NCBI GenBank assembly: GCA_002269645.1
Contig: NIVC01002502.1
Location: 62,001 to 126,000, forward strand
Length of the DNA stretch: 64,000 nt
Reading direction: 5' to 3'
Source: Macrostomum lignano
Taxonomy: Eukaryota
The position numbers were made by a program, and so were the translations under genes. The notes below the pieces were generated by a model. That model was not told the DNA's origin. It saw only the letters and a list, made by a program, of their open reading frames with translations, and ran no database searches. This document shows positions 1-64,000 of this stretch, one piece after another; position 1 is the stretch's first letter; the number at the start of each line of letters is the position of its first letter.

Positions 1-336
1 GAATGAGTGAGTGAGTGAGTGAATGCGTGAGTTAGTCAGTGAGTGAGTGAGTGAGTGAGTGAGTGAGTGAGTGAGTGAGTGAGTGAGTGAGTGAGTGAGT
101 GAGTGAGTGAGTGAGTGAGTGAGTGAGTGAGTGAGTGAGTGAGTGAGTGAGTGAGTGAGTGAGTGAATGAGTGAGTGATGATGAGTGAGTGGTGAGTGAG
201 TGAGTGAGTGAGTGAGTGAGTGAGTGAGTGAGTGAGTGAGTGAGTGAATGAGTGAGTGAATGAGTGAGTGAGTGAGTGAGTGAGTGAGTGAGTGAGTGAG
301 TGAGTGAGTGAGTGAGTAAGTGAGTCAGTGAGTGAG
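1..336. repeat. (GAGT)n microsatellite, truncated by window start
   Basis: Near-perfect GAGT tetramer run visible directly; explains the SLTH ORF. Confidence 0.98.
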
Positions 337-954
337 CCCCATCCCAGGAACTCTGTCAGCCATTGCTCCGCCAGGTCAACAGACAAAATATTTCATTCTA
401 TACCTGGCTTGTTTATCATGCAAATTTCAATCTTTTCCAGCGTCACCCCGAAGCAGCAGACTTATTCAGAGGCCAGACCGGGTAGTCATGCCAGTGAGTT
501 CGTGTTGCAGAGCTCACCGGCTTCTTATTGATTCAAGTCATGCAGACCGAATCAAATCAGAACCGGGGCGCCTGTGACTGAAAGTTTAATTAGAAGCTCT
601 CTGCTCAAGTTTTTTTGCTGCTTCTAGAGGCAAATTAACGCCTGAATGCATCTCAATTAGAAACGTTATTGTTCGCATGCTACTGTACTGGCTTCTCTTG
701 CTCTTCATCTGCCATCTCTAGCAGGTTTGAAGTTTTTGAGCTGCTCCGCTGATTCAATAAATTTATTTCACGCTTCGTTGAGAAATTAACTTTTTAAGGG
801 CGAGTGAAATGAGAAAAGCTTTTTGTTTCAGAGTAATAATGAACTGGTGAAGAAGCACTGCATGGATGGAGCTGGCAGAGAGAAAAAGGGGAAATAGCTC
901 GTATGGTGCAAAATAGAGGCTACACAAAAAGAGGGACTGGAAAACTGAGAAAAC

Positions 955-1400
955 TGGAGAGACTGCATGAGGAGACTGTGGAGACTGGGGAGACTGGGGA
1001 GACTGAGGGACTGAGGAGACTGGGGGACTGAGGAGACTGAGGAGACTGGGGAGACTGTGGAGACTGGGGAGACTGGGAGACTGAGGAGACTGAGGAGACT
1101 GGGGAGACTGAGGAGACTGAGGAGACTGGGAGACTGGGAGACTGAGAGTAGACTGAGGAGACTGAGGAGACTGAGGGAGACTGAGGAGACTGAGGAGACT
1201 GAGGAGACTGAGGAGACTGAGGGAGACTGGGAGACTGAGAGGAGACTGGAGGAGACTGAGTGAGACTGGGGAGACTGAGGAGACTGAGGAGACTGAGGAG
1301 ACTGAGGAGACTGAGGAGACGGGGAGACTTAGGGAGACTGAGGAGACTGAGGAGACTGGGGAGACTGAGTAGACTGAGGAGACAGAGGAGACTGAGGAGA
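955..1400. repeat. ~9-bp GAGACTGAG/GAGACTGGG tandem repeat
   Basis: Direct inspection; produces the RRLRRL/ETE/SLL ORFs. Confidence 0.95.
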
Positions 1401-2464
1401 ATGAAGAGAATGAGGAGACAGCTCATAGAATGGGAGAATACGAAGGGGGGATTAAGATTGAGGCCACACCAGCGGCCAATAGGAGTCCTGTGGGATCCCA
1501 GATTGGGCAGTAGAACTCTTAGCTTTTCCCATCTCCAGATCCAGATCCGGCCTCATCTGTCTCGACTGTCGAATCCCAGCCAGCTGTCCGAGAGCACCTC
1601 GGAACTGCTTCATCTGTCTCGCCTGTCTGGAGACCCCAAGGCTCGCTATTGGCCCATGCAAGTCTGCAGCAGCAGTGGTGGCGGCCGCCACTTCCCCCCC
1701 ACACCTTCATGCGATGTGGATTTTCGTTGGATATCCCCTCATCTCTCACTCTCTCTGTCTCAATAGATGCGCATGACGCAATTCCGGTTACCGCCGCCCA
1801 CGCCTCCTCCGCGCTTCAGAACCCACGCCCCAGCAACCCCAGCTCGGTTATAAATGCCCAACTGGAAGCCTCGTAGCTCGGCGCTTCACCCTTAGACATT
1901 TTTAAGAAATATTCTCAGCTCTCGCCGAGAGTCGCCGGGCTCCGCATGTAAGTTTCTTCAATGATGGATGCTTGAACTTTTTCTGAATTTGTCTCTCGCC
2001 CGCGGGCCCCAGAATGACTGAGGTTGCTCCTAGCAGCCGGAATGGGAGAATTTCCACAGCTTTTTCCCTACTCCACTGGGGATTTGGGGGATTTGCCAGT
2101 CGCGCATGCAGAGAGTCGCTCGCTGTCGCATGGTCAGCCGAAGTGCCAGATAAATTGCACATATTTGGAGGGCTGGTGTGGGCGGCCGCATGTGTTGCAT
2201 GCTGCTGGTGTCAAATGGCTGCATTCAACAGGGCTGGGTGACCCCAGCAGCCTTGCTTGCCCTCTTTCTCTCGGGTAGTGCGCAAACTGAAAAGTGAAAA
2301 AGAAGAGCGGATTTTGATAGCGGGTTTTTCGGGTGTTGCCACTAGGGGCGGATTATGAGACGGATTTTATACAGCCGATTTTATAGTCCCAGAACATTTT
2401 AAAGCCCAAGTTTCAGGCCGGACGTTGAGTTGAGAGTGGATTTCGGGGTGGATTTTGTGGGCGA

Positions 2465-2745
2465 AATTTGGGAGCGGATAATAGGGGCGGAGTTTAAGGG
2501 CGGATTTTGAGGGGCGGATATTAAGGGCGGAGTTTAGGGGCGGATTTTGAGGGGCGGATATTAAGGGCGGAGTTTAGGGGCGGATTTTGAGGGGCGGATA
2601 TTAAGGGTGGAGTTTGGGGGATTTTGCAGGCGGATTTTGGTGTCGCGGATTTAGGGGGCGGATTTCGGGGGGGGAGGATTGGGGGCGAAATTTGGGGGAG
2701 GGGACGGATATTAAGGGCGGGCGGATTTTGGGGGCGGAAAAAGTG
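2465..2745. repeat. G-rich GGGCGG-core degenerate repeat with a ~40-bp higher-order unit
   Basis: GGGCGGATTTTGAGGGGCGGATATTAAGGGCGGAGTTTAG repeated about three times near 2498-2610, flanked by looser GGGCGG/GCGGATTT copies. Confidence 0.85.
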
Positions 2746-3163
2746 CGGAGAGGATTTTTAAGCTTTTTTAGGACAAATTTTTGGCCTTTCAAACCCAAAG
2801 TGCTGTTTAAACCAGAAGCTAAACCCTATTGCAATTTGCAAACTTAAAACTTCATTGACAGCCTGCCCTCAGTCCGTCAGTCAGCTAAAGAATTTCACAT
2901 TGTCTGAGAAGTCTGCAGCTGCCGCTTCACTTTCTCCAAGCACTTTTATTCATCAATGCCAGTAGCGAACCGCTTGTCTCGTAGTTCAAAGTACTTTGCA
3001 GTGCAACATTCCACCTTGAGTGCTACGCTGTAGCCATTTTAGGATTCAAAACCTGTTAGAATCCTGCCCGCCTCCCGCTCCATCCTTGAGCGAATTTTGG
3101 CTGCTCAAATGCATTTATTGAAGTGCATTCCCACTGGTAACTCAATTCGTTTTTATGACAGCT

Positions 3164-3745
3164 GGGATTTGGGATTTGGGATCTGGGATTTGAGATCTGG
3201 GATTTGGGATCTGGGATTTGGGATCTGGGATTTGGGATCTGGGATTTGGGATCTGGGATTTGGGATCTGGGATTTGGGATCTGGGATTTGGGATCTGGGA
3301 TTTGGGATCTGGGATTTGGGATCTGGGATTTGGGATCTGGGATTTGGGATCTGGGATTTGGGATCTGGGATTTGGGAACTGGGATTTGGGATCTGGGATT
3401 TGGGATCTGGGATTTGGGATCTGGGATTTGGGATCTGGGATTTGGGATCTGGGATTTGGGATCTGGGATTTGGGATCTGGGATTTGGGATCTGGGATTTG
3501 GGATCTGGGATTTGGGATCTGGGATTTGGGATCTGGGATTTGGGATCTGGGATTTGGGATCTGGGATTTGGGATCTGGGATTTGGGATCTGGGATTTGGG
3601 ATCTGGGATTTGGGATCTGGGATTTGGGATCTGGGATTTGGGATCTGGGATTTGGGATCTGGGATTTGGGATCTGGGATTTGGGATCTGGGATTTGGGAT
3701 CTGGGATTTGGGATCTGGGATTTGGGATCTGGGATTTGGGATCTG
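3164..3745. repeat. Heptamer dimer (GGGATCT-GGGATTT)n
   Basis: Alternating 7-mers form a 14-bp unit; explains the GIWDLGF ORFs. Confidence 0.97.
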
Positions 3746-3958
3746 GCTCCGATTTAGGCTTTGCCGTTCTTGATCTGGAACTTTACGATAAAAATCCGAT
3801 ATCTTGAGTCTGTTATTTTATTCGGGTAAAATCGCGGAAAAATCGAACCAATGGAAACTCGATCTGTTTGCCCCACCAGATGCGTTCCGTCTGTTGAACC
3901 GAAACGGCGAAAATTGAAAAAACAGCCGCCCCAAGGCTATAAGCTATTTCTCCGTCGG

Positions 3959-4698
<740 letters not shown>

Positions 4699-5189
4699 GA
4701 ATCTCAGGCTGTTTCTAAGAAATCGGGAAGCTCGAAACAGTGAATCTCCGCCCTCCGCCAGACCCGAGTCTGCTGCGGGGGGATTAGGACCGGATGACGG
4801 GCTGGGAAAGATTAATGGGATTCGCCAGCCACCCGGAGGGCAGCTGGAGCATTTCCTGTTGTGTTCTGAAATCGCCAAGCAACAAGACGAGACGGCGGCA
4901 TCCAACTTGAGAGAGAAGGCGAGCGCCAGGGGATCAGTCTCGGGCGCCCGGAGCCCCAGTTCGCATTCGGGAATTCGACGGCCGCGCAAAGCCTTCTTCA
5001 GATTTGGGTGGCCGCGAGTTCATTGTAGAAGCGCCAAAATCTCACGACTCTACCGGCTCTGGAATCTGGCATCCTGCTTTCTTAGAAAATGATTTGGAAA
5101 TCTGGAGTTCTTGACTTGTAATTGCTTCGTAGATTAAGAATTCACAACTCTGAGTATAAATTTGATATCTGAATTTGAAATCTGAATTT

Positions 5190-5671
5190 GGGATGCGGGA
5201 TGTGGGATTCGGGATGCGGGATTCGGGATGCGGGATTCGGGATGCGCCTGGATGCGGGATTCGGGATGCGGGATTCGGGATGCGGGATTCGGGATGCGGG
5301 ATTCGGGATGCGGGATTCGGGATGCGGGATTCGGGATGCGGGATTCGGAATGCGGGATTCGGGATGCGGGATTCGGAATGCGGGATTCGGGATGCGGGAT
5401 TCGGGATGCGGGATTCGGGATGCGGGATTCGGGATGCGGGATTCGGGATGCGGGATTCGGGATGCGGGATTCGGGATGCGGGATTCGGGATGCGGGATTC
5501 GGGATGCGGGATTCGGGATGCGGGATTCGGGATGCGGGATTCGGGATGCGGGATTCGGGATGCAGGATTCGGGATGCGGGATTCGGGATGCGGGATTCGG
5601 GATGCGGGATTCGGGATGCGGGATTCGGGATGCGGGATTCGGGATGCGGGATTCGGGATGCGGGATTCGGG
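5190..5671. repeat. Heptamer dimer (GGGATGC-GGGATTC)n
   Basis: Alternating 7-mers, 14-bp unit. Confidence 0.97.
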
Positions 5672-5967
5672 AGATAAGCTACATGCAGACGCAATGTAAC
5701 ACGTGTAATGTATTTCATATCACCGCCTTGAGCTACAGTCATCCCTCTTGAATTTCCTATACTATTGACTTAACAAACTGAAATCGGAGATAACTGCTGC
5801 TGATCAACACTCTGCAGATAAAACCTGTGATTTTGGTGGCCTCTGGCCTGCAATCAGCAGTGTGCTGCCTCGGATAATCACTACTTTTGGCTCTGGCAAC
5901 TGTTAATTGTAGCCTAGTGCGGGGAACCAGGTGAACAACCTGTTTCCTAGAAATAGTCGGCCGACAC

Positions 5968-6068
<101 letters not shown>

Positions 6069-6232
6069 CAGGCAGGTATCGAGCTAGTACTCATAAGCAA
6101 GAAAAGACAGAAATCATTTTCAAATCAAAAGACAGTGACATTTGCGAAAATGTGACAAGATTTTTGGTATTGAAGTCGAACAACAAAATGAAAACTCGGC
6201 ACCTAAAACTCTCGCCTCGCAGCGCCAGCGAC

Positions 6233-10239
<4,007 letters not shown>

Positions 10240-10327
10240 CAGCCAACTGGTGATGCGGCTGAGCCAAGCAAGGAAACTGGAGATCTCATCTGAAACTATA
10301 TATGTAACACTGAGCTTTGTGGCGTTT

Positions 10328-11050
10328 TGTCTATGGTAAAACAGTGTGTCTATGGTTTTGTCTGTGGTAAAACAGTGTGTCTATGGTTTTGTCTGTGGTA
10401 AAACAGTGTGTCTATGGTTTTGTCTATGGTAAAACAGTGTGTCTATGGTTTTGTCTATGGTAAAACAGTGTGTCTATGGTTTTGTCTGTGGTAAAACAGT
10501 GTGTCTATGGTTTTGTCTGTGGTAAAACAGTGTGTCTATGGTTTTGTCTGTGGTAAAACAGTGTGTCTATGGTTTTGTCTGTGGTAAAACAGTGTGTCTA
10601 TGGTTTTGTCTGTGGTAAAACAGTGTGTCTATGGTTTTGTCTGTGGTAAAACAGTGTGTCTATGGTTTTGTCTATGGTAAAACAGTGTGTCTATGGTTTT
10701 GTCTATGGTAAAACAGTGTGTCTATGGTTTTGTCTGTGGTAAAACAGTGTGTCTATGGTTTTGTCTATGGTAAAACAGTGTGTCTATGGTTTTGTCTGTG
10801 GTAAAACAGTGTGTCTATGGTTTTGTCTGTGGTAAAACAGTGTGTCTATTGTTTTGTCTGTGGTAAAACAGTGTGTCTACTGTTTTGTCTATGGTATGTC
10901 TATGGTAAATCAGTGTGTTGACGGTTTCGTCTATGGTAAAACAGTGTGTCTATGGTTTTGTCTTTGGTTAAAACTGCAGTCACAGTGTGTCTATGGTTTT
11001 GTCTGTGGTAAAACAGTGTGTCTAGGTTTGATTGTGCTAAAACAGTGTTT
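10328..11050. repeat. 31-bp minisatellite GTCTATGGTTTTGTCT(G/A)TGGTAAAACAGTGT downstream of C16orf89
   Basis: Contiguous units with no spacers, about 20 copies. Confidence 0.95.
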
Positions 11051-14044
11051 TTTATAGTTTCGTAAGTCCACAACACACAAGATGAGAAATCTTAAGTTTA
11101 TTGCTAGAAAGCGATGAAGCGCCCTTAATGTTTGTTTTTGGTCAGATGTCGCATGTTTGGAAAAACAACACTTAATTTCATGAGTCTACGATTTGAAGGC
11201 CGATTTCCTCAAAGGTTCAGTTTAGAGCATGCTTTATCTGGTCAGTGGAAAATTCCAGTATCAACATAATTTGTTTTCAGTCTGCAGCCGTGTCACTTTA
11301 AGAGTTTCTGCCTGCTATTGCAACCGCCCAAGATTATCGATAACTAAAATCAACGTCCAACTAAAATATATCAACAATGACTTTTCCTGCATCAAGTCCG
11401 TAGCAAATTATATATGCGAGTATACATACACTCGGTTAATTTTGATTCAAACAAATATTAGATTTTTTGTTGTTTGTTCATCTTTAAAAGTTATTTGATT
11501 AATATTTTTTCCACTTTAGTACATGCGCTATGCATGGGTACAAGCAAGAAAATTACAATCTTACGTATAGCTCGTACATAATTTCAATCTCGGACCTTTA
11601 TTGTAGACTATAACCATTTTTGTTTTTAGCGATTTTAAATGTACTATTAGACAGTCTATGCAACAATGAAAGTGAAACCCAGAAAAATTTAATGTATGTA
11701 TGAATCGCAAATAGTATACACTAATACACGTGGTTGTTTTTTGTAAGACATCCTCCTGCGGATGGACTAGCTATACATGTAATTTCTTGCATTTCAGCCT
11801 CCTCGTTTCGAGTCAACTTACATGTAGTAAAGGGCTAATTCTATAGCGGCAATACGAGCATGCAGGATGCAGTATCGGCTCATAAAAAATCATACCTTAA
11901 GCGCTCAGTTGTAGTCTCATAGCAGCTGCCGCTTAATTTTCCTAGTAGTTTCATGCCTAGTATTGTCGATACACTATTTACTCTCGATAATGTACTGCTT
12001 GACGTACAAGGCCAGATAGCTACCATATGTATAAACTACTACTGTAATCCGTTAAAAAGTTGACTCTCAAATTACAAAACGCTGTCCCTCTGCGCAAAAA
12101 GAGCAAATCAGCGAAAGCACATCTCGCACAAAGACGACGTCCAGTAAATGGATTATGGGATGCTCGTGGCGGCCCAGCACCTCCGATTCGGAGGGGGCGG
12201 TGGTTTGGCTGGTCACCCCCTCCTCCAGCGAATTTTTAGAATTAGAGCAACGGCATTACGCTTAAATCTCACAAAAACGCATACTAAAAAACTATGGTTG
12301 GTCATCCCACGGAGGATGGGAGGATTGTCACGTGTTTTGTCGTGACGAAGAAATACTAGTTGAGACAACACGGCGGTTTGTAGCGGTAGCACTGGCAATA
12401 TCGTGGCAACAAGTTGGCCGTAGGCTTGTTTATTTGAGTAGTAGTCAGATTTACACAAAGGTTAACAGTTTCAATATAGTGGACTACTGTACTGGGCACT
12501 GGCGGCAGCGCAACAATAAGTTGAGTTAAGTTGAAGGCGGTTGAGCACGATGAAGGTGATCCCAAGTGGCGAATGATGGCAGTGAGCAAACAGTGCAGTG
12601 GCACTAGGAGAATAGACTGGCAGTGGAAAGGCGTAAACAGGTCTGGCTGGCGAGACGGGCCCAGACAGGGTGGGCCGTGGCGAGAGATAAGGCAGGCACG
12701 GAGAGAAGGCAAGAGAGAGAAAACGCAAGGAAGGAAAGGAGAGAAAGAAGGAACGAAAGTGAAAAACCCAGCCCGCCGCCAGACGGGGGTTAATAAGGAG
12801 CGCAAAAGGGGGTAGCATAAAACACGGAGAGTTTCATTGGCTGGCGAGAGAACTTGAAATTATCGATCGTGCCAAAATTCACAGACGAGCGCAAGGCCTA
12901 CCAAATACACAGTGAATTAGCAGTTGATACAGATTATTTGCACGCTACTACAAGTAAACGTTAAAATAAACTATTGGAGAAATTAAAATGAGAAATAGCA
13001 AGGGAAACTACAGTCCAATGGCCCTTTTGCGGGACCACTTAAACTAGCAACGTCACAGGATGGTCACCCCTCGGCCCCCAGGGAGCTAGGAGGGTGCATG
13101 GTGACCCGGAGGCTGCAGCCCCTCTGCCCCGCCTGCATCGGCGTAGCCACTGGGAATAACTAGAATAATAAATGTAACATTGTAAATTAACGTGTTAATC
13201 AGATTGTTACAAAGCACGATAACTATAAAATATGTCTGTTAGGGTTTAATCGTGATTTTTTACAGTTACAACAAAACCGAATTATAGCACCAAAATATTT
13301 GTCTTTCTAAGAATATCTAATAAGTGCTCCTATCGTCTCTCTACTTGCTTCGTTTTTCTATGCAAATCGTATTCAGCGCTAATTTGAAAAGCATCATTTG
13401 TCATCAAAATCTGACATCAACTTAATTTTAATTATTTAAACTAGTCATAGAAGAATTGCGCGATAGTGTTGGTTTCAAGAAGAAATATTCGCTTCGTATT
13501 TTCCAAGGGGTACACATGCAGATTAGAGCGTCAGACAAATGAGAACACTGACATAGATGGAGCTAGCTCAATAGTACAACTACATACCTCATGCTCATGG
13601 CGCATACTAAATATCTTCTTCTAATCTAATAGTAATATCTAATCTAATGTAATGAAATACTCTAGAAACAATTATTGTTAGGAACTTTAGTGAGGGCGAC
13701 TTGCCAGGGTGAATTGCCAATATGCATAGTTGAAATTTTGACAAAATTATCACTGTTTTTCTTTTTACTTTTCAACAGATTAGCTTAAATTTTGCCCCTT
13801 GTCAAGAAACAACTTTAATATATGCTAAATAATTATGTCTAGCTACTACAAGAGGAAAAAGGAATTAAAGCCGTAGGCTATAGCAAAAATTGGCAACAAA
13901 TGTTTTTTATGTGGTCCCTGTGGTCCCCACCCCATGCATTTTAGGTCAAAACTGTCTTTTAGGCTATATTGCAAAGGTTTTACCATTTTGGATATTTTTA
14001 TTCATAGATAGGGGCCTAAAGGATAAAAAGCTAAAAATGATAGA

Positions 14045-14400
14045 TTTGACATAGGGTTGACTTTAATTCCACCACTAAGTAAGCCACCAAGTTGTAATAG
14101 TGGTTGTACTTCTACTCTCTCTAAAATTCCACTAATGGCAATGCTACCAAGTTGACATAGGGGTCTAATTTCTCTCTTTAACAATCACCCACTATCAGTC
14201 ACCAAGTTGATATAGGGGGTTACTTACTTCTCTAATATCACTTAATCCTAAAGCTAGCACCAAGTTGTCAAAGGGCTCAAGCCTCAAACCCCTCTCTTTA
14301 AATCTCAATTGCTACTACCAAAAGTTGTGATAGTGTCTATAATAGGCCTAACCCTAAAGACTTACCAAAGTTGTGCTAGGGCTAGGGCCTATTTCTTCTA
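14045..14400. repeat. Degenerate ~57-bp tandem repeat with conserved ACCAAGTTG core
   Basis: ACCA(A)AGTTG cores at about 14086, 14146, 14201, 14259, 14317 and 14364 (spacings 60, 55, 58, 58, 47), each followed by A(T/C)AGGG-like and CTCTCT-like remnants. Confidence 0.75.
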
Positions 14401-16679
14401 CTATAATTTACTCTTTAAAACAAACAACAATATACAAAATCTATTGAGTATAGGAAATATTTATAATATTTTTTAGGAAATTTCATTGTAAAACTGAGAC
14501 CTATTACATATTATTGGACATAGATTTTACAAAACTAAAATTGGTTAACTTAAGTAAAAGGATTTATATCACAAATATTGAGGTGGGGCAGAGAAAAGAT
14601 TTTTCTTGGAATAGGTAGTTTTGAAATTAGTTGACGACACCAGTGAGGTGGGGCGAATTCCATATTTGGATTGCCGCCTGCATTGTTTCTGCACTTGTAA
14701 AGCTGGAAAATTTCACAGAATAAATTGGATGCTTTTCTCCTTTGTTACTCCGACTGCCAGGTTCCTCAAGTCCGGGGGGATAGTAGTCGTGATCGTAGCA
14801 GAGTGGTCGTTAGAATAGCATGGTTGTTCAGATAGTAGACACCGGAGCTTTTGACCATAGAAATTACGCGTTGAAATTGCTGAATTGCTTATTTTTAGTA
14901 GGGTAGAGCTGCCACCACCGTAATTTGCGTATGAAGTCTCAGACTTTCTTTGAGTCGAGAACTTGGTTATTTTACGCCCCACGGGCAAATGACTTAATAT
15001 AGACTAGCGAAGGCTTCAGTTAATTGATAAGGAAGTGAAGCAGCAAATTTAATATTGTTTATTAGAGTTTAATGGCGGGTTAATTTTTATTAGTTGACAA
15101 GAGATGGTAACTTTATTTATGCAATAGAGAGCAATGCACTGACAAAATCAATGTTCCAGCATGCCAGGGTGCTAAATTTAACTATAGGATCGCAAACTTA
15201 ATTAATAAAACAAACTAATAAAGAAAAGTTAAAATAATCAAGGAAAACAGTAGGAGGAAGGAAGAAGACAAAGCATGAGTAAACGCTTCGATTTCACATA
15301 GATTAAATATTACACCAAAGAAATTGGGACATTAGCTAGGATGAGCAAAGCCAACACTGGGGCCAATTCCATAATCCAACAGTGGTACATTGATTGGCAT
15401 AACAAAGATAATTAACAAAAAAATAAGCAAAAGTAAGTTAGAGCATGGGGGTGGAGCAACAAAGGGACCACCAACGGGAAAGGGGCAGGCCACAAAAGGG
15501 TGCAACAGAGGAACCAGCCAAAGGGGCAAACCTGGGAACAGGAGATGGCGGGAACTACGTCATTGTCACCTCATGGTGGACAGAAGGGACCAAACCCAGG
15601 GACAAACAAAAAACACCGTGGTAGCCTCACTTACCACAATATTAATAAAAAAACAAGTTTTGGATAAAAATGACTTGGAACTAATTAAAAGGGCAATAGA
15701 TTAACAAAAGGATAGTAGTCAAAAAGATGATTGTCTAAAAGGCAATAGTCAGAAAGGTGATAGTCACAATATATTTATTGGAATTATAAGATCAAATTCA
15801 AATATATTAGATGAATGATTAGATGTATTAAATATATTCCAATTATCTACTAAGATAGATTAAATATCTACTAATAAATTTTCAATTGGCTTGGTTAGCT
15901 ATTGTAGTATTATGATAATATTTAAGATTAGATACCTTATATTAGTTATACTCATTTTTTGCAATAATATTTTTTGCAATGTGTTTTGTTGTGATTTAAT
16001 TTTTTGATAGTTATAACATTAATACAATATTTAAAAAGTTAAATATAGCAGCTCTGCTTTAAAAATAATTAAAAGTAGAGTTTAGCTAGTTTTTTTATAA
16101 TAAAAAATAAATCATTTAGACAAATTGCAATCAATGTAACACTATGGTTACCAATTGTTTATTATTTAGTCTATAGTGTCCCAGGGCTAATTTCTATCCT
16201 CTGAGATGATCTTAATTTTTAATATTTACAATATTTCTGATATTATACATGGTTAAACAAATTGGCATACTTTCAAATACAATACTTTCTAGGAAATCAT
16301 TGCTAAAGAATAAGGCCTCAATAGTGTACATAATGTATAGTATTATGTTGTATATAGTGCCATTTATATAGCTACGAGCTAAATTGACATTGAAACCATA
16401 TCTATGACAATTAATTGGCACTCAAGTCTTATCTATATTACTAAGGTTATTGCTTATGGCACAAATAAAGCAATTACTGAAGTAAATTTCACTCTTAACA
16501 ATAAAATCTTATTTTGCTGCCAAAAATCTTACCCTGAATTTGTCCATTGATGCCTATTGTGTATTACTACTAATAGTAGAATTGTCACCATGAGGCTTTG
16601 ATTTGTAGCATTGATGCTTCTGATACATACATGCCCAATGTCGAAATTTCACCTAGCCAATAGCCATGCAACTTTTTGC

Positions 16680-16770
16680 CAAAATGTGACTTACTTATGA
16701 AATTTTAGGTAACCGGAAGGAGTAACTATAACTGTATTGTTAAGGCTAAATGCCTCGAAATCTAATTAGT
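16680..16770 (+). pseudogene. Degenerate 28S rRNA fragment spanning the conserved R2/I-PpoI target region
   Basis: GGTAACCGGAAGGAGTAACTATAACTGTATTGTTAAGGCTAAATGCCTCGAAATCTAATTAGT aligns to eukaryotic 28S GGTAAACGGCGGGAGTAACTATGACTCTCTTAAGGTAGCCAAATGCCTCGTCATCTAATTAGT (recalled), with exact blocks GGAGTAACTAT, TTAAGG, AAATGCCTCG and ATCTAATTAGT. No further rDNA nearby. Confidence 0.8.
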
Positions 16771-16934
16771 ACTAAATCTGTGTTTCTTGAGTCGGCGTTT
16801 TTGCGAGTTTCCCCTTGGCCAGGCCTCTCGCCACCCGGCCGGGTGTTGGGCATGTATTTTCTGATAGAAAAATAAGTACCAAACTGCATCTTATATTAAT
16901 GCATGCAGCTCCGCTAATCCCAGCTTAGTTAGTC

Positions 16935-17663
16935 ATGACTCTCCAGTGGACAATTGTGGCCGGCTTTCTCTACGCTGAGATAGCCGCAGCGATAGCCCTA
17001 ATGCTGCCAGTGTTCAGCGTACAGCGCTGGCGCAAGATATTCCGTTCCCGCCTGCTGAGACGCCTGGACGCCTGGGGCAACGTGTACTTTAACATGTTCC
17101 TGGCCCTGCTAGTGCTGGCCGTGCTTGACGGCTTCCGCAGCGCCAGGAAGCACTCGCTAGAGGCCGACCAAGTGGAAGAGAAAGTCAACCCGCAGGGCCA
17201 CGCGCTCTGCCTGATGCGAATGTTCCGAGCTCAGCGCAATCTCTACATCGCTGGCGGCGCCCTGCTGCTCTGGCTTGTGCTCAAGTGGATGGTGCGGTCC
17301 GTGTCGCAGCGGGCTCTGACCGAGGCCGACCTTCTGGCTGCTCAGCGACAGCTGGACGGCGCCACCATCACGGCTAAGCGGCTCATGGAGTCTTCAACCT
17401 CTTCGACGTCGGCCGCCGCTGCTGGAGCCGGAGGCGGAGACGCCGACGCTCAGGCTACTAAAGATGAAGTTAAGAAGCTGCGCGACCGGCTGAAGGACAC
17501 CGAGGCGGAGCTGCGCAAGGCCCAGGCCAGTCTGGAGGCAATGACGTCGCAGGGCACCAGCGCTGGTCGGGCGTTCGACGAGCTGGCCGAGGAGAACGAA
17601 CAGCTGCGCAAGAAGCTGGCCAGGCTGGAGGGCCAGGAGCAGGAGGTGAAGAAAGACGCTTGA
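16935..17663 (+). CDS. BCAP31: B-cell receptor-associated protein 31/29 (BAP31), 242 aa, single coding exon
   Basis: MTLQWTIVAGFLYAEI N-terminus, three TM segments, FRAQRNLYIAG signature, C-terminal coiled coil and KKDA (KKXX ER-retrieval motif). Confidence 0.96.
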   Translation: MTLQWTIVAGFLYAEIAAAIALMLPVFSVQRWRKIFRSRLLRRLDAWGNVYFNMFLALLVLAVLDGFRSARKHSLEADQVEEKVNPQGHALCLMRMFRAQRNLYIAGGALLLWLVLKWMVRSVSQRALTEADLLAAQRQLDGATITAKRLMESSTSSTSAAAAGAGGGDADAQATKDEVKKLRDRLKDTEAELRKAQASLEAMTSQGTSAGRAFDELAEENEQLRKKLARLEGQEQEVKKDA

Positions 17664-17799
17664 ATTGTGGGCAGTTTTGCAGGATTTCTCCGTTTTCTAC
17701 TGTTGTTTCAAGGGCCAGCTTAAAGGGGTAGTAAAATATAGCGTAAATAACTTTTAAATCGTATTGACAACTTTTTGAAGGCTTAATATTGCGCGAGGC

Positions 17800-18455
17800 T
17801 TCCCCTTAGCAACAAGATTTTCGCCTTAGCAACAGGGTTTACCCCCTTTGCAACAGGATCTACACCTTAGCAACAGGGTTTACCCCTTAGCAACAGGATT
17901 TACCCCCTTTGCAACATGATCTACAACTTAGCAACAGGATCTACAACTTAGCAACAGGATCTACACCTTAGCAACAGGGTTTACCCCTTAGCAACAGGAT
18001 TTACCCCCTTTGCAACATGATCTACAACTTAGCAACAGGATCTACAACTTAGCAACAGGATCTACACCTTAGCAACAGGGTTTACCCCTTAGCAACAGGA
18101 TTTACCCCCTTTGCAACATGATCTACAACTTAGCAACAGGATCTACACCTTAACAACAGGATCTACAGCCTTAGCAACAAGATCTACACCTTAGCAACAG
18201 GATCTACACTTTAGCAACAGGATCTACACCTTAGCAACAGGGTTTACCCCTTAGCAACAGGATCTACACCTTAGCAACAGGGTTTACCCCTTAGCAACAG
18301 GATCTACACCTTAGCAACAGGGTTTACCCCTTAGCAACAAGATCTACACCTTAGCAACAGGGTTTACCCCTTAGCAACAGGATTTACACCTTAGCAACAA
18401 GGTTTACCTCTTAGCAACAGAATCTAAGCTTCAGCAACAGAGTTTTACCTAGCAA
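17800..18455. repeat. 20-21-bp minisatellite with (C)CTTAGCAACAGG core
   Basis: Units CCTTAGCAACAGGATCTACA and CCTTAGCAACAGGGTTTACC alternate, with TTGCAACATG variants. Confidence 0.95.
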
Positions 18456-19257
18456 AGGAGCTCCACCATAGAAACTAGCTGTCCGTTAATTAGAAAGAAG
18501 TGTGTTTTTGCGTCATCTTTTGCTATCCAGGATCATTTTGTTGTTTGTTTGTTAAAGTCAAAGACGATTAAGCTTAATAATTGTAGACTGCATAAAGTTT
18601 CGAAAGAAAGTTTAAAAAAAATTCATTTCAGTTTTTCCCATTTTCGCATATCGGTGACCGTTCGTGTTTGAATTTTAGTCTTCATATTAAATATATTTAT
18701 TATAGTGAACTGTAGTGTCTGCTTGTTCTATGCATGTATTTATAATTTATTTTTCAGAATTTTACCCTATAAGCCTTGTGTACGTCATATTTATCCGCCA
18801 TCAAATATTGAAAAAATTAAACTCTAAAATATATTTATGTTAAATAATTATTTAAGTGGCCTAAGTAAGCCATTTTCTGAGCAAAATTCTTAATTTTAAA
18901 TCTTATTAATGGTAACTTCTTATGAGTTTATTTATCTTTTTTATTTTGCTTGGATTAAAAGTGAGGAGTACACTGCCCCCCCTCGAGGATTGAAAATGAT
19001 TAAATAAAGGATTATATATATTTGAGGATTATATATTTAAGTCGGGTATATAAAATAACAGGTGCAAGGTTTAAACACTTCTGCTAACAAACAAACAAAC
19101 TGTTACAAACAAACGACCGAACCTGTGACAAGTCAGAATGTCTGAAGTATTTATTGGAGTTTAAGTTCAGCTCAACTCAATCTGCGATGACTCGATTGAA
19201 AATCAGCGACACAGCTCGATTCCCGATGTTCTGCTCAACGAGAGCGGCGACAGTGCA

Positions 19258-20277
19258 TTGGAGTTAAATGAGGGCGACAGTGTCCTCATTGATATAACCA
19301 AGTCGAAGTCCGAGGGGTCGCAGGTAAAGGACGGAGAGTCTCGCGATGAGATCGGTGAGTCTCTCGTTGTAGACAGAGAGTCTCTAGTTGAGCATGCAAA
19401 GCCTTGCGTTGAGGACGGTGAGTCTCATGTTGAAGACGGAGAGTCTCATGTTGAAGACGGAGAGTCTCATGTTGAAGACGGAGAGTCTCATGTTGAAGAC
19501 GGAGAGTCTCGAGTTGAAGACGGAGAGTCTCATGTTGAAGACGGAGAGTCTCGAGTTGAAGACGGAGAGTCTCATGTTGAAGACGAGAGAGTCTCGCGTT
19601 GAAGATGGAGAGTCTCGCGTTGAGGACGGAGAGTCTCATGTTGAAGATGGGAGAGTCTCACGTTGAAGATGGAGTCTCGAGTTGAGAACGAGGATTCGCA
19701 TGAAGAGAAGTCGCAACAGGACAGCGTGTTGAAGAATCTGCCACGCAAGACGCACCGAAGTGTCCTGTCTGACTTCAATGACGACTGTGACTTCTGGACG
19801 GAGATCGCAGAGCCGACTGCGCGCATAAGTACATCGTGTACGACGACGATGACTGCTACAACGACGCGACGGATGAATGGCGCAGCGAGAACGCATTCGT
19901 CTCGATGAAGTACGAAACCAACGAGCTTCAGGAGCGGCTGGACCTCGTCAGCCAGCGAAGCTGGATTGAGGAAGATTTTCTCAACGCTGTCAATACATGT
20001 AAATTCAGAATCAGCGGATTCAACATGCCTGCTAAGAGAATCCTGGACTTGAACAAACGAAAATCAGCGAGAGGAGCTGAACAAAGTGGCCAAAACGGTC
20101 TGGATGGAGAGGATCAGCATCCCAGACGGTTCCATGGTCATGCCGGAGTACCGCATAGTTCGAGACGGCAGCACCTACGGTTGCATGGTGTTTTGCACGC
20201 CAAAAACAGATCCGGCTTCCATTGAATGGTTGGCCGTTTCGACGCGTATTTTTGGATCTTCGATGCCAATAGGTTGA
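19258..20277 (+). pseudogene. Frame-disrupted acidic ORF of unknown family, with an internal 21-bp coding-like repeat (VEDGESH)n
   Basis: Strong GC3-biased codon usage over consecutive ORFs 19258-19602, 19663-19908, 19836-20225 and 20086-20277. Apparent frameshifts within the 21-mer repeat, near 19790 and near 20050. No family recognised; assembly errors are an alternative to pseudogenisation. Confidence 0.5.
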
Positions 20278-20434
20278 TTGGCCCAGTTGTGCTCCTCGAA
20301 TGGAATTTGAAACTTACCCAATGCTAGAGGTACGGGTACCAGAACCCCATTAGAGCCAAAAGGTACAAGATTAGCGGGTGAAGACTCTGGAATCGTTCCA
20401 CCTGTAGAAAACAGAAATCATTCTAGAGAACATA

Positions 20435-21060
20435 GAACCCTTCTAGAGACCCTGGAACCCTTCCAGAGACCCTGGAACCTTTCTAGATACCCTGGAACCC
20501 TTCCAGAGAACATGGAACAATTCTAGAGACCCTAAAATCATTCTTGAGAGCATAGAACCCTTCCAGAGACCCTAGCTGGAACCATTAAGACCCTGGAACC
20601 CTTCCAGAGACCCTGGAACCCTTCCAGAGACCCTGGAACAATTCTAGAGACCCTGGAACCATTCTAGAGACCCTGGAACCATTCTAGAGACCCTGGAACC
20701 ATTCTAGAGACCCTGGAACCCTTCCAGAGACCCTGGAACAATTCTAGAGACCCTGGAACCATTCTAGAGACCCTGGAACCATTCTAGAGACCCTGGAACC
20801 ATTCTAGAGACCCTAGAACCATTCTAGAGACCCTGGAACCCTTCCAGAGACCCTGGAACCATTCTAGAGACCCTGGAACCCTTCTAGAGACCCTGGAACC
20901 CTTCTAGAGACCCTGGAACCATTCCAGAGACCCTGGAACCATTCTAGAGACCCTGGAACCATTCTAGAGACCATGGAACCCTTCTAGAGACCCTGGAACC
21001 CTTATAGCGACCCTGGAACTCTTACAGAGAACATAGAACCATTCTAAAAGTATATGGAAT
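20435..21060. repeat. 20-bp (CCCTGGAACCATTCTAGAGA)n minisatellite
   Basis: Direct inspection. Confidence 0.93.
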
Positions 21061-21529
21061 GGAACCCTTTCCAGAGATCCATGAACCAGTCTAGAGCCCC
21101 TGGAAGCCTTCTAGAGAACATGGAATTCTAGGAACCACAAAGAACCCGAAACCCTTTTACTCGCTAAAAATTTTCACCAATGACAATTGAGGGTAGGCTC
21201 GTATTCTGTGACTGTCTAAACTTGGGAGTCTACTTCGACATGGTCCAAGTTGCGGCGGCGAGAGGCGGCGGGTCAAGAACCTGGCCTGTCTGGTGGCAGT
21301 CTTTGAAAAGCCAGCCAGCCAGAGGACGAGTGCTGAGCGGCACTGGTCTCAGTTTATGCTGCAGTTTTTTAATCCACTCTTTTTATACCCAAATATTTGT
21401 GAATTACTCGATATATGCAGAAATATGCTCGTATAGCTTGAACAAATTCGGTTACCCGTAATAACTTCTTCGATTATATTGGTTAAGTCGTGTGCATTTG
21501 AATACCAATCTCGTATCCTCTCTTGGACA

Positions 21530-21915
21530 TCCCCATCCTTTCCCATCCCCAAATCCTATTCCTTACATCCCACCCCATATCTCATCCCCCATACCCCACC
21601 CCCATTCCCCACATTCCCGATATTCCATTCGCGATATCCCTTTCCCCATATCCCAACCCCCATGCCCCATTCCCCTTTATCCCATCCCCCATATCCTATC
21701 CTCTATATCCCATACTCCATATCCCATCCCCCATATCACATCCCCCCATATCCCATCCCCCATATCCCATCCCCCATATCCCATCCCCCATATCCTATCC
21801 TCCATACCCCACATCCCACCCCCATACCCCATCCCCCATATCCCATTCCCAATATTCCATCCCTAATATCCCATTCACGATATCCCATTCCCGATATCCC
21901 ACCCCCATATCCCAT
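21530..21915. repeat. Degenerate (ATATCCCATCCCCC)-type repeat
   Basis: Direct inspection; explains the PIPHPPY ORFs. Confidence 0.85.
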
Positions 21916-22529
21916 CCTCATCCTCTCCTCTCGAAATGACGAGAAGCATCAGAAAAACAACTTCGCTCAAAAATGTCTATTATATGACAATTGATGAGAA
22001 TGATCAGATGGTCAATTGCAAATTGGGCGAGCTAAAATATTATTATTGCACACAATGTGCACGGGTTTGTGTGTGTCACTGGGTGCATTGCTTGTCTGTA
22101 AGCAGAACAGAAAGAAATATAGTTAGGATTTACAACAGTGAACACCAAGGATCATAGAATAATATAATAACCGAGTTAACAAAGTCTCAGTCCAAATACG
22201 GAGGCAAATGCACACAAATCCTAGCTGAGATGCAATAAGGTGTCACGCACGAGAGCAAGAATAGTTTTAGTCTAGCAAAGTTCATTCTTGAGCAACAACT
22301 GACAACAGTTAAGCAGAGGGTATAGGAGTATTTAATAGGGAAATTTACAGACCAATAATTCGAATCAATACACAATCGAACACATGCGAGCTAAAATACT
22401 TGGGCACATTCAGGCGGACAAGCAATCGGAAATTGCATTATTGGAGAACTTGGACAAAGAATAGCGACAGAGGTGGGGGCAAAGGCTGGGAGGGTAGCTT
22501 CAGGGATAGCCTCAGGAGTATCTTCAGAG

Positions 22530-24680
22530 GAAGGATAGCTTCAGGGGTATCATCAGAGGAAGGATAGCTTCAGGGGTATCATCAGAGAAAGGATAGCTTC
22601 AGGGGCATCATCAGAGGGGGATAGCTTCAGGGGTATCATCAGAGGAGGATAGCTTCAGGGGTATCATCAGAGGGGGGGATAGCTTCAGGGGTATCATCAG
22701 AGGAAGGATAGCTTCAGGGGTATCATCAGAAGGAGGATAGCTTCAGGGGTATCTTCAGAGGAAGGATAGCTTCAGGGGTATCATCAGAGGGGGAGGGGGG
22801 GTAGCTTCAGGGGCATCATCAGAGGGGGGGGGGTAGCTTCAGGGGTATCATCAGAGGGAGGATAGCTTCAGGGGTATCTTCAGAGGAAGGATAGCTTCAG
22901 GGGTATCATCAGAGGGGGAGGGGGGGTAGCTTCAGGGGCATCATCAGAGGGGGGGGGTAGCTTCAGGGGTATCATCAGAGGGAGGATAGCTTCAGGGGTA
23001 TCTTCAGAGGAAGGATAGCTTCAGGGGTATCATCAGAGGGGGAGGGGGGGTAGCTTCAGGGGTATCATCAGAGGGAGGATAGCTTCAGGGGTATCATCAG
23101 AAGGAGGATAGCTTCAGGGGTATCTTCAGAGGAAGGATAGCTTCAGGGGTATCATCAGAGGGGGAGGGGGGGTAGCTTCAGGGGTATCATCAGAGGGAGG
23201 ATAGCTTCAGGGGTATCATCAGAGAAAGGATAGCTTCAGGGGTATCATCAGAGGAAGGATAGCTTCAGGGGTATCATCAGAAGGAGGATAGCTTCAGGGG
23301 TATCTTCAGAGGAAGGATAGCTTCAGGGGTATCATCAGAGGGGGAGGGGGGGTAGCTTCAGGGGCATCATCAGAGGGGGGGGTAGCTTCAGGGGTATCAT
23401 CAGAGGGAGGATAGCTTCAGGGGTATCTTCAGAGGAAGGATAGCTTCAGGGGTATCATCAGAGGGGGAGGGGGGGTAGCTTCAGGGGTATCATCAGAGGG
23501 AGGATAGCTTCAGGGGTATCATCAGAAGGAGGATAGCTTCAGGGGTATCATCAGAGGGAGGATAGCTTCAGGGGTATCATCAGAGGGAGGATAGCTTCAG
23601 GGGTATCATCAGAAGGAGGATAGCTTCAGGGGTATCATCAGAGGGAGGATAGCTTCAGGGGTATCATCAGAGGGGGAGGGGGGGTAGCTTCAGGGGTATC
23701 ATCAGAGGAAGGATAGCTTCAGGGGTATCATCAGAGGGAGGATAGCTTCAGGGGTATCCTTCAGAAGGAGGAGAGCTTCAGGGGTATCATCAGAGGGGGA
23801 GGGGGGTAGCTTCAGGGGTATCATCAGAGGGGGAGGGGGGTAGCTTCAGGGGTATCATCAGAGGGGGAGGGGGCAGCTTCAGGGGTATCATCAGAGGAAG
23901 GATAGCTTCAGGGGTATCATCAGAGGGAGGATAGCTTCAGGGGTATCATCAGAGGGAGGATAGCTTCAGGGGCATCATCAGAGGGGGGGGGATAGCTTCA
24001 GGGGTATCATCAGAGGAAGGATAGCTTCAGGGGTATCATCAGAGGGAGGATAGCTTCAGGGGTATCATCAGAGGGAGGATAGCTTCAGGGGTATCATCAG
24101 AGGGGGGGATAGCTTCAGGGGTATCATCAGAGGAAGGATAGCTTCAGGGGTATCATCAGAGGGAGGATAGCTTCAGGGGTATCATCAGAGGGAGGATAGC
24201 TTCAGGGGTATCATCAGAGGGAGGATAGCTTCAGGGGTATCATCAGAGGGAGGATAGCTTCAGGGGTATCATCAGAGGGAGGATAGCTTCAGGGGTATCA
24301 TCAGAGGGAGGATAGCTTCAGGGGTATCATCAGAGGAAGGATAGCTTCAGGGGTATCATCAGAGGAAGGATAGCTTCAGGGGTATCATCAGAGAAAGGAT
24401 AGCTTCAGGGGCATCATCAGAGGGGGGGGATAGCTTCAGGGGTATCATCAGAGGGAGGATAGTTTCAGGGGTATCATCAGAGGGAGGATAGTTTCAGGGG
24501 TATCATCAGAGGGACGATAGCTTCAGGGGTATCATCAGAGGGACGATAGCTTCAGGGGTATCATCAGAGGGAGGATAGCTTCAGGGGTATCATCAGAAGG
24601 AGGATAGCTTCAGGGGTATCATCAGAGGGACGATAGCTTCAGGGGTATCATCAGAGGGAGGATAGCTTCAGGGGTATGTT
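22530..24680. repeat. ~29-bp G-rich minisatellite GGATAGCTTCAGGGGTATCATCAGAGGGA
   Basis: About 70 contiguous units with a variable G-run; lies 3' of paralogue A. Confidence 0.96.
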
Positions 24681-24956
24681 CAGAGGGAGGGTAGCTTTAG
24701 GAGAGTGGCTTTAAGAAAGGTTAGCTTCAGAAGGGCAGATTCAGGGGCAACTTTGAGGGAGGGTATCTTCAGAAGAGTAGCTTCAGGAGCATCTTTTGAG
24801 GGGGTATCTTCAGGAGAGTGGCTTCAGGGGAGGTTAGCTTCAGGAGGTGGCTTCAGGTAAGTAGTTCGAGGACACCAGCTGTACGTCCGTCAGAGAAATT
24901 AGCTGACTTTCTCTCAATCTATTAAAAACATTTCGCGGCCTCAGCGACCGGCAGCT

Positions 24957-27900
24957 TCACTCGAAACCGCTGCCGTTGCCATCTGGCTCGGAGCCGCCGC
25001 CCATGGACTGGTGCTGCTGCTGCTGCTGCTGCTGAAAGTCTGGTCGAATCGCCCAGTCAGGCGCGCCAGGCGGCACCAGTCTGGCGCTGCGGGCGCCCGC
25101 GTCGCGCCGACATTTTTCTAGCTGGGCGCGCTGCTTGACGGTGGCGAATCGCCGCAGGAACATCGAGTCCAGAGCGGATTTGATCTCTCTGACCCGGTCG
25201 GACTCCCACACTAGCTGGCGGACGCGCAAGTTCTCAGACTCGTCCTCCTCGTCCGACGATGTGAGATCCCGTGTGAGCACCAGGCGGTACTGCTCAAGAT
25301 CGTCCGGGGTCAGGGACGGCAGCAGCGACTCGAACGCTTTTTGCCTGCGGCTCAGTTTCTGGGCAGAATGTGTTGCACAGGATTGCAGACAGTTAGACAT
25401 GCCTGGCAGCTTAGGGATCGATATCCTCACTGTGGGAGCTTAGGGATCGATATCCTCACTGTGGGAGCTTAGGGATCGATATCCTCATTCTGGGAGCTTA
25501 GGAATCGATACCCTCACTGTGGGAGCTTAGGGATCGATATCCTCATTCTGGGAGCTTAGGGATCGATACCCTCACTGTGGGAGCTTAGGGATCGATATCC
25601 TCACTGTGGAAGCTTGGGGATCGATACCCTCACTGTGGGAGCTTAGGGATCGATACCCTCACTGTGGGAGCTTAGGGATCGATATCCTCACTGTGGAAGC
25701 TTAGGGATCGATATCCTCACTGTGGGAGCTTAGGGATCGATACCCTCACTGTGGGAGCTTAGGGATCGATATCCTCACTGTGGAAGCTTGGGGATCGATA
25801 CCCTCACTGTGGGAGCTTAGGGATCGATACCCTCACTGTGGGAGCTTAGGGATCGATATCCTCACTGTGGAAGCTTGGGGATCGATACCCTCACTGTGGG
25901 AGCTTAGGGATCGATACCCTCACTGTGGGAGCTTAGGGATCGATATCCTCACTGTGGAAGCTTAGGGATCGATATCCTCACTGTGGGAGCTTAGGGATCG
26001 ATATCCTCACTGTGGGAGCTTAGGGATCGATATCCTCACTGTGGGAGCTTAGGGATCGATATCCTCACTGTGGGAGCTTAGGGATCGATATCCTCACTGT
26101 GGGAGCTTAAGGATCGATATCCTCACTGTGGGAGCTTAGGGATCGATATCCTCACTGTGGGAGCTTAGGGATCAATATCCTGATCTAGGTGTATCCGGGC
26201 ACTAGCATCTTACGCTGTTCCTGCGCAGATATTTCCTGGAATCCTTGCGCCAATTTAACAAAGTTGTAAAAACGCATTTTCGAAGTTCGCCTTGAGGAGT
26301 TCATACGAAAAAATGAAAATGATGATTATAACTAGCTAAAAGCAATTACAATAGCTTAACTATTGAAGCATATTGCAGAGATTGAAGTATGCTATAGATT
26401 TAACACTGGGCAAACTCAATTAAAGTTCAACAGCACACGGATACCTGTTTGAGCTTGTTGCACCTAGCGGCAGACCTGCGCCTAATACCAATCCATTTAG
26501 TCTCGTTAATAAACTGGCTGCGACAAGCGCCTGAGTGACAGTTTATAGCAAATTATACAGTTATATAAGAGTTGTTTAATCGACATTTCAGCCTTGATGG
26601 CCTGTGGCTCCACCGAACGAGTGAAGGCTGCCTGGGTTCACTTTGATACAGTGAACTAATACGTTTTCAGTATACTAATCTACATTTAATTTTCGATTAA
26701 AGACTTACTGAAGCAACTGCAACACCTTCTCTTGGTCCTCTGGTAAGCCTTCAACCTTCCCCAGTCCTATGGTGGGCTTCCAGTTCCAAGGTCCTATGGT
26801 GGGCTTCCAGTTCCAAGGTCCTATGGTGGGCTTCCGGTTTCAAGGTCCTTTGCTGGGCTTCCAGTTCCAAGGTCCTCTGCTGGGCTTCCAGTTCCAAGGT
26901 CCTATAGTGAGCTTCCAGTTCCAAGGTCCTATGGTGCGCTTCCAGTTCCAAGGTCCTATGGTGGGCTTCCAGTTCCAAGGTCCTATGGTGGGCTTCCGGT
27001 TTCAAGGTCCTTTGCTGGGCTTCCAGTTCCAAGGTCCTCTGCTGGGCTTCCAGTTCCAAGGTCCTATAGTGAGCTTCCAGTTCCAAGGTCCTATGGTGGG
27101 CTTCCAGTTCCAAGGTCCTCTAGTGGGCTTCCAGTTCCAAGGTCCTATGGTGGGCTTCCAGTTCCAAGGTCCTCTGCTGGGCTTCCAGTTCCAAGGTCCT
27201 ATAGTGAGCTTCCAGTTCCAAGGTCCTATGGTGGGCTTCCAGTTCCAAGGTCCTATAGTGAGCTTCCAGTTCCAAGGTCCTATGGTGGGCTTCCTGTTCC
27301 AAGGTCCTCTAGTGGGCTTCCAGTTCCAAGGTCCTATGGTGGGCTTCCAGTTCCAAGGTCCTCTGCTGGGCTTCCAGTTCCAAGGTCCTATAGTGAGCTT
27401 CCAGTTCCAAGGTCCTATGGTGGGCTTCCAGTTCCAAGGTCCTCTAGTGGGCTTCCAGTTCCAAGGTCCTCTGCTGGGCTTCCAGTTCCAAGGTCCTCTA
27501 GTGGGCTTCCAGTTCCAAGGTCCTATGGTGGGCTTCCAGTTCCAAGGTCCTCTAGTGGGCTTCCAGTTCCAAGGTCCTATGGTGGGCTTCCAGTTCCAAG
27601 GTCCTCTAGTGGGCTTCCAGTTCCAAGGTCCTATGGTGGGCTTCCAGTTCCAAGGTCCTCTAGTGGGCTTCCAGTTCCAAGGTCCTATGGTGGGCTTCCA
27701 GTTCCAAGGTTCTCTAGTGGGCTTCCAGTTCCAAGGTCCTATGGTGGGCTTCCAGTTCCAAGGTCCTCTAGTGGGCTTCCAGTTCCAAGGTCCTATGGTG
27801 GGCTTCCAGTTCCAAGGTCCTCTGCTGGGCTTCCAGTTCCAAGGTCCTATAGTGAGCTTCCAGTTCCAAGGTCCTATGGTGGGCTTCCAGTTCCAAGGTC

Positions 27901-30183
27901 CTCTGCTGGGCTTCCAGTTCCAAGGTCCTATAGTGGGCTTCCAGTTCCAAGGTCATATGCTGGGCTTCCAGTTCCAAGGTCCTATAGTGGGCTTCCAGTT
28001 CCAAGGTCATATGCTGGGCTTCCAGTTCCAAGGTCCTATGGTGGGCTTCCAGTTCCAAGGTCCTATGGTGGGCTTCCAGTTCCAAGGTCCTATGGTGGGC
28101 TTCCAGTTCCAAGGTCCTATAGTGGGCTTCCAGTTCCAAGGTCCTATGGTGGGCTTCCAGTTCCAAGGTCCTATAGTGGGCTTCCAGTTCCAAGGTCATA
28201 TGCTGGGCTTCCAGTTCCAAGGTCCTATAGTGGGCTTCCAGTTCCAAGGTCATATGCTGGGCTTCCAGTTCCAAGGTCCATTGGTAGGCTACTAGGGTCC
28301 TATGGTGGGCAGTCAATACTAATCCCTTCCCTGTCCAAGGTGGGCCTTAAACACAAAGCAGCGCTCATCCAACACTTGTAAAGATATTGAACTCGTTGAT
28401 AGAAGTCACTGAAGCAATGAGCAGCATTATAATAAAAACGATGTAGCACGTACCCCATTTCTTCGCTTATATTTTCGACTGTTGTTGACCCAGGAGGCCA
28501 GCAGCTTTTTAGTAGAGTAATACAAATTTGAGGCCATCACTACAGCGAGTCGTGCATTGGCAAAGTCGCATCAATTTGAGACACTTATTATTATGAATAT
28601 AAAATGAATCGCTAGCGAGTTGTGAAGATCTACTACTCATTGGCACGAGTGTACGACAATTAGTACACAAAATTGCATAATTTAATTAGTTAATTAATTC
28701 ATATATAGCTTTAGCAATTTACAAAGTAAATTGAAATGCTCAGTTATTTTAACATTATTAGCAGACTTCAAACTCGAGCAGGAGCTAATTTTTTTATTAT
28801 AAAATTATTAAAACTCACGCATTTTATTCAGATTCCTACTGTCAGTAGGAGTAAAATAATATTAATAGCAATAGTTTGTATGATAAAAAACTATGACGCA
28901 ACAATTATAAATTTTTTCTACTTTAAGTAGGGAAAACGACTTTAAATCTGTTTTTATTTCCGAAATAAAAATATGACGTAACAATAGAATATTTGAAAAT
29001 CTGACCTTTCCACGTGTCGGGCTCAGCAACAATACCGGACGCCAATTGAGCTTGCTCGATAACCGTCTGGGCTACAGCTTGATTGACCGTGTGCTCCCAG
29101 CTGTTTAATAGTACATTTAGGGAGTCATTAGAGCGCGAACTAATCACTAAACTAAATAATAATGCAAGTCTTTTATCGAACTTACGGTTTGGAGAAATCA
29201 AACAGATGAGGCCCGCTACCGCGCAGATTCTTGTAAGTGTCTTTAAGAAGGTTCTAAAAATTTATTTGTTAAAAATCATATCTTAGATTAACTAAATTGC
29301 ATGTTACTTTAAGTAGCTCACTCCTCGATTTTTACTAAAAAAACTAAACTCTTATTTTTATCTTACTAAAAACGACATTTTCTATCATACTACTTAAGTA
29401 AGGATAGCTCAGCGTCTCCATGGATTTTTTTGGCTAAATTTGCAAGAAAAATACATAAATTAAAGAAAATAAATAAATCAAGTAGGAAAACTTCGCAGTC
29501 CTCACCCGAACATCGGCGCCACCGCCGGAGACTGCGGCGGCAGCGGCCGCAGCAGCTGCAGCGGACAGCTGATCGTCGCATTCAATCAGGGATGACCGGC
29601 CAGCGTGTTGATGCTGTTGGCCTCGCTGCCTGGTGCGCTGCTGAAACTGCCGACTACTGCTGCCGCCGCTCTCCTCCCCCATAATCATGACGCAATCGTC
29701 CGCTCCATCGTCAAATGTCTCGTCGACAAAATCGCCAACGCTACCGGTGGCACCACCTATGGCGAATTTTTCTTCATCAACCAGCAGGGAGGAGGCGGAG
29801 GCTGGGGCCTGACTGGATTCGCTCGGCTCGGCTTTGAAGCTGTTGCTGGCGCAGTGCCGCTTGCTAGGCGGAGGTTTGGCCGCCGTTTCCATGGCAACAG
29901 CGGCTGAAGCGGCCCGATCGTGTAGCAACGTTAGTTGACGATTGGCTTCGTCGAGCTGATGACGCAGCTGGCAGGCTGACGGGTGCATGACGTCAACCAG
30001 CTGGTGCTGCAGATTCTGTACCAGACGCATTGCGGACACCAGGTCTTCTAGGGGCATGCTCTCCAGCAGCATGCCCGCGTTGAGCAGGGTGGACTCGAAC
30101 AGGGTCAGGGCTGAGAAGCCCACGCCGCCCGACGCGGCCGACTGGTTTAGCATTGCAGAAGGCGATTGAACTGCTGCGGCCAT
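24957..30183 (-). CDS. Paralogue A: uncharacterised C14orf93-like family protein (~442 aa with variable exon A1 or A2)
   Basis: Exons 30183-29506 (phase 0), 29253-29186 (NLLKDTYKNLRGSGPHLFDFSKP, phase 2), 29100-29006 (WEHTVNQAVAQTVIEQAQ..DTWK, phase 1), one of A1/A2/A3, then 25358-24957 (KLSRRQKAF..DLTSSDEED..VRQLVWESDRVREIKSALD..SARLVPPGAPDWA). All GT..AG; homologous to B and C exon by exon. The C14orf93 likeness of the SSDEE/WES/LD/S.R..P...P.W region is recalled knowledge. Confidence 0.82.
25408..26180. repeat. 29-bp minisatellite GCTTAGGGATCGATATCCTCACTGTGGGA in the last intron of paralogue A
   Basis: Direct inspection; each unit contains TTAGGG and ATCGAT. Confidence 0.96.
26214..26290 (-). 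CDS. Paralogue A candidate variable exon A3 (77 nt): (G)ELRKCVFTTLLNWRKDSRKYLRRNS
   Basis: Acceptor ctcctcaag|, donor |gtaaga, phase 1 to 0. Clearly similar to A1 (LLxxW..[DN]SRKY.RRN). Confidence 0.72.
26445..26530 (-). CDS. Paralogue A candidate variable exon A2 (86 nt): (G)ACRSQFINETKWIGIRRRSAARCNKLKQ
   Basis: Acceptor tcactcag|, donor CAG|gtatcc, phase 1 to 0, same length as A1, basic. Sequence similarity to A1/A3 is weak. Confidence 0.55.
26765..28280. repeat. 27-bp minisatellite (GGTGGGCTTCCAGTTCCAAGGTCCTAT)n between exons A1 and A2
   Basis: About 56 units; in-frame 9-codon unit gives the 508-aa MVGFQFQGP ORF. Confidence 0.97.
28454..28539 (-). CDS. Paralogue A candidate variable exon A1 (86 nt): (V)MASNLYYSTKKLLASWVNNSRKYKRRNG
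   Basis: Acceptor gctgtag|, donor |gtacgt, phase 1 to 0, open frame. Confidence 0.7.
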
Positions 30184-30297
30184 GCTGGCTGTGAGACACT
30201 GCTCGGCTGTGGGGCGAACGGGGCCAGTGACAAGTGATGGATGGACATATATGGCCATAGTTGACAGCTATGGACAGCTGAATTAGATTTGCTGTAA

Positions 30298-30416
30298 AGA
30301 CAGACAGACAGACACTAAGACGGACAGACAGACAGACACAAACAGACACTAGATAGAGACAGACAGACAGACAGACAGACACAAGGCAGACAGACAGACA
30401 GACGATAGACAGACAC

Positions 30417-30463
<47 letters not shown>

Positions 30464-30588
30464 TACAGACATACAAGACATACAGACAGACAGACAGACA
30501 TACAGACAGACATACAGACAGGCAGGCAGACAGACAGACAGACAGACACAAGGCAGACAGACAGACAGACACACAGACAGACAGACAC

Positions 30589-30623
<35 letters not shown>

Positions 30624-30630
30624 CACACAC

Positions 30631-30661
<31 letters not shown>
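30298..30661. repeat. Imperfect (CAGA)n upstream of the paralogue A start codon
   Basis: Direct inspection. Confidence 0.93.
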
Positions 30662-31765
30662 GTTTAGCCTACGTTAGTACAACAATCTCTTAAAAACATC
30701 AAACAAATAGAAACCCTGCTCAGAAAAATAACAGTTAAAAGTGCCATCACTGAACTTGGCAACAGAAACGGAGAGTTACGAATGTGACTGGGTGTATTTG
30801 TCATTCTGTTTGTGAAATGTCAAATTGACAATGCAAGTATTGTTGACAAGATAAACGATGAAAATGCAAACAGTAATTGAATTGAACATTCAAATTAGTC
30901 ATACTTACAAACAAAAGCCAAGAAATTCTGCCAAATACAGGTTAGGCAGAGGTACACAAGGTGATCAAAATGAACAGCTTAAATGTTTAACCTGCTACTT
31001 TGGTCAGTAAAGTAGGTAGGTTATATCTTAGATGTTTATTTACGAGTAGGATGCATTGTGTTAACTGTTTAGCATAAGAATGATTACAAGTAAAATCCAG
31101 TTCTGAATTAACGAAATAACACATGCTGAGTTTAGATGAACCGGATTGAAGATCATTGTCGAGTTCAAAGTGCGGAACAGCTGATGTCGGTATTCTGATG
31201 GGGAGGTGGGACAATGCATAAAAATTGTGCAAATAAAAAAATTAAAAGCATTGCTGGCTACTAATAATAGAAAACACTAGAGATTATAATATTATTAGAC
31301 TAGCCTGTATCGAAGGCTACTTTAAGTAGGAAGTAAGCATTCAATTTATTATTTTTCAAATTAAATGTTTAAATTAAAATACGGATGTGCCCCTTTGCAA
31401 TCATCATCACTGACTACTTGCAAAAATTAAAAAAGGTTTTACGTAACATATCGGCATATCTTCAACTTATCTAAATCCGTAATAAATTATTTTCGATGTG
31501 TTATTATTGTTCCTCATTGTACAGCTTCGATAACCTTATTATTGCGTAAATTTATCTACGCAACATATCGGTAGTTATCTTCAACTTTTGCACATCTATA
31601 GTAATGGAGCTGCAATAATTTTATTCAATATTAATTTAATTCATCATTGCTACAACGATCTTTTAGTTTAGGAAGCTCCTCATTGTACAATTTCGATGAC
31701 CACACTTATAAAGTTATTTACGCAACATATCGGCAGGCTCAATAATCTAATTAAAGAGTTCAAAG

Positions 31766-34700
31766 CTACTGCCCGTCCCCGCTATAGTCCTGCTGGGCTC
31801 CCGCAGGCGCCCAGGCCGGGTCCCGGGCCCACGGCGCGCAGTCTGGCGGCGGCGGCCGCTCGGACTGGCAGGCGAGATTTCGCTGAAGCCGCTGCAGCTC
31901 GGCGCGCTGCTTCTCGTCGGCCAGCTGTTCGACAAACACGCCGTCAAGATGCTGCTTGACGCTGCGCAATTCGGCGCTCTCCCAGGCCAAGCAGCGAACT
32001 CGGGCGGTCTCAGCTGAGTCCAAGTCCGCCCCGGTCTCCTCATCCGAGCTGGTGTAGTCTCTGGTTAGCACGCTCTGGTAGCGCTGCCGAGACTGCTCAT
32101 CCAGGCTGTCCTTGATTGCCTCGTAGCTTTTCTGGCGACGGTTCAGCTTCTGCGTGGGTGGGGGAGTTGGGACAGGCGGGCGGGTGAGAATGGGGGCTGG
32201 CCTGAATGTGTGAGAATGAAGGCCAGAAGGTGTGTGAGTATGAAGGCCTGAAGGTGTGTGAGAATGAAGGCCTGAAGGTGTGTGAGTATGAAGGCCTGAA
32301 GGTGTGTGAGAATGAAGGCATGAAGGTGAGAATGAAGGCCTGGTGTGTGAGAATGAAAGCCTGAAGGTGTGAGGATAAAGGCCTGGTGTGTGATAATGAA
32401 AGCCTGAAGGTGTCAGAATAAAGGCTCGAAGGTGAGAATGAAGAACTGAAGGTGTGAGGATAAAAGCCTGGTGTGAGAATGAAGGCCTGAAGGTGTGAGA
32501 ATGAAGGCCTGAAGGTGAGATGAAGGCCTGAAGGTGAGAATGAAGGCCTGAAGGTGAGAATAAAGGCCTGAAGGTGAGAATGAAGAACTGAAGGTGTGAG
32601 GATAAAGACCTGGTGTGTGAGAATAAAGGCCTGGTGTGTGAGAACGAAGGCCTGAAGGTGTGAGGATGAAGGTTTGAATGTGTGTGAGAATGAAGGCCTG
32701 AAGGTGTGAGAACAAAGGCCTGAAGGTATGAGAAAAAAGTCCTGAAGTTGTGAGGATGAAGGCCTGAAGGTGCAAGGATGAAGGCCTGAAGGTGAAGCGC
32801 CCCAAGCTAACTCACAATTTGTACTTTTAATAACGAATTAAACTTGGACTGCCTAGCTTTGGCAAGAAAATCACGCCTATAACGCTGCGTGTACCAACTG
32901 CGCAGGTATTTCATAGACACTGCTGTAAAAATATTGTCAGGCATCATGGTATGGATAATTTGAAGGAATAGAAATATCAATTGAAAGGTTTCAAACCGGT
33001 TGCCGAATCATCGCAATTAATTGTGGAGCCTTATTAACTATTCATATTTCTGAATTGAATGGTATCAAACGATCCGTACGAGTACACATCGAGTGCATAT
33101 TCAAGCCAGGAGTGACTTATTTACCTTGAGGCTAGTAGGAGCTGGTCGGAATAGTGTACATTGAGGCTAGTGGGGGCTGGCCGGAATAGAGTGTATGTAC
33201 ATTGAGGCTAGGTGGGCTGGTCGGAAAGAAGTGTACATTGAGGCTAGGGGGGGGGGGCTGGCCGGAAAGAAGTGTACATTGAGGCTAGGGGGCTGGCCGG
33301 AATAGAGTGTACATTGAGGCTAGGGGAGCTGGTCGGAATAGTGTACATTGAGGCTAGTAGGAGCTGGTCGGAATAGTGTACATTGAGGCTAGGGGAGCTG
33401 GTCGGAATAGTGTACATTGAGGCTAGGGGAGCTGGTCGGAATAGTGTACATTGAGGCTAGTAGGAGCTGGTCGGAATAGTGTACATTGAGGCTAGTAGGA
33501 GCTGATCGGAATACTGTACATTGAGGCTAGGGGAGCTGGTCGTAATAGTGTACATTGAGGCTAGTAGGAGCTGATCGGAATACTGTACATTGAGACTAGT
33601 AGGAGCTGATCGGAATAGTGTACATTGAGGCTAGGGGAGCTGGTCGGAATAGTGTACATGGAGGCTAGTAGGAGCTGATCGGAATAGTGTACATTGAGGC
33701 TAGGGGAGCTGGTCGGAATAGTGTACATTGAGGCTAGGGGAGCTGGTCGGAATAGTGTACATTGAGGCTAGGGGAGCTGGTCGGAATAGTGTACATTGAG
33801 GCTAGGGGAGCTGGTCGGAATAGTGTACATTGAGGCTAGGGGAGCTGATCGGAATACTGTACATTGAGGCTAGGGGAGCTGGTCGGAATAGTGTACATTG
33901 AGGCTAGTAGGAGCTGATCGGAATAGTGTACATTGAGGCTAGTAGGAGCTGATCGGAATAGTGCACATTGAGGCTAGGGGAGCTGGTCGGAATAGTGTAC
34001 ATTGAGGCTAGGTGGGCTGGCCGGAAAGAAGTGTACATTGAGGCTAGGGGGGGGCGGGGCTGGCCGGAATAGAGTGTACATTGAGGCTAGGTGGGCTGGT
34101 CGGAAAGAAGTGTACATTGAGGCTAGGGGGGCTGGTCGGAAAGAAGTGTACATTGATGCTGGGGGGGGGGCTGGCCGGAATAGAGTGTACATTGAGGCTA
34201 AAATGAGGGACAAACATGAATTTAGAAGACCCCCAGAGACTCACAGTCTGCACGAAGATTAACGAATTGAGCTTAGACTGCCTAGCCTTGGCATTATAGT
34301 CGCGTCTAAGATTTTGACTGTACCAATTTCGCAAATATTTTTGCGAAACAGCTGAAACATGTATAAATATTGGAAATTGCACTAGAAAGTTCAGTTGCTT
34401 TAAGAAATAATCAACCTATACTACTTATTAGAAAGGTATATAAAGGACCCATCGCAAAAATGGAACAATACAACAAACTAGTCACGTAGAGCATTAATGC
34501 AAAAAATGTCTTGCAGCCTATAAATAAAAATGGTAATAAAAATTCATTTGCGTAAAAGCGTGCATTTTGGATGGGGATTAGGGATGGTTGCTTATGTTTG
34601 TGAACTGATGTACACATTGCGGGGGATGAGATCTGGGGGTGGTCGTTTATGATTCTTGGGCTGATGTACATCGCGGGGGACGAGATCTGGGGTGGTCTGC

Positions 34701-37700
34701 TTATGATTCGTGGGGTGGTCTTATGATGGGCTGATGAACAGACCACCAATACTCACAGTCTGCAGGCTGATAAGAGAGGAGATCTTGCATTTATCGGTCT
34801 TGGCTTTGAAGCTGCGCTTCAAAAATTGCGTATACCAAATGCGAAGATATTTGAAGGAACTGGCTACAATTTCAAGTATTTTTTTACAAAAATACAATTC
34901 ATAAATCTGTAGTTTTAATATACACGAATGAAATATAACACAAGAATTGGAGTTGTTGCAAGGCCAAGATATGCGACAGATGCTCAAGAGACTTATAATA
35001 ATCTTAAGTGTTTTGTAACTCACAAGAGTGGCTGATATGCTAAAATTCGGTCTCAAACGGCGCTGGTAGGGATAGCGCAAATTCTTAGAGTAATGCGGCT
35101 TTAGGTAACGATGACAAGAGGCTGCAAGTATTGATTTCGGCACAATTGATTTGCTGATAATTATTATGAAAGCTAAATCCTTATGCTTTTACTCGTAAGT
35201 CTCTAAGGCTTCATTTCGCTGCCTCTCCGCCGCATTGCAGTGTTTGAGTTGTTAAAAAGTCATAAGAATCGCCTCAGAGGCACTAGTGAGTTTTTTGCCC
35301 TCAACTCGGGGAGGAATTCAGAAAACAGTTAATAAAAAGCAGCAAACAAATTTAATTGATTTACCAATAACTGTTTAATAATTTTTGTGTTGCCATTTTT
35401 CACCGACTTAATATTGTGATCTCTCTTTAATACGCTGTAATAGTAGGCCTTGAAGTACCGCCCGATCATGGCTACAATACGAGTTGTAAGATCAAAATAA
35501 TACGAAAATGTTATTATTCAGTTCGTTAAGTATTGCCAATTTAAAAGCTTAACTAGCGCAAAGGAGCTGCAGTGCACTTGGCTTGTACTGGCTTGACCAT
35601 TGGCATATTTGATTTAGTAGCCAAATTGAAGGTAAAATTGAGTTGAATCTCTTAATAACCAGCTGATGGGCACCCAGCGTGCAGAAATCTTGCTCAGGTT
35701 GAGCATTGAGCACAGATCAGCCGGATGGATCCCGATCAGATGCCCATCTCAGCTTCTATCCAGGCCGCAGTGACTCAGGTGTCATCCTAAACCAAGGCCC
35801 GAACAGGAAGCTGCGCCCCTCATCATCCGGACTTTGCTTACCGCATCGAAATTCGGCAAACCAATCAAAATCTTCGGACAAGCTAGTACGGCGCTTCATC
35901 TCCAAAAGCTCATGTGAGTCGTTTAAGCTTGTACAATATAAAAATATCATAGCTCTCCAATGATTCCTATTGAGTTCCAATGTGACTTTGACAGATATGT
36001 TGCCTATGGTTCCCTCATCCTTACCACGGAGAGCGTCATTATACCGGCCATTCTGGCGGCGTCTTCGAATCTTTTATAAGTAGGCTTTAGAGTAGACTTG
36101 TAGTACACTCTCAGGTAGTTCTTCAGTGCGCTGTCTGCCATCAGTTGCAACATGATTATTCATATCATGATAATGTGGGTTTCCATTAATTATCCTAAAT
36201 TATTGACGATAGACTTTCCAGGCGAAATTGGATCAACATTAAAGCTCTGATTAGCATTTACTTTTTTAAGTGAAAAGCAGTTAGTTTGAGTTAATTAGTT
36301 AATTATTAACATACTAGAAAATGAGGGGACAATTTTCTGTCCAGACGTTGAGAAACGAAGCCAAATAATATTGTTCGAATCCCGCCTTGCTAGCCTAATT
36401 AATATTTAGCTCATTAAATATGCACAAACACACATCTTTGCGATGGCCCTGCAACGCCCTTTTATAATACTCGTATCATTTCTAGTTTTTAACTAAATAC
36501 GCAAATTGTACTACTGATACTAAGTAGTTTTATTTCAATAAAATGCTAGAAAATTCTCACTGCGCCAGGCTTGCAGATTGGCCGGCCGCTCGCGGCCAAG
36601 CATCAGCGCCTTGTCAATCACCCGATTGGCCGCCTGCACATTGGCCTTGGCCGAATAGGGCAGGGCAAAGTCGAATACGTTGCTGCCAGTCTCGTCTTTG
36701 AGCACTCGATAGGCCCGCCTGAGCACGCTTTTCCACTCGTTGGACAGCTCGCCGACACCGCCGCTGCCGGCGCCGCCGCTGCCGCCCATGAGTGCGGAGT
36801 CGTCGCCAGCCAGGCCAGACGAGCCGGCGCCCATCAGCACCTGCTGGGAGCGACCGCCGCCCAGCCTGCTGCCTCCGAGGCCAGACTGATCCAGCATGAA
36901 GTCCGTCTCCATCAGCACGCAGTCGTCGTCGGAATCGGCCGTTGAAGCCTCCAGTTTCATTGATGTCGCCGGCTGAGAGAACTGCTGCTGCTGTTGCTGC
37001 TGCTGCATGAGCAGCTTCTCCGCTTTGTCCGGCTTCGACGAGGTGCTCGACGAATCAGCAAAGGCAGGTGGAGGCGGCGGGCACTGAAAGGTGCAGAGGT
37101 TGAATGGAGATTGACAATCAACTGCATTTATGCTACTAATAGTAGGTGCGAGATTTCTCAGTAGCGTGCGAACCTCGGGACACACTGCCAAATCTCAGGA
37201 CACACTGCCAAGCCTAAGGACACGCTGCCAACCCTAAGGACACACTGCCAACCCTAAGGACACGCTGCCAACCCTAAGGAAACGCTGCCAACCCTAAGGA
37301 CACGCAACCAACCCTCAGGACACACTGCCAACCCTCAGGACACACTGCCAACCCTCAGGACACACTGCCAACCCTCAGGACACGCTGCCAACCCTCAGGA
37401 CACGCTGCCAACCCTAAGGACACGCTGCCAACCCTAAGGACACACTGCCAACCCTAAGGACACGCTGCCAACCCTAAGGACACGCTGCCAACCCTCAGGA
37501 CACACTGCCAACCCTAAGGACACGCTGCCAACCCTAAGGACACGCTGCCAACCCTCAGGACACGCTGCCAACCCTCAGGACACACTGCCAACCCTCAGGA
37601 CACACTGCCAACCCTCAGGACACACTGCCAACCCTAAGGACACGCTGCCAACCCTAAGGACACGCTGCCAACCCTAAGGACACGCTGCCAACCCTAAGGA

Positions 37701-38187
37701 CACACTGCCAACCCTAAGCACACGCTGCCAACCCTAAGGACACGCTGCCAACCCTCAGGACACACTGCCAACTCTCAGGACACGCTGCCAACCCTCAGGA
37801 CACACTGCCAACTCTCAGGACACACTGCCAACCCTCAGGACACACTGCCAAGCCTCAGGACACACTGCCAACCCTCCAATCAATATTGAACTCATCCCAG
37901 ATTGCGCATTACTGCAATAGCGCCTCTCTTACCAAGGCGTGCTCGTCGGCCACGCTCGCCAGCCGCTGCACAGCAGGATCCAGCACTTCCATGAGGTGGC
38001 CGTTCAGCTGCGCCACAATGCGGAATGCCAGCAGCAGGTCGCGCACTGCCATGTTATCAATAAGCATAGTGGCGCTGGATATTGTGCACTCGAACATGGT
38101 TAGCGGCGAGAACGTTCCGCCGCCACCGCTGCCCCCGCCGCCCCCTCTGAGCGGCTGCGAGGGCATAGAAAAAGTAGCTGACGCCAT
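31766..38187 (-). CDS. Paralogue B: uncharacterised C14orf93-like family protein (~422 aa with one 107-nt variable exon)
   Basis: Exons 38187-37933 (FSPLTMFECTISSATMLIDNMAVRDLLLAFRIV.., donor |gtaaga, phase 0), 37083-36561 (..EWKSVLRRAYRVL..FDFALPYSAKANVQAANRVIDKAL..QAWR, donor A|gtgaga, phase 1), one of B1-B6, then 32149-31766 (KLNRRQKSYE..DYTSSDEE..VRCLAWESAELRSVKQHLD..SERPPPPDCAPWA). The sum 255+523+107+384=1269 nt is in frame. Confidence 0.87.
32195..32795. repeat. Degenerate ~20-24-bp repeat GAATGAAGGCCTGAAGGTGTG in the last intron of paralogue B
   Basis: Direct inspection. Confidence 0.9.
32816..32922 (-). CDS. Paralogue B variable exon B6 (107 nt): (T)VSMKYLRSWYTQRYRRDFLAKARQSKFNSLLKVQI
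   Basis: atttttacag| ... |gtgagt, phase 1 to 0. Shares GCCAA(G/A)GCTAGGCAGTC with B5. Confidence 0.88.
33125..34200. repeat. ~34-bp minisatellite GTACATTGAGGCTAGGGGAGCTGGTCGGAATAGT between exons B5 and B6
   Basis: Direct inspection. Confidence 0.94.
34245..34351 (-). CDS. Paralogue B variable exon B5 (107 nt): (T)VSQKYLRNWYSQNLRRDYNAKARQSKLNSLIFVQT
   Basis: atgtttcag| ... CAGACT|gtgagt, phase 1 to 0. Confidence 0.88.
34575..34740. repeat. Short degenerate ~58-bp tandem duplication between exons B4 and B5
   Basis: TGATGTACA..GCGGGGGA(T/C)GAGATCTGGGG occurs twice, with a third partial copy. Confidence 0.7.
34757..34863 (-). CDS. Paralogue B variable exon B4 (107 nt): (T)SSFKYLRIWYTQFLKRSFKAKTDKCKISSLISLQT
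   Basis: aattgtag| ... CAGACT|gtgagt, phase 1 to 0. Confidence 0.87.
35024..35121 (-). CDS. Paralogue B variable exon B3 (98 nt): (T)SCHRYLKPHYSKNLRYPYQRRLRPNFSISATL
   Basis: tacttgcag| ... |gtgagt, phase 1 to 0, RYL..HY motif. Confidence 0.8.
35365..35471 (-). CDS. Paralogue B variable exon B2 (107 nt): (T)MIGRYFKAYYYSVLKRDHNIKSVKNGNTKIIKQLL
   Basis: gtattgtag| ... |gtaaat, phase 1 to 0, RYF.AYY motif. Confidence 0.78.
35668..35900 (-). mobile_element. Decayed mariner (Tc1/mariner) transposase N-terminal fragment
   Basis: Minus-strand translation DWFAEFRCGKQSPDDEGRS ... IEAEMGI*SGSIRLI (frameshift) LNLSKISARWVP matches the mariner HTH motifs WF..F..G..S..D..RSGRP, IA..MGIS.GS and the conserved [LM].K.SARWVP linker. 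No TIRs identified. Confidence 0.75.
36025..36134 (-). CDS. Paralogue B variable exon B1 (110 nt): (N)SALKNYLRVYYKSTLKPTYKRFEDAARMAGIMTLSV
   Basis: gatggcag| ... |gtaagg, phase 1 to 0. Closest to the single exon of paralogue C (YL..[WY]Y..TLKPT). Confidence 0.8.
37190..37875. repeat. 20-bp (GGACAC(G/A)CTGCCAACCCT(A/C)A)n minisatellite in paralogue B intron 1
   Basis: Direct inspection; many units contain CCCTAA. Confidence 0.96.
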
Positions 38188-38339
38188 GCCAATGAAAAGC
38201 TTGGAATTTAACGATGTAACTGTGCGAGGAATTTGCTATTTATTCGAGTTTATTCCGTCGGTAGGACGGTGCTGAATAGGCAATTTGCTGCAACGGGTGA
38301 AGGAGAGAAGACTTCAATTCTGGCAAGATGTTCTTTTGT

Positions 38340-38497
38340 TCTGTCTGTCTGTCTGCCTGTCTGTCTGCCTGCCAGCCTGCCTGCCAGCCTGTCTGCCTGC
38401 CAGCCTGCCTGCCTGCCTGCCTGTCTGTCTGCCTGCGTGTCTGTCTGCCTGCCTGCCTGCCAGCCAGCCAGCCTGCCTGTCTGTCTGTCTGCCTGCG

Positions 38498-38542
<45 letters not shown>

Positions 38543-38561
38543 TTCTGTCTGTCTGCCTGCG

Positions 38562-38610
<49 letters not shown>

Positions 38611-38825
38611 GCCTGCGTGTCTGTCTGTCTGTCTGTCTGTCTGTCTTTCTGTCTGTCTGCCTGCGTGTCTGTCTGTCTGTCCGCCAGTCTGTCTGTCTGT
38701 CTGTCTGTCCGCCAGTCTGTCTGTCTGTCTGTCTGTCTGTCCGCCAGTCTGTCTGTCTGTCTGTCTGTCTGTCCGCCAGTCTGTCTGTCTGTCTGTCTGT
38801 CCGTGTGTCTGTCTGCCCGTCTGCC
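38340..38825. repeat. Compound (TCTG)/(CCTG)n microsatellite upstream of paralogue B
   Basis: Direct inspection. Confidence 0.95.
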
Positions 38826-39424
38826 TTTCAATCAGAAATATGTTTAGAAAAACCTGAAGCGAATGATAAAAGATTAAAAGCAGAAGCCAATGTGAATTGT
38901 AAATCATGAACAAGTCAGACTGTGGACAAATTTAATCGGGCAGTCAAGGACTCAAGTGAGTAATGGTGCAAGGCATGGAAGTTGCAGGCCTATGTACAGT
39001 AAATGTGCAAGCACATTTGGACAGGCTATTATATAAGACTGGCTTGGTTTAATAGAAAAGAATTCACTCAAGCAATTAACAATTAACAATTATATTGAAT
39101 TTATATATAAGCGTAAAAGATAGGGCATACAGGAAGGGCCATCAGATAAGCACAATATGACGTCACAGCAATAAGTGTATATAAAAAGCTAATGGTTGCA
39201 AAGTGAACTTCATTGTCATGCAAGTATAGATCAGCCTTACCTGCACGTTTAAAGGCATAATGAATTTCTGGCTTAGATATAATAATAGTAGAATATAAAA
39301 CGAATACAAACCTATCGATTACTACGATTTTTATTAGAAATTAACTATACAAAAGTAACGTGATGAAAAATTAATGACAGAATACACAGAAGCTCATTAG
39401 AAACCAGAAAACAGTACCCCACAC

Positions 39425-40015
39425 CCCAATACTTCAGTGAGTCACTGCCCCCCCAATACTTCAGTGAGTCACTGCCCCCCCCCTAATACTTCATTGGGTC
39501 ACTGCCCCCCCCCAATACTTCAGTGAGTCACTGCCCCCCCAATACTTCAGTGAGTCACTGCCCCCAATACTTCAGTGAGTCACTGCCCCCCCAATACTTC
39601 AGTGAGTCACTGCCCCCCCTCAATACTTCAGTGGGTCACTGCCCCCCCAATACTTCAGTGGGTCACTGCCCCCCCCCAATACTTCAGTGGATCACTGCCC
39701 CCCTCAATACTTCGGTGGATCACTGCCCCCCCAATTCTTCAGTGGATCACTGCCCCCCAATACTTCAGTGGATCACTGCTCCCCCCCAATACTTCAGTGG
39801 ATCACTGCCCCCCCCAATACTTCAGTGGGTCACTGCCCCCCAATACTTCAGTGGATCACTGCCCCCCCCCAATACTTCAGTGGATCACTGCCCCACCAAT
39901 ACTTCAGTGGATCACTGCCCCACCAATACTTCAGTGGATCACTGCCCCACCAATGCTGGGTCACTGCCCCCCCCCCTCTAATGCTTCAGTGGGTCACTGC
40001 CCCCCCAATGCCTCA
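39425..40015. repeat. ~26-30-bp AATACTTCAGTG(G/A)(A/G)TCACTGCCCCCC minisatellite
   Basis: Direct inspection; variable C-run; CAGTG..CACTG stem in each unit. Confidence 0.93.
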
Positions 40016-40295
40016 GTGGGTCAGATTAGGTACCTAAGCCAAATTACCACAAAAGTGCAAACTAATGAAAGTGCAAACAGTAGTAAGGCGCAGACACAAT
40101 CATAGTTTCCGGAAATTATGAAAACTGATTTTTAATTAAAACGAGCCAATAAGAAATCGCTGTAAAAATTAAAACTGTATGCAGCAGTAAAAGTACATAC
40201 CTGACAGCATTGGACATAGTGAACAAAGTACATTTTTACAGTATTGAAACGTTTCCCGGGAATACAGAAACTAAAAGGAACTTTCTGTGTAAGCT

Positions 40296-40746
40296 AGTCA
40301 GTAATGGATTGCTAATCTCAGTCAAAAAACTGTAATAGATTGCTAATCTAGCCAAAAACTGTAATGGATTGCTAATCTAGCCAAAAAACTGTAATGGATT
40401 GCTAATCTAGCCAAAAAACTGTAATGGATTGCTAATCTAGCCAAAAAACTGTAATGGATTGCTAATCTAGCCAAAAAACTGTAATGGATTGCTAATCTAG
40501 CCAAAAAACTGTAATGGATTGCTAATCTAGCCAAAAAACTGTAATGGATTGCTAATCTAGCCAAAAAACTGTAATGGATTGCTAATCTAGCCAAAGAAAC
40601 TGTAATGGATTGCTAATCTAGCCAAAAAACTGTAATGGATTGCTAATCTAGCCAAAGAAACTGTAATGGATTGCTAATCTAGCCAAAAATGGTAATGGGT
40701 TGCTAATCTAGCCAAAAAACTGTAATGGATTGCTAATCTAGCCAAA
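40296..40746. repeat. 30-bp (AAAAAACTGTAATGGATTGCTAATCTAGCC)n minisatellite
   Basis: Direct inspection, about 15 units. Confidence 0.96.
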
Positions 40747-41002
40747 ATTTGAACTCTAGCAGAGCAGTATTATTATGAAACATTCACACAAAAAAAACTG
40801 CGCATAGCAACTCGGGTTCGGTTAACTTTCGACTGGTGGCAGAGGGGGCATTGTCAGAGAAAAAGACGCACAGACAATAAAATGCAAAATAATATATTAT
40901 TACATAAATCTACACTTGACCCAGCATGTAAACTGTTAAACTAGGTAAATTTGCAGCACCTTGTAACTAAGGTGTCTCTAATTAGAGACCCATGGATGCA
41001 GC

Positions 41003-44000
41003 TCATCCAAGGATAGATCCAGCCTCTAATCTAGACGCTTCATCAATAATATCTTCGTCATCGTCGTCCTCGGCGCAGCCGTTCAGATCGTCCGGATCCG
41101 CCGGTCGGGCCCAGGCCGGCGCGGTGGCCGCCTCGGCGTGATGGGCGGCGGCGGCGGCAGCCACAGCCGCGGCGCTGGCGCTCTCGGACCGGTCCACGGC
41201 CCAGTCAGGAGCATCCACCGGAGCCCGCCTGCTGCTCACGTATCCGGGATGCCGCCTGACTCTGGCCAGCTCAGCTTTCTCGCGTTCGTCGGATAATTCT
41301 TCGGCAAAGTGGCCGTCTAGGATTGACTTCAGCCTGGCCGATTCCAGCGTCTCCCAGGGCAGCAGTTTCACGTACAGGCAGCCGTCCGGCTCCTCTTCGT
41401 CCGAGCTGACCATGTCGCGCTCGACCAGGGCGGCCATTCGGTCGCCGGTAGCCGGGGAGAGGCGGTTCAGCGCCAGCAGGCTCTGCAGGCTTCGGCGGCG
41501 CTGCGACAGCTTCTGCGGAGAGGGGGGATGGGCGGGACTAACGTGTCAACTGACAAACTGACTGCTGACAAACTGACTGCTGACTGCTGACAAACTGACT
41601 GCTGACAAACTGACTGCTGACAAACTGGCTGCTGACAAACTGACTGCTGATAAACTGGCTGCTGACAAACTGGCTGCTGACAAACTGACTGCTGACTGCT
41701 GACAAACTGACTGCTGCCAAACTGGCTGCTGACAAACTGGCTGCTGACAAACTGGCTGCTGACAAACTGACTGCTGACAAACTGACTGCTGACAAACTGG
41801 CTGCTGACAAACTGACTGCTGATAAACTGGCTGCTGACAAACTGACTGCTGACAAACTGACTGCTGACAAACTGGCTGCTGATAAACTGACTGCTGACAA
41901 ACTGGCTGCTGACAAACTGACTGCTGATAAACTGACTGCTGACAAACTGGCTGCTGACAAACTGGCTGCTGACAAACTGACAAACTGACTGCTGACAAAC
42001 TGACTGCTGACAAACTGGCTGCTGACAAACTGACTGCTGACAAACTGGCTGCTGACAAACTGACTGCTGACAAACTGACTGCTGATAAACTGACAAACTG
42101 ACTACTGACAAACTGGCTGCTGACAAACTGACTGCTGACAAACTGACTGCTGACAAACTGGCTGCTGACAAACTGGCTGCTGACAAACTGACTGCTGACA
42201 AACTGACTGCTGACAAACTGACTGCTGATAAACTGGCTGCTGACAAACTGACTGCTGACAAACTGACTGCTGATAAACTGACTGCTGATAAACTGACAAA
42301 CTGGCTGCTGACAAACTGACTGCTGACAAACTGACTGCTGACAAACTGACTGCTGACAAACTGACTGCTGACAAACTGACTGCTGATAAACTGACTGCTG
42401 ACAAACTGACTGCTGATAAACTGGCTGCTGACAAACTGACTGCTGACAAACTGACTGCTGATAAACTGACAAACTGACTACTGACAAACTGGCTGCTGAC
42501 AAACTGACTGCTGACAAACTGACTGCTGACAAACTGGCTGCTGACAAACTGACTGCTGACAAACTGACTGCTGACAAACTGACTGCTGACAAACTGACTG
42601 CTGACAAACTGACTGCTGATAAACTGACTGCTGACAAACTGACTGCTGACAAACTGACTGCTGACAAACTGACTGCTGACAAACTGACTGCTGACAAACT
42701 GACTGCTGATAAACTGACTGCTGACAAACTGACTGCTGATAAACTGACTGCTGATAAACTGACTGCTGACAAACTGACTGCTGACAAACTGACTGCTGAC
42801 AAACTGACTGCTGATAAACTGACAAACTGACTACTGACAAACTGGCTGCTGACAAACTGACTGCTGACAAACTGACTGCTGACAAACTGACTGCTGACAA
42901 ACTGACTGCTGATAAACTGACTGCTGATAAACTGACTGCTGACAAACTGACTGCTGATAAACTGGCTGCTGATAAACTGACTACTGATAAACTGACTACT
43001 GATAAACTGACTGCTGACAAACTGACTGCTGATAAACTGACTGCTGACAAACTGACTGCTGACAAACTGACTGCTGACCAACTGACTGCTGACAAACTGA
43101 CTGCTGACAAACTGACTGCTGATAAACTGACTGCTGACAAACTGACTGCTGATAAACTGGCTGCTGACAAACTGACTGCTGACAAACTGACTGCTGATAA
43201 ACTGACAAACTGACTACTGACAAACTGGCTGCTGACAAACTGACTGCTGACAAACTGACTGCTGACAAACTGACTGCTGACAAACTGACTGCTGATAAAC
43301 TGACTGCTGATAAACTGACTGCTGACAAACTGACTGCTGATAAACTGGCTGCTGATAAACTGACTACTGATAAACTGACTACTGATAAACTGACTGCTGA
43401 CAAACTGACTGCTGACAAACTGGCTGCTGATAAACTGACTGCTGACAAACTGACTGCTGACTGCTGATAAACTGACTGCTGACTGCTGACAAACTGACTG
43501 CTGACAAACTGACTGCTGATAAACTGACTGCTGACAAACTGGCTGCTGACAAACTGGCTGCTGACAAACTGACAAACTGACTGCTGACAAACTGACTGCT
43601 GACAAACTGGCTGCTGACAAACTGACTGCTGACAAACTGGCTGCTGACAAACTGACTGCTGACAAACTGACTGCTGATAAACTGACAAACTGACTACTGA
43701 CAAACTGGCTGCTGACAAACTGACTGCTGACAAACTGGCTGCTGACAAATTGACTGCTGACAAACTGACTGCTGATAAACTGACAAACTGACTACTGACA
43801 AACTGGCTGCTGACAAACTGACTGCTGACAAACTGACTGCTGACAAACTGACTGCTGATAAACTGACAAACTGACTACTGACAAACTGGCTGCTGACAAA
43901 CTGACTGCTGACAAACTGACTGCTGACAAACTGACTGCTGACAAACTGGCTGCTGACAAACTGACTGCTGACAAACTGGCTGCTGACAAACTGACTGCTG

Positions 44001-47000
44001 ACAAACTGGCTGCTGACAAACTGACTGCTGACAAACTGACTACTGACAAACTGACTCCTGACAAACTGACTGCTGACAAACTGGCTGCTGACAAACTGTC
44101 TGCTGACAAACTGACTGCTGACAAACTGACTGCTGACAAACTGACTGCTGACAAACTGACTGCTGACTGCTGACAAACTGACTGCTGACAAACTGACTGC
44201 TGACAAACTGACTGCTGACAAACTGGCTGCTGACAAACTGACTGCTGACAAACTGACTGCTGACAAACTGACTGCTGACAAACTGACTGCTGACAAACTG
44301 ACTGCTGACTGCTGACAAACTGACTGCTGACAAACTGACTGCTGACAAACTGACTGCTGACAAACTGGCTGCTGACAAACTGACTGCTGACAAACTGACT
44401 GCTGACAAACTGGCTGCTGACAAACTGACTGCTGACAAACTGACTGCTGACAAACTGACTGCTGATAAACTGACTGCTGACTGCTGACAAACTGACTGCT
44501 GATAAACTGGCTGCTGATAAACTGACTGCTGACAAACTGACTGCTGACAAACTGGCTGCTGATAAACTGACTGCTGACAAACTGACTGCTGAAAAACTGA
44601 CTGCTGACAAACTGACTGCTGACAAACTGACTGCTGATAAACTGACTACTGATAAACTGACTACTGATAAACTGACTGCTGACAAACTGACTGCTGACAA
44701 ACTGACTGCTGACAAACTGACTGCTGATAAACTGACTACTGACAAACTGACTGCTGACAAACTGACTGCTGACAAACTGACTACTGACAAACTGACTGCT
44801 GACTGCTGACAAACTGACTGCTGATAAACTGACTGCTGACAAACTGACAAACTGACTGCTGATAAACTGACTACTGACAAACTGGCTGCTGATAAACTGA
44901 CTGCTGACAAACTGACTGCTGACTGCTGACAAACTGACTGCTGACAAACTGACTGCTGACAAACTGGCTGCTGATAAACTGACTACTGACAAACTGACTG
45001 CTGACTGCTGACAAACTGACTGCTGACAAACTGGCTGCTGATAAACTGACTGCTGACAAACTGACTGCTGACAAACTGGCTGCTGATAAACTGACTGCTG
45101 ACAAACTGACTGCTGAAAAACTGACTGCTGACAAACTGACTGCTGACTGCTGACAAACTGACTGCTGATAAACTGACTGCTGACAAACTGACTGCTGATA
45201 AACTGACAAACTGACTGCTGACAAACTGACTGCTGACAAACTGACTGCTGACAAACTGACTGCTGACAAACTGACTACTGACAAACTGACTGCTGACTGC
45301 TGACAAACTGACTGCTGACAAACTGGCTGCTGATAAACTGACTGCTGATAAACTGACTGCTGACAAACTGACTGCTGATAAACTGACTGCTGACAAACTG
45401 ACTGCTGACAAACTGACTGCTGACAAACTGACTGCTGACAAACTGACTGCTGACAAACTGACAAACTGACTGCTGACAAACTGACTGCTGACAAACTGAC
45501 TGCTGACAAACTGACTGCTGACAAACTGGCTGCTGACTGCTGACAAACTGACTGCTGACAAACTGACTGCTGATAAACTGACTGCTGACAAACTGACTGC
45601 TGACAAACTGACAAACTGACTGCTGACAAACTGACTGCTGACAAACTGACTGCTGACAAACTGACTGCTGACAAACTGACTGCTGACAAACTGACTGCTG
45701 ACAAACTGACTGCTGACTGCTGACAAACTGACTGCTGATAAACTGACTGCTGACAAACTGACTGCTGATAAACTGACAAACTGACTGCTGACAAACTGAC
45801 TGCTGACAAACTGACTGCTGACAAAATGACTGCTGATAAACTGACTGCTGACAAACTGACTGCTGACAAACTGACTGCTGACAAACTGACAAACTGACTG
45901 CTGACAAACTGACTGCTGACAAACTGACTGCTGACAAACTGACTGCTGACAAACTGACTGCTGACAAACTGACAAACTGACTGCTGATAAACTGACTGCT
46001 GACAAACTGACTGCTGACAAACTGACTGCTGACAAACTGACTGCTGACAAACTGACTGCTGATAAACTGGCTGCTGACAAACTGACTGCTGACAAACTGA
46101 CTGCTGACTGCTGACAAACTGACTGCTGACAAACTGACTGCTGACAAACTGACTGCTGACAAACTGACTGCTGATAAACTGGCTGCTGATAAACTGACTG
46201 CTGACTGCTGACAAACTGACTGCTGACAAACTGACTGCTGACTGCTGACAAACTGACTGCTGACAAACTGACTGCTGACTGCTGACAAACTGACTGCTGA
46301 CAAACTGACTGCTGACAAACTGACTGCTGACAAACTGACTGCTGACAAACTGACTGCTGACAAACTGACTGCTGATAAACTGACTGCTGACAAACTGACT
46401 GCTGACAAACTGACTGCTGATAAACTGGCTGCTGACAAACTGACTGCTGACAAACTGACTGCTGACAAACTGACTGCTGACAAACTGACTGCTGACAAAC
46501 TGACTGCTGACAAACTGACTGCTGATAAACTGACTGCTGACAAACTGGCTGCTGATAAACTGACTGCTGACAAACTGGCTGCTGACAAACTGACTGCTGA
46601 CAAACTGACTGCTGACAAACTGACTGCTGATAAACTGACTGCTGACAAACTGGCTGCTGACAAACTGACTGCTGACAAACTGGCTGCTGACAAACTGACT
46701 GCTGACAAACTGACTGCTGACAAACTGACTGCTGATAAACTGACTGCTGACAAACTGGCTGCTGACAAACTGACTGCTGACAAACTGACTGCTGACAAAC
46801 TGGCTGCTGACAAACTGACTGCTGACAAACTGACTGCTGACAAACTGACTGCTGACAAACTGACAAACTGACTGCTGATAAACTGACTGCTGATAAACTG
46901 ACTGCTGACTGCTGATAAACTGACTGCTGACAAACTGACTGCTGACAAACTGACTGCTGACAAACTGACAAACTGACTGCTGACTGCTGACAAACTGACT

Positions 47001-50000
47001 GCTGACTGCTGATAAACTGACTGCTGACTGCTGATAAACTGACTGCTGAAAACTGACTGCTGACAAACTGACAAACTGACTGCTGATAAACTGACTGCTG
47101 ACAAACTGACTGCTGACAAACTGACTGCTGACTGCTGATAAACTGACTGCTGACTGCTGACAAACTGACTGCTGACAAACTGACTGCTGACAAACTGACT
47201 GCTGACAAACTGACAAACTGACTGCTGATAAACTGACTGCTGACAAACTGACTGCTGACAAACTGACTGCTGACAAACTGACTGCTGACAAACTGACTGC
47301 TGACAAACTGGCTGCTGACAAACTGACTGCTGACAAACTGACTGCTGACAAACTGACTGCTGACAAACTGACTGCTGACAAACTGACTGCTGACTGCTGA
47401 CAAACTGACTGCTGACAAACTGACTGCTGACAAACTGACTGCTGACAAACTGGCTGCTGACAAACTGACTGCTGACAAACTGACTGCTGACAAACTGGCT
47501 GCTGACAAACTGACTGCTGACAAACTGACTGCTGACAAACTGACTGCTGATAAACTGACTGCTGACTGCTGACAAACTGACTGCTGATAAACTGGCTGCT
47601 GATAAACTGACTGCTGACAAACTGGCTGCTGACAAACTGACTGCTGACAAACTGGCTGCTGACAAACTGACTGCTGACAAACTGACTGCTGACAAACTGA
47701 CTGCTGATAAACTGACTGCTGACAAACTGGCTGCTGACAAACTGACTGCTGACAAACTGACTGCTGACAAACTGGCTGCTGACAAACTGACTGCTGACAA
47801 ACTGACTGCTGACAAACTGACTGCTGACAAACTGACAAACTGACTGCTGATAAACTGACTGCTGATAAACTGACTGCTGACTGCTGATAAACTGACTGCT
47901 GACAAACTGACTGCTGACAAACTGACTGCTGACAAACTGACAAACTGACTGCTGACTGCTGACAAACTGACTGCTGACTGCTGATAAACTGACTGCTGAC
48001 TGCTGATAAACTGACTGCTGACAAACTGACTGCTGACAAACTGACAAACTGACTGCTGATAAACTGACTGCTGACAAACTGACTGCTGACAAACTGACTG
48101 CTGACTGCTGATAAACTGACTGCTGACTGCTGACAAACTGACTGCTGACAAACTGACTGCTGACAAACTGACTGCTGACAAACTGACAAACTGACTGCTG
48201 ATAAACTGACTGCTGACAAACTGACTGCTGACAAACTGACTGCTGACAAACTGACTGCTGACAAACTGGCTGCTGACAAACTGACTGCTGACAAACTGAC
48301 TGCTGACAAACTGACTGCTGACAAACTGACTGCTGACAAACTGACTGCTGACTGCTGACAAACTGACTGCTGACAAACTGACTGCTGACAAACTGACTGC
48401 TGACAAACTGGCTGCTGACAAACTGACTGCTGACAAACTGACTGCTGACAAACTGGCTGCTGACAAACTGACTGCTGACAAACTGACTGCTGACAAACTG
48501 ACTGCTGATAAACTGACTGCTGACTGCTGACAAACTGACTGCTGATAAACTGGCTGCTGATAAACTGACTGCTGACAAACTGACTGCTGACAAACTGGCT
48601 GCTGATAAACTGACTGCTGACAAACTGACTGCTGAAAAACTGACTGCTGACAAACTGACTGCTGACAAACTGACTGCTGATAAACTGACTACTGATAAAC
48701 TGACTACTGATAAACTGACTGCTGACAAACTGACTGCTGACAAACTGACTGCTGACAAACTGACTGCTGATAAACTGACTACTGACAAACTGACTGCTGA
48801 CAAACTGACTGCTGACAAACTGACTACTGACAAACTGACTGCTGACTGCTGACAAACTGACTGCTGATAAACTGACTGCTGACAAACTGACAAACTGACT
48901 GCTGATAAACTGACTACTGACAAACTGGCTGCTGATAAACTGACTGCTGACAAACTGACTGCTGACTGCTGACAAACTGGCTGCTGACAAACTGACTGCT
49001 GACAAACTGGCTGCTGACAAACTGACTACTGACAAACTGACAAACTGACTGCTGATAAACTGACTGCTGACAAACTGGCTGCTGACAAACTGACTGCTGA
49101 CAAACTGACTGCTGACAAACTGGCTGCTGACAAACTGACTGCTGACAAACTGACTGCTGACAAACTGACTGCTGACAAACTGACAAACTGACTGCTGATA
49201 AACTGACTGCTGATAAACTGACTGCTGACTGCTGATAAACTGACTGCTGACAAACTGACTGCTGACAAACTGACTGCTGACAAACTGACAAACTGACTGC
49301 TGACTGCTGACAAACTGACTGCTGACTGCTGATAAACTGACTGCTGACTGCTGATAAACTGACTGCTGACAAACTGACTGCTGACAAACTGACAAACTGA
49401 CTGCTGATAAACTGACTGCTGACAAACTGACTGCTGACAAACTGACTGCTGACTGCTGATAAACTGACTGCTGACTGCTGACAAACTGACTGCTGACAAA
49501 CTGACTGCTGACAAACTGACTGCTGACAAACTGACAAACTGACTGCTGATAAACTGACTGCTGACAAACTGACTGCTGACAAACTGACTGCTGACAAACT
49601 GACTGCTGACAAACTGACTGCTGACAAACTGGCTGCTGACAAACTGACTGCTGACAAACTGACTGCTGACAAACTGACTGCTGACAAACTGACTGCTGAC
49701 AAACTGACTGCTGACTGCTGACAAACTGACTGCTGACAAACTGACTGCTGACAAACTGACTGCTGACAAACTGGCTGCTGACAAACTGACTGCTGACAAA
49801 CTGACTGCTGACAAACTGGCTGCTGACAAACTGACTGCTGACAAACTGACTGCTGACAAACTGACTGCTGATAAACTGACTGCTGACTGCTGACAAACTG
49901 ACTGCTGATAAACTGGCTGCTGATAAACTGACTGCTGACAAACTGGCTGCTGACAAACTGACTGCTGACAAACTGGCTGCTGACAAACTGACTGCTGACA

Positions 50001-53000
50001 AACTGACTGCTGACAAACTGACTGCTGATAAACTGACTGCTGACAAACTGGCTGCTGACAAACTGACTGCTGACAAACTGACTGCTGACAAACTGGCTGC
50101 TGACAAACTGACTGCTGACAAACTGACTGCTGACAAACTGACTGCTGACAAACTGACAAACTGACTGCTGATAAACTGACTGCTGATAAACTGACTGCTG
50201 ACTGCTGATAAACTGACTGCTGACAAACTGACTGCTGACAAACTGACTGCTGACAAACTGACAAACTGACTGCTGACTGCTGACAAACTGACTGCTGACT
50301 GCTGATAAACTGACTGCTGACTGCTGATAAACTGACTGCTGACAAACTGACTGCTGACAAACTGACAAACTGACTGCTGATAAACTGACTGCTGACAAAC
50401 TGACTGCTGACAAACTGACTGCTGACTGCTGATAAACTGACTGCTGACTGCTGACAAACTGACTGCTGACAAACTGACTGCTGACAAACTGACTGCTGAC
50501 AAACTGACAAACTGACTGCTGATAAACTGACTGCTGACAAACTGACTGCTGACAAACTGACTGCTGACAAACTGACTGCTGACAAACTGGCTGCTGACAA
50601 ACTGACTGCTGACAAACTGACTGCTGACAAACTGACTGCTGACAAACTGACTGCTGACAAACTGACTGCTGACTGCTGACAAACTGACTGCTGACAAACT
50701 GACTGCTGACAAACTGACTGCTGACAAACTGGCTGCTGACAAACTGACTGCTGACAAACTGACTGCTGACAAACTGGCTGCTGACAAACTGACTGCTGAC
50801 AAACTGACTGCTGACAAACTGACTGCTGATAAACTGACTGCTGACTGCTGACAAACTGACTGCTGATAAACTGGCTGCTGATAAACTGACTGCTGACAAA
50901 CTGACTGCTGACAAACTGGCTGCTGATAAACTGACTGCTGACAAACTGACTGCTGAAAAACTGACTGCTGACAAACTGACTGCTGACAAACTGACTGCTG
51001 ATAAACTGACTACTGATAAACTGACTACTGATAAACTGACTGCTGACAAACTGACTGCTGACAAACTGACTGCTGACAAACTGACTGCTGATAAACTGAC
51101 TACTGACAAACTGACTGCTGACAAACTGACTGCTGACAAACTGACTACTGACAAACTGACTGCTGACTGCTGACAAACTGACTGCTGATAAACTGACTGC
51201 TGACAAACTGACAAACTGACTGCTGATAAACTGACTACTGACAAACTGGCTGCTGATAAACTGACTGCTGACAAACTGACTGCTGACTGCTGACAAACTG
51301 ACTGCTGACAAACTGACTGCTGACAAACTGGCTGCTGATAAACTGACTACTGACAAACTGACTGCTGACTGCTGACAAACTGACTGCTGACAAACTGGCT
51401 GCTGATAAACTGACTGCTGACAAACTGACTGCTGACAAACTGGCTGCTGATAAACTGACTGCTGACAAACTGACTGCTGAAAAACTGACTGCTGACAAAC
51501 TGACTGCTGACTGCTGACAAACTGACTGCTGATAAACTGACTGCTGACAAACTGACTGCTGATAAACTGACAAACTGACTGCTGACAAACTGACTGCTGA
51601 CAAACTGACTGCTGACAAACTGACTGCTGACAAACTGACTACTGACAAACTGACTGCTGACTGCTGACAAACTGACTGCTGACAAACTGGCTGCTGATAA
51701 ACTGACTGCTGATAAACTGACTGCTGACAAACTGACTGCTGATAAACTGACTGCTGACAAACTGACTGCTGACAAACTGACTGCTGACAAACTGACTGCT
51801 GACAAACTGACTGCTGACAAACTGACAAACTGACTGCTGACAAACTGACTGCTGACAAACTGACTGCTGACAAACTGGCTGCTGACTGCTGACAAACTGA
51901 CTGCTGACAAACTGACTGCTGATAAACTGACTGCTGACAAACTGACTGCTGACAAACTGACAAACTGACTGCTGACAAACTGACTGCTGACAAACTGACT
52001 GCTGACAAACTGGCTGCTGACAAACTGACTGCTGACAAACTGACTGCTGACAAACTGACTGCTGACAAACTGACTGCTGACTGCTGACAAACTGACTGCT
52101 GATAAACTGACTGCTGACAAACTGACTGCTGATAAACTGACAAACTGACTGCTGACAAACTGACTGCTGACAAACTGACTGCTGACAAAATGACTGCTGA
52201 TAAACTGACTGCTGACAAACTGACTGCTGACAAACTGACTGCTGACAAACTGACAAACTGACTGCTGACAAACTGACTGCTGACAAACTGACTGCTGACA
52301 AACTGACTGCTGACAAACTGACTGCTGACAAACTGACAAACTGACTGCTGATAAACTGACTGCTGACAAACTGACTGCTGACAAACTGACTGCTGACAAA
52401 CTGACTGCTGACAAACTGACTGCTGATAAACTGGCTGCTGACAAACTGACTGCTGACAAACTGACTGCTGACTGCTGACAAACTGACTGCTGACAAACTG
52501 ACTGCTGACAAACTGACTGCTGACAAACTGACTGCTGATAAACTGGCTGCTGATAAACTGACTGCTGACTGCTGACAAACTGACTGCTGACAAACTGACT
52601 GCTGACTGCTGACAAACTGACTGCTGACAAACTGACTGCTGACTGCTGACAAACTGACTGCTGACAAACTGACTGCTGACAAACTGACTGCTGACAAACT
52701 GACTGCTGACAAACTGACTGCTGACAAACTGACTGCTGATAAACTGACTGCTGACAAACTGACTGCTGACAAACTGACTGCTGATAAACTGGCTGCTGAC
52801 AAACTGACTGCTGACAAACTGACTGCTGACAAACTGACTGCTGACAAACTGACTGCTGACAAACTGACTGCTGACAAACTGACTGCTGATAAACTGACTG
52901 CTGACAAACTGGCTGCTGATAAACTGACTGCTGACAAACTGGCTGCTGACAAACTGACTGCTGACAAACTGACTGCTGACAAACTGACTGCTGATAAACT

Positions 53001-56000
53001 GACTGCTGACAAACTGGCTGCTGACAAACTGACTGCTGACAAACTGGCTGCTGACAAACTGACTGCTGACAAACTGACTGCTGACAAACTGACTGCTGAT
53101 AAACTGACTGCTGACAAACTGGCTGCTGACAAACTGACTGCTGACAAACTGACTGCTGACAAACTGGCTGCTGACAAACTGACTGCTGACAAACTGACTG
53201 CTGACAAACTGACTGCTGACAAACTGACAAACTGACTGCTGATAAACTGACTGCTGATAAACTGACTGCTGACTGCTGATAAACTGACTGCTGACAAACT
53301 GACTGCTGACAAACTGACTGCTGACAAACTGACAAACTGACTGCTGACTGCTGACAAACTGACTGCTGACTGCTGATAAACTGACTGCTGACTGCTGATA
53401 AACTGACTGCTGACAAACTGACTGCTGACAAACTGACAAACTGACTGCTGATAAACTGACTGCTGACAAACTGACTGCTGACAAACTGACTGCTGACTGC
53501 TGATAAACTGACTGCTGACTGCTGACAAACTGACTGCTGACAAACTGACTGCTGATAAACTGACTGCTGACAAACTGACAAACTGACTGCTGATAAACTG
53601 ACTGCTGACAAACTGACTGCTGACAAACTGACTGCTGACAAACTGACTGCTGACAAACTGACTGCTGATAAACTGGCTGCTGACAAACTGACTGCTGACA
53701 AACTGACTGCTGACTGCTGACAAACTGACTGCTGACAAACTGACTGCTGACAAACTGACTGCTGACAAACTGACTGCTGATAAACTGGCTGCTGATAAAC
53801 TGACTGCTGACTGCTGACAAACTGACTGCTGACAAACTGACTGCTGACTGCTGACAAACTGACTGCTGACAAACTGACTGCTGACTGCTGACAAACTGAC
53901 TGCTGACAAACTGACTGCTGATAAACTGACTGCTGACAAACTGGCTGCTGACAAACTGACTGCTGACAAACTGACTGCTGATAAACTGACTGCTGATAAA
54001 CTGACTGCTGATAAACTGACTGCAGACAAACTGACTGCTGATAAACTGACTGCTGACAAACTGGCTGCTGACAAACTGACTGCTGACAAACTGACTGCTG
54101 ATAAACTGACTGCAGACAAACTGACTGCTGACAAACTGGCTGCTGACAAACTGACTGCTGACAAACTGGCTGCTGACAAACTGACTGCTGACAAACTGAC
54201 TGCTGACAAACTGACTGCTGACAAACTGACTGCTGATAAACTGACTGCTGACAAACTGACTGCTGACAAACTGGCTGCTGACAAACTGACTGCTGACAAA
54301 CTGACTGCTGACAAACTGACTGCTGACAAACTGACTGCTGACAAACTGACTGCTGACAAACTGACTGCTGACAAACTGACTGCTGACAAACTGACTGCTG
54401 ACAAACTGACTGCTGACAAACTGACTGCTGATAAACTGACTGCTGACAAACTGACTGCTGACAAACTGACTGCTGATAAACTGGCTGCTGACAAACTGAC
54501 TGCTGACAAACTGACTGCTGACAAACTGACTGCTGACAAACTGACTGCTGACAAACTGACTGCTGACAAACTGACTGCTGATAAACTGACTGCTGACAAA
54601 CTGGCTGCTGATAAACTGACTGCTGACAAACTGGCTGCTGACAAACTGACTGCTGACAAACTGACTGCTGACAAACTGACTGCTGATAAACTGACTGCTG
54701 ACAAACTGGCTGCTGACAAACTGACTGCTGACAAACTGGCTGCTGACAAACTGACTGCTGACAAACTGACTGCTGACAAACTGACTGCTGACAAACTGAC
54801 TGCTGATAAACTGACTGCTGACAAACTGGCTGCTGACAAACTGACTGCTGACAAACTGACTGCTGACAAACTGGCTGCTGACAAACTGACTGCTGACAAA
54901 CTGACTGCTGACAAACTGACTGCTGACAAACTGACAAACTGACTGCTGATAAACTGACTGCTGACAAACTGACTGCTGACAAACTGACTGCTGACTGCTG
55001 ATAAACTGACTGCTGACTGCTGACAAACTGACTGCTGACAAACTGACTGCTGACAAACTGACAAACTGACTGCTGATAAACTGACTGCTGACAAACTGAC
55101 TGCTGACAAACTGACAAACTGACTGCTGATAAACTGACTGCTGACAAACTGACTGCTGACAAACTGACAAACTGACTGCTGACAAACTGACAAACTGACT
55201 GCTGACAAACTGACTGCTGACAAACTGACTGCTGACAAACTGACTGCTGACTGCTGACAAACTGGCTGCTGATAAACTGACCTACTGATAAACTGACTGC
55301 TGATAAACTGACTGCTGACAAACTGACTGCTGATAAACTGACTGCTGACAAACTGACTGCTGACAAACTGACTGCTGACAAACTGACTGCTGACAAACTG
55401 ACAAACTGACTGCTGACAAACTGACTGCTGACAAACTGACTGCTGATAAACTGACTGCTGACAAACTGACAAACTGACTGCTGACAAACTGACTGCTGAC
55501 AAACTGACTGCTGATAAACTGACTGCTGACAAACTGACTGCTGACAAACTGACTGCTGACTGCTGACAAACTGGCTGCTGACAAACTGACTGCTGACAAA
55601 CTGGCTGCTGACAAACTGACTGCTGACAAACTGACTGCTGACAAACTGACTGCTGACTGCTGACAAACTGGCTGCTGACAAACTGACTGCTGACAAACTG
55701 ACTGCTGATAAACTGACTGCTGACAAACTGACAAACTGACTGCTGACAAACTGGCTGCTGATAAACTGACTGCTGACAAACTGACTGCTGACAAACTGAC
55801 TGCTGACAAACTGACTGCTGACTGCTGACAAACTGGCTGCTGATAAACTGACTGCTGATAAACTGACTGCTGACAAACTGACAAACTGACTGCTGACAAA
55901 CTGACTGCTGATAAACTGACTGCTGACAAACTGACTGCTGACAAACTGACTGCTGACAAACTGACTGCTGATAAACTGACTGCTGACAAACTGACTGCTG

Positions 56001-59000
56001 ATAAACTGACTGCTGATAAACTGACTGCTGACAAACTGGCTGCTGACAAACTGGCTGCTGACAAACTGACTGCTGATAAACTGACTGCTGACAAACTGAC
56101 TGCTGACAAACTGACTGCTGATAAACTGACTGCTGACAAACTGGCTGCTGACAAACTGACTGCTGACAAACTGACTGCTGACAAACTGACTGCTGACAAA
56201 CTGACTGCTGATAAACTGACTGCTGATAAACTGACTGCAGACAAACTGACTGCTGATAAACTGACTGCTGACAAACTGGCTGCTGACAAACTGACTGCTG
56301 ACAAACTGACTGCTGATAAACTGACTGCAGACAAACTGACTGCTGACAAACTGGCTGCTGACAAACTGACTGCTGACAAACTGACTGCTGACAAACTGAC
56401 TGCTGATAAACTGACTGCTGACAAACTGACTGCTGATAAACTGACTGCTGATAAACTGACTGCTGACAAACTGACTGCTGACAAACTGACTGCTGACAAA
56501 CTGACTGCTGACAAACTGACTGCTGACTGCTGACAAACTGACTACTGACAAACTGACTGCTGATAAACTGGCTGCTGACAAACTGACTGCTGACAAACTG
56601 ACTGCTGACAAACTGACTGCTGACAAACTGACTGCTGACAAACTGGCTGCTGACAAACTGACTGCTGACAAACTGACTGCTGACAAACTGACTGCTGACT
56701 GCTGACAAACTGGCTGCTGACAAACTGACTGCTGACAAACTGACTGCTGATAAACTGACTGCTGACAAACTGACAAACTGACTGCTGACAAACTGGCTGC
56801 TGATAAACTGACTGCTGACAAACTGACTGCTGACAAACTGACTGCTGACAAACTGACTGCTGACTGCTGACAAACTGGCTGCTGATAAACACACTGCTGA
56901 TAAACTGACTGCTGACAAACTGACAAACTGACTGCTGACAAACTGACTGCTGACAAACTGACTGCTGATAAACTGACTGCTGACAAACTGACTGCTGATA
57001 AACTGACTGCTGACAAACTGACTGCTGACAAACTGACTGCTGACAAACTGACTGCTGACAAACTGACTGCTGATAAACTGACTGCTGATAAACTGACTGC
57101 TGACAAACTGACTGCTGATAAACTGGCTGCTGACAAACTGACTGCTGATAAACTGACTGCTGACAAACTGACTGCTGACAAACTGACTGCTGACAAACTG
57201 ACTGCTGATAAACTGGCTGCTGACAAACTGACTGCTGACAAACTGACTGCTGACAAACTGACTGCTGACAAACTGACTGCTGACAAACTGACTGCTGACA
57301 AACTGACTGCTGATAAACTGGCTGCTGACAAACTGACTGCTGACAAACTGACTGCTGACAAACTGACAAACTGACTGCTGACAAACTGACTGCTGATAAA
57401 CTGACTGCTGACAAACTGGCTGCTGACTGCTGACAAACTGACTGCTGACAAACTGACAAACTGACTGCTGATAAACTGACTGCTGACAAACTGACAAACT
57501 GACTGCTGATAAACTGATTGCTGACAAACTGACAAACTGACTGCTGACAAACTGACTGCTGACTGCTGATAAACTGACTGCTGATAAACTGACTGCTGAC
57601 AAACTGACAAACTGACTGCTGACAAACTGACTGCTGACAAACTGACAAACTGACTGCTGACAAACTGACTGCTGACAAACTGACTACTGATAAACTGACT
57701 GCTGACAAACTGACTGCTGATAAACTGACTGCTGACAAACTGACTGCTGACAAACTGACAAACTGACTGCTGACAAACTGACTACTGACAAACTGACTGC
57801 TGACAAACTGACAAACTGACTGCTGATAAACTGACTGCTGACAAACTGACAAACTGACTGCTGACAAACTGACTACTGACAAACTGACTGCTGACAAACT
57901 GACTGCTGACAAACTGACAAACTGACTGCTGACAAACTGACTACTGACAAACTGACTGCTGACAAACTGACTGCTGACAAACTGACAAACTGACTGCTGA
58001 TAAACTGACTGCTGACAAACTGACAAACTGACTGCTGACAAACTGACTGCTGACAAACTGACAAACTGACTGCTGACAAACTGACAAACTGACTGCTGAC
58101 AAACTGACTACTGACAAACCGACTGCTGACAAACTGACTGCTGACAAACTGACTGCTGATAAACTGACTGCTGACAAACTGACTGCTGATAAACTGACTG
58201 CTGATAAACTGACTGCTGACAAACTGACTGCTGACAAACTGACTGCTGACAAACTGACTGCTGACAAACTGACTGCTGACTGCTGACAAACTGACTACTG
58301 ACAAACTGACTGCTGATAAACTGGCTGCTGACAAACTGACTGCTGACAAACTGACTGCTGACAAACTGACTGCTGACAAACTGACTGCTGACAAACTGGC
58401 TGCTGACAAACTGACTGCTGACAAACTGACTGCTGACAAACTGACTGCTGACTGCTGACAAACTGGCTGCTGACAAACTGACTGCTGACAAACTGACTGC
58501 TGATAAACTGACTGCTGACAAACTGACAAACTGACTGCTGACAAACTGGCTGCTGATAAACTGACTGCTGACAAACTGACTGCTGACAAACTGACTGCTG
58601 ACAAACTGACTGCTGACTGCTGACAAACTGGCTGCTGATAAACTGACTGCTGATAAACTGACTGCTGACAAACTGACAAACTGACTGCTGACAAACTGAC
58701 TGCTGACAAACTGACTGCTGATAAACTGACTGCTGACAAACTGACTGCTGACAAACTGACTGCTGACAAACTGACTGCTGACAAACTGACTGCTGATAAA
58801 CTGACTGCTGATAAACTGACTGCTGACAAACTGACTGCTGATAAACTGGCTGCTGACAAACTGACTGCTGATAAACTGACTGCTGACAAACTGACTGCTG
58901 ACAAACTGACTGCTGACAAACTGACTGCTGATAAACTGGCTGCTGACAAACTGACTGCTGACAAACTGACTGCTGACAAACTGACTGCTGACAAACTGAC

Positions 59001-62000
59001 TGCTGACAAACTGACTGCTGACAAACTGACTGCTGATAAACTGGCTGCTGACAAACTGACTGCTGACAAACTGACTGCTGACAAACTGACAAACTGACTG
59101 CTGACAAACTGACTGCTGATAAACTGACTGCTGACAAACTGGCTGCTGACTGCTGACAAACTGACTGCTGACAAACTGACAAACTGACTGCTGATAAACT
59201 GACTGCTGACAAACTGACAAACTGACTGCTGATAAACTGATTGCTGACAAACTGACAAACTGACTGCTGACAAACTGACTGCTGACTGCTGATAAACTGA
59301 CTGCTGACAAACTGACAAACTGACTGCTGACAAACTGACTGCTGACAAACTGACAAACTGACTGCTGACAAACTGACTGCTGACAAACTGACTACTGATA
59401 AACTGACTGCTGACAAACTGACTGCTGATAAACTGACTGCTGACAAACTGACTGCTGACAAACTGACAAACTGACTGCTGACAAACTGACTACTGACAAA
59501 CTGACTGCTGACAAACTGACAAACTGACTGCTGATAAACTGACTGCTGACAAACTGACAAACTGACTGCTGACAAACTGACTACTGACAAACTGACTGCT
59601 GACAAACTGACTGCTGACAAACTGACAAACTGACTGCTGACAAACTGACTGCTGACAAACTGACTGCTGACAAACTGACTGCTGACAAACTGACAAACTG
59701 ACTGCTGATAAACTGACTGCTGACAAACTGACAAACTGACTGCTGACAAACTGACTGCTGACAAACTGACTGCTGACAAACTGACAAACTGACTGCTGAC
59801 AAACTGACAAACTGACTGCTGACAAACTGACTACTGACAAACCGACTGCTGACAAACTGACTACTACAGGTAACTAATCTTAACCAACACAACTCACCTT
59901 GTCCATAGACATCTGAACACGACAAGCAGATTTGCAGTGAGTCGGTTTTAAAGTTTTCCGATACCACTGCTCCAGGTAGCGCGTGAACAGGTCTGCAACC
60001 ATTATTGTGAGATGATGCAAGCTCTCGTAAGAAGCCCAGGTGAGAAACAGCCTAAGCTAAAGACATGAGTGTACTCACTCTTCCAAGACTTCACATCGGG
60101 CGTCGGCTTAGCACTCATAGCCACTGCGCGATTGATAATAATCTCAGCTGCTGCTCGGTTACCAGGGGCAGAGTACCTGATGTAGGGCGATGGTCAACTG
60201 CTGCTTAGCTTGAGCAATAGGCTGCCTGACACACTCAATCTCTTTCTGACACACTCAATCTCTTTCTGACACACTCAATCTCTTTCTGACACACTCAATC
60301 TCTTCCTGACACACTCAATCTCTTCCTGACACACTCAATCTCTTCCTGACACACTCAATCTCTTTCTGACACACTCAATCTCTTTCTGACACACTCAATC
60401 TCTTCCTGACACACTCAATCTCTTCCTGACACACTCAATCTCTTCCTGACACACTCAATCTCTTTCTGACACACTCAATCTCTTTCTGACACACTCAATC
60501 TCTTCCTGACACACTCAATCTCTTCCTGACACACTTGATCTCTTCCTGACACACTCAATCTCTTCCTGACACACTCAATCTCTTCCTGACACACTTGATC
60601 TCTTCTTGACACACTTGATCTCTTCCTGGCACACTTGATCTCTTCCTGGCACACTTGATCTCTTCCTGACACACTTGATCTCTTCCTGACACACTCAATC
60701 TCTTCCTGACACTCAATCTCTTCCTGACACACTCAATCTCTTTCTGACACACTTGATCTCTTCCTGACACACTCAATCTCTTCCTGACACACTCAATCTC
60801 TTCCTGACACACTCAATCTCTTCCTGACACACTCAATCTCTTCCTGACACACTCAATCTCTTCCTGGCACACTTGATCTCTTCCTGACACACTCAATCTC
60901 TTCATGACACACTCAATCTCTTCATGACACACTCAATCTCTTCCTGACACAATTGATCTCTCCCTGACACAATTGATCTCACCCTGACACAATTGATCTC
61001 TTCTTGACACACTTTTTCTCAATTCTCAATTCTCAATTCTCAATTCTCATTTCTCAATTCTCAATTAACACACTTGGAACTCAATCGCTCCCAGATCCAC
61101 ATCCATGGATACTGACTCCAATCCACAGCTACTGACCCCAATCCACAGCCACTGACCCCAATCCACAGCCACTGACCCCAATCCACAGCCACTGACCCCA
61201 ATCCACAGCCACTGACCCTAATCCACAGCCACTGACCCCAATCCACAGCCACTGACCACAATCAACAGCCACTGACCCCAATCCACAGCCACTGACCACA
61301 ATCAACAGCCACTGACCCCAATCCACAGCCACTGACCACAATCAACAGCCACTGACCCCAATCCACAGCCACTGACCCCAATCCACAGCCACTGACCGCA
61401 ATCCACAGCTACTGACCCCACCCAAACCGTGACTCACGACTTGGTAAAGTCGAAGAGCTCCTGGCCCTCAGACTGCAGCAGTCTGTAAGCCCGCCTCAGC
61501 AGCTGTTTCCAGCTGTCCGACAGGCTTTTGGTTGCGCTGTCCCTGACAGAAGAGCTGCTAGGGGTAGCCGCAGCCGCGGCCGCAGCAGTCGAAGCCAAAG
61601 CGCTGCTAACCGCAGCGGAATACCGACGCCTAGACAAGCGCGAGCCGCTTACTATGAGTAGCAGAACTAGGAGTAACTTTCGAATTGGAGCCAGCAGAGG
61701 GTGATTTTAATTTAGCCGCAGCGGGCGTCAACGAGGCTGGTTTAGCGGCCCTGCCAACTGCCTGCGAATTGTTGGTCGATGTTGACGAGCGCCGACCGTT
61801 TCTCTTCAGAGAAACGCAACTGCCGCCGCCGCTCTTTGGTGTTGCCGACATTGATTTGACCTCGACGCTGGCATCGGATTGCTGCTTATTGCTGTACAAT
61901 TCAGCTAAGCGGATTATCCTACTAGCCGAAGGCTCCACGCATTCAACTAATCTGCCGTGCAGTTGAGAAACTATTCTCAATGCCAGAACCAAGTCGGCCA

Positions 62001-62169
62001 GCTCCATCGACTCAAGCAGCATTTGAGCATTGTGTATGGTGCATTCGAATAGCGCTATGGACGAGAATGGCTGGCCGTCGGTTGCCGACGCCCCCGCCGC
62101 AGCGATTGCCGCAGTTCCAGGCAAATCCGGCAGAGAAGGAATGGGTGACTCGCACAATAGGGTGGCCAT
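41003..62169 (-). CDS. Paralogue C: uncharacterised C14orf93-like family protein; one frame disruption in exon 1; 18.4-kb last intron
   Basis: Exons 62169-61438 (FSSIALFECTIHNAQMLLESMELADLVLALRIV.. then, in another frame, SWKQLLRRAYRLLQSEGQELFDFTKS; donor TC|gtgagt, phase 2), 60176-60079 (YSAPGNRAAAEIIINRAV..KSWK, phase 1), 59992-59898 ((N)LFTRYLEQWYRKTLKPTHCKSACRVQMSMDK, phase 0), 41512-41003 (KLSQRRRSL..DMVSSDEEE..VKLLPWETLESARLKSILD..SSRRAPVDAPDWA). GT..AG junctions; phases match paralogue A. Confidence 0.78.
41548..59866. repeat. 18.3-kb 15-mer satellite (AAACTGACTGCTGAC)n with variant units and multi-kb internal duplications
   Basis: About 1,200 units with variants GATAAA, CTGGCT, CTACTG and 7-nt/8-nt short units. 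All SAVSL/SSQFV/QQSVC ORFs are artefacts of this repeat. Confidence 0.99.
60226..61012. repeat. 20-bp (CTGACACACTCAATCTCTTC)n minisatellite in paralogue C intron 1
   Basis: Direct inspection; followed by (AATTCTC)n at about 61020-61065. Confidence 0.95.
61120..61420. repeat. 20-bp (CCACAGCCACTGACCCCAAT)n minisatellite in paralogue C intron 1
   Basis: Direct inspection. Confidence 0.95.
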
Positions 62170-62269
62170 GGATTCACCAGTTGGGATTTGAGAGGCAGAA
62201 TAGCAGAGATTGGACCATTGAGTTATAAGTGCACATATGACAGATACTGACGCCAATGCGATTGCTTAC

Positions 62270-62912
62270 TGACACTAATCCTACAGATACTGACACTAAT
62301 CCGATAGATAAATACACAAATTCGACAGATACTGACAATAATCCTGCAGATACTGACAGTCTGACACTAATCCTGCAGTTACAGACACTAATCCTGCAGA
62401 TTCTGACACTAATTCTGCAGATACTGACACTAATCCTGCGGTTTTGACACTAATCCTGCAGATTCTGACACTAATCCTGCAGTTACTGACACTAATCCTG
62501 CAGACACTGACACTAATCCTGCAGATTCTGACACTAATTCTACAGATACTGACACTAATCCTGCAGACACTGACACTAATCCTGCGGTTTTGACACTAAT
62601 CCTGCAGATTCTGACACTAATCCTGCGGTTTTGACACTAATCCTGCAGACACTGACACTAATCCTGCAGATTCTGACACTAATTCTACAGATACTGACAC
62701 TAATCCTGCAGATACTGACACTAATCCTGCGGTTTTGACACTAATCCTGCAGATACTGACACTAATCCTGCGGTTTTGACACTAATCCTGCAGATTCTGA
62801 CACTAATCCTGCAGTTACTGACACTAATCCTGCAGACACTGACACTAATCCTGCAGATTCTGACACTAATTCTACAGATACTGACACTAATCCTGCAGAC
62901 ACTGACACTAAC
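62270..62912. repeat. ~21-bp (GATACTGACACTAATCCTGCA)n minisatellite upstream of paralogue C
   Basis: Direct inspection. Confidence 0.94.
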
Positions 62913-63002
62913 ACTATGAATACTATCATTCACCCTGTATCTTTCAGTGTATCTGTATGATTCTAAACTAATATTTGAAAAGAATAAGCCATAAATGGTA
63001 AC

Positions 63003-63008
63003 TTTATT
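63003..63008 (-). promoter_or_regulatory. Candidate polyadenylation signal (AATAAA) of the SMARCC-like gene
   Basis: TTTATT on the plus strand about 610 nt past the stop codon, followed by a U-rich tract on the minus strand. Confidence 0.4.
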
Positions 63009-63284
63009 GAAATAACACGACAGTTACTTCTAAAAACTGTACATTCGCACTTGTAATAGGCGAAACATTTCGAGCTATAAACATTTTAACACTGCTTAAG
63101 TGCATTACTGTGACTAGCGACTGAGCGCCGAGCAGTCATAAATTAGAAAATGTCAAATTAAACAATAAAGATAAATACAATTATTAACTATATAATAAGA
63201 TTTTCACGCTGAAACACACGCGACACAACAATAGCATAAGCTAGGATTTCTTTTGAGGTTTCAGAGGCCATTCATCAGGGGTTG

Positions 63285-63500
63285 CGAAGGGTGATTCTTC
63301 AAATGTTGTGAAGGGCGATTCTTCAGAGGTTGTGAAGGGCGATTCTTCAGAGGTTGTGAAGGGCGATTCTTCAGAGGTGTGAAAGGCGATTTTTCAAGGG
63401 TTGTGAAGGGCGATTCTTCAGAGGTTGTGAAGGGCGATTCTTCAGAGGTTGTGAAGGGCGATTCTTCAGAGGTGTGAAGGGTGATTCTTCAGAGATTGAT
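63285..63500. repeat. 24-bp (GAAGGGCGATTCTTCAGAGGTTGT)n repeat in the presumed SMARCC 3' UTR
   Basis: Direct inspection. Confidence 0.88.
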
Positions 63501-63616
63501 TATTCAGGATTTTGAAGGCCGATTCTCCAAGGGTATCATGATTCGGGGGTTTGAAGGGTTCTATCAGTTTCCATCAGTTGATGAAGCTTAACAAACTCAG
63601 GCTATCTGGCATCAGC

Positions 63617-64000
63617 TCAGTCGTCATCGCTGCCCGGTCGGTGAGGTCGATGACGCGATCGCGGCGGCTGCATCCGACGCTGCTGTTGTTGCTGCTGCTG
63701 CTGCTTCTGCTGCTGTTGCTGCTGTTTTAATTGCTGCTCCTCAAAGATTCGCTGATGTTCTCGCTGAAGCTGTTCGTGCAGGCTGACTCGCTCTTCGAAT
63801 ACGCGCTGCGACTGCGCCTCCGCGCTGTCGATCTCCCGCTGAACGTGGGCCTCCAGATCCGACAGGTGCCGCAGCTTCAGCTCCAATCGGCGCATCTGCG
63901 CGTCAGTTAGCACTGCTAGCAGGGCTCGAACCCGGGACCGCTCCGACTCGGCTAGGCTGGCACTTTTCTCGGCGCCTGCGCGCAGAGCCGCCTCAGCAAT
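63617..64000 (-). CDS. SMARCC2: SWI/SNF SMARCC1/2 (BAF155/170, SWI3)-like, last coding exon; 5' part outside window
   Basis: The frame is open from the window edge: IAEAALRAGAEKSASLAESERSRVRALLAVLTDAQMRRLELKLRHLSDLEAHVQREIDSAEAQSQRVFEERVSLH. This matches the SWIRM-associated C-terminal coiled coil ([47 protein letters not shown]). Which paralogue cannot be decided. Confidence 0.85.
   Translation of the reverse strand: MAEAALRAGAEKSASLAESERSRVRALLAVLTDAQMRRLELKLRHLSDLEAHVQREIDSAEAQSQRVFEERVSLHEQLQREHQRIFEEQQLKQQQQQQKQQQQQQQQRRMQPPRSRHRPHRPGSDDD

Follow-up and report, generated by a model that had tools for sequence, protein, structure and literature searches.

Tandem paralogues carrying arrays of homologous internal exons in Macrostomum lignano, and their relation to human C14orf93

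Mutually exclusive exon clusters generated by tandem exon duplication are found in insect Dscam1 (exons 4, 6 and 9), Mhc and 14-3-3zeta, and in the exon pairs of vertebrate ion channels. The three Macrostomum lignano genes described here resemble such clusters: homologous exons of the same phase and similar length (hereafter, cassettes) lie between constant exons, the residues that determine the fold are kept while the remainder varies, and cassette length is not a multiple of three, meaning that none or two would break the frame. There are also differences: (i), exclusivity at the Macrostomum locus is a prediction from exon structure; (ii), the competing RNA structures of the Dscam1/14-3-3zeta subtype were not found at this locus by a crude duplex test; (iii), Dscam1-type clusters reside in a receptor, a motor or a channel, whereas the Macrostomum host is an uncharacterised, probably nuclear protein; (iv), the size of the array differs among tandem paralogues (1, 3 and 6).

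In lola and mod(mdg4), a BTB domain is joined to alternative 3'-terminal exons encoding zinc-finger or FLYWCH domains, partly by trans-splicing. The original prediction for this DNA drew an analogy with these loci, which holds loosely. Both combine a constant N-terminal part, possibly involved in self-association, with alternative exons, and many isoforms per locus are predicted in Macrostomum as well. In contrast to lola and mod(mdg4), what varies is an internal cassette of ~35 residues within a single domain, the last exon does not vary, and Pfam gives no BTB, zinc-finger or FLYWCH match in the window exons.

The third comparison is with C14orf93/RTFC, a human protein that is conserved and associated with disease but has neither an assigned molecular function nor a recognised domain (PMC5322522, PMC10163356). 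RTFC has been reported mainly from the nucleus and membrane (PMC5322522); mouse P19 (4931414P19Rik) localises to the nucleus and carries a predicted bipartite nuclear localisation signal, and it has also been reported to be secreted, with a signal peptide (PMC10163356). We propose, with a probability of about 0.7, that the Macrostomum locus consists of tandem paralogues with a duplicated exon 4, each mRNA taking one cassette. The earlier interpretation of the locus is supported: of the two outcomes named in advance as refuting it, absence of profile similarity to C14orf93-like proteins and absence of the modelled transcripts, neither was obtained.

Gene layout and exon structure

The window is a 64-kb stretch of Macrostomum lignano DNA, and all coordinates are window positions. 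Three paralogues lie head-to-tail on the minus strand, C (62169-41003), B (38187-31766) and A (30183-24957); gene C opens with its ATG at 62169 and the stop codon of gene A has its final base at 24957, so that both predicted ends were exact. Common to all three, and present at the predicted places on the minus strand, are an N-terminal helical block, a second block ("block 2") and a last exon whose product begins KL[SN].R. When the paralogues are compared by tblastn, E ranges from 1e-7 to 7e-16 in the N-terminal block and from 1e-14 to 3e-24 in the last exon. The motifs foreseen for the last exon are likewise present: it starts KLSRRQ in A (25358), KLNRRQ in B (32149) and KLSQRR in C (41512), immediately 3' of a pyrimidine tract and CAG, and contains SSDEE, W-E-[ST], LD and P.WA in 3/3 genes. 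Block 2 is undivided in B; in A and C, a phase-2 intron interrupts it after FDF[ST]K. It is followed, before the last exon is reached, by homologous cassettes: six in B, three in A and one in C, the same numbers as predicted. The exons are as follows (a slash marks a splice junction; HMM values refer to the cassette profile described in the next section).

Gene B
37933-38187, minus strand: exon 1, with ATG, N-terminal helical block FSPLTMFECT...EVLDP at 38112-37975 and donor CTTG/gtaaga
36561-37083, minus strand: exon 2, with low-complexity linker, acidic-hydrophobic motif DSDDDCVLMETD (36936-36901) and block 2 EWKSVLRRAYRVLKDETGSNVFDF...QAWR; ends in phase 1 at TGGCGCA/gtgaga and lacks the introns of A and C
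36025-36134, minus strand: cassette 1, 110 nt, N-SALKNYLRVYYKSTLKPTYKRFEDAARMAGIMTLSV, acceptor ...ggcag/AC, donor gtaagg, HMM E 6.8e-6; one synonymous difference from the sister copy; nearest to cassettes 1-2 of the P0002 locus
35365-35471, minus strand: cassette 2, 107 nt, T-MIGRYFKAYYYSVLKRDHNIKSVKNGNTKIIKQLL, HMM E 0.012; identical in the sister copy; nearest to cassette 3 of the P0002 locus
35024-35121, minus strand: cassette 3, 98 nt, T-SCHRYLKPHYSKNLRYPYQRRLRPNFSISATL, HMM E 0.0018; one synonymous difference from the sister copy; nearest to the cassette used in P0004
34757-34863, minus strand: cassette 4, 107 nt, T-SSFKYLRIWYTQFLKRSFKAKTDKCKISSLISLQT, HMM E 2.9e-5; identical in the sister copy
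34245-34351, minus strand: cassette 5, 107 nt, T-VSQKYLRNWYSQNLRRDYNAKARQSKLNSLIFVQT, HMM E 1e-9; used in database model P0181
32816-32922, minus strand: cassette 6, 107 nt, T-VSMKYLRSWYTQRYRRDFLAKARQSKFNSLLKVQI, HMM E 1e-4
31766-32149, minus strand: last exon, KLNRRQK...TSSDEE...LAWES...LD...SERPPPPDCAPWA, stop

Gene A
29506-30183, minus strand: exon 1, with N-terminal block (30117-29980), linker, DDGADDCVMIMGEE (29712-29671) and donor CGG/gtgagg; compare P0014
29186-29253, minus strand: exon 2a, NLLKDTYKNLRGSGPHLFDFSK-P, phase-2 donor
29006-29100, minus strand: exon 2b, WEHTVNQAVAQTVIEQAQLASGIVAEPDTWK, phase-1 donor AAAG/gtcaga
28454-28539, minus strand: cassette 1, 86 nt, V-MASNLYYSTKKLLASWVNNSRKYKRRNG; used in GenBank models P0014 and P0179; identical in the sister copy
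26445-26530, minus strand: cassette 2, 86 nt, G-ACRSQFINETKWIGIRRRSAARCNKLKQ; differs from the sister copy at two synonymous sites; scores 61 (BLOSUM) with the cassette that paralogue P0019 uses
26214-26290, minus strand: cassette 3, 77 nt, G-ELRKCVFTTLLNWRKDSRKYLRRNS, donor gtaaga; identical in the sister copy
24957-25358, minus strand: last exon, KLSRRQK...TSSDEE...LVWES...LD...SARLVPPGAPDWA, stop

Gene C
61438-62169, minus strand: exon 1 and block 2a as a single exon, with N-terminal block (62067-61930), linker and SWKQLLRRAYRLLQSEGQELFDFTK-S
60079-60176, minus strand: exon 2b, YSAPGNRAAAEIIINRAVAMSAKPTPDVKSWK, phase-1 donor; matches P0032
59898-59992, minus strand: the single cassette, 95 nt, N-LFTRYLEQWYRKTLKPTHCKSACRVQMSMDK, HMM E 0.0024
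41513-59897, minus strand: last intron, 18.4 kb, removed by splicing in P0032
41003-41512, minus strand: last exon, KLSQRRR...VSSDEEE...LPWET...LD...SSRRAPVDAPDWA, acidic tail, stop

Two further candidates were rejected. An intron between exon 1 and block 2a of gene C is absent from the sister copy, relative to which there is merely a 1-nt frameshift here: one extra A near 61650 breaks the reading frame. The read-through past exon 2b of gene A (29005-28941) has a cassette-like look, yet it resembles no used cassette and has an indel and three mismatches in the sister copy; it is probably intronic.

Cassette conservation and use in transcripts

All ten cassettes combine an acceptor in phase 1 with a donor in phase 0 and are 3n+2 nt long; an mRNA with none of them, or with two, would therefore read the last exon in another frame. 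A cassette HMM, trained solely on other loci and run against a six-frame translation of the whole 64-kb window, gives exactly seven matches (E 1e-9 to 0.012; next best 1.8), namely the six B cassettes and the C cassette. An HMM built from A-type cassettes, which are too diverse, was not discriminating. The comparison of two genomic copies indicates that the cassettes are under purifying selection: divergence is ~8-fold lower in the cassettes than in their introns and leaves every amino acid unchanged. In B, there are two differences in 636 nt of cassette, none altering an amino acid, and 37 in 1605 nt of intervening intron (Fisher p 4.7e-4). The array is also ancient relative to the genes that carry it. 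The P0002 locus holds seven cassettes in an order collinear with B, the two genes being 52-57% identical, and cassettes are more similar between genes than within one gene; together, this cross-gene similarity and collinear order indicate that the array predates the duplication that separated B from the gene at the P0002 locus. Docking or selector RNA pairing was sought with a crude method that folded first or last introns against inter-cassette introns, by which intron duplex energies were not clearly above shuffled controls.

The GenBank BOX15 models are derived from RNA-seq, by an assembler that kept isoforms at a fraction of 0.75 or more (PMC5730564); we attribute the small number of annotated isoforms to this threshold. 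For each gene, one transcribed form is seen. Gene A with the cassette at 28539-28454 is reproduced by P0014 and P0179, and gene C by P0032, which spans the 18-kb intron, is 100% identical over block 2b, the cassette and the last exon, and reads SWK-N-LFTRY...SMDK-KLSQRRR. The sole RNA-derived model of gene B, P0001 (96% overall identity), skips every cassette and is frameshifted; it reads AWR-KAEPSPEKLRGNQGQPG followed by a stop, which is exactly the +1 frame of the last exon, terminated after 17 residues. Gene B with cassette 5 is seen in WormBase model P0181 (...QAWR-TVSQKY...FVQT-KLNRRQ), which is not RNA-derived. Database models thus cover one of the six B cassettes, one of three in A and the single one in C, and none shows two isoforms of one same gene for A, B or C. 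Among paralogues, the near-identical gene copies P0190 and P0191 take different cassettes, and so do the model pairs P0005/P0011 and P0003/P0010.

These models could also be taken to mean that each gene has a single functional cassette and that the rest are leftover pseudo-exons, the locus being simply three paralogous genes: GenBank gives one cassette for A, one for C and none for B, and the cassette-like read-through of gene A is clearly decaying. We consider this unlikely. All nine cassettes of B and A retain an open frame, a pyrimidine tract with AG acceptor and a GT donor in phase, and they diverge far less than the introns around them, by synonymous differences only; moreover, the cassette order has been kept between genes that are 52-57% identical, and RNA-derived models of paralogous copies contain different cassettes.

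Alternatively, the array might serve mainly for regulated unproductive splicing, with frameshifted mRNAs, or a truncated protein devoid of the C-terminal module, arising from skipping or double inclusion and tuning amount rather than diversity. The all-skipped P0001, ending in KAEPSPEKLRGNQGQPG and a stop, and the 3n+2 length of every cassette would be expected under such a mechanism, which nevertheless appears quite improbable to us given that dosage control needs no six diverged cassettes under protein-level purifying selection. In addition, the single exon 4 of Lingula and amphioxus (see below) is already 3n+2 nt long, which suggests that the frame rule was inherited and is not a new device. 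Under the preferred reading of one cassette per mRNA, each transcript would include exactly one, and inclusion of zero or two would shift the last exon out of frame, so that the protein is cut short or the mRNA is exposed to decay.

An ancestral exon 4 and a bilaterian gene family

The conserved introns place the cassette in an older gene structure. A, C, Lingula P0048 and amphioxus P0128 have introns after FDF.., after ..W.. and before KL.RR, in phases 2, 1 and 0, respectively; the FDF.. intron has been lost from gene B. The Lingula and amphioxus genes contain a single exon 4 of 110 nt, with intron positions and phases identical to those of the Macrostomum genes. Gene structure thus identifies the cassette with exon 4 of an ancestral bilaterian gene of five exons. 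That exon would have been ~110 nt long (3n+2), starting in phase 1 and ending in phase 0, and in Macrostomum its tandem duplication would have given three copies in A, six in B and seven at a sister locus, having occurred once or not at all in C.

The genome-wide count of family members that had been suggested along with the original prediction yields at least 20 divergent members in Macrostomum, and the family is multicopy in several invertebrates. A word-indexed protein search, an insensitive method, returned two proteins with a chimeric query (A, C and cassette) and eight with the bilaterian alignment. The UniRef names borne by members (PDZ, CUT, BEN, MADF-like, Rho-GAP and others) are artefacts, no such domain being present in the tested proteins. 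In amphioxus, one family member adjoins a Transposase_21 gene.

Multicopy families of this kind can raise the suspicion of a selfish or transposon-associated gene, whose tandem copies and exon repeats would be by-products of local repeat instability; the amphioxus neighbour and the minisatellite-packed window could be read in the same way. We find this explanation very hard to credit: three phyla share the intron positions and phases, a scan of 134 family proteins gave no mobile-element domain (transposase, integrase or other), the genes next to the locus, Bap31 and a SWIRM/Myb gene, are ordinary ones, and the cassettes are unique sequence lying between minisatellites and not within them.

Duplication of exon 4 in tandem paralogues, as we propose, would make the family a clear case outside arthropods and vertebrates in which gene duplication and tandem exon duplication occur together, with array sizes of 1, 3, 6 and 7 in close paralogues and a gene structure that is conserved between flatworm and amphioxus. 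As transgenesis is established in M. lignano, isoform use can be tested in this model animal.

Homology to C14orf93 and the predicted fold

The original prediction had noted a likeness between block 3, encoded by the last exon, and the C-terminus of C14orf93. The human sequence used here was checked only by its Pfam DUF4616 match (1014 bits, full length). A profile of 43 bilaterian modules is collinear with residues 320-485 of C14orf93 (hhalign probability 78%, E 1.9e-5, 162 columns; hmmsearch 24.5 bits, P 1.2e-9), and in a shuffle control the real C14orf93 segment scores 27.8 bits, the best of 500 composition-matched shuffles 6.2. Profile similarity is therefore significant; the likeness in block 3 stands, although it is wider than had been thought and takes in block 2 and the cassette as well. 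A profile without flatworm sequences scores 37.8 bits against C14orf93 (P 9e-14) and 67-127 bits against the flatworm modules, and a flatworm-only profile gives no significant match to C14orf93. DUF4616 itself (PF15394, gathering score 27 bits) has no match in the window exons (E<=1), among 124 homologues (E<=0.01) or among 10 members (E<=10). These profile comparisons argue that A, B and C represent the flatworm branch of a family of bilaterian genes, with C14orf93/RTFC as its member in vertebrates, thereby tying C14orf93 to a family outside Pfam coverage.

Residues ~302-485 of C14orf93 (~180 C-terminal residues) are collinear with flatworm block 2, cassette and last exon, and both share an invariant Asn and Tyr, an acidic cluster S-[SD]-[DE]-E-[DES], an L-D motif and S-x-R-x(1,2)-P. 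The two proteins otherwise differ: C14orf93 matches DUF4616, unlike the flatworm and other invertebrate members; its first ~300 residues, with a putative signal peptide, have no counterpart in the flatworm proteins, profile comparisons giving no alignment upstream of residue ~300; conversely, the flatworm N-terminal block has no counterpart in C14orf93.

AlphaFold predicts the C-terminal module of ~215 residues with confidence (pLDDT 92.6, pTM 0.78). The cassette had been described as a variable middle helix, and it is indeed helical in the AlphaFold models, but it forms the centre (residues ~66-101) of a longer helix of 56 residues (62-117) and not a helix of its own. Its first ~15 residues contain the core [KR]-Y-x3-aromatic-aromatic-x3-L-K-x2-aromatic, whose Tyr is invariant across phyla, and its last ~20 residues vary freely. 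Foldseek on AlphaFold models, a check named with the original prediction, found nothing below E=1.5 for the high-confidence module in PDB and BFVD or for the low-confidence full-length model in PDB, two databases that do not cover predicted structures of cellular proteins. A Zeste DNA-binding domain (Foldseek E 6, probability 0.12) was too weak and was discounted. PDB sequence searches with two profiles gave no match, and Pfam gave no family-specific match on the window exons, 124 homologues or fused database models. The family thus gains a confidently predicted domain of ~215 residues without a neighbour in PDB or BFVD, and the repeated duplication of one exon in one lineage marks the centre of the long helix as a part worth varying.

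What might this variation do? Isoforms would have in common the acidic-hydrophobic motif, the folded module and the N-terminal helical block, which is likely to mediate self-association, and would differ in one exposed stretch of the long helix. The matching basic stretch in the vertebrate relative, a protein seen in the nucleus, would be its predicted bipartite nuclear localisation signal. The cassette may thus set the partner, nucleic-acid or nuclear-targeting specificity of a nuclear protein. It is conceivable, and we put this forward tentatively, that this stretch is the specificity-determining surface of a C14orf93-type domain, from which Macrostomum built a combinatorial recognition system. 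If true, pairing via the N-terminal block would multiply the diversity offered by ten cassettes in a 37-kb cluster and by 20 or more paralogues in the genome, a logic comparable to that of Dscam or lola in a nuclear protein family, and the arrays of the flatworm would show directly where the functional surface of an orphan human protein lies.

As regards the surroundings, the neighbouring genes are Bap31 and a SWIRM/Myb gene, and minisatellites abound in the window, with the cassettes as unique sequence between them. The last intron of gene C consists almost entirely of a 15-bp minisatellite (41550-59862, about 1280 copies) and measures 18.4 kb here against 0.78 kb in the sister copy.

Three tandem paralogues with internal cassette exons

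Genes A, B and C are minus-strand paralogues that share an N-terminal helical block, a second block (block 2) and a last exon starting KL[SN].R:

62169-41003, minus strand: gene C, head-to-tail paralogue
38187-31766, minus strand: gene B, head-to-tail paralogue, the middle gene
30183-24957, minus strand: gene A, head-to-tail paralogue

When the paralogues are compared with one another (tblastn), the N-terminal blocks match at E 1e-7 to 7e-16 and the last exons at E 1e-14 to 3e-24; a motif search recovered every motif listed in the original prediction and found all of them confined to these three genes. Block 2 is unbroken in B, and in A and C a phase-2 intron interrupts it after FDF[ST]K. The last exons begin KLSRRQ (A), KLNRRQ (B) and KLSQRR (C), each immediately preceded by a pyrimidine tract and CAG. 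The spliced gene B model is 96% identical to the GenBank model BOX15_Mlig023559g2, every hit of that first search belonging to the flatworm Macrostomum lignano, and PAA57319.1 (P0032, assembly GCA_002269645.1) is encoded in the window at 100% identity. A sister copy of the cluster, about 94-99% identical, lies on NIVC01002989.1 (L004).

Between block 2 and the last exon lie short homologous exons, here called cassettes. In each of the genes, block 2 ends in a phase-1 donor (TGGCGCA|gtgaga, TGGAAAG|gtcaga, TGGAAGA|gtgagt), and each cassette is a short open segment with a pyrimidine-rich acceptor that gives two bases to the split codon and a GT donor placed at a codon boundary. Their lengths are 3n+2 without exception:

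Gene B, minus strand: six cassettes of 110, 107, 98, 107, 107 and 107 nt, read from the DNA
Gene A, minus strand: three cassettes of 86, 86 and 77 nt, read from the DNA
Gene C, minus strand: one cassette of 95 nt, read from the DNA

A cassette HMM trained solely on the cassettes of other loci, scanned against the six-frame translation of the whole window, matched all six B cassettes and the single one of C (E 1e-9 to 0.012), with nothing further below E 1.8. The A cassettes are a more diverse subtype whose own profile is non-discriminating; the A calls rest on other evidence.

The GenBank annotation of the assembly derives from RNA-seq and a de novo transcriptome, its assembler dropping isoforms with a fraction below 0.75 (PMC5730564). 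In these models, P0014 and P0179 represent gene A with the first cassette, their exon junctions falling exactly as modelled. P0032 represents gene C: it begins inside exon 2b and runs on to the cassette and then the last exon, meaning that an 18.4-kb intron is spliced out. P0001 is gene B with all cassettes skipped and the last exon following block 2 directly; it ends in KAEPSPEKLRGNQGQPG*, which is KLNRRQKSYEAIKDSLDE read in the +1 frame, matching the prediction from the 3n+2 lengths. P0181, a WormBase-derived model, is gene B with cassette 5, junction residue included. Alternative cassette use inside A, B or C is not seen directly among the database models. Among other family members, the near-identical gene copies P0190 and P0191 use different cassettes, and two pairs of models (P0005/P0011 and P0003/P0010) each represent one gene with different cassettes.

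Two partial RNA-derived models of a C-like paralogue on another contig, P0018 and P0183, start LIFVQT or LILVQI, which is how a B-type cassette typically ends (...SLIFVQT|gt); the 5'-leader of the C-like gene and its start Met follow. These models suggest read-through transcription, with a cassette donor from one family gene joined to exon 1 of the next one downstream.

Origin and maintenance of the cassettes

When a profile was run against 1.84 billion representative proteins, 600 matches were obtained at E<=0.001; those outside flatworms take in block 2, the cassette and the last exon. The named members belong to Lingula (brachiopod), Mizuhopecten and Potamilus (bivalve molluscs), Owenia (annelid), Patiria and Apostichopus (echinoderms), Glandiceps (hemichordate) and Branchiostoma (amphioxus), all annotated as uncharacterised. 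In both Lingula and amphioxus the gene is made up of five exons: the last three introns match those of A and C exactly in position and phase (2, 1, 0), exon 4, a single exon of 110 nt, lines up with the cassette, and the last exon begins KLSRRQ or KVERRG. Given the same intron positions and phases and the single aligned exon, the cassette is the ancestral exon 4, multiplied in Macrostomum, and its frame-breaking length is inherited from that exon. Intron loss differs among the tandem paralogues: gene B (36561-37083) has lost the phase-2 block 2 intron common to A, C, Lingula and amphioxus, and gene C the linker/block 2a intron present in A (60079-61542 compared with 29006-29253 in A). At the amphioxus locus (L003, 1-5203), a 990-residue Transposase_21 gene lies directly upstream of the family gene (P0128) on the opposite strand; the Lingula locus and the flatworm loci show no neighbour of this type.

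Compared with the sister copy, the six B cassettes carry 2 changes in 636 positions, both of them synonymous, and the intervening introns carry 37 in 1605 aligned positions as well as indels (Fisher p 4.7e-4). Cassettes 1, 2 and 3 of gene A show 0, 2 (synonymous) and 0 differences, and A cassette 2 is close to the cassette used in an annotated paralogue, P0019. One further candidate, a read-through segment behind A exon 2b that looks like a cassette, was rejected: over 65 nt it departs from the sister copy by an indel and three mismatches.

The array also recurs at the locus of P0002, a paralogue 52-57% identical to B, where the same layout with seven cassettes is followed by an A-like gene. 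The closest cassettes there are 1-2 for B cassette 1, 3 for B cassette 2, and 7 for B cassettes 4-6. Cross-gene scores between B and this locus exceed within-gene scores, so the array predates the duplication separating the two genes and has been maintained since then, with a few local duplications added later.

Predicted fold, C14orf93 and a candidate mechanism

The ~215-residue C-terminal module of B with cassette 5 was predicted with pLDDT 92.6 and pTM 0.78 from a 43-sequence bilaterian alignment, with helices at 7-24, 38-54, 62-117, 120-129, 161-178 and 181-188 and strands at 151-156 and 190-198. The cassette forms residues 66-101 of the 56-residue helix. A full-length P0002 model from a shallow alignment is poor (pLDDT 59), with the cassette still within a long helix. 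Foldseek returned no structural neighbour below E 1.5 in PDB or BFVD, and sequence profiles gave no PDB match. In 21 flatworm cassettes the pattern [KR]-Y-x3-aromatic-aromatic-x3-L-K-x2-aromatic is kept over the first ~15 residues, its Tyr being invariant across phyla, and the other ~20 residues are unconstrained. The linker carries a conserved acidic-hydrophobic motif, DSDDDCVLMETD in B (36901-36936) and DDGADDCVMIMGEE in A (29671-29712), which resembles, as a putative match, a SUMO-interaction motif; most flatworm members have a like motif, and comparable stretches lie towards the N-terminus in members from molluscs, brachiopods and echinoderms (DDVIVID, DSSDYVVVF, DIRVVD).

The human C14orf93 sequence used here has the known length of 538 residues and was validated only through DUF4616, the Pfam model for C14orf93. 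It scores 1014 bits across the whole of that model, confirming that it is a genuine member and that the model is present in the library, and no family member scanned matches that model. The bilaterian module profile nevertheless aligns with C14orf93 (hhalign probability 78%, E 1.9e-5) over 162 collinear columns at residues 320-485, and hmmsearch gives 24.5 bits (P 1.2e-9); none of 500 shuffles of the C14orf93 segment exceeds 6.2 bits, the unshuffled segment scoring 27.8. A profile without flatworm sequences scores 37.8 bits on C14orf93 (P 9e-14) and 67-127 bits on the flatworm modules, whereas a flatworm-only profile is not significant against C14orf93: the link is thus transitive, from flatworms through other invertebrates to vertebrate C14orf93. 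It is confined to the C-terminal ~180 residues of the human protein. The second nuclear localisation signal predicted for the vertebrate protein would, according to the alignment, fall in the basic stretch matching the cassette plus the first part of the last exon. RTFC, as vertebrate C14orf93 is also called, has an unknown molecular function and is possibly a transcriptional regulator (PMC5322522), and no recognisable domain was reported for the mouse protein P19 (PMC10163356).

One cassette per mRNA would be favoured, because none or two shift the frame. Isoforms of one gene would then have the N-terminal block, the acidic-hydrophobic motif and the fold in common and would differ in a ~20-residue stretch of the long helix. 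The matching stretch is strongly basic in other bilaterians and holds a predicted nuclear localisation signal in the vertebrate relative, which suggests that it is an interaction or targeting surface. With at least 20 divergent family members, Macrostomum seems to have diversified this stretch through both gene duplication and exon duplication. As in Dscam1, Mhc and 14-3-3zeta, the layout is that of a probable mutually exclusive exon cluster from tandem exon duplication. It is not the lola/mod(mdg4) layout, the analogy drawn originally: in A, B and C the variable exon is an internal one, the last exon does not vary, and neither a BTB nor a zinc-finger domain is present. The arrangement is already known in kind, and the host protein family is, as far as the searched literature shows, previously undescribed outside vertebrates.

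Gene C, minisatellites and neighbours

In exon 1 of gene C (61645-61656, minus strand) the window reads CATAGTAAGCGG where L004 has CATAGT-AGCGG, one extra A that shifts the frame to ...THSKRLALV*; in L004 the exon continues in frame into block 2a. The frameshift accounts for P0032 starting at an internal Met in exon 2b, and the extra A may be either a true mutation or an artefact of assembly.

The window is minisatellite-rich eukaryotic DNA. Within the cluster, most introns and most spacers between genes contain a minisatellite of their own (unit length 20-34 bp, 10-57 copies, 80-95% matches), with units unlike one another, and similar minisatellite content is seen elsewhere in the window (1-10 kb, 19-24 kb). 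Splicing removes the array in gene C's last intron from P0032; in the sister copy this intron measures only 0.78 kb.

41550-59862: minisatellite in the last intron of gene C, 18.3 kb, ~1280 copies of the 15-bp unit CTGACAAACTGACTG
24000-24701, 25404-26181, 26764-28290, 32199-32794, 33122-34200, 37173-37876: minisatellites
39424-40023, 40301-40747, 60225-61013, 61111-61420, 62361-62911, 63266-63498: minisatellites
30298-30662, 38340-38823: (AGAC)n/(TCTG)n tracts just upstream of A and B
16935-17663, plus strand: Bap31/Bap29 gene, intronless 242-residue ORF, Pfam E 1.7e-32 (transmembrane region)

The UniRef names of P0006, P0010-P0013 and P0180-P0199 conflict with one another (Exo70, Ras-GEF, DUF4211, PDZ, CUT, and also BEN, MADF-like, Rho-GAP and others); since none of six UniRef-named M. 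lignano members tested shows any Pfam domain, these names are unfit for use and the identities were rejected. The Bap31/Bap29 ORF is an unrelated neighbour on the strand opposite to A, B and C.

Follow-up and report, generated by a model that had tools for sequence, protein, structure and literature searches.

Gene A of the flatworm Macrostomum lignano probably carries a tandem cluster of three homologous alternative coding exons, A1, A2 and A3, which are locked to one another by reading frame and of which one would be spliced into each mRNA. The gene belongs to an uncharacterized family that is strongly expanded in this flatworm, and is encoded on the minus strand of contig NIVC01002502.1; all coordinates given without a locus name are positions in the window, i.e., the whole 64,000-nucleotide stretch of that contig that was analyzed. 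This type of cluster (tandem mutually exclusive exons) is already known, and the array of gene A would be a new case of it.

Layout and reading frame of gene A

The three variable exons all lie on the same (minus) strand within a single intron interval of gene A (29006-25358), together with two minisatellites:

29506..30258, minus strand: exon 1, from the ATG; matches models P0001 and P0009
29186..29253, minus strand: exon 2, NLLKDTYKNLRGSGPHLFDFSKP; matches P0001
29006..29100, minus strand: constant exon 3, ..WEHTVNQAVAQTVIEQAQLASGIVAEPDTWK plus one nucleotide, phase-1 end; matches the RNA-seq-derived P0001
28454..28539, minus strand: variable exon A1, 'SRKY' type, 86 nt, peptide VMASNLYYSTKKLLASWVNNSRKYKRRNG; acceptor ..ctgtag, donor gtacgt
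26764..28290, no strand assigned: 27-bp minisatellite, ~57 copies, between A1 and A2; noncoding intron filler
26445..26530, minus strand: candidate variable exon A2, 'RRxAARC' type, 86 nt, peptide GACRSQFINETKWIGIRRRSAARCNKLKQ; acceptor ..cactcag, donor gtatcc
26214..26290, minus strand: candidate variable exon A3, 'SRKY' type, 77 nt, peptide GELRKCVFTTLLNWRKDSRKYLRRNS; acceptor ..cctcaag, donor gtaaga
25404..26181, no strand assigned: 29-bp minisatellite, ~27 copies, between A3 and the last exon
24957..25358, minus strand: last exon, KLSRRQKAFE..TSSDEEDE..LVWES.., phase-0 start, including the stop codon

The final codons of exon 3, ..D T W K, are followed by a single additional base (G) at 29006 and then by the donor gtcaga; the last exon opens at 25358, directly behind the acceptor cccag, where AAA CTG AGC begins the peptide K L S R R. 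Each of A1, A2 and A3 has AG/GT boundaries, a length of 3n+2, a phase-1 entry and a phase-0 exit, the strongest splice signals of the three being those of A3, with its pyrimidine-rich acceptor and the donor gtaaga. Since exon 3 ends one base into a codon and the variable exons measure 3n+2, inclusion of exactly one of them is needed for the C-terminal domain to be encoded. When all combinations were computed, inclusion of any single one yielded a full open reading frame, and inclusion of zero, two or three of them led to a premature stop.

The preliminary description of this locus had placed three candidate exons between ..DTWK G and KLSRR, at the same gene position as an exon array in gene B, and both this placement and the coordinates, lengths and phases given for them are correct. 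The motif that it proposed for A1 and A3 holds in part: [DN]SRKY.RRN is exact in both exons, while LLxxW fits A1 (LLASW) and not A3, which reads LLNW.

The minisatellites are treated as filler, because their units differ between introns and between paralogues, because the homeologous contig L001, NIVC01002989.1, has an A1-to-A2 interval ~0.6 kb shorter than that of the window, and because tandem repeats make up 15% of the M. lignano genome (PMC5730564). A functional role for them was considered and dropped.

Variable exon arrays in other members of the family

Two further members of the family in the window, genes B and C, contain variable exons of this kind:

32816..36134, minus strand: gene B array, same gene position as the A array, six exons B1-B6
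36134-36028, minus strand: B1, 107 nt
35471-35365, minus strand: B2, 107 nt
35121-35024, minus strand: B3, 98 nt
34863-34757, minus strand: B4, 107 nt
34351-34245, minus strand: B5, 107 nt
32922-32816, minus strand: B6, 107 nt
59898..59992, minus strand: gene C variable exon C1, 95 nt, NLFTRYLEQWYRKTLKPTHCKSACRVQMSMDK, B1 type

The annotated model PAA57318.1 equals the gene B reconstruction that uses B5, the only one of the six to occur in the annotated model, and B1-B6 are all intact in L001. A mariner-like fragment in an intron of gene B (~35550-36075) was noted by eye and set aside, as Pfam did not confirm it.

At least nine paralogous genes contain multiple such exons (2-9 each), and two further genes contain a single one. 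Same-position 3n+2 arrays were found in A, D, G, H, the P0025 gene, B, C, the B-like genes of loci L002 and L003 and the P0024 gene; D has nine exons, H six, the P0025 gene five and B six. The variable exons of A-like genes measure 77-110 nt, the 77-nt and 86-nt classes being the only ones found repeatedly in different genes, and those of B-like genes 95-107 nt. A B-like gene paired in tandem with an A-like one is conserved at three non-homeologous loci, namely L002, L003 and the window together with its homeologue L001.

Similarity and sequence constraint

Open segments of 56-140 nt that are bounded by AG..GT and compatible with the frame number just 14 in the 3.6-kb intron, a count that takes in overlapping alternatives as well as A1, A2 and A3. 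A1 and A3 resemble each other (z ~6 against shuffles), while the similarity of A2 to either of them is weak. A2 is homologous to the same-position exons F1 and D8 of other paralogues (z 8-10), and its homology to A1 and A3 is thus clear by position and not by direct similarity. Furthermore, a profile of variable exons from other paralogues, built without any A or B exons, placed A2 first among 1,955 open fragments from both strands of the whole window. The pattern of the three exons thus goes beyond a coincidence. The preliminary description had called A2 the weakest member of the array, which these results contradict: it is the best-conserved type across paralogues, and the sole exon confirmed by both the independent profile and orthologues.

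All three exons are intact in L001, with an open frame, AG/GT boundaries and no indels; A1 and A3 show zero differences, and A2 two substitutions, both at synonymous third positions. For the nine A and B variable exons together, comparison with the homeologue gave 4 substitutions in 882 nt, all at synonymous third positions, against 114 events in 2,700 nt of their +/-150-nt flanks (Fisher p=3e-10), and the contrast persists for the seven exons that are absent from transcript-derived models (p=1.5e-8). In gene A alone it is not significant (2/249 vs 23/900, p=0.14). Taken together, the A and B variable exons have been under sequence constraint since the split of the homeologues. Moreover, A1 and A3 keep SRKY.RRN through different codons (five of nine are synonymous yet different), and the A2 motif is likewise kept in F1 and D8 despite codon turnover, which argues that selection acts on the variable exons at the protein level.

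Transcript support

A1 is used exactly in the RNA-seq-derived model P0001 (PAA53999.1) and also, with a retained intron, in P0009, so that all RNA-seq-derived models of gene A and its homeologue use this exon. A3 appears only in a fused UniRef gene model of uncertain evidence basis, P0011 (A0A1I8IGX9), and A2 in no transcript model or database protein; no transcript-derived model or database protein joins either of them to the flanking exons. When a large protein collection was searched with exon 3, A2 or A3 and the last exon joined into one segment, any hits were paralogues, and an exact look-up of the gene A isoforms with A1, A2 or A3 gave no match; these searches thus speak neither for nor against the A2 and A3 junctions. 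The NCBI annotation of the assembly was built from RNA-seq assemblies using StringTie/TACO, and minor isoforms were discarded at a TACO isoform fraction of 0.75 (PMC5730564); the absence of A2 and A3 from it is therefore weak evidence.

Exon substitution is supported by transcripts in one paralogue, gene G, both homeologous copies of which possess the exons G1 (95 nt) and G2 (77 nt). Two RNA-seq-derived models, P0023 with G1 and P0170 with G2, splice these exons to the same flanking exons. Skipping of every variable exon is represented by P0184, from the homeologue of gene B, and P0177, from another paralogue, both with the frameshift tail that the reading frame predicts. With a single isoform for each gene, or with models that are truncated or fused, the current annotation under-describes these loci.

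Relationships among the variable exons

The best matches of A2 are D8 (L004 12733-12818) and F1 (L002 11854-11936, used in P0004), and their location in other paralogous genes indicates that A2-type exons predate gene A. D, the closest paralogue, has both exon types of gene A, and F retains the A2 type only; the A1/A3 type has weaker counterparts in D, G and H. A1 and A3 are mutual best matches (pair bootstrap 63%), and a clade of A1, A2 and A3 appeared in 0 of 200 bootstraps. B1-B6 do not form a clade either: counterparts of B1, B2 and B4 exist in gene C and, at two further loci, in B-like genes. Exon types common to several paralogues (A2/F1/D8, D1/E1, B4/L3Bb and B2/L2Ba) indicate that exon duplication predates the gene duplications.

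For 38 exons the best match attains z>=4; in no case does it lie across the divide between A-like and B-like genes, and in 18 cases it lies in the same gene, e.g., A1/A3, B5/B6 and D5/D6. The B-like exons form one group in a neighbour-joining tree with 4% bootstrap support, and peptides of 26-36 residues have little power for relationship inference in either direction. The expectations that A and B exons would not interleave and that the variable exon had been duplicated repeatedly in the family are both borne out by these figures. Judged from sequence comparison, the array of gene A is partly inherited and is not a single expansion specific to that gene; the pair A1/A3 looks like a later duplication within it, and the array as a whole appears as one instance of a family-wide birth and death of the variable exon. 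The idea that an SRKY-type exon originally preceded an RC-type one was considered and rejected, as it fits A and G and not H or D.

Alternative explanations

The exclusive use of A1 in the RNA-seq-derived models, the lack of an A2 junction in any database protein and the presence of B5 alone in the annotated model of gene B would also be expected if A1 were the sole working exon, with A2 and A3 being unspliced, intact-looking relics (pseudo-exons) of old duplications. This is unlikely, because A2 and A3 keep their frame and AG/GT boundaries with no indels and only synonymous changes, although the flanking intron differs by ~3-4%, and because the A2 motif has outlived the turnover of its codons in F1 and D8. 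Furthermore, a sister gene makes use of both G1 and G2, and an annotation from which minor isoforms were removed says little by its silence.

Regarding the origin of the array, the suggestion that the exon multiplied separately in A appears to hold for the pair A1/A3, and fails for A2, which is shared with F and D, and for the array as a whole, which forms no clade. The stricter reading, that all three exons multiplied within gene A, separately from every other array, agrees with the mutual best match of A1 and A3 and with the observation that no A exon best-matches any B-like exon, but is highly improbable given that A2 groups with F1 and D8, that an A clade was never recovered, and that D has both exon types and F the A2 type only. 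Less far-fetched, and possible though not the reading we favour, is that one array predates the split between A-like and B-like genes, its descendants having diverged beyond recognition, with no independent expansion. Arrays at an identical position, always 3n+2, in almost all subfamilies examined point in this direction, as do the tandem gene pairs kept at three non-homeologous loci; the lack of any best match between A-like and B-like exons and their differing length classes (77-110 vs 95-107 nt) point away from it, although such short peptides carry little weight on either side.

Host protein and proposed mechanism

Each variable exon of gene A encodes 26-29 residues, the C-terminal half of which is basic. 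In an AlphaFold model, whose underlying alignment comprised only 21 sequences, a helix (301-349) spans the variable segment (residues 306-334) with pLDDT 88-94. Pfam yielded no above-threshold hit for the A protein, for parts of it or for eight relatives, a PDB profile search returned no sequence relative, and Foldseek found no match to the model in the PDB with E<1. Distant homologues occur in Patiria (XP_038047259.1), Glandiceps (XP_078001082.1) and Potamilus (KAK3591360.1), i.e., in echinoderms, hemichordates and molluscs, and all homologues are labelled 'hypothetical' or 'uncharacterized'.

If A1, A2 and A3 are indeed spliced as alternatives, splicing in one of them would allow the conserved C-terminal domain to be encoded, while skipping or multiple inclusion would introduce a premature stop, followed probably by nonsense-mediated decay or a truncated protein. 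In the model, the variable segment forms the middle of a long helix joining a central helical domain to the C-terminal domain, and because of this mid-helix position the choice of exon may exchange the surface of the helix and slightly alter its length, and the isoforms may differ in function. The longest complementary matches that could serve as docking/selector elements in the unique intron segments measure 9-12 nt and are AT-rich, and direct matches likewise reach 12 nt at most, as judged by simple exact matching, which weak or imperfect structures would escape. As no competing RNA structure was found, the frame is the only known enforcer of exclusivity.

A more speculative proposal, which we regard as doubtful, is that of a family-wide system, in which at least a dozen paralogues would each maintain, through ongoing exon birth and death, an array of up to nine frame-locked exons that re-code the middle of one long basic helix. 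With many isoforms from every gene, the resulting recognition surfaces would form a large combinatorial repertoire, directed, e.g., at nucleic acids or at partners that evolve fast. Neither a function nor a fold is known for the host family, which is strongly expanded in a model organism for regeneration. Its frame-locked arrays offer a clean system in which to study exon choice without obvious RNA-structure signals, as well as the interplay between exon duplication and gene duplication.

Comparison with known exon clusters

Tandem clusters of alternative exons are rare and usually functionally important, Drosophila Dscam1 and Mhc being examples of the mutually exclusive kind. Frame-locked exon pairs are also known, in which inclusion of both exons or of neither causes a frameshift and nonsense-mediated decay eliminates the product. 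Like such pairs, the variable exons of the present family all measure 3n+2, zero, two or three inclusions in gene A lead to a premature stop, and zero-inclusion transcripts with a predicted frameshift are annotated in sister genes; unlike them, the arrays reach nine exons, and decay of the aberrant products is assumed. With tandem-duplicated mutually exclusive clusters, which have been reviewed (PMC9013439, PMC6071210), the array of gene A has in common neighbouring exons of similar length and identical phase at one intron position, homologous to one another by position, a predicted choice of one exon per mRNA and a probable origin by tandem exon duplication. It differs in that no docking/selector complementarity was found and exclusivity is explained by frame only, in that its host family is uncharacterized, and in that A1 alone occurs in transcript-derived models. 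Literature searches for mutually exclusive exons of Macrostomum and of flatworms brought up no publication about the family, and none of the searchable papers mentions the gene identifier.

PMC12772994 describes a duplicated alternative exon, 5a/5b, that was inherited by paralogues among the sodium-channel alpha genes. The Macrostomum family likewise has exon types common to paralogues, but unlike the sodium-channel genes it appears to undergo continuing birth and loss, with 1-9 exons per gene, and for about half of its exons the nearest relative lies within the gene itself.

Structure of gene A and its variable exons

Over 44 sampled 200-nt chunks, a 21.8-kb locus of contig NIVC01002502.1 (GCA_002269645.1) is identical to the window, whose best protein matches are all from Macrostomum lignano. 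The minus strand of the window has a tandem set of three genes, designated C (upstream), B and A, which are paralogues within a single uncharacterised family, and the gene A cluster is a real and well-defined set of three exons of a known kind. The gene A model consists of exons 1, 2 and 3, then a single variable exon, then the last exon, drawn from the following:

30258-29506, minus strand, exon 1
29253-29186, minus strand, exon 2
29100-29006, minus strand, exon 3, ending one base into a codon
28539-28454, minus strand, variable exon A1, 86 nt, AG/GT boundaries
26530-26445, minus strand, variable exon A2, 86 nt, AG/GT boundaries
26290-26214, minus strand, variable exon A3, 77 nt, AG/GT boundaries
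25358-24957, minus strand, last exon, starting in phase 0

The preliminary description had placed A1, A2 and A3 at exactly these positions, and both their AG/GT boundaries and the preservation of frame upon single inclusion were confirmed. Inclusion of any one of the three restores the reading frame, while none, two or three variable exons in the mRNA lead to premature stops. They are among just 14 frame-compatible open AG..GT segments (56-140 nt, overlapping alternatives included) of the 3.6-kb intron. This frame lock is the only demonstrable rule for exon choice; no docking or selector complementarity was found in the gene A intron, and the A2-A3 intron, at 154 nt, is seemingly not short enough for steric exclusion, given what is generally known of minimum intron size.

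When a profile was searched against 1.84 billion representative proteins, 320 relatives were returned at E<0.001. The close relatives looked up by name are all M. lignano 'hypothetical' proteins, and the more remote ones come from Glandiceps, Patiria and Potamilus and are uncharacterised; no Pfam family, solved relative or Foldseek match was found for the family. Residues 306-334, the variable segment, are predicted to lie within a single long helix (301-349, pLDDT 88-94) in an AlphaFold model based on a 21-sequence alignment; this model has a mean pLDDT of 68.7, with values above 90 for most of the 250-460 stretch.

Models using the variable exons

The NCBI annotation of GCA_002269645.1 was built from RNA-seq assemblies using StringTie and TACO, with a TACO isoform-fraction filter of 0.75 that removes minor isoforms (PMC5730564). 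A1 is demonstrably used, as PAA53999.1 (P0001) from the homeologous contig carries it spliced between exon 3 and the last exon. The window's own gene A model, P0009 (30204-28427), enters A1 and reads through into the intron to a stop 27 nt beyond the A1 donor, ending in RRNGVRATSFLL, and therefore lacks the conserved C-terminal exon. A3 is used in P0011 (A0A1I8IGX9), a fused UniRef model joining B and A whose evidence basis is not established; it is a 1,108-aa 'PDZ domain-containing' protein comprising B, A and downstream sequence. Both of these annotations of the locus, P0009 and P0011, are faulty. A2 occurs in no model found, and further searches of protein collections together with exact isoform look-up returned no proteins with A2 or A3 junctions; use of these two candidate exons is likely.

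Arrays in paralogous genes

Eight loci beyond the window were fetched for paralogue arrays, and such exon clusters are the rule in this unstudied family.

Variable exons in paralogues of gene A (gene; locus; variable exons)
D, closest paralogue of A; L004 (6399-13495); about nine
H; L008; about six
P0025 gene; L009; five, 77 nt each
G; L005 and L006; two
B; window; six
C; window; at least one
B-like genes; L002 and L003; at least two each
E; L003; one
F; L002; one

All variable exons with determined boundaries have a length of 3n+2. G1 and G2 are present in both homeologues of G, and of its RNA-seq-derived models P0023 uses G1 and P0170 uses G2, a pair that directly shows one exon substituting for another at this site. 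The annotated B protein, PAA57318.1, equals the reconstruction with B5. In two further RNA-seq-derived models, P0184 (the homeologue of B) and P0177 (the P0025 gene), the upstream exon is spliced straight to the last exon and the whole array is skipped, and their frameshift tails, KAEPSPEKLRGNQGQPG and KAQPSPAQLRTGCHQPQH respectively, each followed by a stop, are exactly as predicted for skipping. The transcript-derived P0006 uses D2 of the paralogue D array, joins the last exon out of frame and ends prematurely in GKQS.

Conservation of the exons as evidence of selection

In NIVC01002989.1, the homeologous contig, the three A exons and the six B exons are all retained, and each encodes the same peptide as in the window. 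These nine exons show 4 substitutions in 882 nt, every one at a third codon position, compared to 114 events in 2,700 nt of their +/-150-nt flanks (Fisher p=3e-10), and the contrast persists for the seven exons in no transcript-derived model (p=1.5e-8). For the gene A exons alone it is not significant (2/249 vs 23/900, p=0.14). Of the nine codons of the SRKY.RRN region common to A1 and A3, two are identical, five are synonymous but different and two are replacements; A2 likewise shares its motif with F1 and D8 (exons of paralogues F and D) through mostly different codons.

Origin of the variable exons

Exon relationships were assessed by pairwise peptide scores against shuffles (z) and a neighbour-joining tree with 200 bootstraps. 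The preliminary description had proposed that the exon was multiplied separately in A and B, and the general idea of recurrent multiplication with A/B separation is borne out by the pairwise scores, best matches and tree. Among 38 exons with a best match at z>=4, that match lies in the same gene for 18, which supports repeated multiplication, and in another paralogue for 20, while none crosses the divide between the A-like and B-like subfamilies, A-type and B-type exons thus being separate. High scores were obtained for D1-E1 (z 13-14) and, on the B side, for B4-L3Bb (16-18), B2-L2Ba (9-11) and B1-C1 (7-8), L3Bb and L2Ba being exons of B-like genes elsewhere.

The data do not support an array that originated in gene A alone, as an A1+A2+A3 clade appears in 0/200 bootstraps and A2 matches F1 and D8 (z 8-10); a B1 to B6 clade is likewise found in 0/200. 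A2 also ranked first in the whole window with a profile made without any A or B exon. Judged by its peptide matches, A2 is an inherited exon type in the gene A array, and A1 and A3 (z about 6, 63% bootstrap) are probably a duplicate pair that arose within gene A. One ancestral array may lie behind both the A-like and B-like arrays, a matter for which the peptides are too short to decide. At three non-homeologous loci, i.e., the window (with its homeologue), L002 and L003, a B-like gene lies immediately upstream of a co-oriented A-like gene, and the two-gene unit has therefore been duplicated as a block.

Repeats and other elements

The window is rich in minisatellites, matching what is reported for the M. 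lignano genome (PMC5730564). Dozens of distinct arrays with units of 4-101 bp, many strongly strand-skewed in composition, occupy positions 1-24900 and occur throughout. The intronic ones differ from intron to intron, the intervals holding them vary in length between homeologues, and they are regarded as filler. An intron of gene C is mostly an 18.3-kb array (41550-59862) of about 1,280 copies of a 15-bp unit, CTGACAAACTGACTG, between:

59992-59898, minus strand, gene C variable exon C1, at the 5' edge of the array-filled intron
from 41512, minus strand, gene C last exon, at the 3' edge

Several minisatellites produce long spurious open frames, e.g., 508 aa at 26769-28295 (plus strand), wholly within an array of 27-bp units. 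Short direct matches, TTGCTTCAGT and GATTAGTAT (28417/26716 and 28324/26680), occur on both sides of that array, one copy following A1 and the other preceding A2; they could be a trace of an exon-making duplication or chance. Open fragments in the B1-B2 intron (35550-36075, minus strand) resemble, by eye only, the N-terminal region of a transposase of the mariner type, and a Pfam search gave no match at E<=0.01. A long reverse-transcriptase-like open frame lies downstream of gene D (L004, 14763-18398).

What the first reader, a model, noticed from the sequence alone, without database searches (positions are those of the whole stretch)
32816..36134. Hidden array of six mutually exclusive-type exons in paralogue B
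Between constant exons 37083-36561 (ends phase 1) and 32149-31766 (starts phase 0) lie six short homologous exons: B1 36134-36025, B2 35471-35365, B3 35121-35024, B4 34863-34757, B5 34351-34245 and B6 32922-32816. Each has an AG acceptor and a GTRAG/GTAAA donor, an open frame and phase 1 to 0. Lengths are 110/107/98/107/107/107 nt (all 3n+2), and they share a [TN]x3-4[KRN]Y[LF][RK]x[WYH]Y core. The junction codon gives Thr in five of six. Including one exon restores the frame; including none or two frameshifts the last exon. This is the architecture of Dscam/myosin-type mutually exclusive exon clusters, here in an uncharacterised gene. It is mostly invisible in the ORF track. Exon structure is seen in the sequence; mutually exclusive use is inference.
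Basis: partly seen in the sequence, partly recalled or inferred. Interest (0 to 1): 0.95.

Follow-up and report, generated by a model that had tools for sequence, protein, structure and literature searches.

The report
Flatworm alternative-exon array with RNA docking site
An uncharacterised gene of the flatworm Macrostomum lignano carries six interchangeable versions of one exon, plus conserved intron sequences that can base-pair like the "docking site and selectors" that make the insect Dscam gene use only one exon version per mRNA, which would be an independent origin of that mechanism outside arthropods.

Summary
All six exons (B1-B6) are at the stated coordinates, with AG/GT boundaries, lengths 110/107/98/107/107/107 nt (all 3n+2) and open frames in phase 1→0. 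Of 64 inclusion combinations, only the six single inclusions give the full-length ORF of 420-424 aa. The window is Macrostomum lignano (flatworm), not an insect. A profile trained only on other paralogues' cassettes recovers all six. They are also the only coding islands conserved between this intron and those of paralogues sharing about 50% protein identity. Synonymous sites are saturated while the peptides are kept. Four other B-type paralogues carry arrays of 3-8 cassettes, and their deposited models use different single cassettes. New here: a conserved intronic element (36467-36436, core AAGGGCGTTGCAGGGC) lies 93 nt downstream of the upstream constant exon. It is complementary to sequences 40-100 nt upstream of most cassettes. 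This holds in four paralogues, including one kept as a hold-out. That matches the docking-site/selector layout of Dscam exon 6. Caveats: no RNA reads were available, the only transcript model for this gene skips all cassettes, and the selectors for B1 and B3 are weak. Verdict: a real mutually-exclusive-type array, a new member of a known kind in a new phylum and gene family.

The parts
37933..38187 (-). Constant exon 1 of gene B (ATG at 38187; 255 nt; ends phase 0; donor GTAAGA)
   Evidence: The junction ...EHAL|CPPPP is used in the transcript-derived model P0001.
36561..37083 (-). Constant exon 2 (523 nt; ends phase 1; donor GTGAGA)
   Evidence: The donor is used in P0001, whose sequence joins ...AWR directly to the last exon.
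36436..36467 (-). Candidate docking site TTATAAAAGGGCGTTGCAGGGCCATCGCAAAG (core AAGGGCGTTGCAGGGC at 36461-36446), starting 93 nt downstream of the exon 2 donor
   Evidence: It is the only non-exon island conserved with the paralogue introns and is unique in the window. The same core lies at the same intron position in L001, L003, L004 and L005. It ranks 1 of 877 windows for pairing to the regions upstream of all cassettes. It is identical in the second gene copy. There is no Rfam match.
36136..36151 (-). Possible selector 1 (GTTGCAACTGATGGCA), abutting the B1 acceptor; weak
   Evidence: dG only -12.7 kcal/mol, so it is not distinguishable from background.
36025..36134 (-). Cassette B1 (110 nt; 'TLKP' class; NSALKNYLRVYYKSTLKPTYKRFEDAARMAGIMTLSV)
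   Evidence: E 2e-4; island conserved with the first cassette of L001.
35559..35606 (-). Selector 2 (core CACTGCAGCTCCTTTG), ending 87 nt upstream of B2
   Evidence: dG -23.8, 22 bp. Identical in L004.
35365..35471 (-). Cassette B2 (107 nt; 'SVLKRD' class)
   Evidence: (matches the third cassette of L001).
35204..35235 (-). Selector 3 candidate (with CTGCAATGCGG just upstream), ending 82 nt upstream of B3; uncertain
   Evidence: dG -21.5. It is not conserved in the second gene copy, where a structural variant replaces this stretch.
35024..35121 (-). Cassette B3 (98 nt; 'KNLRYP' class)
   Evidence: It has a clear counterpart in L005 (KSHRYLSPQYYKNWQY..RPSFRVSASL).
34948..34967 (-). Selector 4 (TTGGCCTTGCAACAACTCCA), ending 84 nt upstream of B4
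   Evidence: dG -25.0, 15 bp, near-perfect complement of the core. Identical in L004.
34757..34863 (-). Cassette B4 (107 nt)
   Evidence: (2.5e-8).
34431..34459 (-). Selector 5 (TTTTGCGATGGGTCCTTT...), ending 79 nt upstream of B5; it pairs with the gene-specific 3' flank of the docking site
   Evidence: dG -25.7, 21 bp. Identical in L004.
34245..34351 (-). Cassette B5 (107 nt)
   Evidence: (2e-10). B5 vs B6: dN 0.26, dS about 3.
32983..33017 (-). Selector 6 (ATTGCGATGATTCGGCAACCGG...), ending 60 nt upstream of B6
   Evidence: dG -22.2, 21 bp. Identical in L004.
32816..32922 (-). Cassette B6 (107 nt)
31766..32149 (-). Last constant exon (384 nt with the stop codon; starts phase 0); it encodes the family's conserved C-terminal KLNRRQK...SSDEE...RVRxLxWES domain
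   Evidence: The acceptor is used in P0001.
33122..34200 (.). Minisatellite (34-nt unit, about 30 copies) filling most of intron B5-B6
   Evidence: No function is assigned; it inflates the distance between B5 and B6.
32199..32794 (.). Minisatellite (22-nt unit, about 27.5 copies) filling the intron between B6 and the last exon
   Evidence: On the gene strand the unit reads CACCTTCAGGCC..., which resembles an acceptor. No function is assigned.

Best explanation
Gene B is a Macrostomum lignano member of an uncharacterised gene family found across bilaterians. One ancestral 3n+2 exon, which is single in sister paralogues A and C, has been tandemly multiplied into six alternative cassettes.

Proposed mechanism:
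(1) A roughly 30-nt docking site, 93 nt into the intron after constant exon 2, base-pairs with one of several complementary selector sequences. Each selector lies about 60-90 nt upstream of a cassette acceptor.
(2) There is only one docking site, so only one pairing can form per pre-mRNA.
(3) The pairing loops out the cassettes in between and brings the chosen cassette next to the exon 2 donor, so that cassette is spliced in.
(4) The cassette donor then joins the last exon.
(5) The reading frame acts as a second filter. mRNAs with no cassette, or with two or more, are frameshifted. Most multi-cassette products carry a stop codon more than 50 nt upstream of the last junction, which makes them likely NMD substrates. 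The all-skipped product stops in the last exon and encodes a 276-aa protein lacking the conserved C-terminal domain.
(6) Each cassette encodes about 35 residues of a long helix in the ordered core of the protein, so the isoforms differ in one helical surface.

Shown: the exon anatomy, the homology, the conservation and selection, the paralogue arrays, the frame logic, and the existence, conservation and complementarity of the docking and selector sequences. Inferred: that the pairing forms in vivo, that it activates rather than represses the adjacent cassette, that use is one cassette per mRNA, and what the isoforms do.
For: Anatomy and frame. Only 6 of 64 combinations keep the ORF.

Homology independent of gene B: HMM from other paralogues; a six-frame scan finds exactly six cassettes.

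Conservation: an unbiased tblastx of the whole intron against paralogue introns gives islands at B1-B6 plus the docking site.

Selection: dS is saturated with dN 0.26-0.57, and B5/B6 omega is about 0.09. Between two roughly 99%-identical gene copies, the cassettes show 2/636 differences, both synonymous, against 15/1128 in unique intron sequence (Fisher p 0.04).

Arrays in paralogues: L001 has 7 cassettes, L003 has 8, L002 has 3 and L005 has at least 4. Genes A and C have a single homologous exon of the same phase and 3n+2 length.

Isoform evidence: deposited models of one gene carry different single cassettes (mapped). The NCBI models derive from a genome-guided transcriptome (PMC5730564).

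Docking and selectors:
- The core GGRCGTTGCAGGGC occurs once per B-type gene, always between exon 2 and the first cassette. It is absent from A- and C-type genes.
- Mean best duplex to the cassette-upstream regions, compared with shuffled docking sites: winB 1/300, L001 0/300, L003 0/300 and hold-out L005 0/300 shuffles reach the observed value (z -3.3 to -6.6).
- In an unbiased scan, the element is the best-pairing window in winB (1/877), L003 (1/694) and L005 (1/840), and third in L001.
- Selector 3' ends lie 40-100 nt upstream of the acceptor in 22 of 25 cassettes (p 6e-8).
- A gene's own docking site pairs better than the paralogues' docking sites in 20 of 25 cassettes (Wilcoxon p 2.7e-4).
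- The docking site and five of six selectors are identical in the second gene copy despite large intron indels.

Protein context: the cassette lies in helix H244-299 of the P0002 model (pLDDT about 70-91). The cassette tyrosine is invariant across phyla.
Against: No RNA-seq or cDNA reads could be examined. No protein containing any B1-B6 cassette exists in the searched collections.

The only transcript-derived model of this gene (P0001, from the nearly identical copy L004) joins exon 2 directly to the last exon and so skips all cassettes. Use is therefore not strictly 'one and only one', or this gene is poorly assembled.

B1 has no convincing selector (dG -12.7). Selector 3 is not conserved between the two gene copies.

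For gene B itself, the own-versus-cross docking-site advantage is absent, and 6 of 300 random-position controls reach the observed value.

Paralogue L002 has no recognisable docking site.

No mechanism is visible for silencing the cassettes downstream of the chosen one, and no downstream docking site was found.

The second member of each isoform pair comes from UniProt/WormBase-type predictions whose RNA support I did not verify.
Confidence: 0.72

Rival explanations
1. The cassettes are real alternative exons, but choice does not depend on docking-selector pairing. Exclusivity is enforced only by the reading frame and NMD, and/or by trans-acting splicing factors. On this view the conserved intronic element is a protein-binding splicing enhancer or silencer, and its complementarity to the upstream regions is incidental or a relic of the duplication history.
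For: All cassettes are 3n+2, and only single inclusion keeps the ORF. B1 lacks a selector and selector 3 is not conserved. L002 has an array but no recognisable docking site. Gene B shows no own-versus-cross advantage.
Against: Tandem duplication produces direct repeats, not reverse-complement ones. Yet the single element is complementary to many sites, all in one orientation and at a regular 40-100 nt from the acceptors. It is the top-ranked pairing window in 3 of 4 genes, including a hold-out gene. Selectors match gene-specific flanks of the docking site (20/25). The element is absent from the single-exon paralogues A and C.
Confidence: 0.15
2. Only one cassette, or none, is functional in gene B. 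The others would be decaying exon duplicates (pseudo-exons), and gene B would mainly produce the cassette-skipped truncated protein annotated as P0001.
For: P0001, the only transcript-derived model, skips all cassettes. No database protein carries B1-B6. B1-B3 are only weakly similar to B4-B6.
Against: All six cassettes keep open frames, AG/GT sites and consensus donors. Each has a class-specific counterpart in paralogues of about 50% protein identity, while the surrounding introns cannot be aligned. dS is saturated while dN stays low. The only differences between the two gene copies are synonymous. The annotation pipeline kept only isoforms at 0.75 or more of the major one, which would suppress six low-share isoforms. 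Paralogue models use first, middle and last cassettes.
Confidence: 0.08
3. The docking and selector motifs are fragments of a mobile element with inverted repeats that is scattered in these introns, with no role in splicing.
For: The genome is extremely repeat-rich and the window is about half minisatellite. A structural variant removes one selector.
Against: The core occurs once in the 64-kb window and once per B-type gene in about 135 kb of other loci, always at the same intron position and on the same strand. Complementary copies occur only upstream of cassettes, all in one orientation. There is no flanking repeat structure and no Rfam match.
Confidence: 0.03

Closest known systems
Dscam1 exon 6 cluster of arthropods (docking site / selector sequences; Graveley 2005, as summarised in PMC6071210)
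   Same: A tandem array of homologous, similar-length alternative exons. A single conserved docking site in the intron right after the upstream constant exon. One complementary selector upstream of each variant. Only one pairing is possible at a time. The selector consensus is the reverse complement of the docking core.
   Different: Six cassettes here (3-8 in paralogues) against 48 in Drosophila. A different phylum (Platyhelminthes) and an unrelated intracellular-looking helical protein of unknown function, not an Ig-domain receptor. The first cassette lacks a clear selector. The cassettes are 3n+2, so the frame also enforces single inclusion. The Dscam exon 6 variants are, from my own knowledge, frame-neutral; I did not check this here. 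No experimental support exists yet.
14-3-3zeta, Mhc, MRP1 and Dscam exon 4/9 clusters of insects (competing RNA structures with a downstream docking site; PMC6071210, PMC4691838)
   Same: A small cluster of mutually exclusive exons controlled by competing intronic base-pairings.
   Different: In those genes the docking site lies downstream of the cluster. Here it lies upstream, and a scan for a downstream site found none.
Frame/NMD-enforced mutually exclusive exon pairs (the principle mentioned in PMC6071210)
   Same: Exon lengths that are not multiples of three, so that zero or double inclusion shifts the frame and creates premature stops.
   Different: Here the frame rule coexists with a docking/selector layout and applies to a six-member array. 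The skipped form has its stop in the last exon and would escape junction-dependent NMD.
Known flatworm mutually exclusive exons: the coq-2 exon pair (PMC7434440) and predicted muscle myosin heavy chain clusters (PMC3912159)
   Same: Mutually exclusive exons do exist in Platyhelminthes.
   Different: Those are ancient clusters shared across phyla in well-known genes. No RNA-pairing mechanism has been described for them in the papers I found. This one is a lineage-specific expansion in an unnamed family.

Membership tests
Mutually exclusive exon (MXE) cluster | Tandem neighbouring exons of similar length, homologous sequence, and identical splice phase at both ends | tested here: met
   Lengths are 98-110 nt, all in phase 1→0 and all 3n+2. 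Homology was shown with a profile independent of gene B.
Mutually exclusive exon (MXE) cluster | Each exon has functional-looking splice sites and an open frame, and is maintained by selection | tested here: met
   AG acceptors and GTRAGT-type donors. Islands conserved with paralogues. dS saturated with low dN. Only synonymous differences between the two gene copies.
Mutually exclusive exon (MXE) cluster | Exactly one exon of the cluster is present in each mature mRNA | not testable with these tools
   No reads were available. Indirect support: paralogue models carry one cassette each, and different ones. Indirect counter-evidence: P0001 skips all cassettes.
Mutually exclusive exon (MXE) cluster | Inclusion of none, or of more than one, is incompatible with the protein | tested here: met
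   58 of 64 combinations are frameshifted or terminated early.
Docking-site/selector (competing RNA structure) system of the Dscam exon 6 type | A single conserved intronic docking site adjacent to the constant exon | tested here: met
   The core is conserved 14/14 or 13/14 nt in four paralogous genes whose introns cannot otherwise be aligned. It is unique in the window.
Docking-site/selector (competing RNA structure) system of the Dscam exon 6 type | A selector complementary to the docking site upstream of every variable exon | tested here: inconclusive
   Clear for B2, B4, B5 and B6 and for most paralogue cassettes. Significant overall. However, B1 is weak, selector 3 is not conserved, and L002 has no recognisable docking site.
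Docking-site/selector (competing RNA structure) system of the Dscam exon 6 type | [quoted passage not shown] | tested here: met
   A gene's own docking site beats the paralogues' docking sites in 20 of 25 cassettes (p 2.7e-4). Not seen for gene B alone.
Docking-site/selector (competing RNA structure) system of the Dscam exon 6 type | Disrupting the pairing changes exon choice, and compensatory mutations restore it | not testable with these tools
   This needs minigene or transgenic experiments.
Named protein family | A significant match to a curated domain or a solved structure | tested here: not met
   No Pfam hit above threshold. No PDB sequence or fold match. The homologues in hemichordate, echinoderm, mollusc, amphioxus and brachiopod are all annotated as 'uncharacterized'.

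The most novel reading that the evidence does not exclude
A docking-site/selector RNA switch of the Dscam exon 6 type evolved independently in flatworms, in an unnamed gene family conserved across bilaterians. It has been maintained through several gene duplications. At least four paralogues each choose one of 4-8 versions of a core helix, which would give a combinatorial repertoire of isoforms whose biological role is unknown.
Probability: 0.6. Interest if true: 0.85.

Novelty: new member of a known kind. Interest (0 to 1): 0.8.

Why it matters
According to the literature I could search, competing-RNA-structure control of large exon arrays has been worked out almost entirely in arthropod genes, with a few two-exon cases in mammals. 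A second, independent and multi-gene instance in a transgenesis-capable flatworm would do three things.

First, it would show that the docking/selector solution is a recurrent outcome of tandem exon duplication, as predicted in PMC6071210. Second, it would provide natural replicates for studying how such switches arise and co-evolve, because several paralogues have diverged docking-site flanks and selectors. Third, it would attach a striking regulatory feature to a protein family that is conserved from flatworms to amphioxus and has no known function.

It also shows that the current M. lignano annotation misses this diversity. The deposited model of this gene is the frameshifted, cassette-less form.

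Tried and rejected
- Insect origin. I assumed this at first from the sequence style, but the protein search rejected it.
- Transcript-level evidence. Two word-based protein searches, including a six-isoform alignment query, found no protein carrying any B cassette, so no RNA-derived evidence for gene B is available in these collections.
- Submitting the spliced gene B protein.
- A second, downstream docking site (bidirectional model). The scan showed nothing distinct.
- A docking site in L002. None is recognisable.
- Known RNA family for the conserved intron element. No Rfam hit.
- Protein function. Pfam, PDB sequence search and Foldseek gave nothing.
- dN/dS between distant cassette orthologues. 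dS is saturated and not computable, and the B1 pairs were mis-registered by one codon, so I discarded them.
- One shuffle run timed out and was redone more economically.
- A formal column-by-column covariation count was not attempted. The duplexes contain bulges that prevent a clean fixed-register alignment, so I used the own-versus-cross docking-site test instead.

Full report
**1. What is in the sequence**

On the minus strand the window encodes a four-part gene (gene B).
- Exon 1 is 38187-37933. It starts at the ATG, is 255 nt long, and has donor GTAAGA.
- Exon 2 is 37083-36561. It is 523 nt long and ends in phase 1.
- The last exon is 32149-31766. It starts in phase 0 and ends at a stop codon.

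reproduces every number in the finding.
- The lengths are 110/107/98/107/107/107 nt, all 3n+2.
- The acceptors end in CAG or TAG.
- The donors are GTAAGG, GTAAAT and GTGAGT (four times).
- All six frames are open.
- The junction codon gives Asn for B1 and Thr for B2-B6.

Joining exon 1, exon 2, one cassette and the last exon gives an uninterrupted CDS of 420-424 codons for each of the six cassettes. I enumerated all 64 inclusion patterns, and only the six single inclusions keep the frame.
- The skipped form stops 17 codons into the last exon.
- All patterns with three or more cassettes, and 11 of the 15 doubles, stop more than 50 nt upstream of the last junction.

**2. Is it more than chance?**

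Splice and frame compatibility alone is cheap. The same interval contains 60 segments that are AG..GT, 3n+2 and open. Homology is the discriminating feature.
- B4, B5 and B6 are clearly related to each other (tblastn E 1e-8 to 1e-13).
- B1-B3 are only marginally related to them (E 0.002 to 1).

I therefore built a profile from eight cassettes taken only from annotated models of other paralogues. I scored every splice- and frame-compatible candidate in six introns, about 20,000 in all. All six B exons were recovered (B5 2e-10, B4 2.5e-8, B6 7e-6, B1 2e-4, B3 6e-3, B2 8e-3). A six-frame scan with the final 26-cassette profile ignores splice sites altogether. It finds exactly these six cassettes in gene B, one in gene C, and nothing else in the window.

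**3. Organism and family**

The window is from the flatworm Macrostomum lignano. The best hit is BOX15_Mlig023559g2, at 99% identity (P0001). Three tandem paralogues lie on the minus strand.
- Gene C runs from about 62.2 kb to 41.0 kb.
- Gene B runs from 38.2 kb to 31.8 kb.
- Gene A runs from about 30.2 kb to 25.0 kb.

The C-B-A order, or at least the B-A pair, recurs at four other loci of the Mlig_3_7 assembly.

A full HMMER search of 1.84 billion representatives found 492 relatives. They include uncharacterised proteins of a hemichordate, a sea star, a bivalve, amphioxus and a brachiopod. There is no Pfam domain, no PDB sequence relative and no structural match. The function of the protein is therefore unknown.

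In an AlphaFold model of the closest full-length paralogue, the ordered core spans residues 181-320 (pLDDT 75-91). The cassette, at about residues 249-284, lies within a long helix, H244-299. The tyrosine of the cassette's K-Y-L motif is one of four invariant columns across phyla. The cassettes therefore swap a conserved structural segment.

**4. Evidence that the cassettes are functional exons**

(a) An unbiased tblastx compared the whole cassette-hosting intron with the equivalent introns of three paralogues that share about 50% protein identity. It returned islands at B1, B2, B3, B4, B5 and B6, and each island hit a positionally corresponding cassette. It also returned one non-exon island, described in section 6. 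The rest of the introns cannot be aligned.

(b) Cassette classes are conserved in order.
- The 'TLKP' class comes first: B1, L001-1/2, L002-1/2, L005-1 and gene C.
- The 'SVLKRD' class links B2 with L001-3.
- The 'KNLRYP' class links B3 with L005-2.
- The 'SKLNSL..VQT' class comes last: B4-B6, L001-7 and L002-3.

(c) Synonymous sites are saturated while dN is 0.26-0.57. B5/B6 omega is about 0.09 and B4/B5 is about 0.29.

(d) A second copy of gene B (L004) differs from the window at 2 of 636 cassette positions, and both changes are synonymous. The rate in unique intron sequence is 15 of 1128 (Fisher p 0.04).

(e) Genes A and C have a single homologous exon with the same phase and 3n+2 length: 86 nt at 28539-28454 and 95 nt at 59992-59898. 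The array is therefore an expansion of one ancestral exon in the B-type lineage, and the frame property is inherited.

**5. Evidence on usage**

The NCBI models derive from a genome-guided transcriptome built with StringTie and TACO. Only isoforms at 0.75 or more of the major one were kept (PMC5730564), which would hide minor alternative isoforms. Even so, different deposited models of the same gene contain different single cassettes.

| Gene (locus) | Model | Cassette used |
|---|---|---|
| L002 | P0005 | 12554-12672 |
| L002 | P0007 | 14396-14502 |
| L003 | P0003 | 12764-12870 |
| L003 | P0009 / P0016 | 13859-13977 |
| L001 | P0002 | 13686-13792 |
| L001 | P0006 | starts with 11936-12042 |

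The junctions in these models fall exactly at the predicted AG/GT boundaries.

For gene B itself, the only model (P0001) joins exon 2 directly to the last exon and ends in the frameshifted tail ...AWRKAEPSPEKLRGNQGQPG. This confirms the two constant splice sites. It also shows that skipping occurs, or that the assembler could not resolve six low-share paths. No protein with a B cassette exists in the searched collections. Mutually exclusive use of B1-B6 therefore remains an inference.

**6. A docking-site/selector layout**

The extra conserved island lies at 36467-36436, starting 93 nt downstream of the exon 2 donor. Its sequence is TTATAAAAGGGCGTTGCAGGGCCATCGCAAAG. The core AAGGGCGTTGCAGGGC is unique in the 64-kb window. 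The core GGRCGTTGCAGGGC occurs exactly once in each of L001, L003, L004 and L005. In every case it lies between exon 2 and the first cassette, and it never occurs in A- or C-type genes.

RNAduplex scans showed that the strongest partners of this element lie upstream of individual cassettes. One example is L001 CCCTGGCAACGCCCTTT, compared with the core's reverse complement CCCTGCAACGCCCTTT.

*Test 1: shuffled docking sites.* I compared the mean best duplex energy to the -170..-40 regions with 300 dinucleotide-shuffled docking sites.

| Gene | Observed mean dG (kcal/mol) | Shuffled mean dG | Shuffles reaching observed |
|---|---|---|---|
| winB | -21.8 | -17.4 | 1/300 |
| L001 | -29.7 | -23.9 | 0/300 |
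| L003 | -24.4 | -17.6 | 0/300 |
| L005 (fetched after the hypothesis was formed) | -25.7 | -19.7 | 0/300 |

*Test 2: unbiased scan.* I scored every 30-nt window of each intron for its mean pairing to all cassette-upstream regions. The conserved element ranks as follows.
- 1 of 877 in winB.
- 1 of 694 in L003.
- 1 of 840 in L005.
- 3 of 778 in the GC-rich L001.

*Test 3: position.* Selector 3' ends lie 40-100 nt upstream of the acceptor in 22 of 25 cassettes (binomial p 6e-8 against uniform placement).

*Test 4: co-variation.* The docking sites share the core but differ in their flanks. A cassette's upstream region pairs better with its own gene's docking site than with the paralogues' docking sites in 20 of 25 cases (Wilcoxon p 2.7e-4).

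*Test 5: second gene copy.* The docking site and selectors 1, 2, 4, 5 and 6 are identical in the second gene B copy, despite indels of 200 nt or more in the same introns.

This matches the architecture defined for the Dscam exon 6 cluster: an upstream docking site, and a selector before each variant (PMC6071210).

**7. Weak points of the pairing model**

- B1 has no convincing selector (dG -12.7, at the acceptor itself).
- Selector 3 lies in a stretch that a structural variant replaces in the other gene copy.
- For gene B alone, the own-versus-cross advantage is nil, and 6 of 300 random-position controls reach the observed value.
- L002 has three cassettes but no recognisable docking site.
- No downstream docking site or other device was found that would explain how cassettes 3' of the chosen one are skipped.
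- The direction of the effect, activation versus repression, cannot be read from sequence.

**8. Comparison with known systems, and novelty**

The closest known system is the arthropod Dscam1 exon 6 cluster. The insect 14-3-3zeta, Mhc and MRP1 clusters differ in having downstream docking sites (PMC6071210). In flatworms, a coq-2 exon pair (PMC7434440) and predicted myosin clusters (PMC3912159) are known. Full-text searches found no report of mutually exclusive arrays in Macrostomum, and none of competing RNA structures in Platyhelminthes.

The layout fits the duplication model of Ivanov and Pervouchine, in which copying an exon together with one arm of an intronic stem creates competing selectors (PMC6071210). 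I therefore classify this as a new member of a known kind. It is an apparently independent origin, in a new phylum and an unnamed gene family, and it is replicated across paralogues.

**9. Verdict**

What remains to be shown is one-per-mRNA usage and the in vivo role of the pairing. Both can be tested directly with existing RNA-seq data and with M. lignano transgenesis.

Noticed in passing
window 41550-59862: An 18.3-kb array of a 15-nt unit (CTGACAAACTGACTG, about 1,282 copies) fills the intron between gene C's single cassette exon (59992-59898) and its last exon (about 41515). It produces the very long spurious ORFs in the ORF table.
   Followed up: partly
window 37173-37876, 33122-34200, 32199-32794: Three introns of gene B are mostly minisatellite: 20-nt x35, 34-nt x30 and 22-nt x27.5 copies. 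On the gene strand the last unit reads CACCTTCAG|GCC, which resembles a 3' splice site repeated about 27 times just upstream of the true last-exon acceptor. Copy numbers differ between the window and L004.
   Followed up: partly
L004 (NIVC01002989.1) 10001-16247; protein P0001: The deposited gene model for this gene is the cassette-less, frameshifted form. It encodes 276 aa and lacks the family's conserved C-terminal domain. Its stop codon lies in the last exon, so it would escape junction-dependent NMD. It could be a genuine truncated isoform or an assembly simplification.
   Followed up: partly
window about 35215-35330 vs L004 about 12890-12995: There is a structural variant between the two copies of gene B. 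The sequence more than about 95 nt upstream of B3 is entirely different, and this removes the candidate selector 3 in one copy.
   Followed up: yes
window 28454-28539 (gene A) and 59898-59992 (gene C): Paralogues A and C have a single exon homologous to the cassettes, 86 nt and 95 nt long. Both are 3n+2 and in phase 1→0, and neither gene has a docking core. The A, B, C gene order recurs at other loci.
   Followed up: yes
window 35252-35286 vs L002 13123-13157: A 35-nt intronic stretch between B2 and B3 is 86% identical to an intronic stretch after cassette 2 of paralogue L002. It is the only nucleotide-level match between these introns, and it is unexplained.
   Followed up: no
window 16935-17663 (+): An intronless 242-aa ORF encodes a Bap31/Bap29-family protein (PF05529, E 1.7e-32).
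   Followed up: partly
proteins P0093 / P0162 (Branchiostoma lanceolatum): The amphioxus homologue has a short annotated isoform that ends exactly at the position equivalent to the boundary between the cassette and the last exon. This suggests that the intron position is ancient. I did not examine whether other phyla have duplicated this exon.
   Followed up: no
UniProt names of M. lignano family members (P0006, P0007, P0009, P0012, P0015-P0018): The names given by the source (Exo70, DUF4211, Ras-GEF, Metallophos, TPR, BACK and others) are inconsistent across near-identical proteins, and Pfam scans of P0007 and four other family members gave no hit above threshold (the other named models were not scanned). 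They probably come from fused or mis-clustered gene models and should not be used to infer function.
   Followed up: partly
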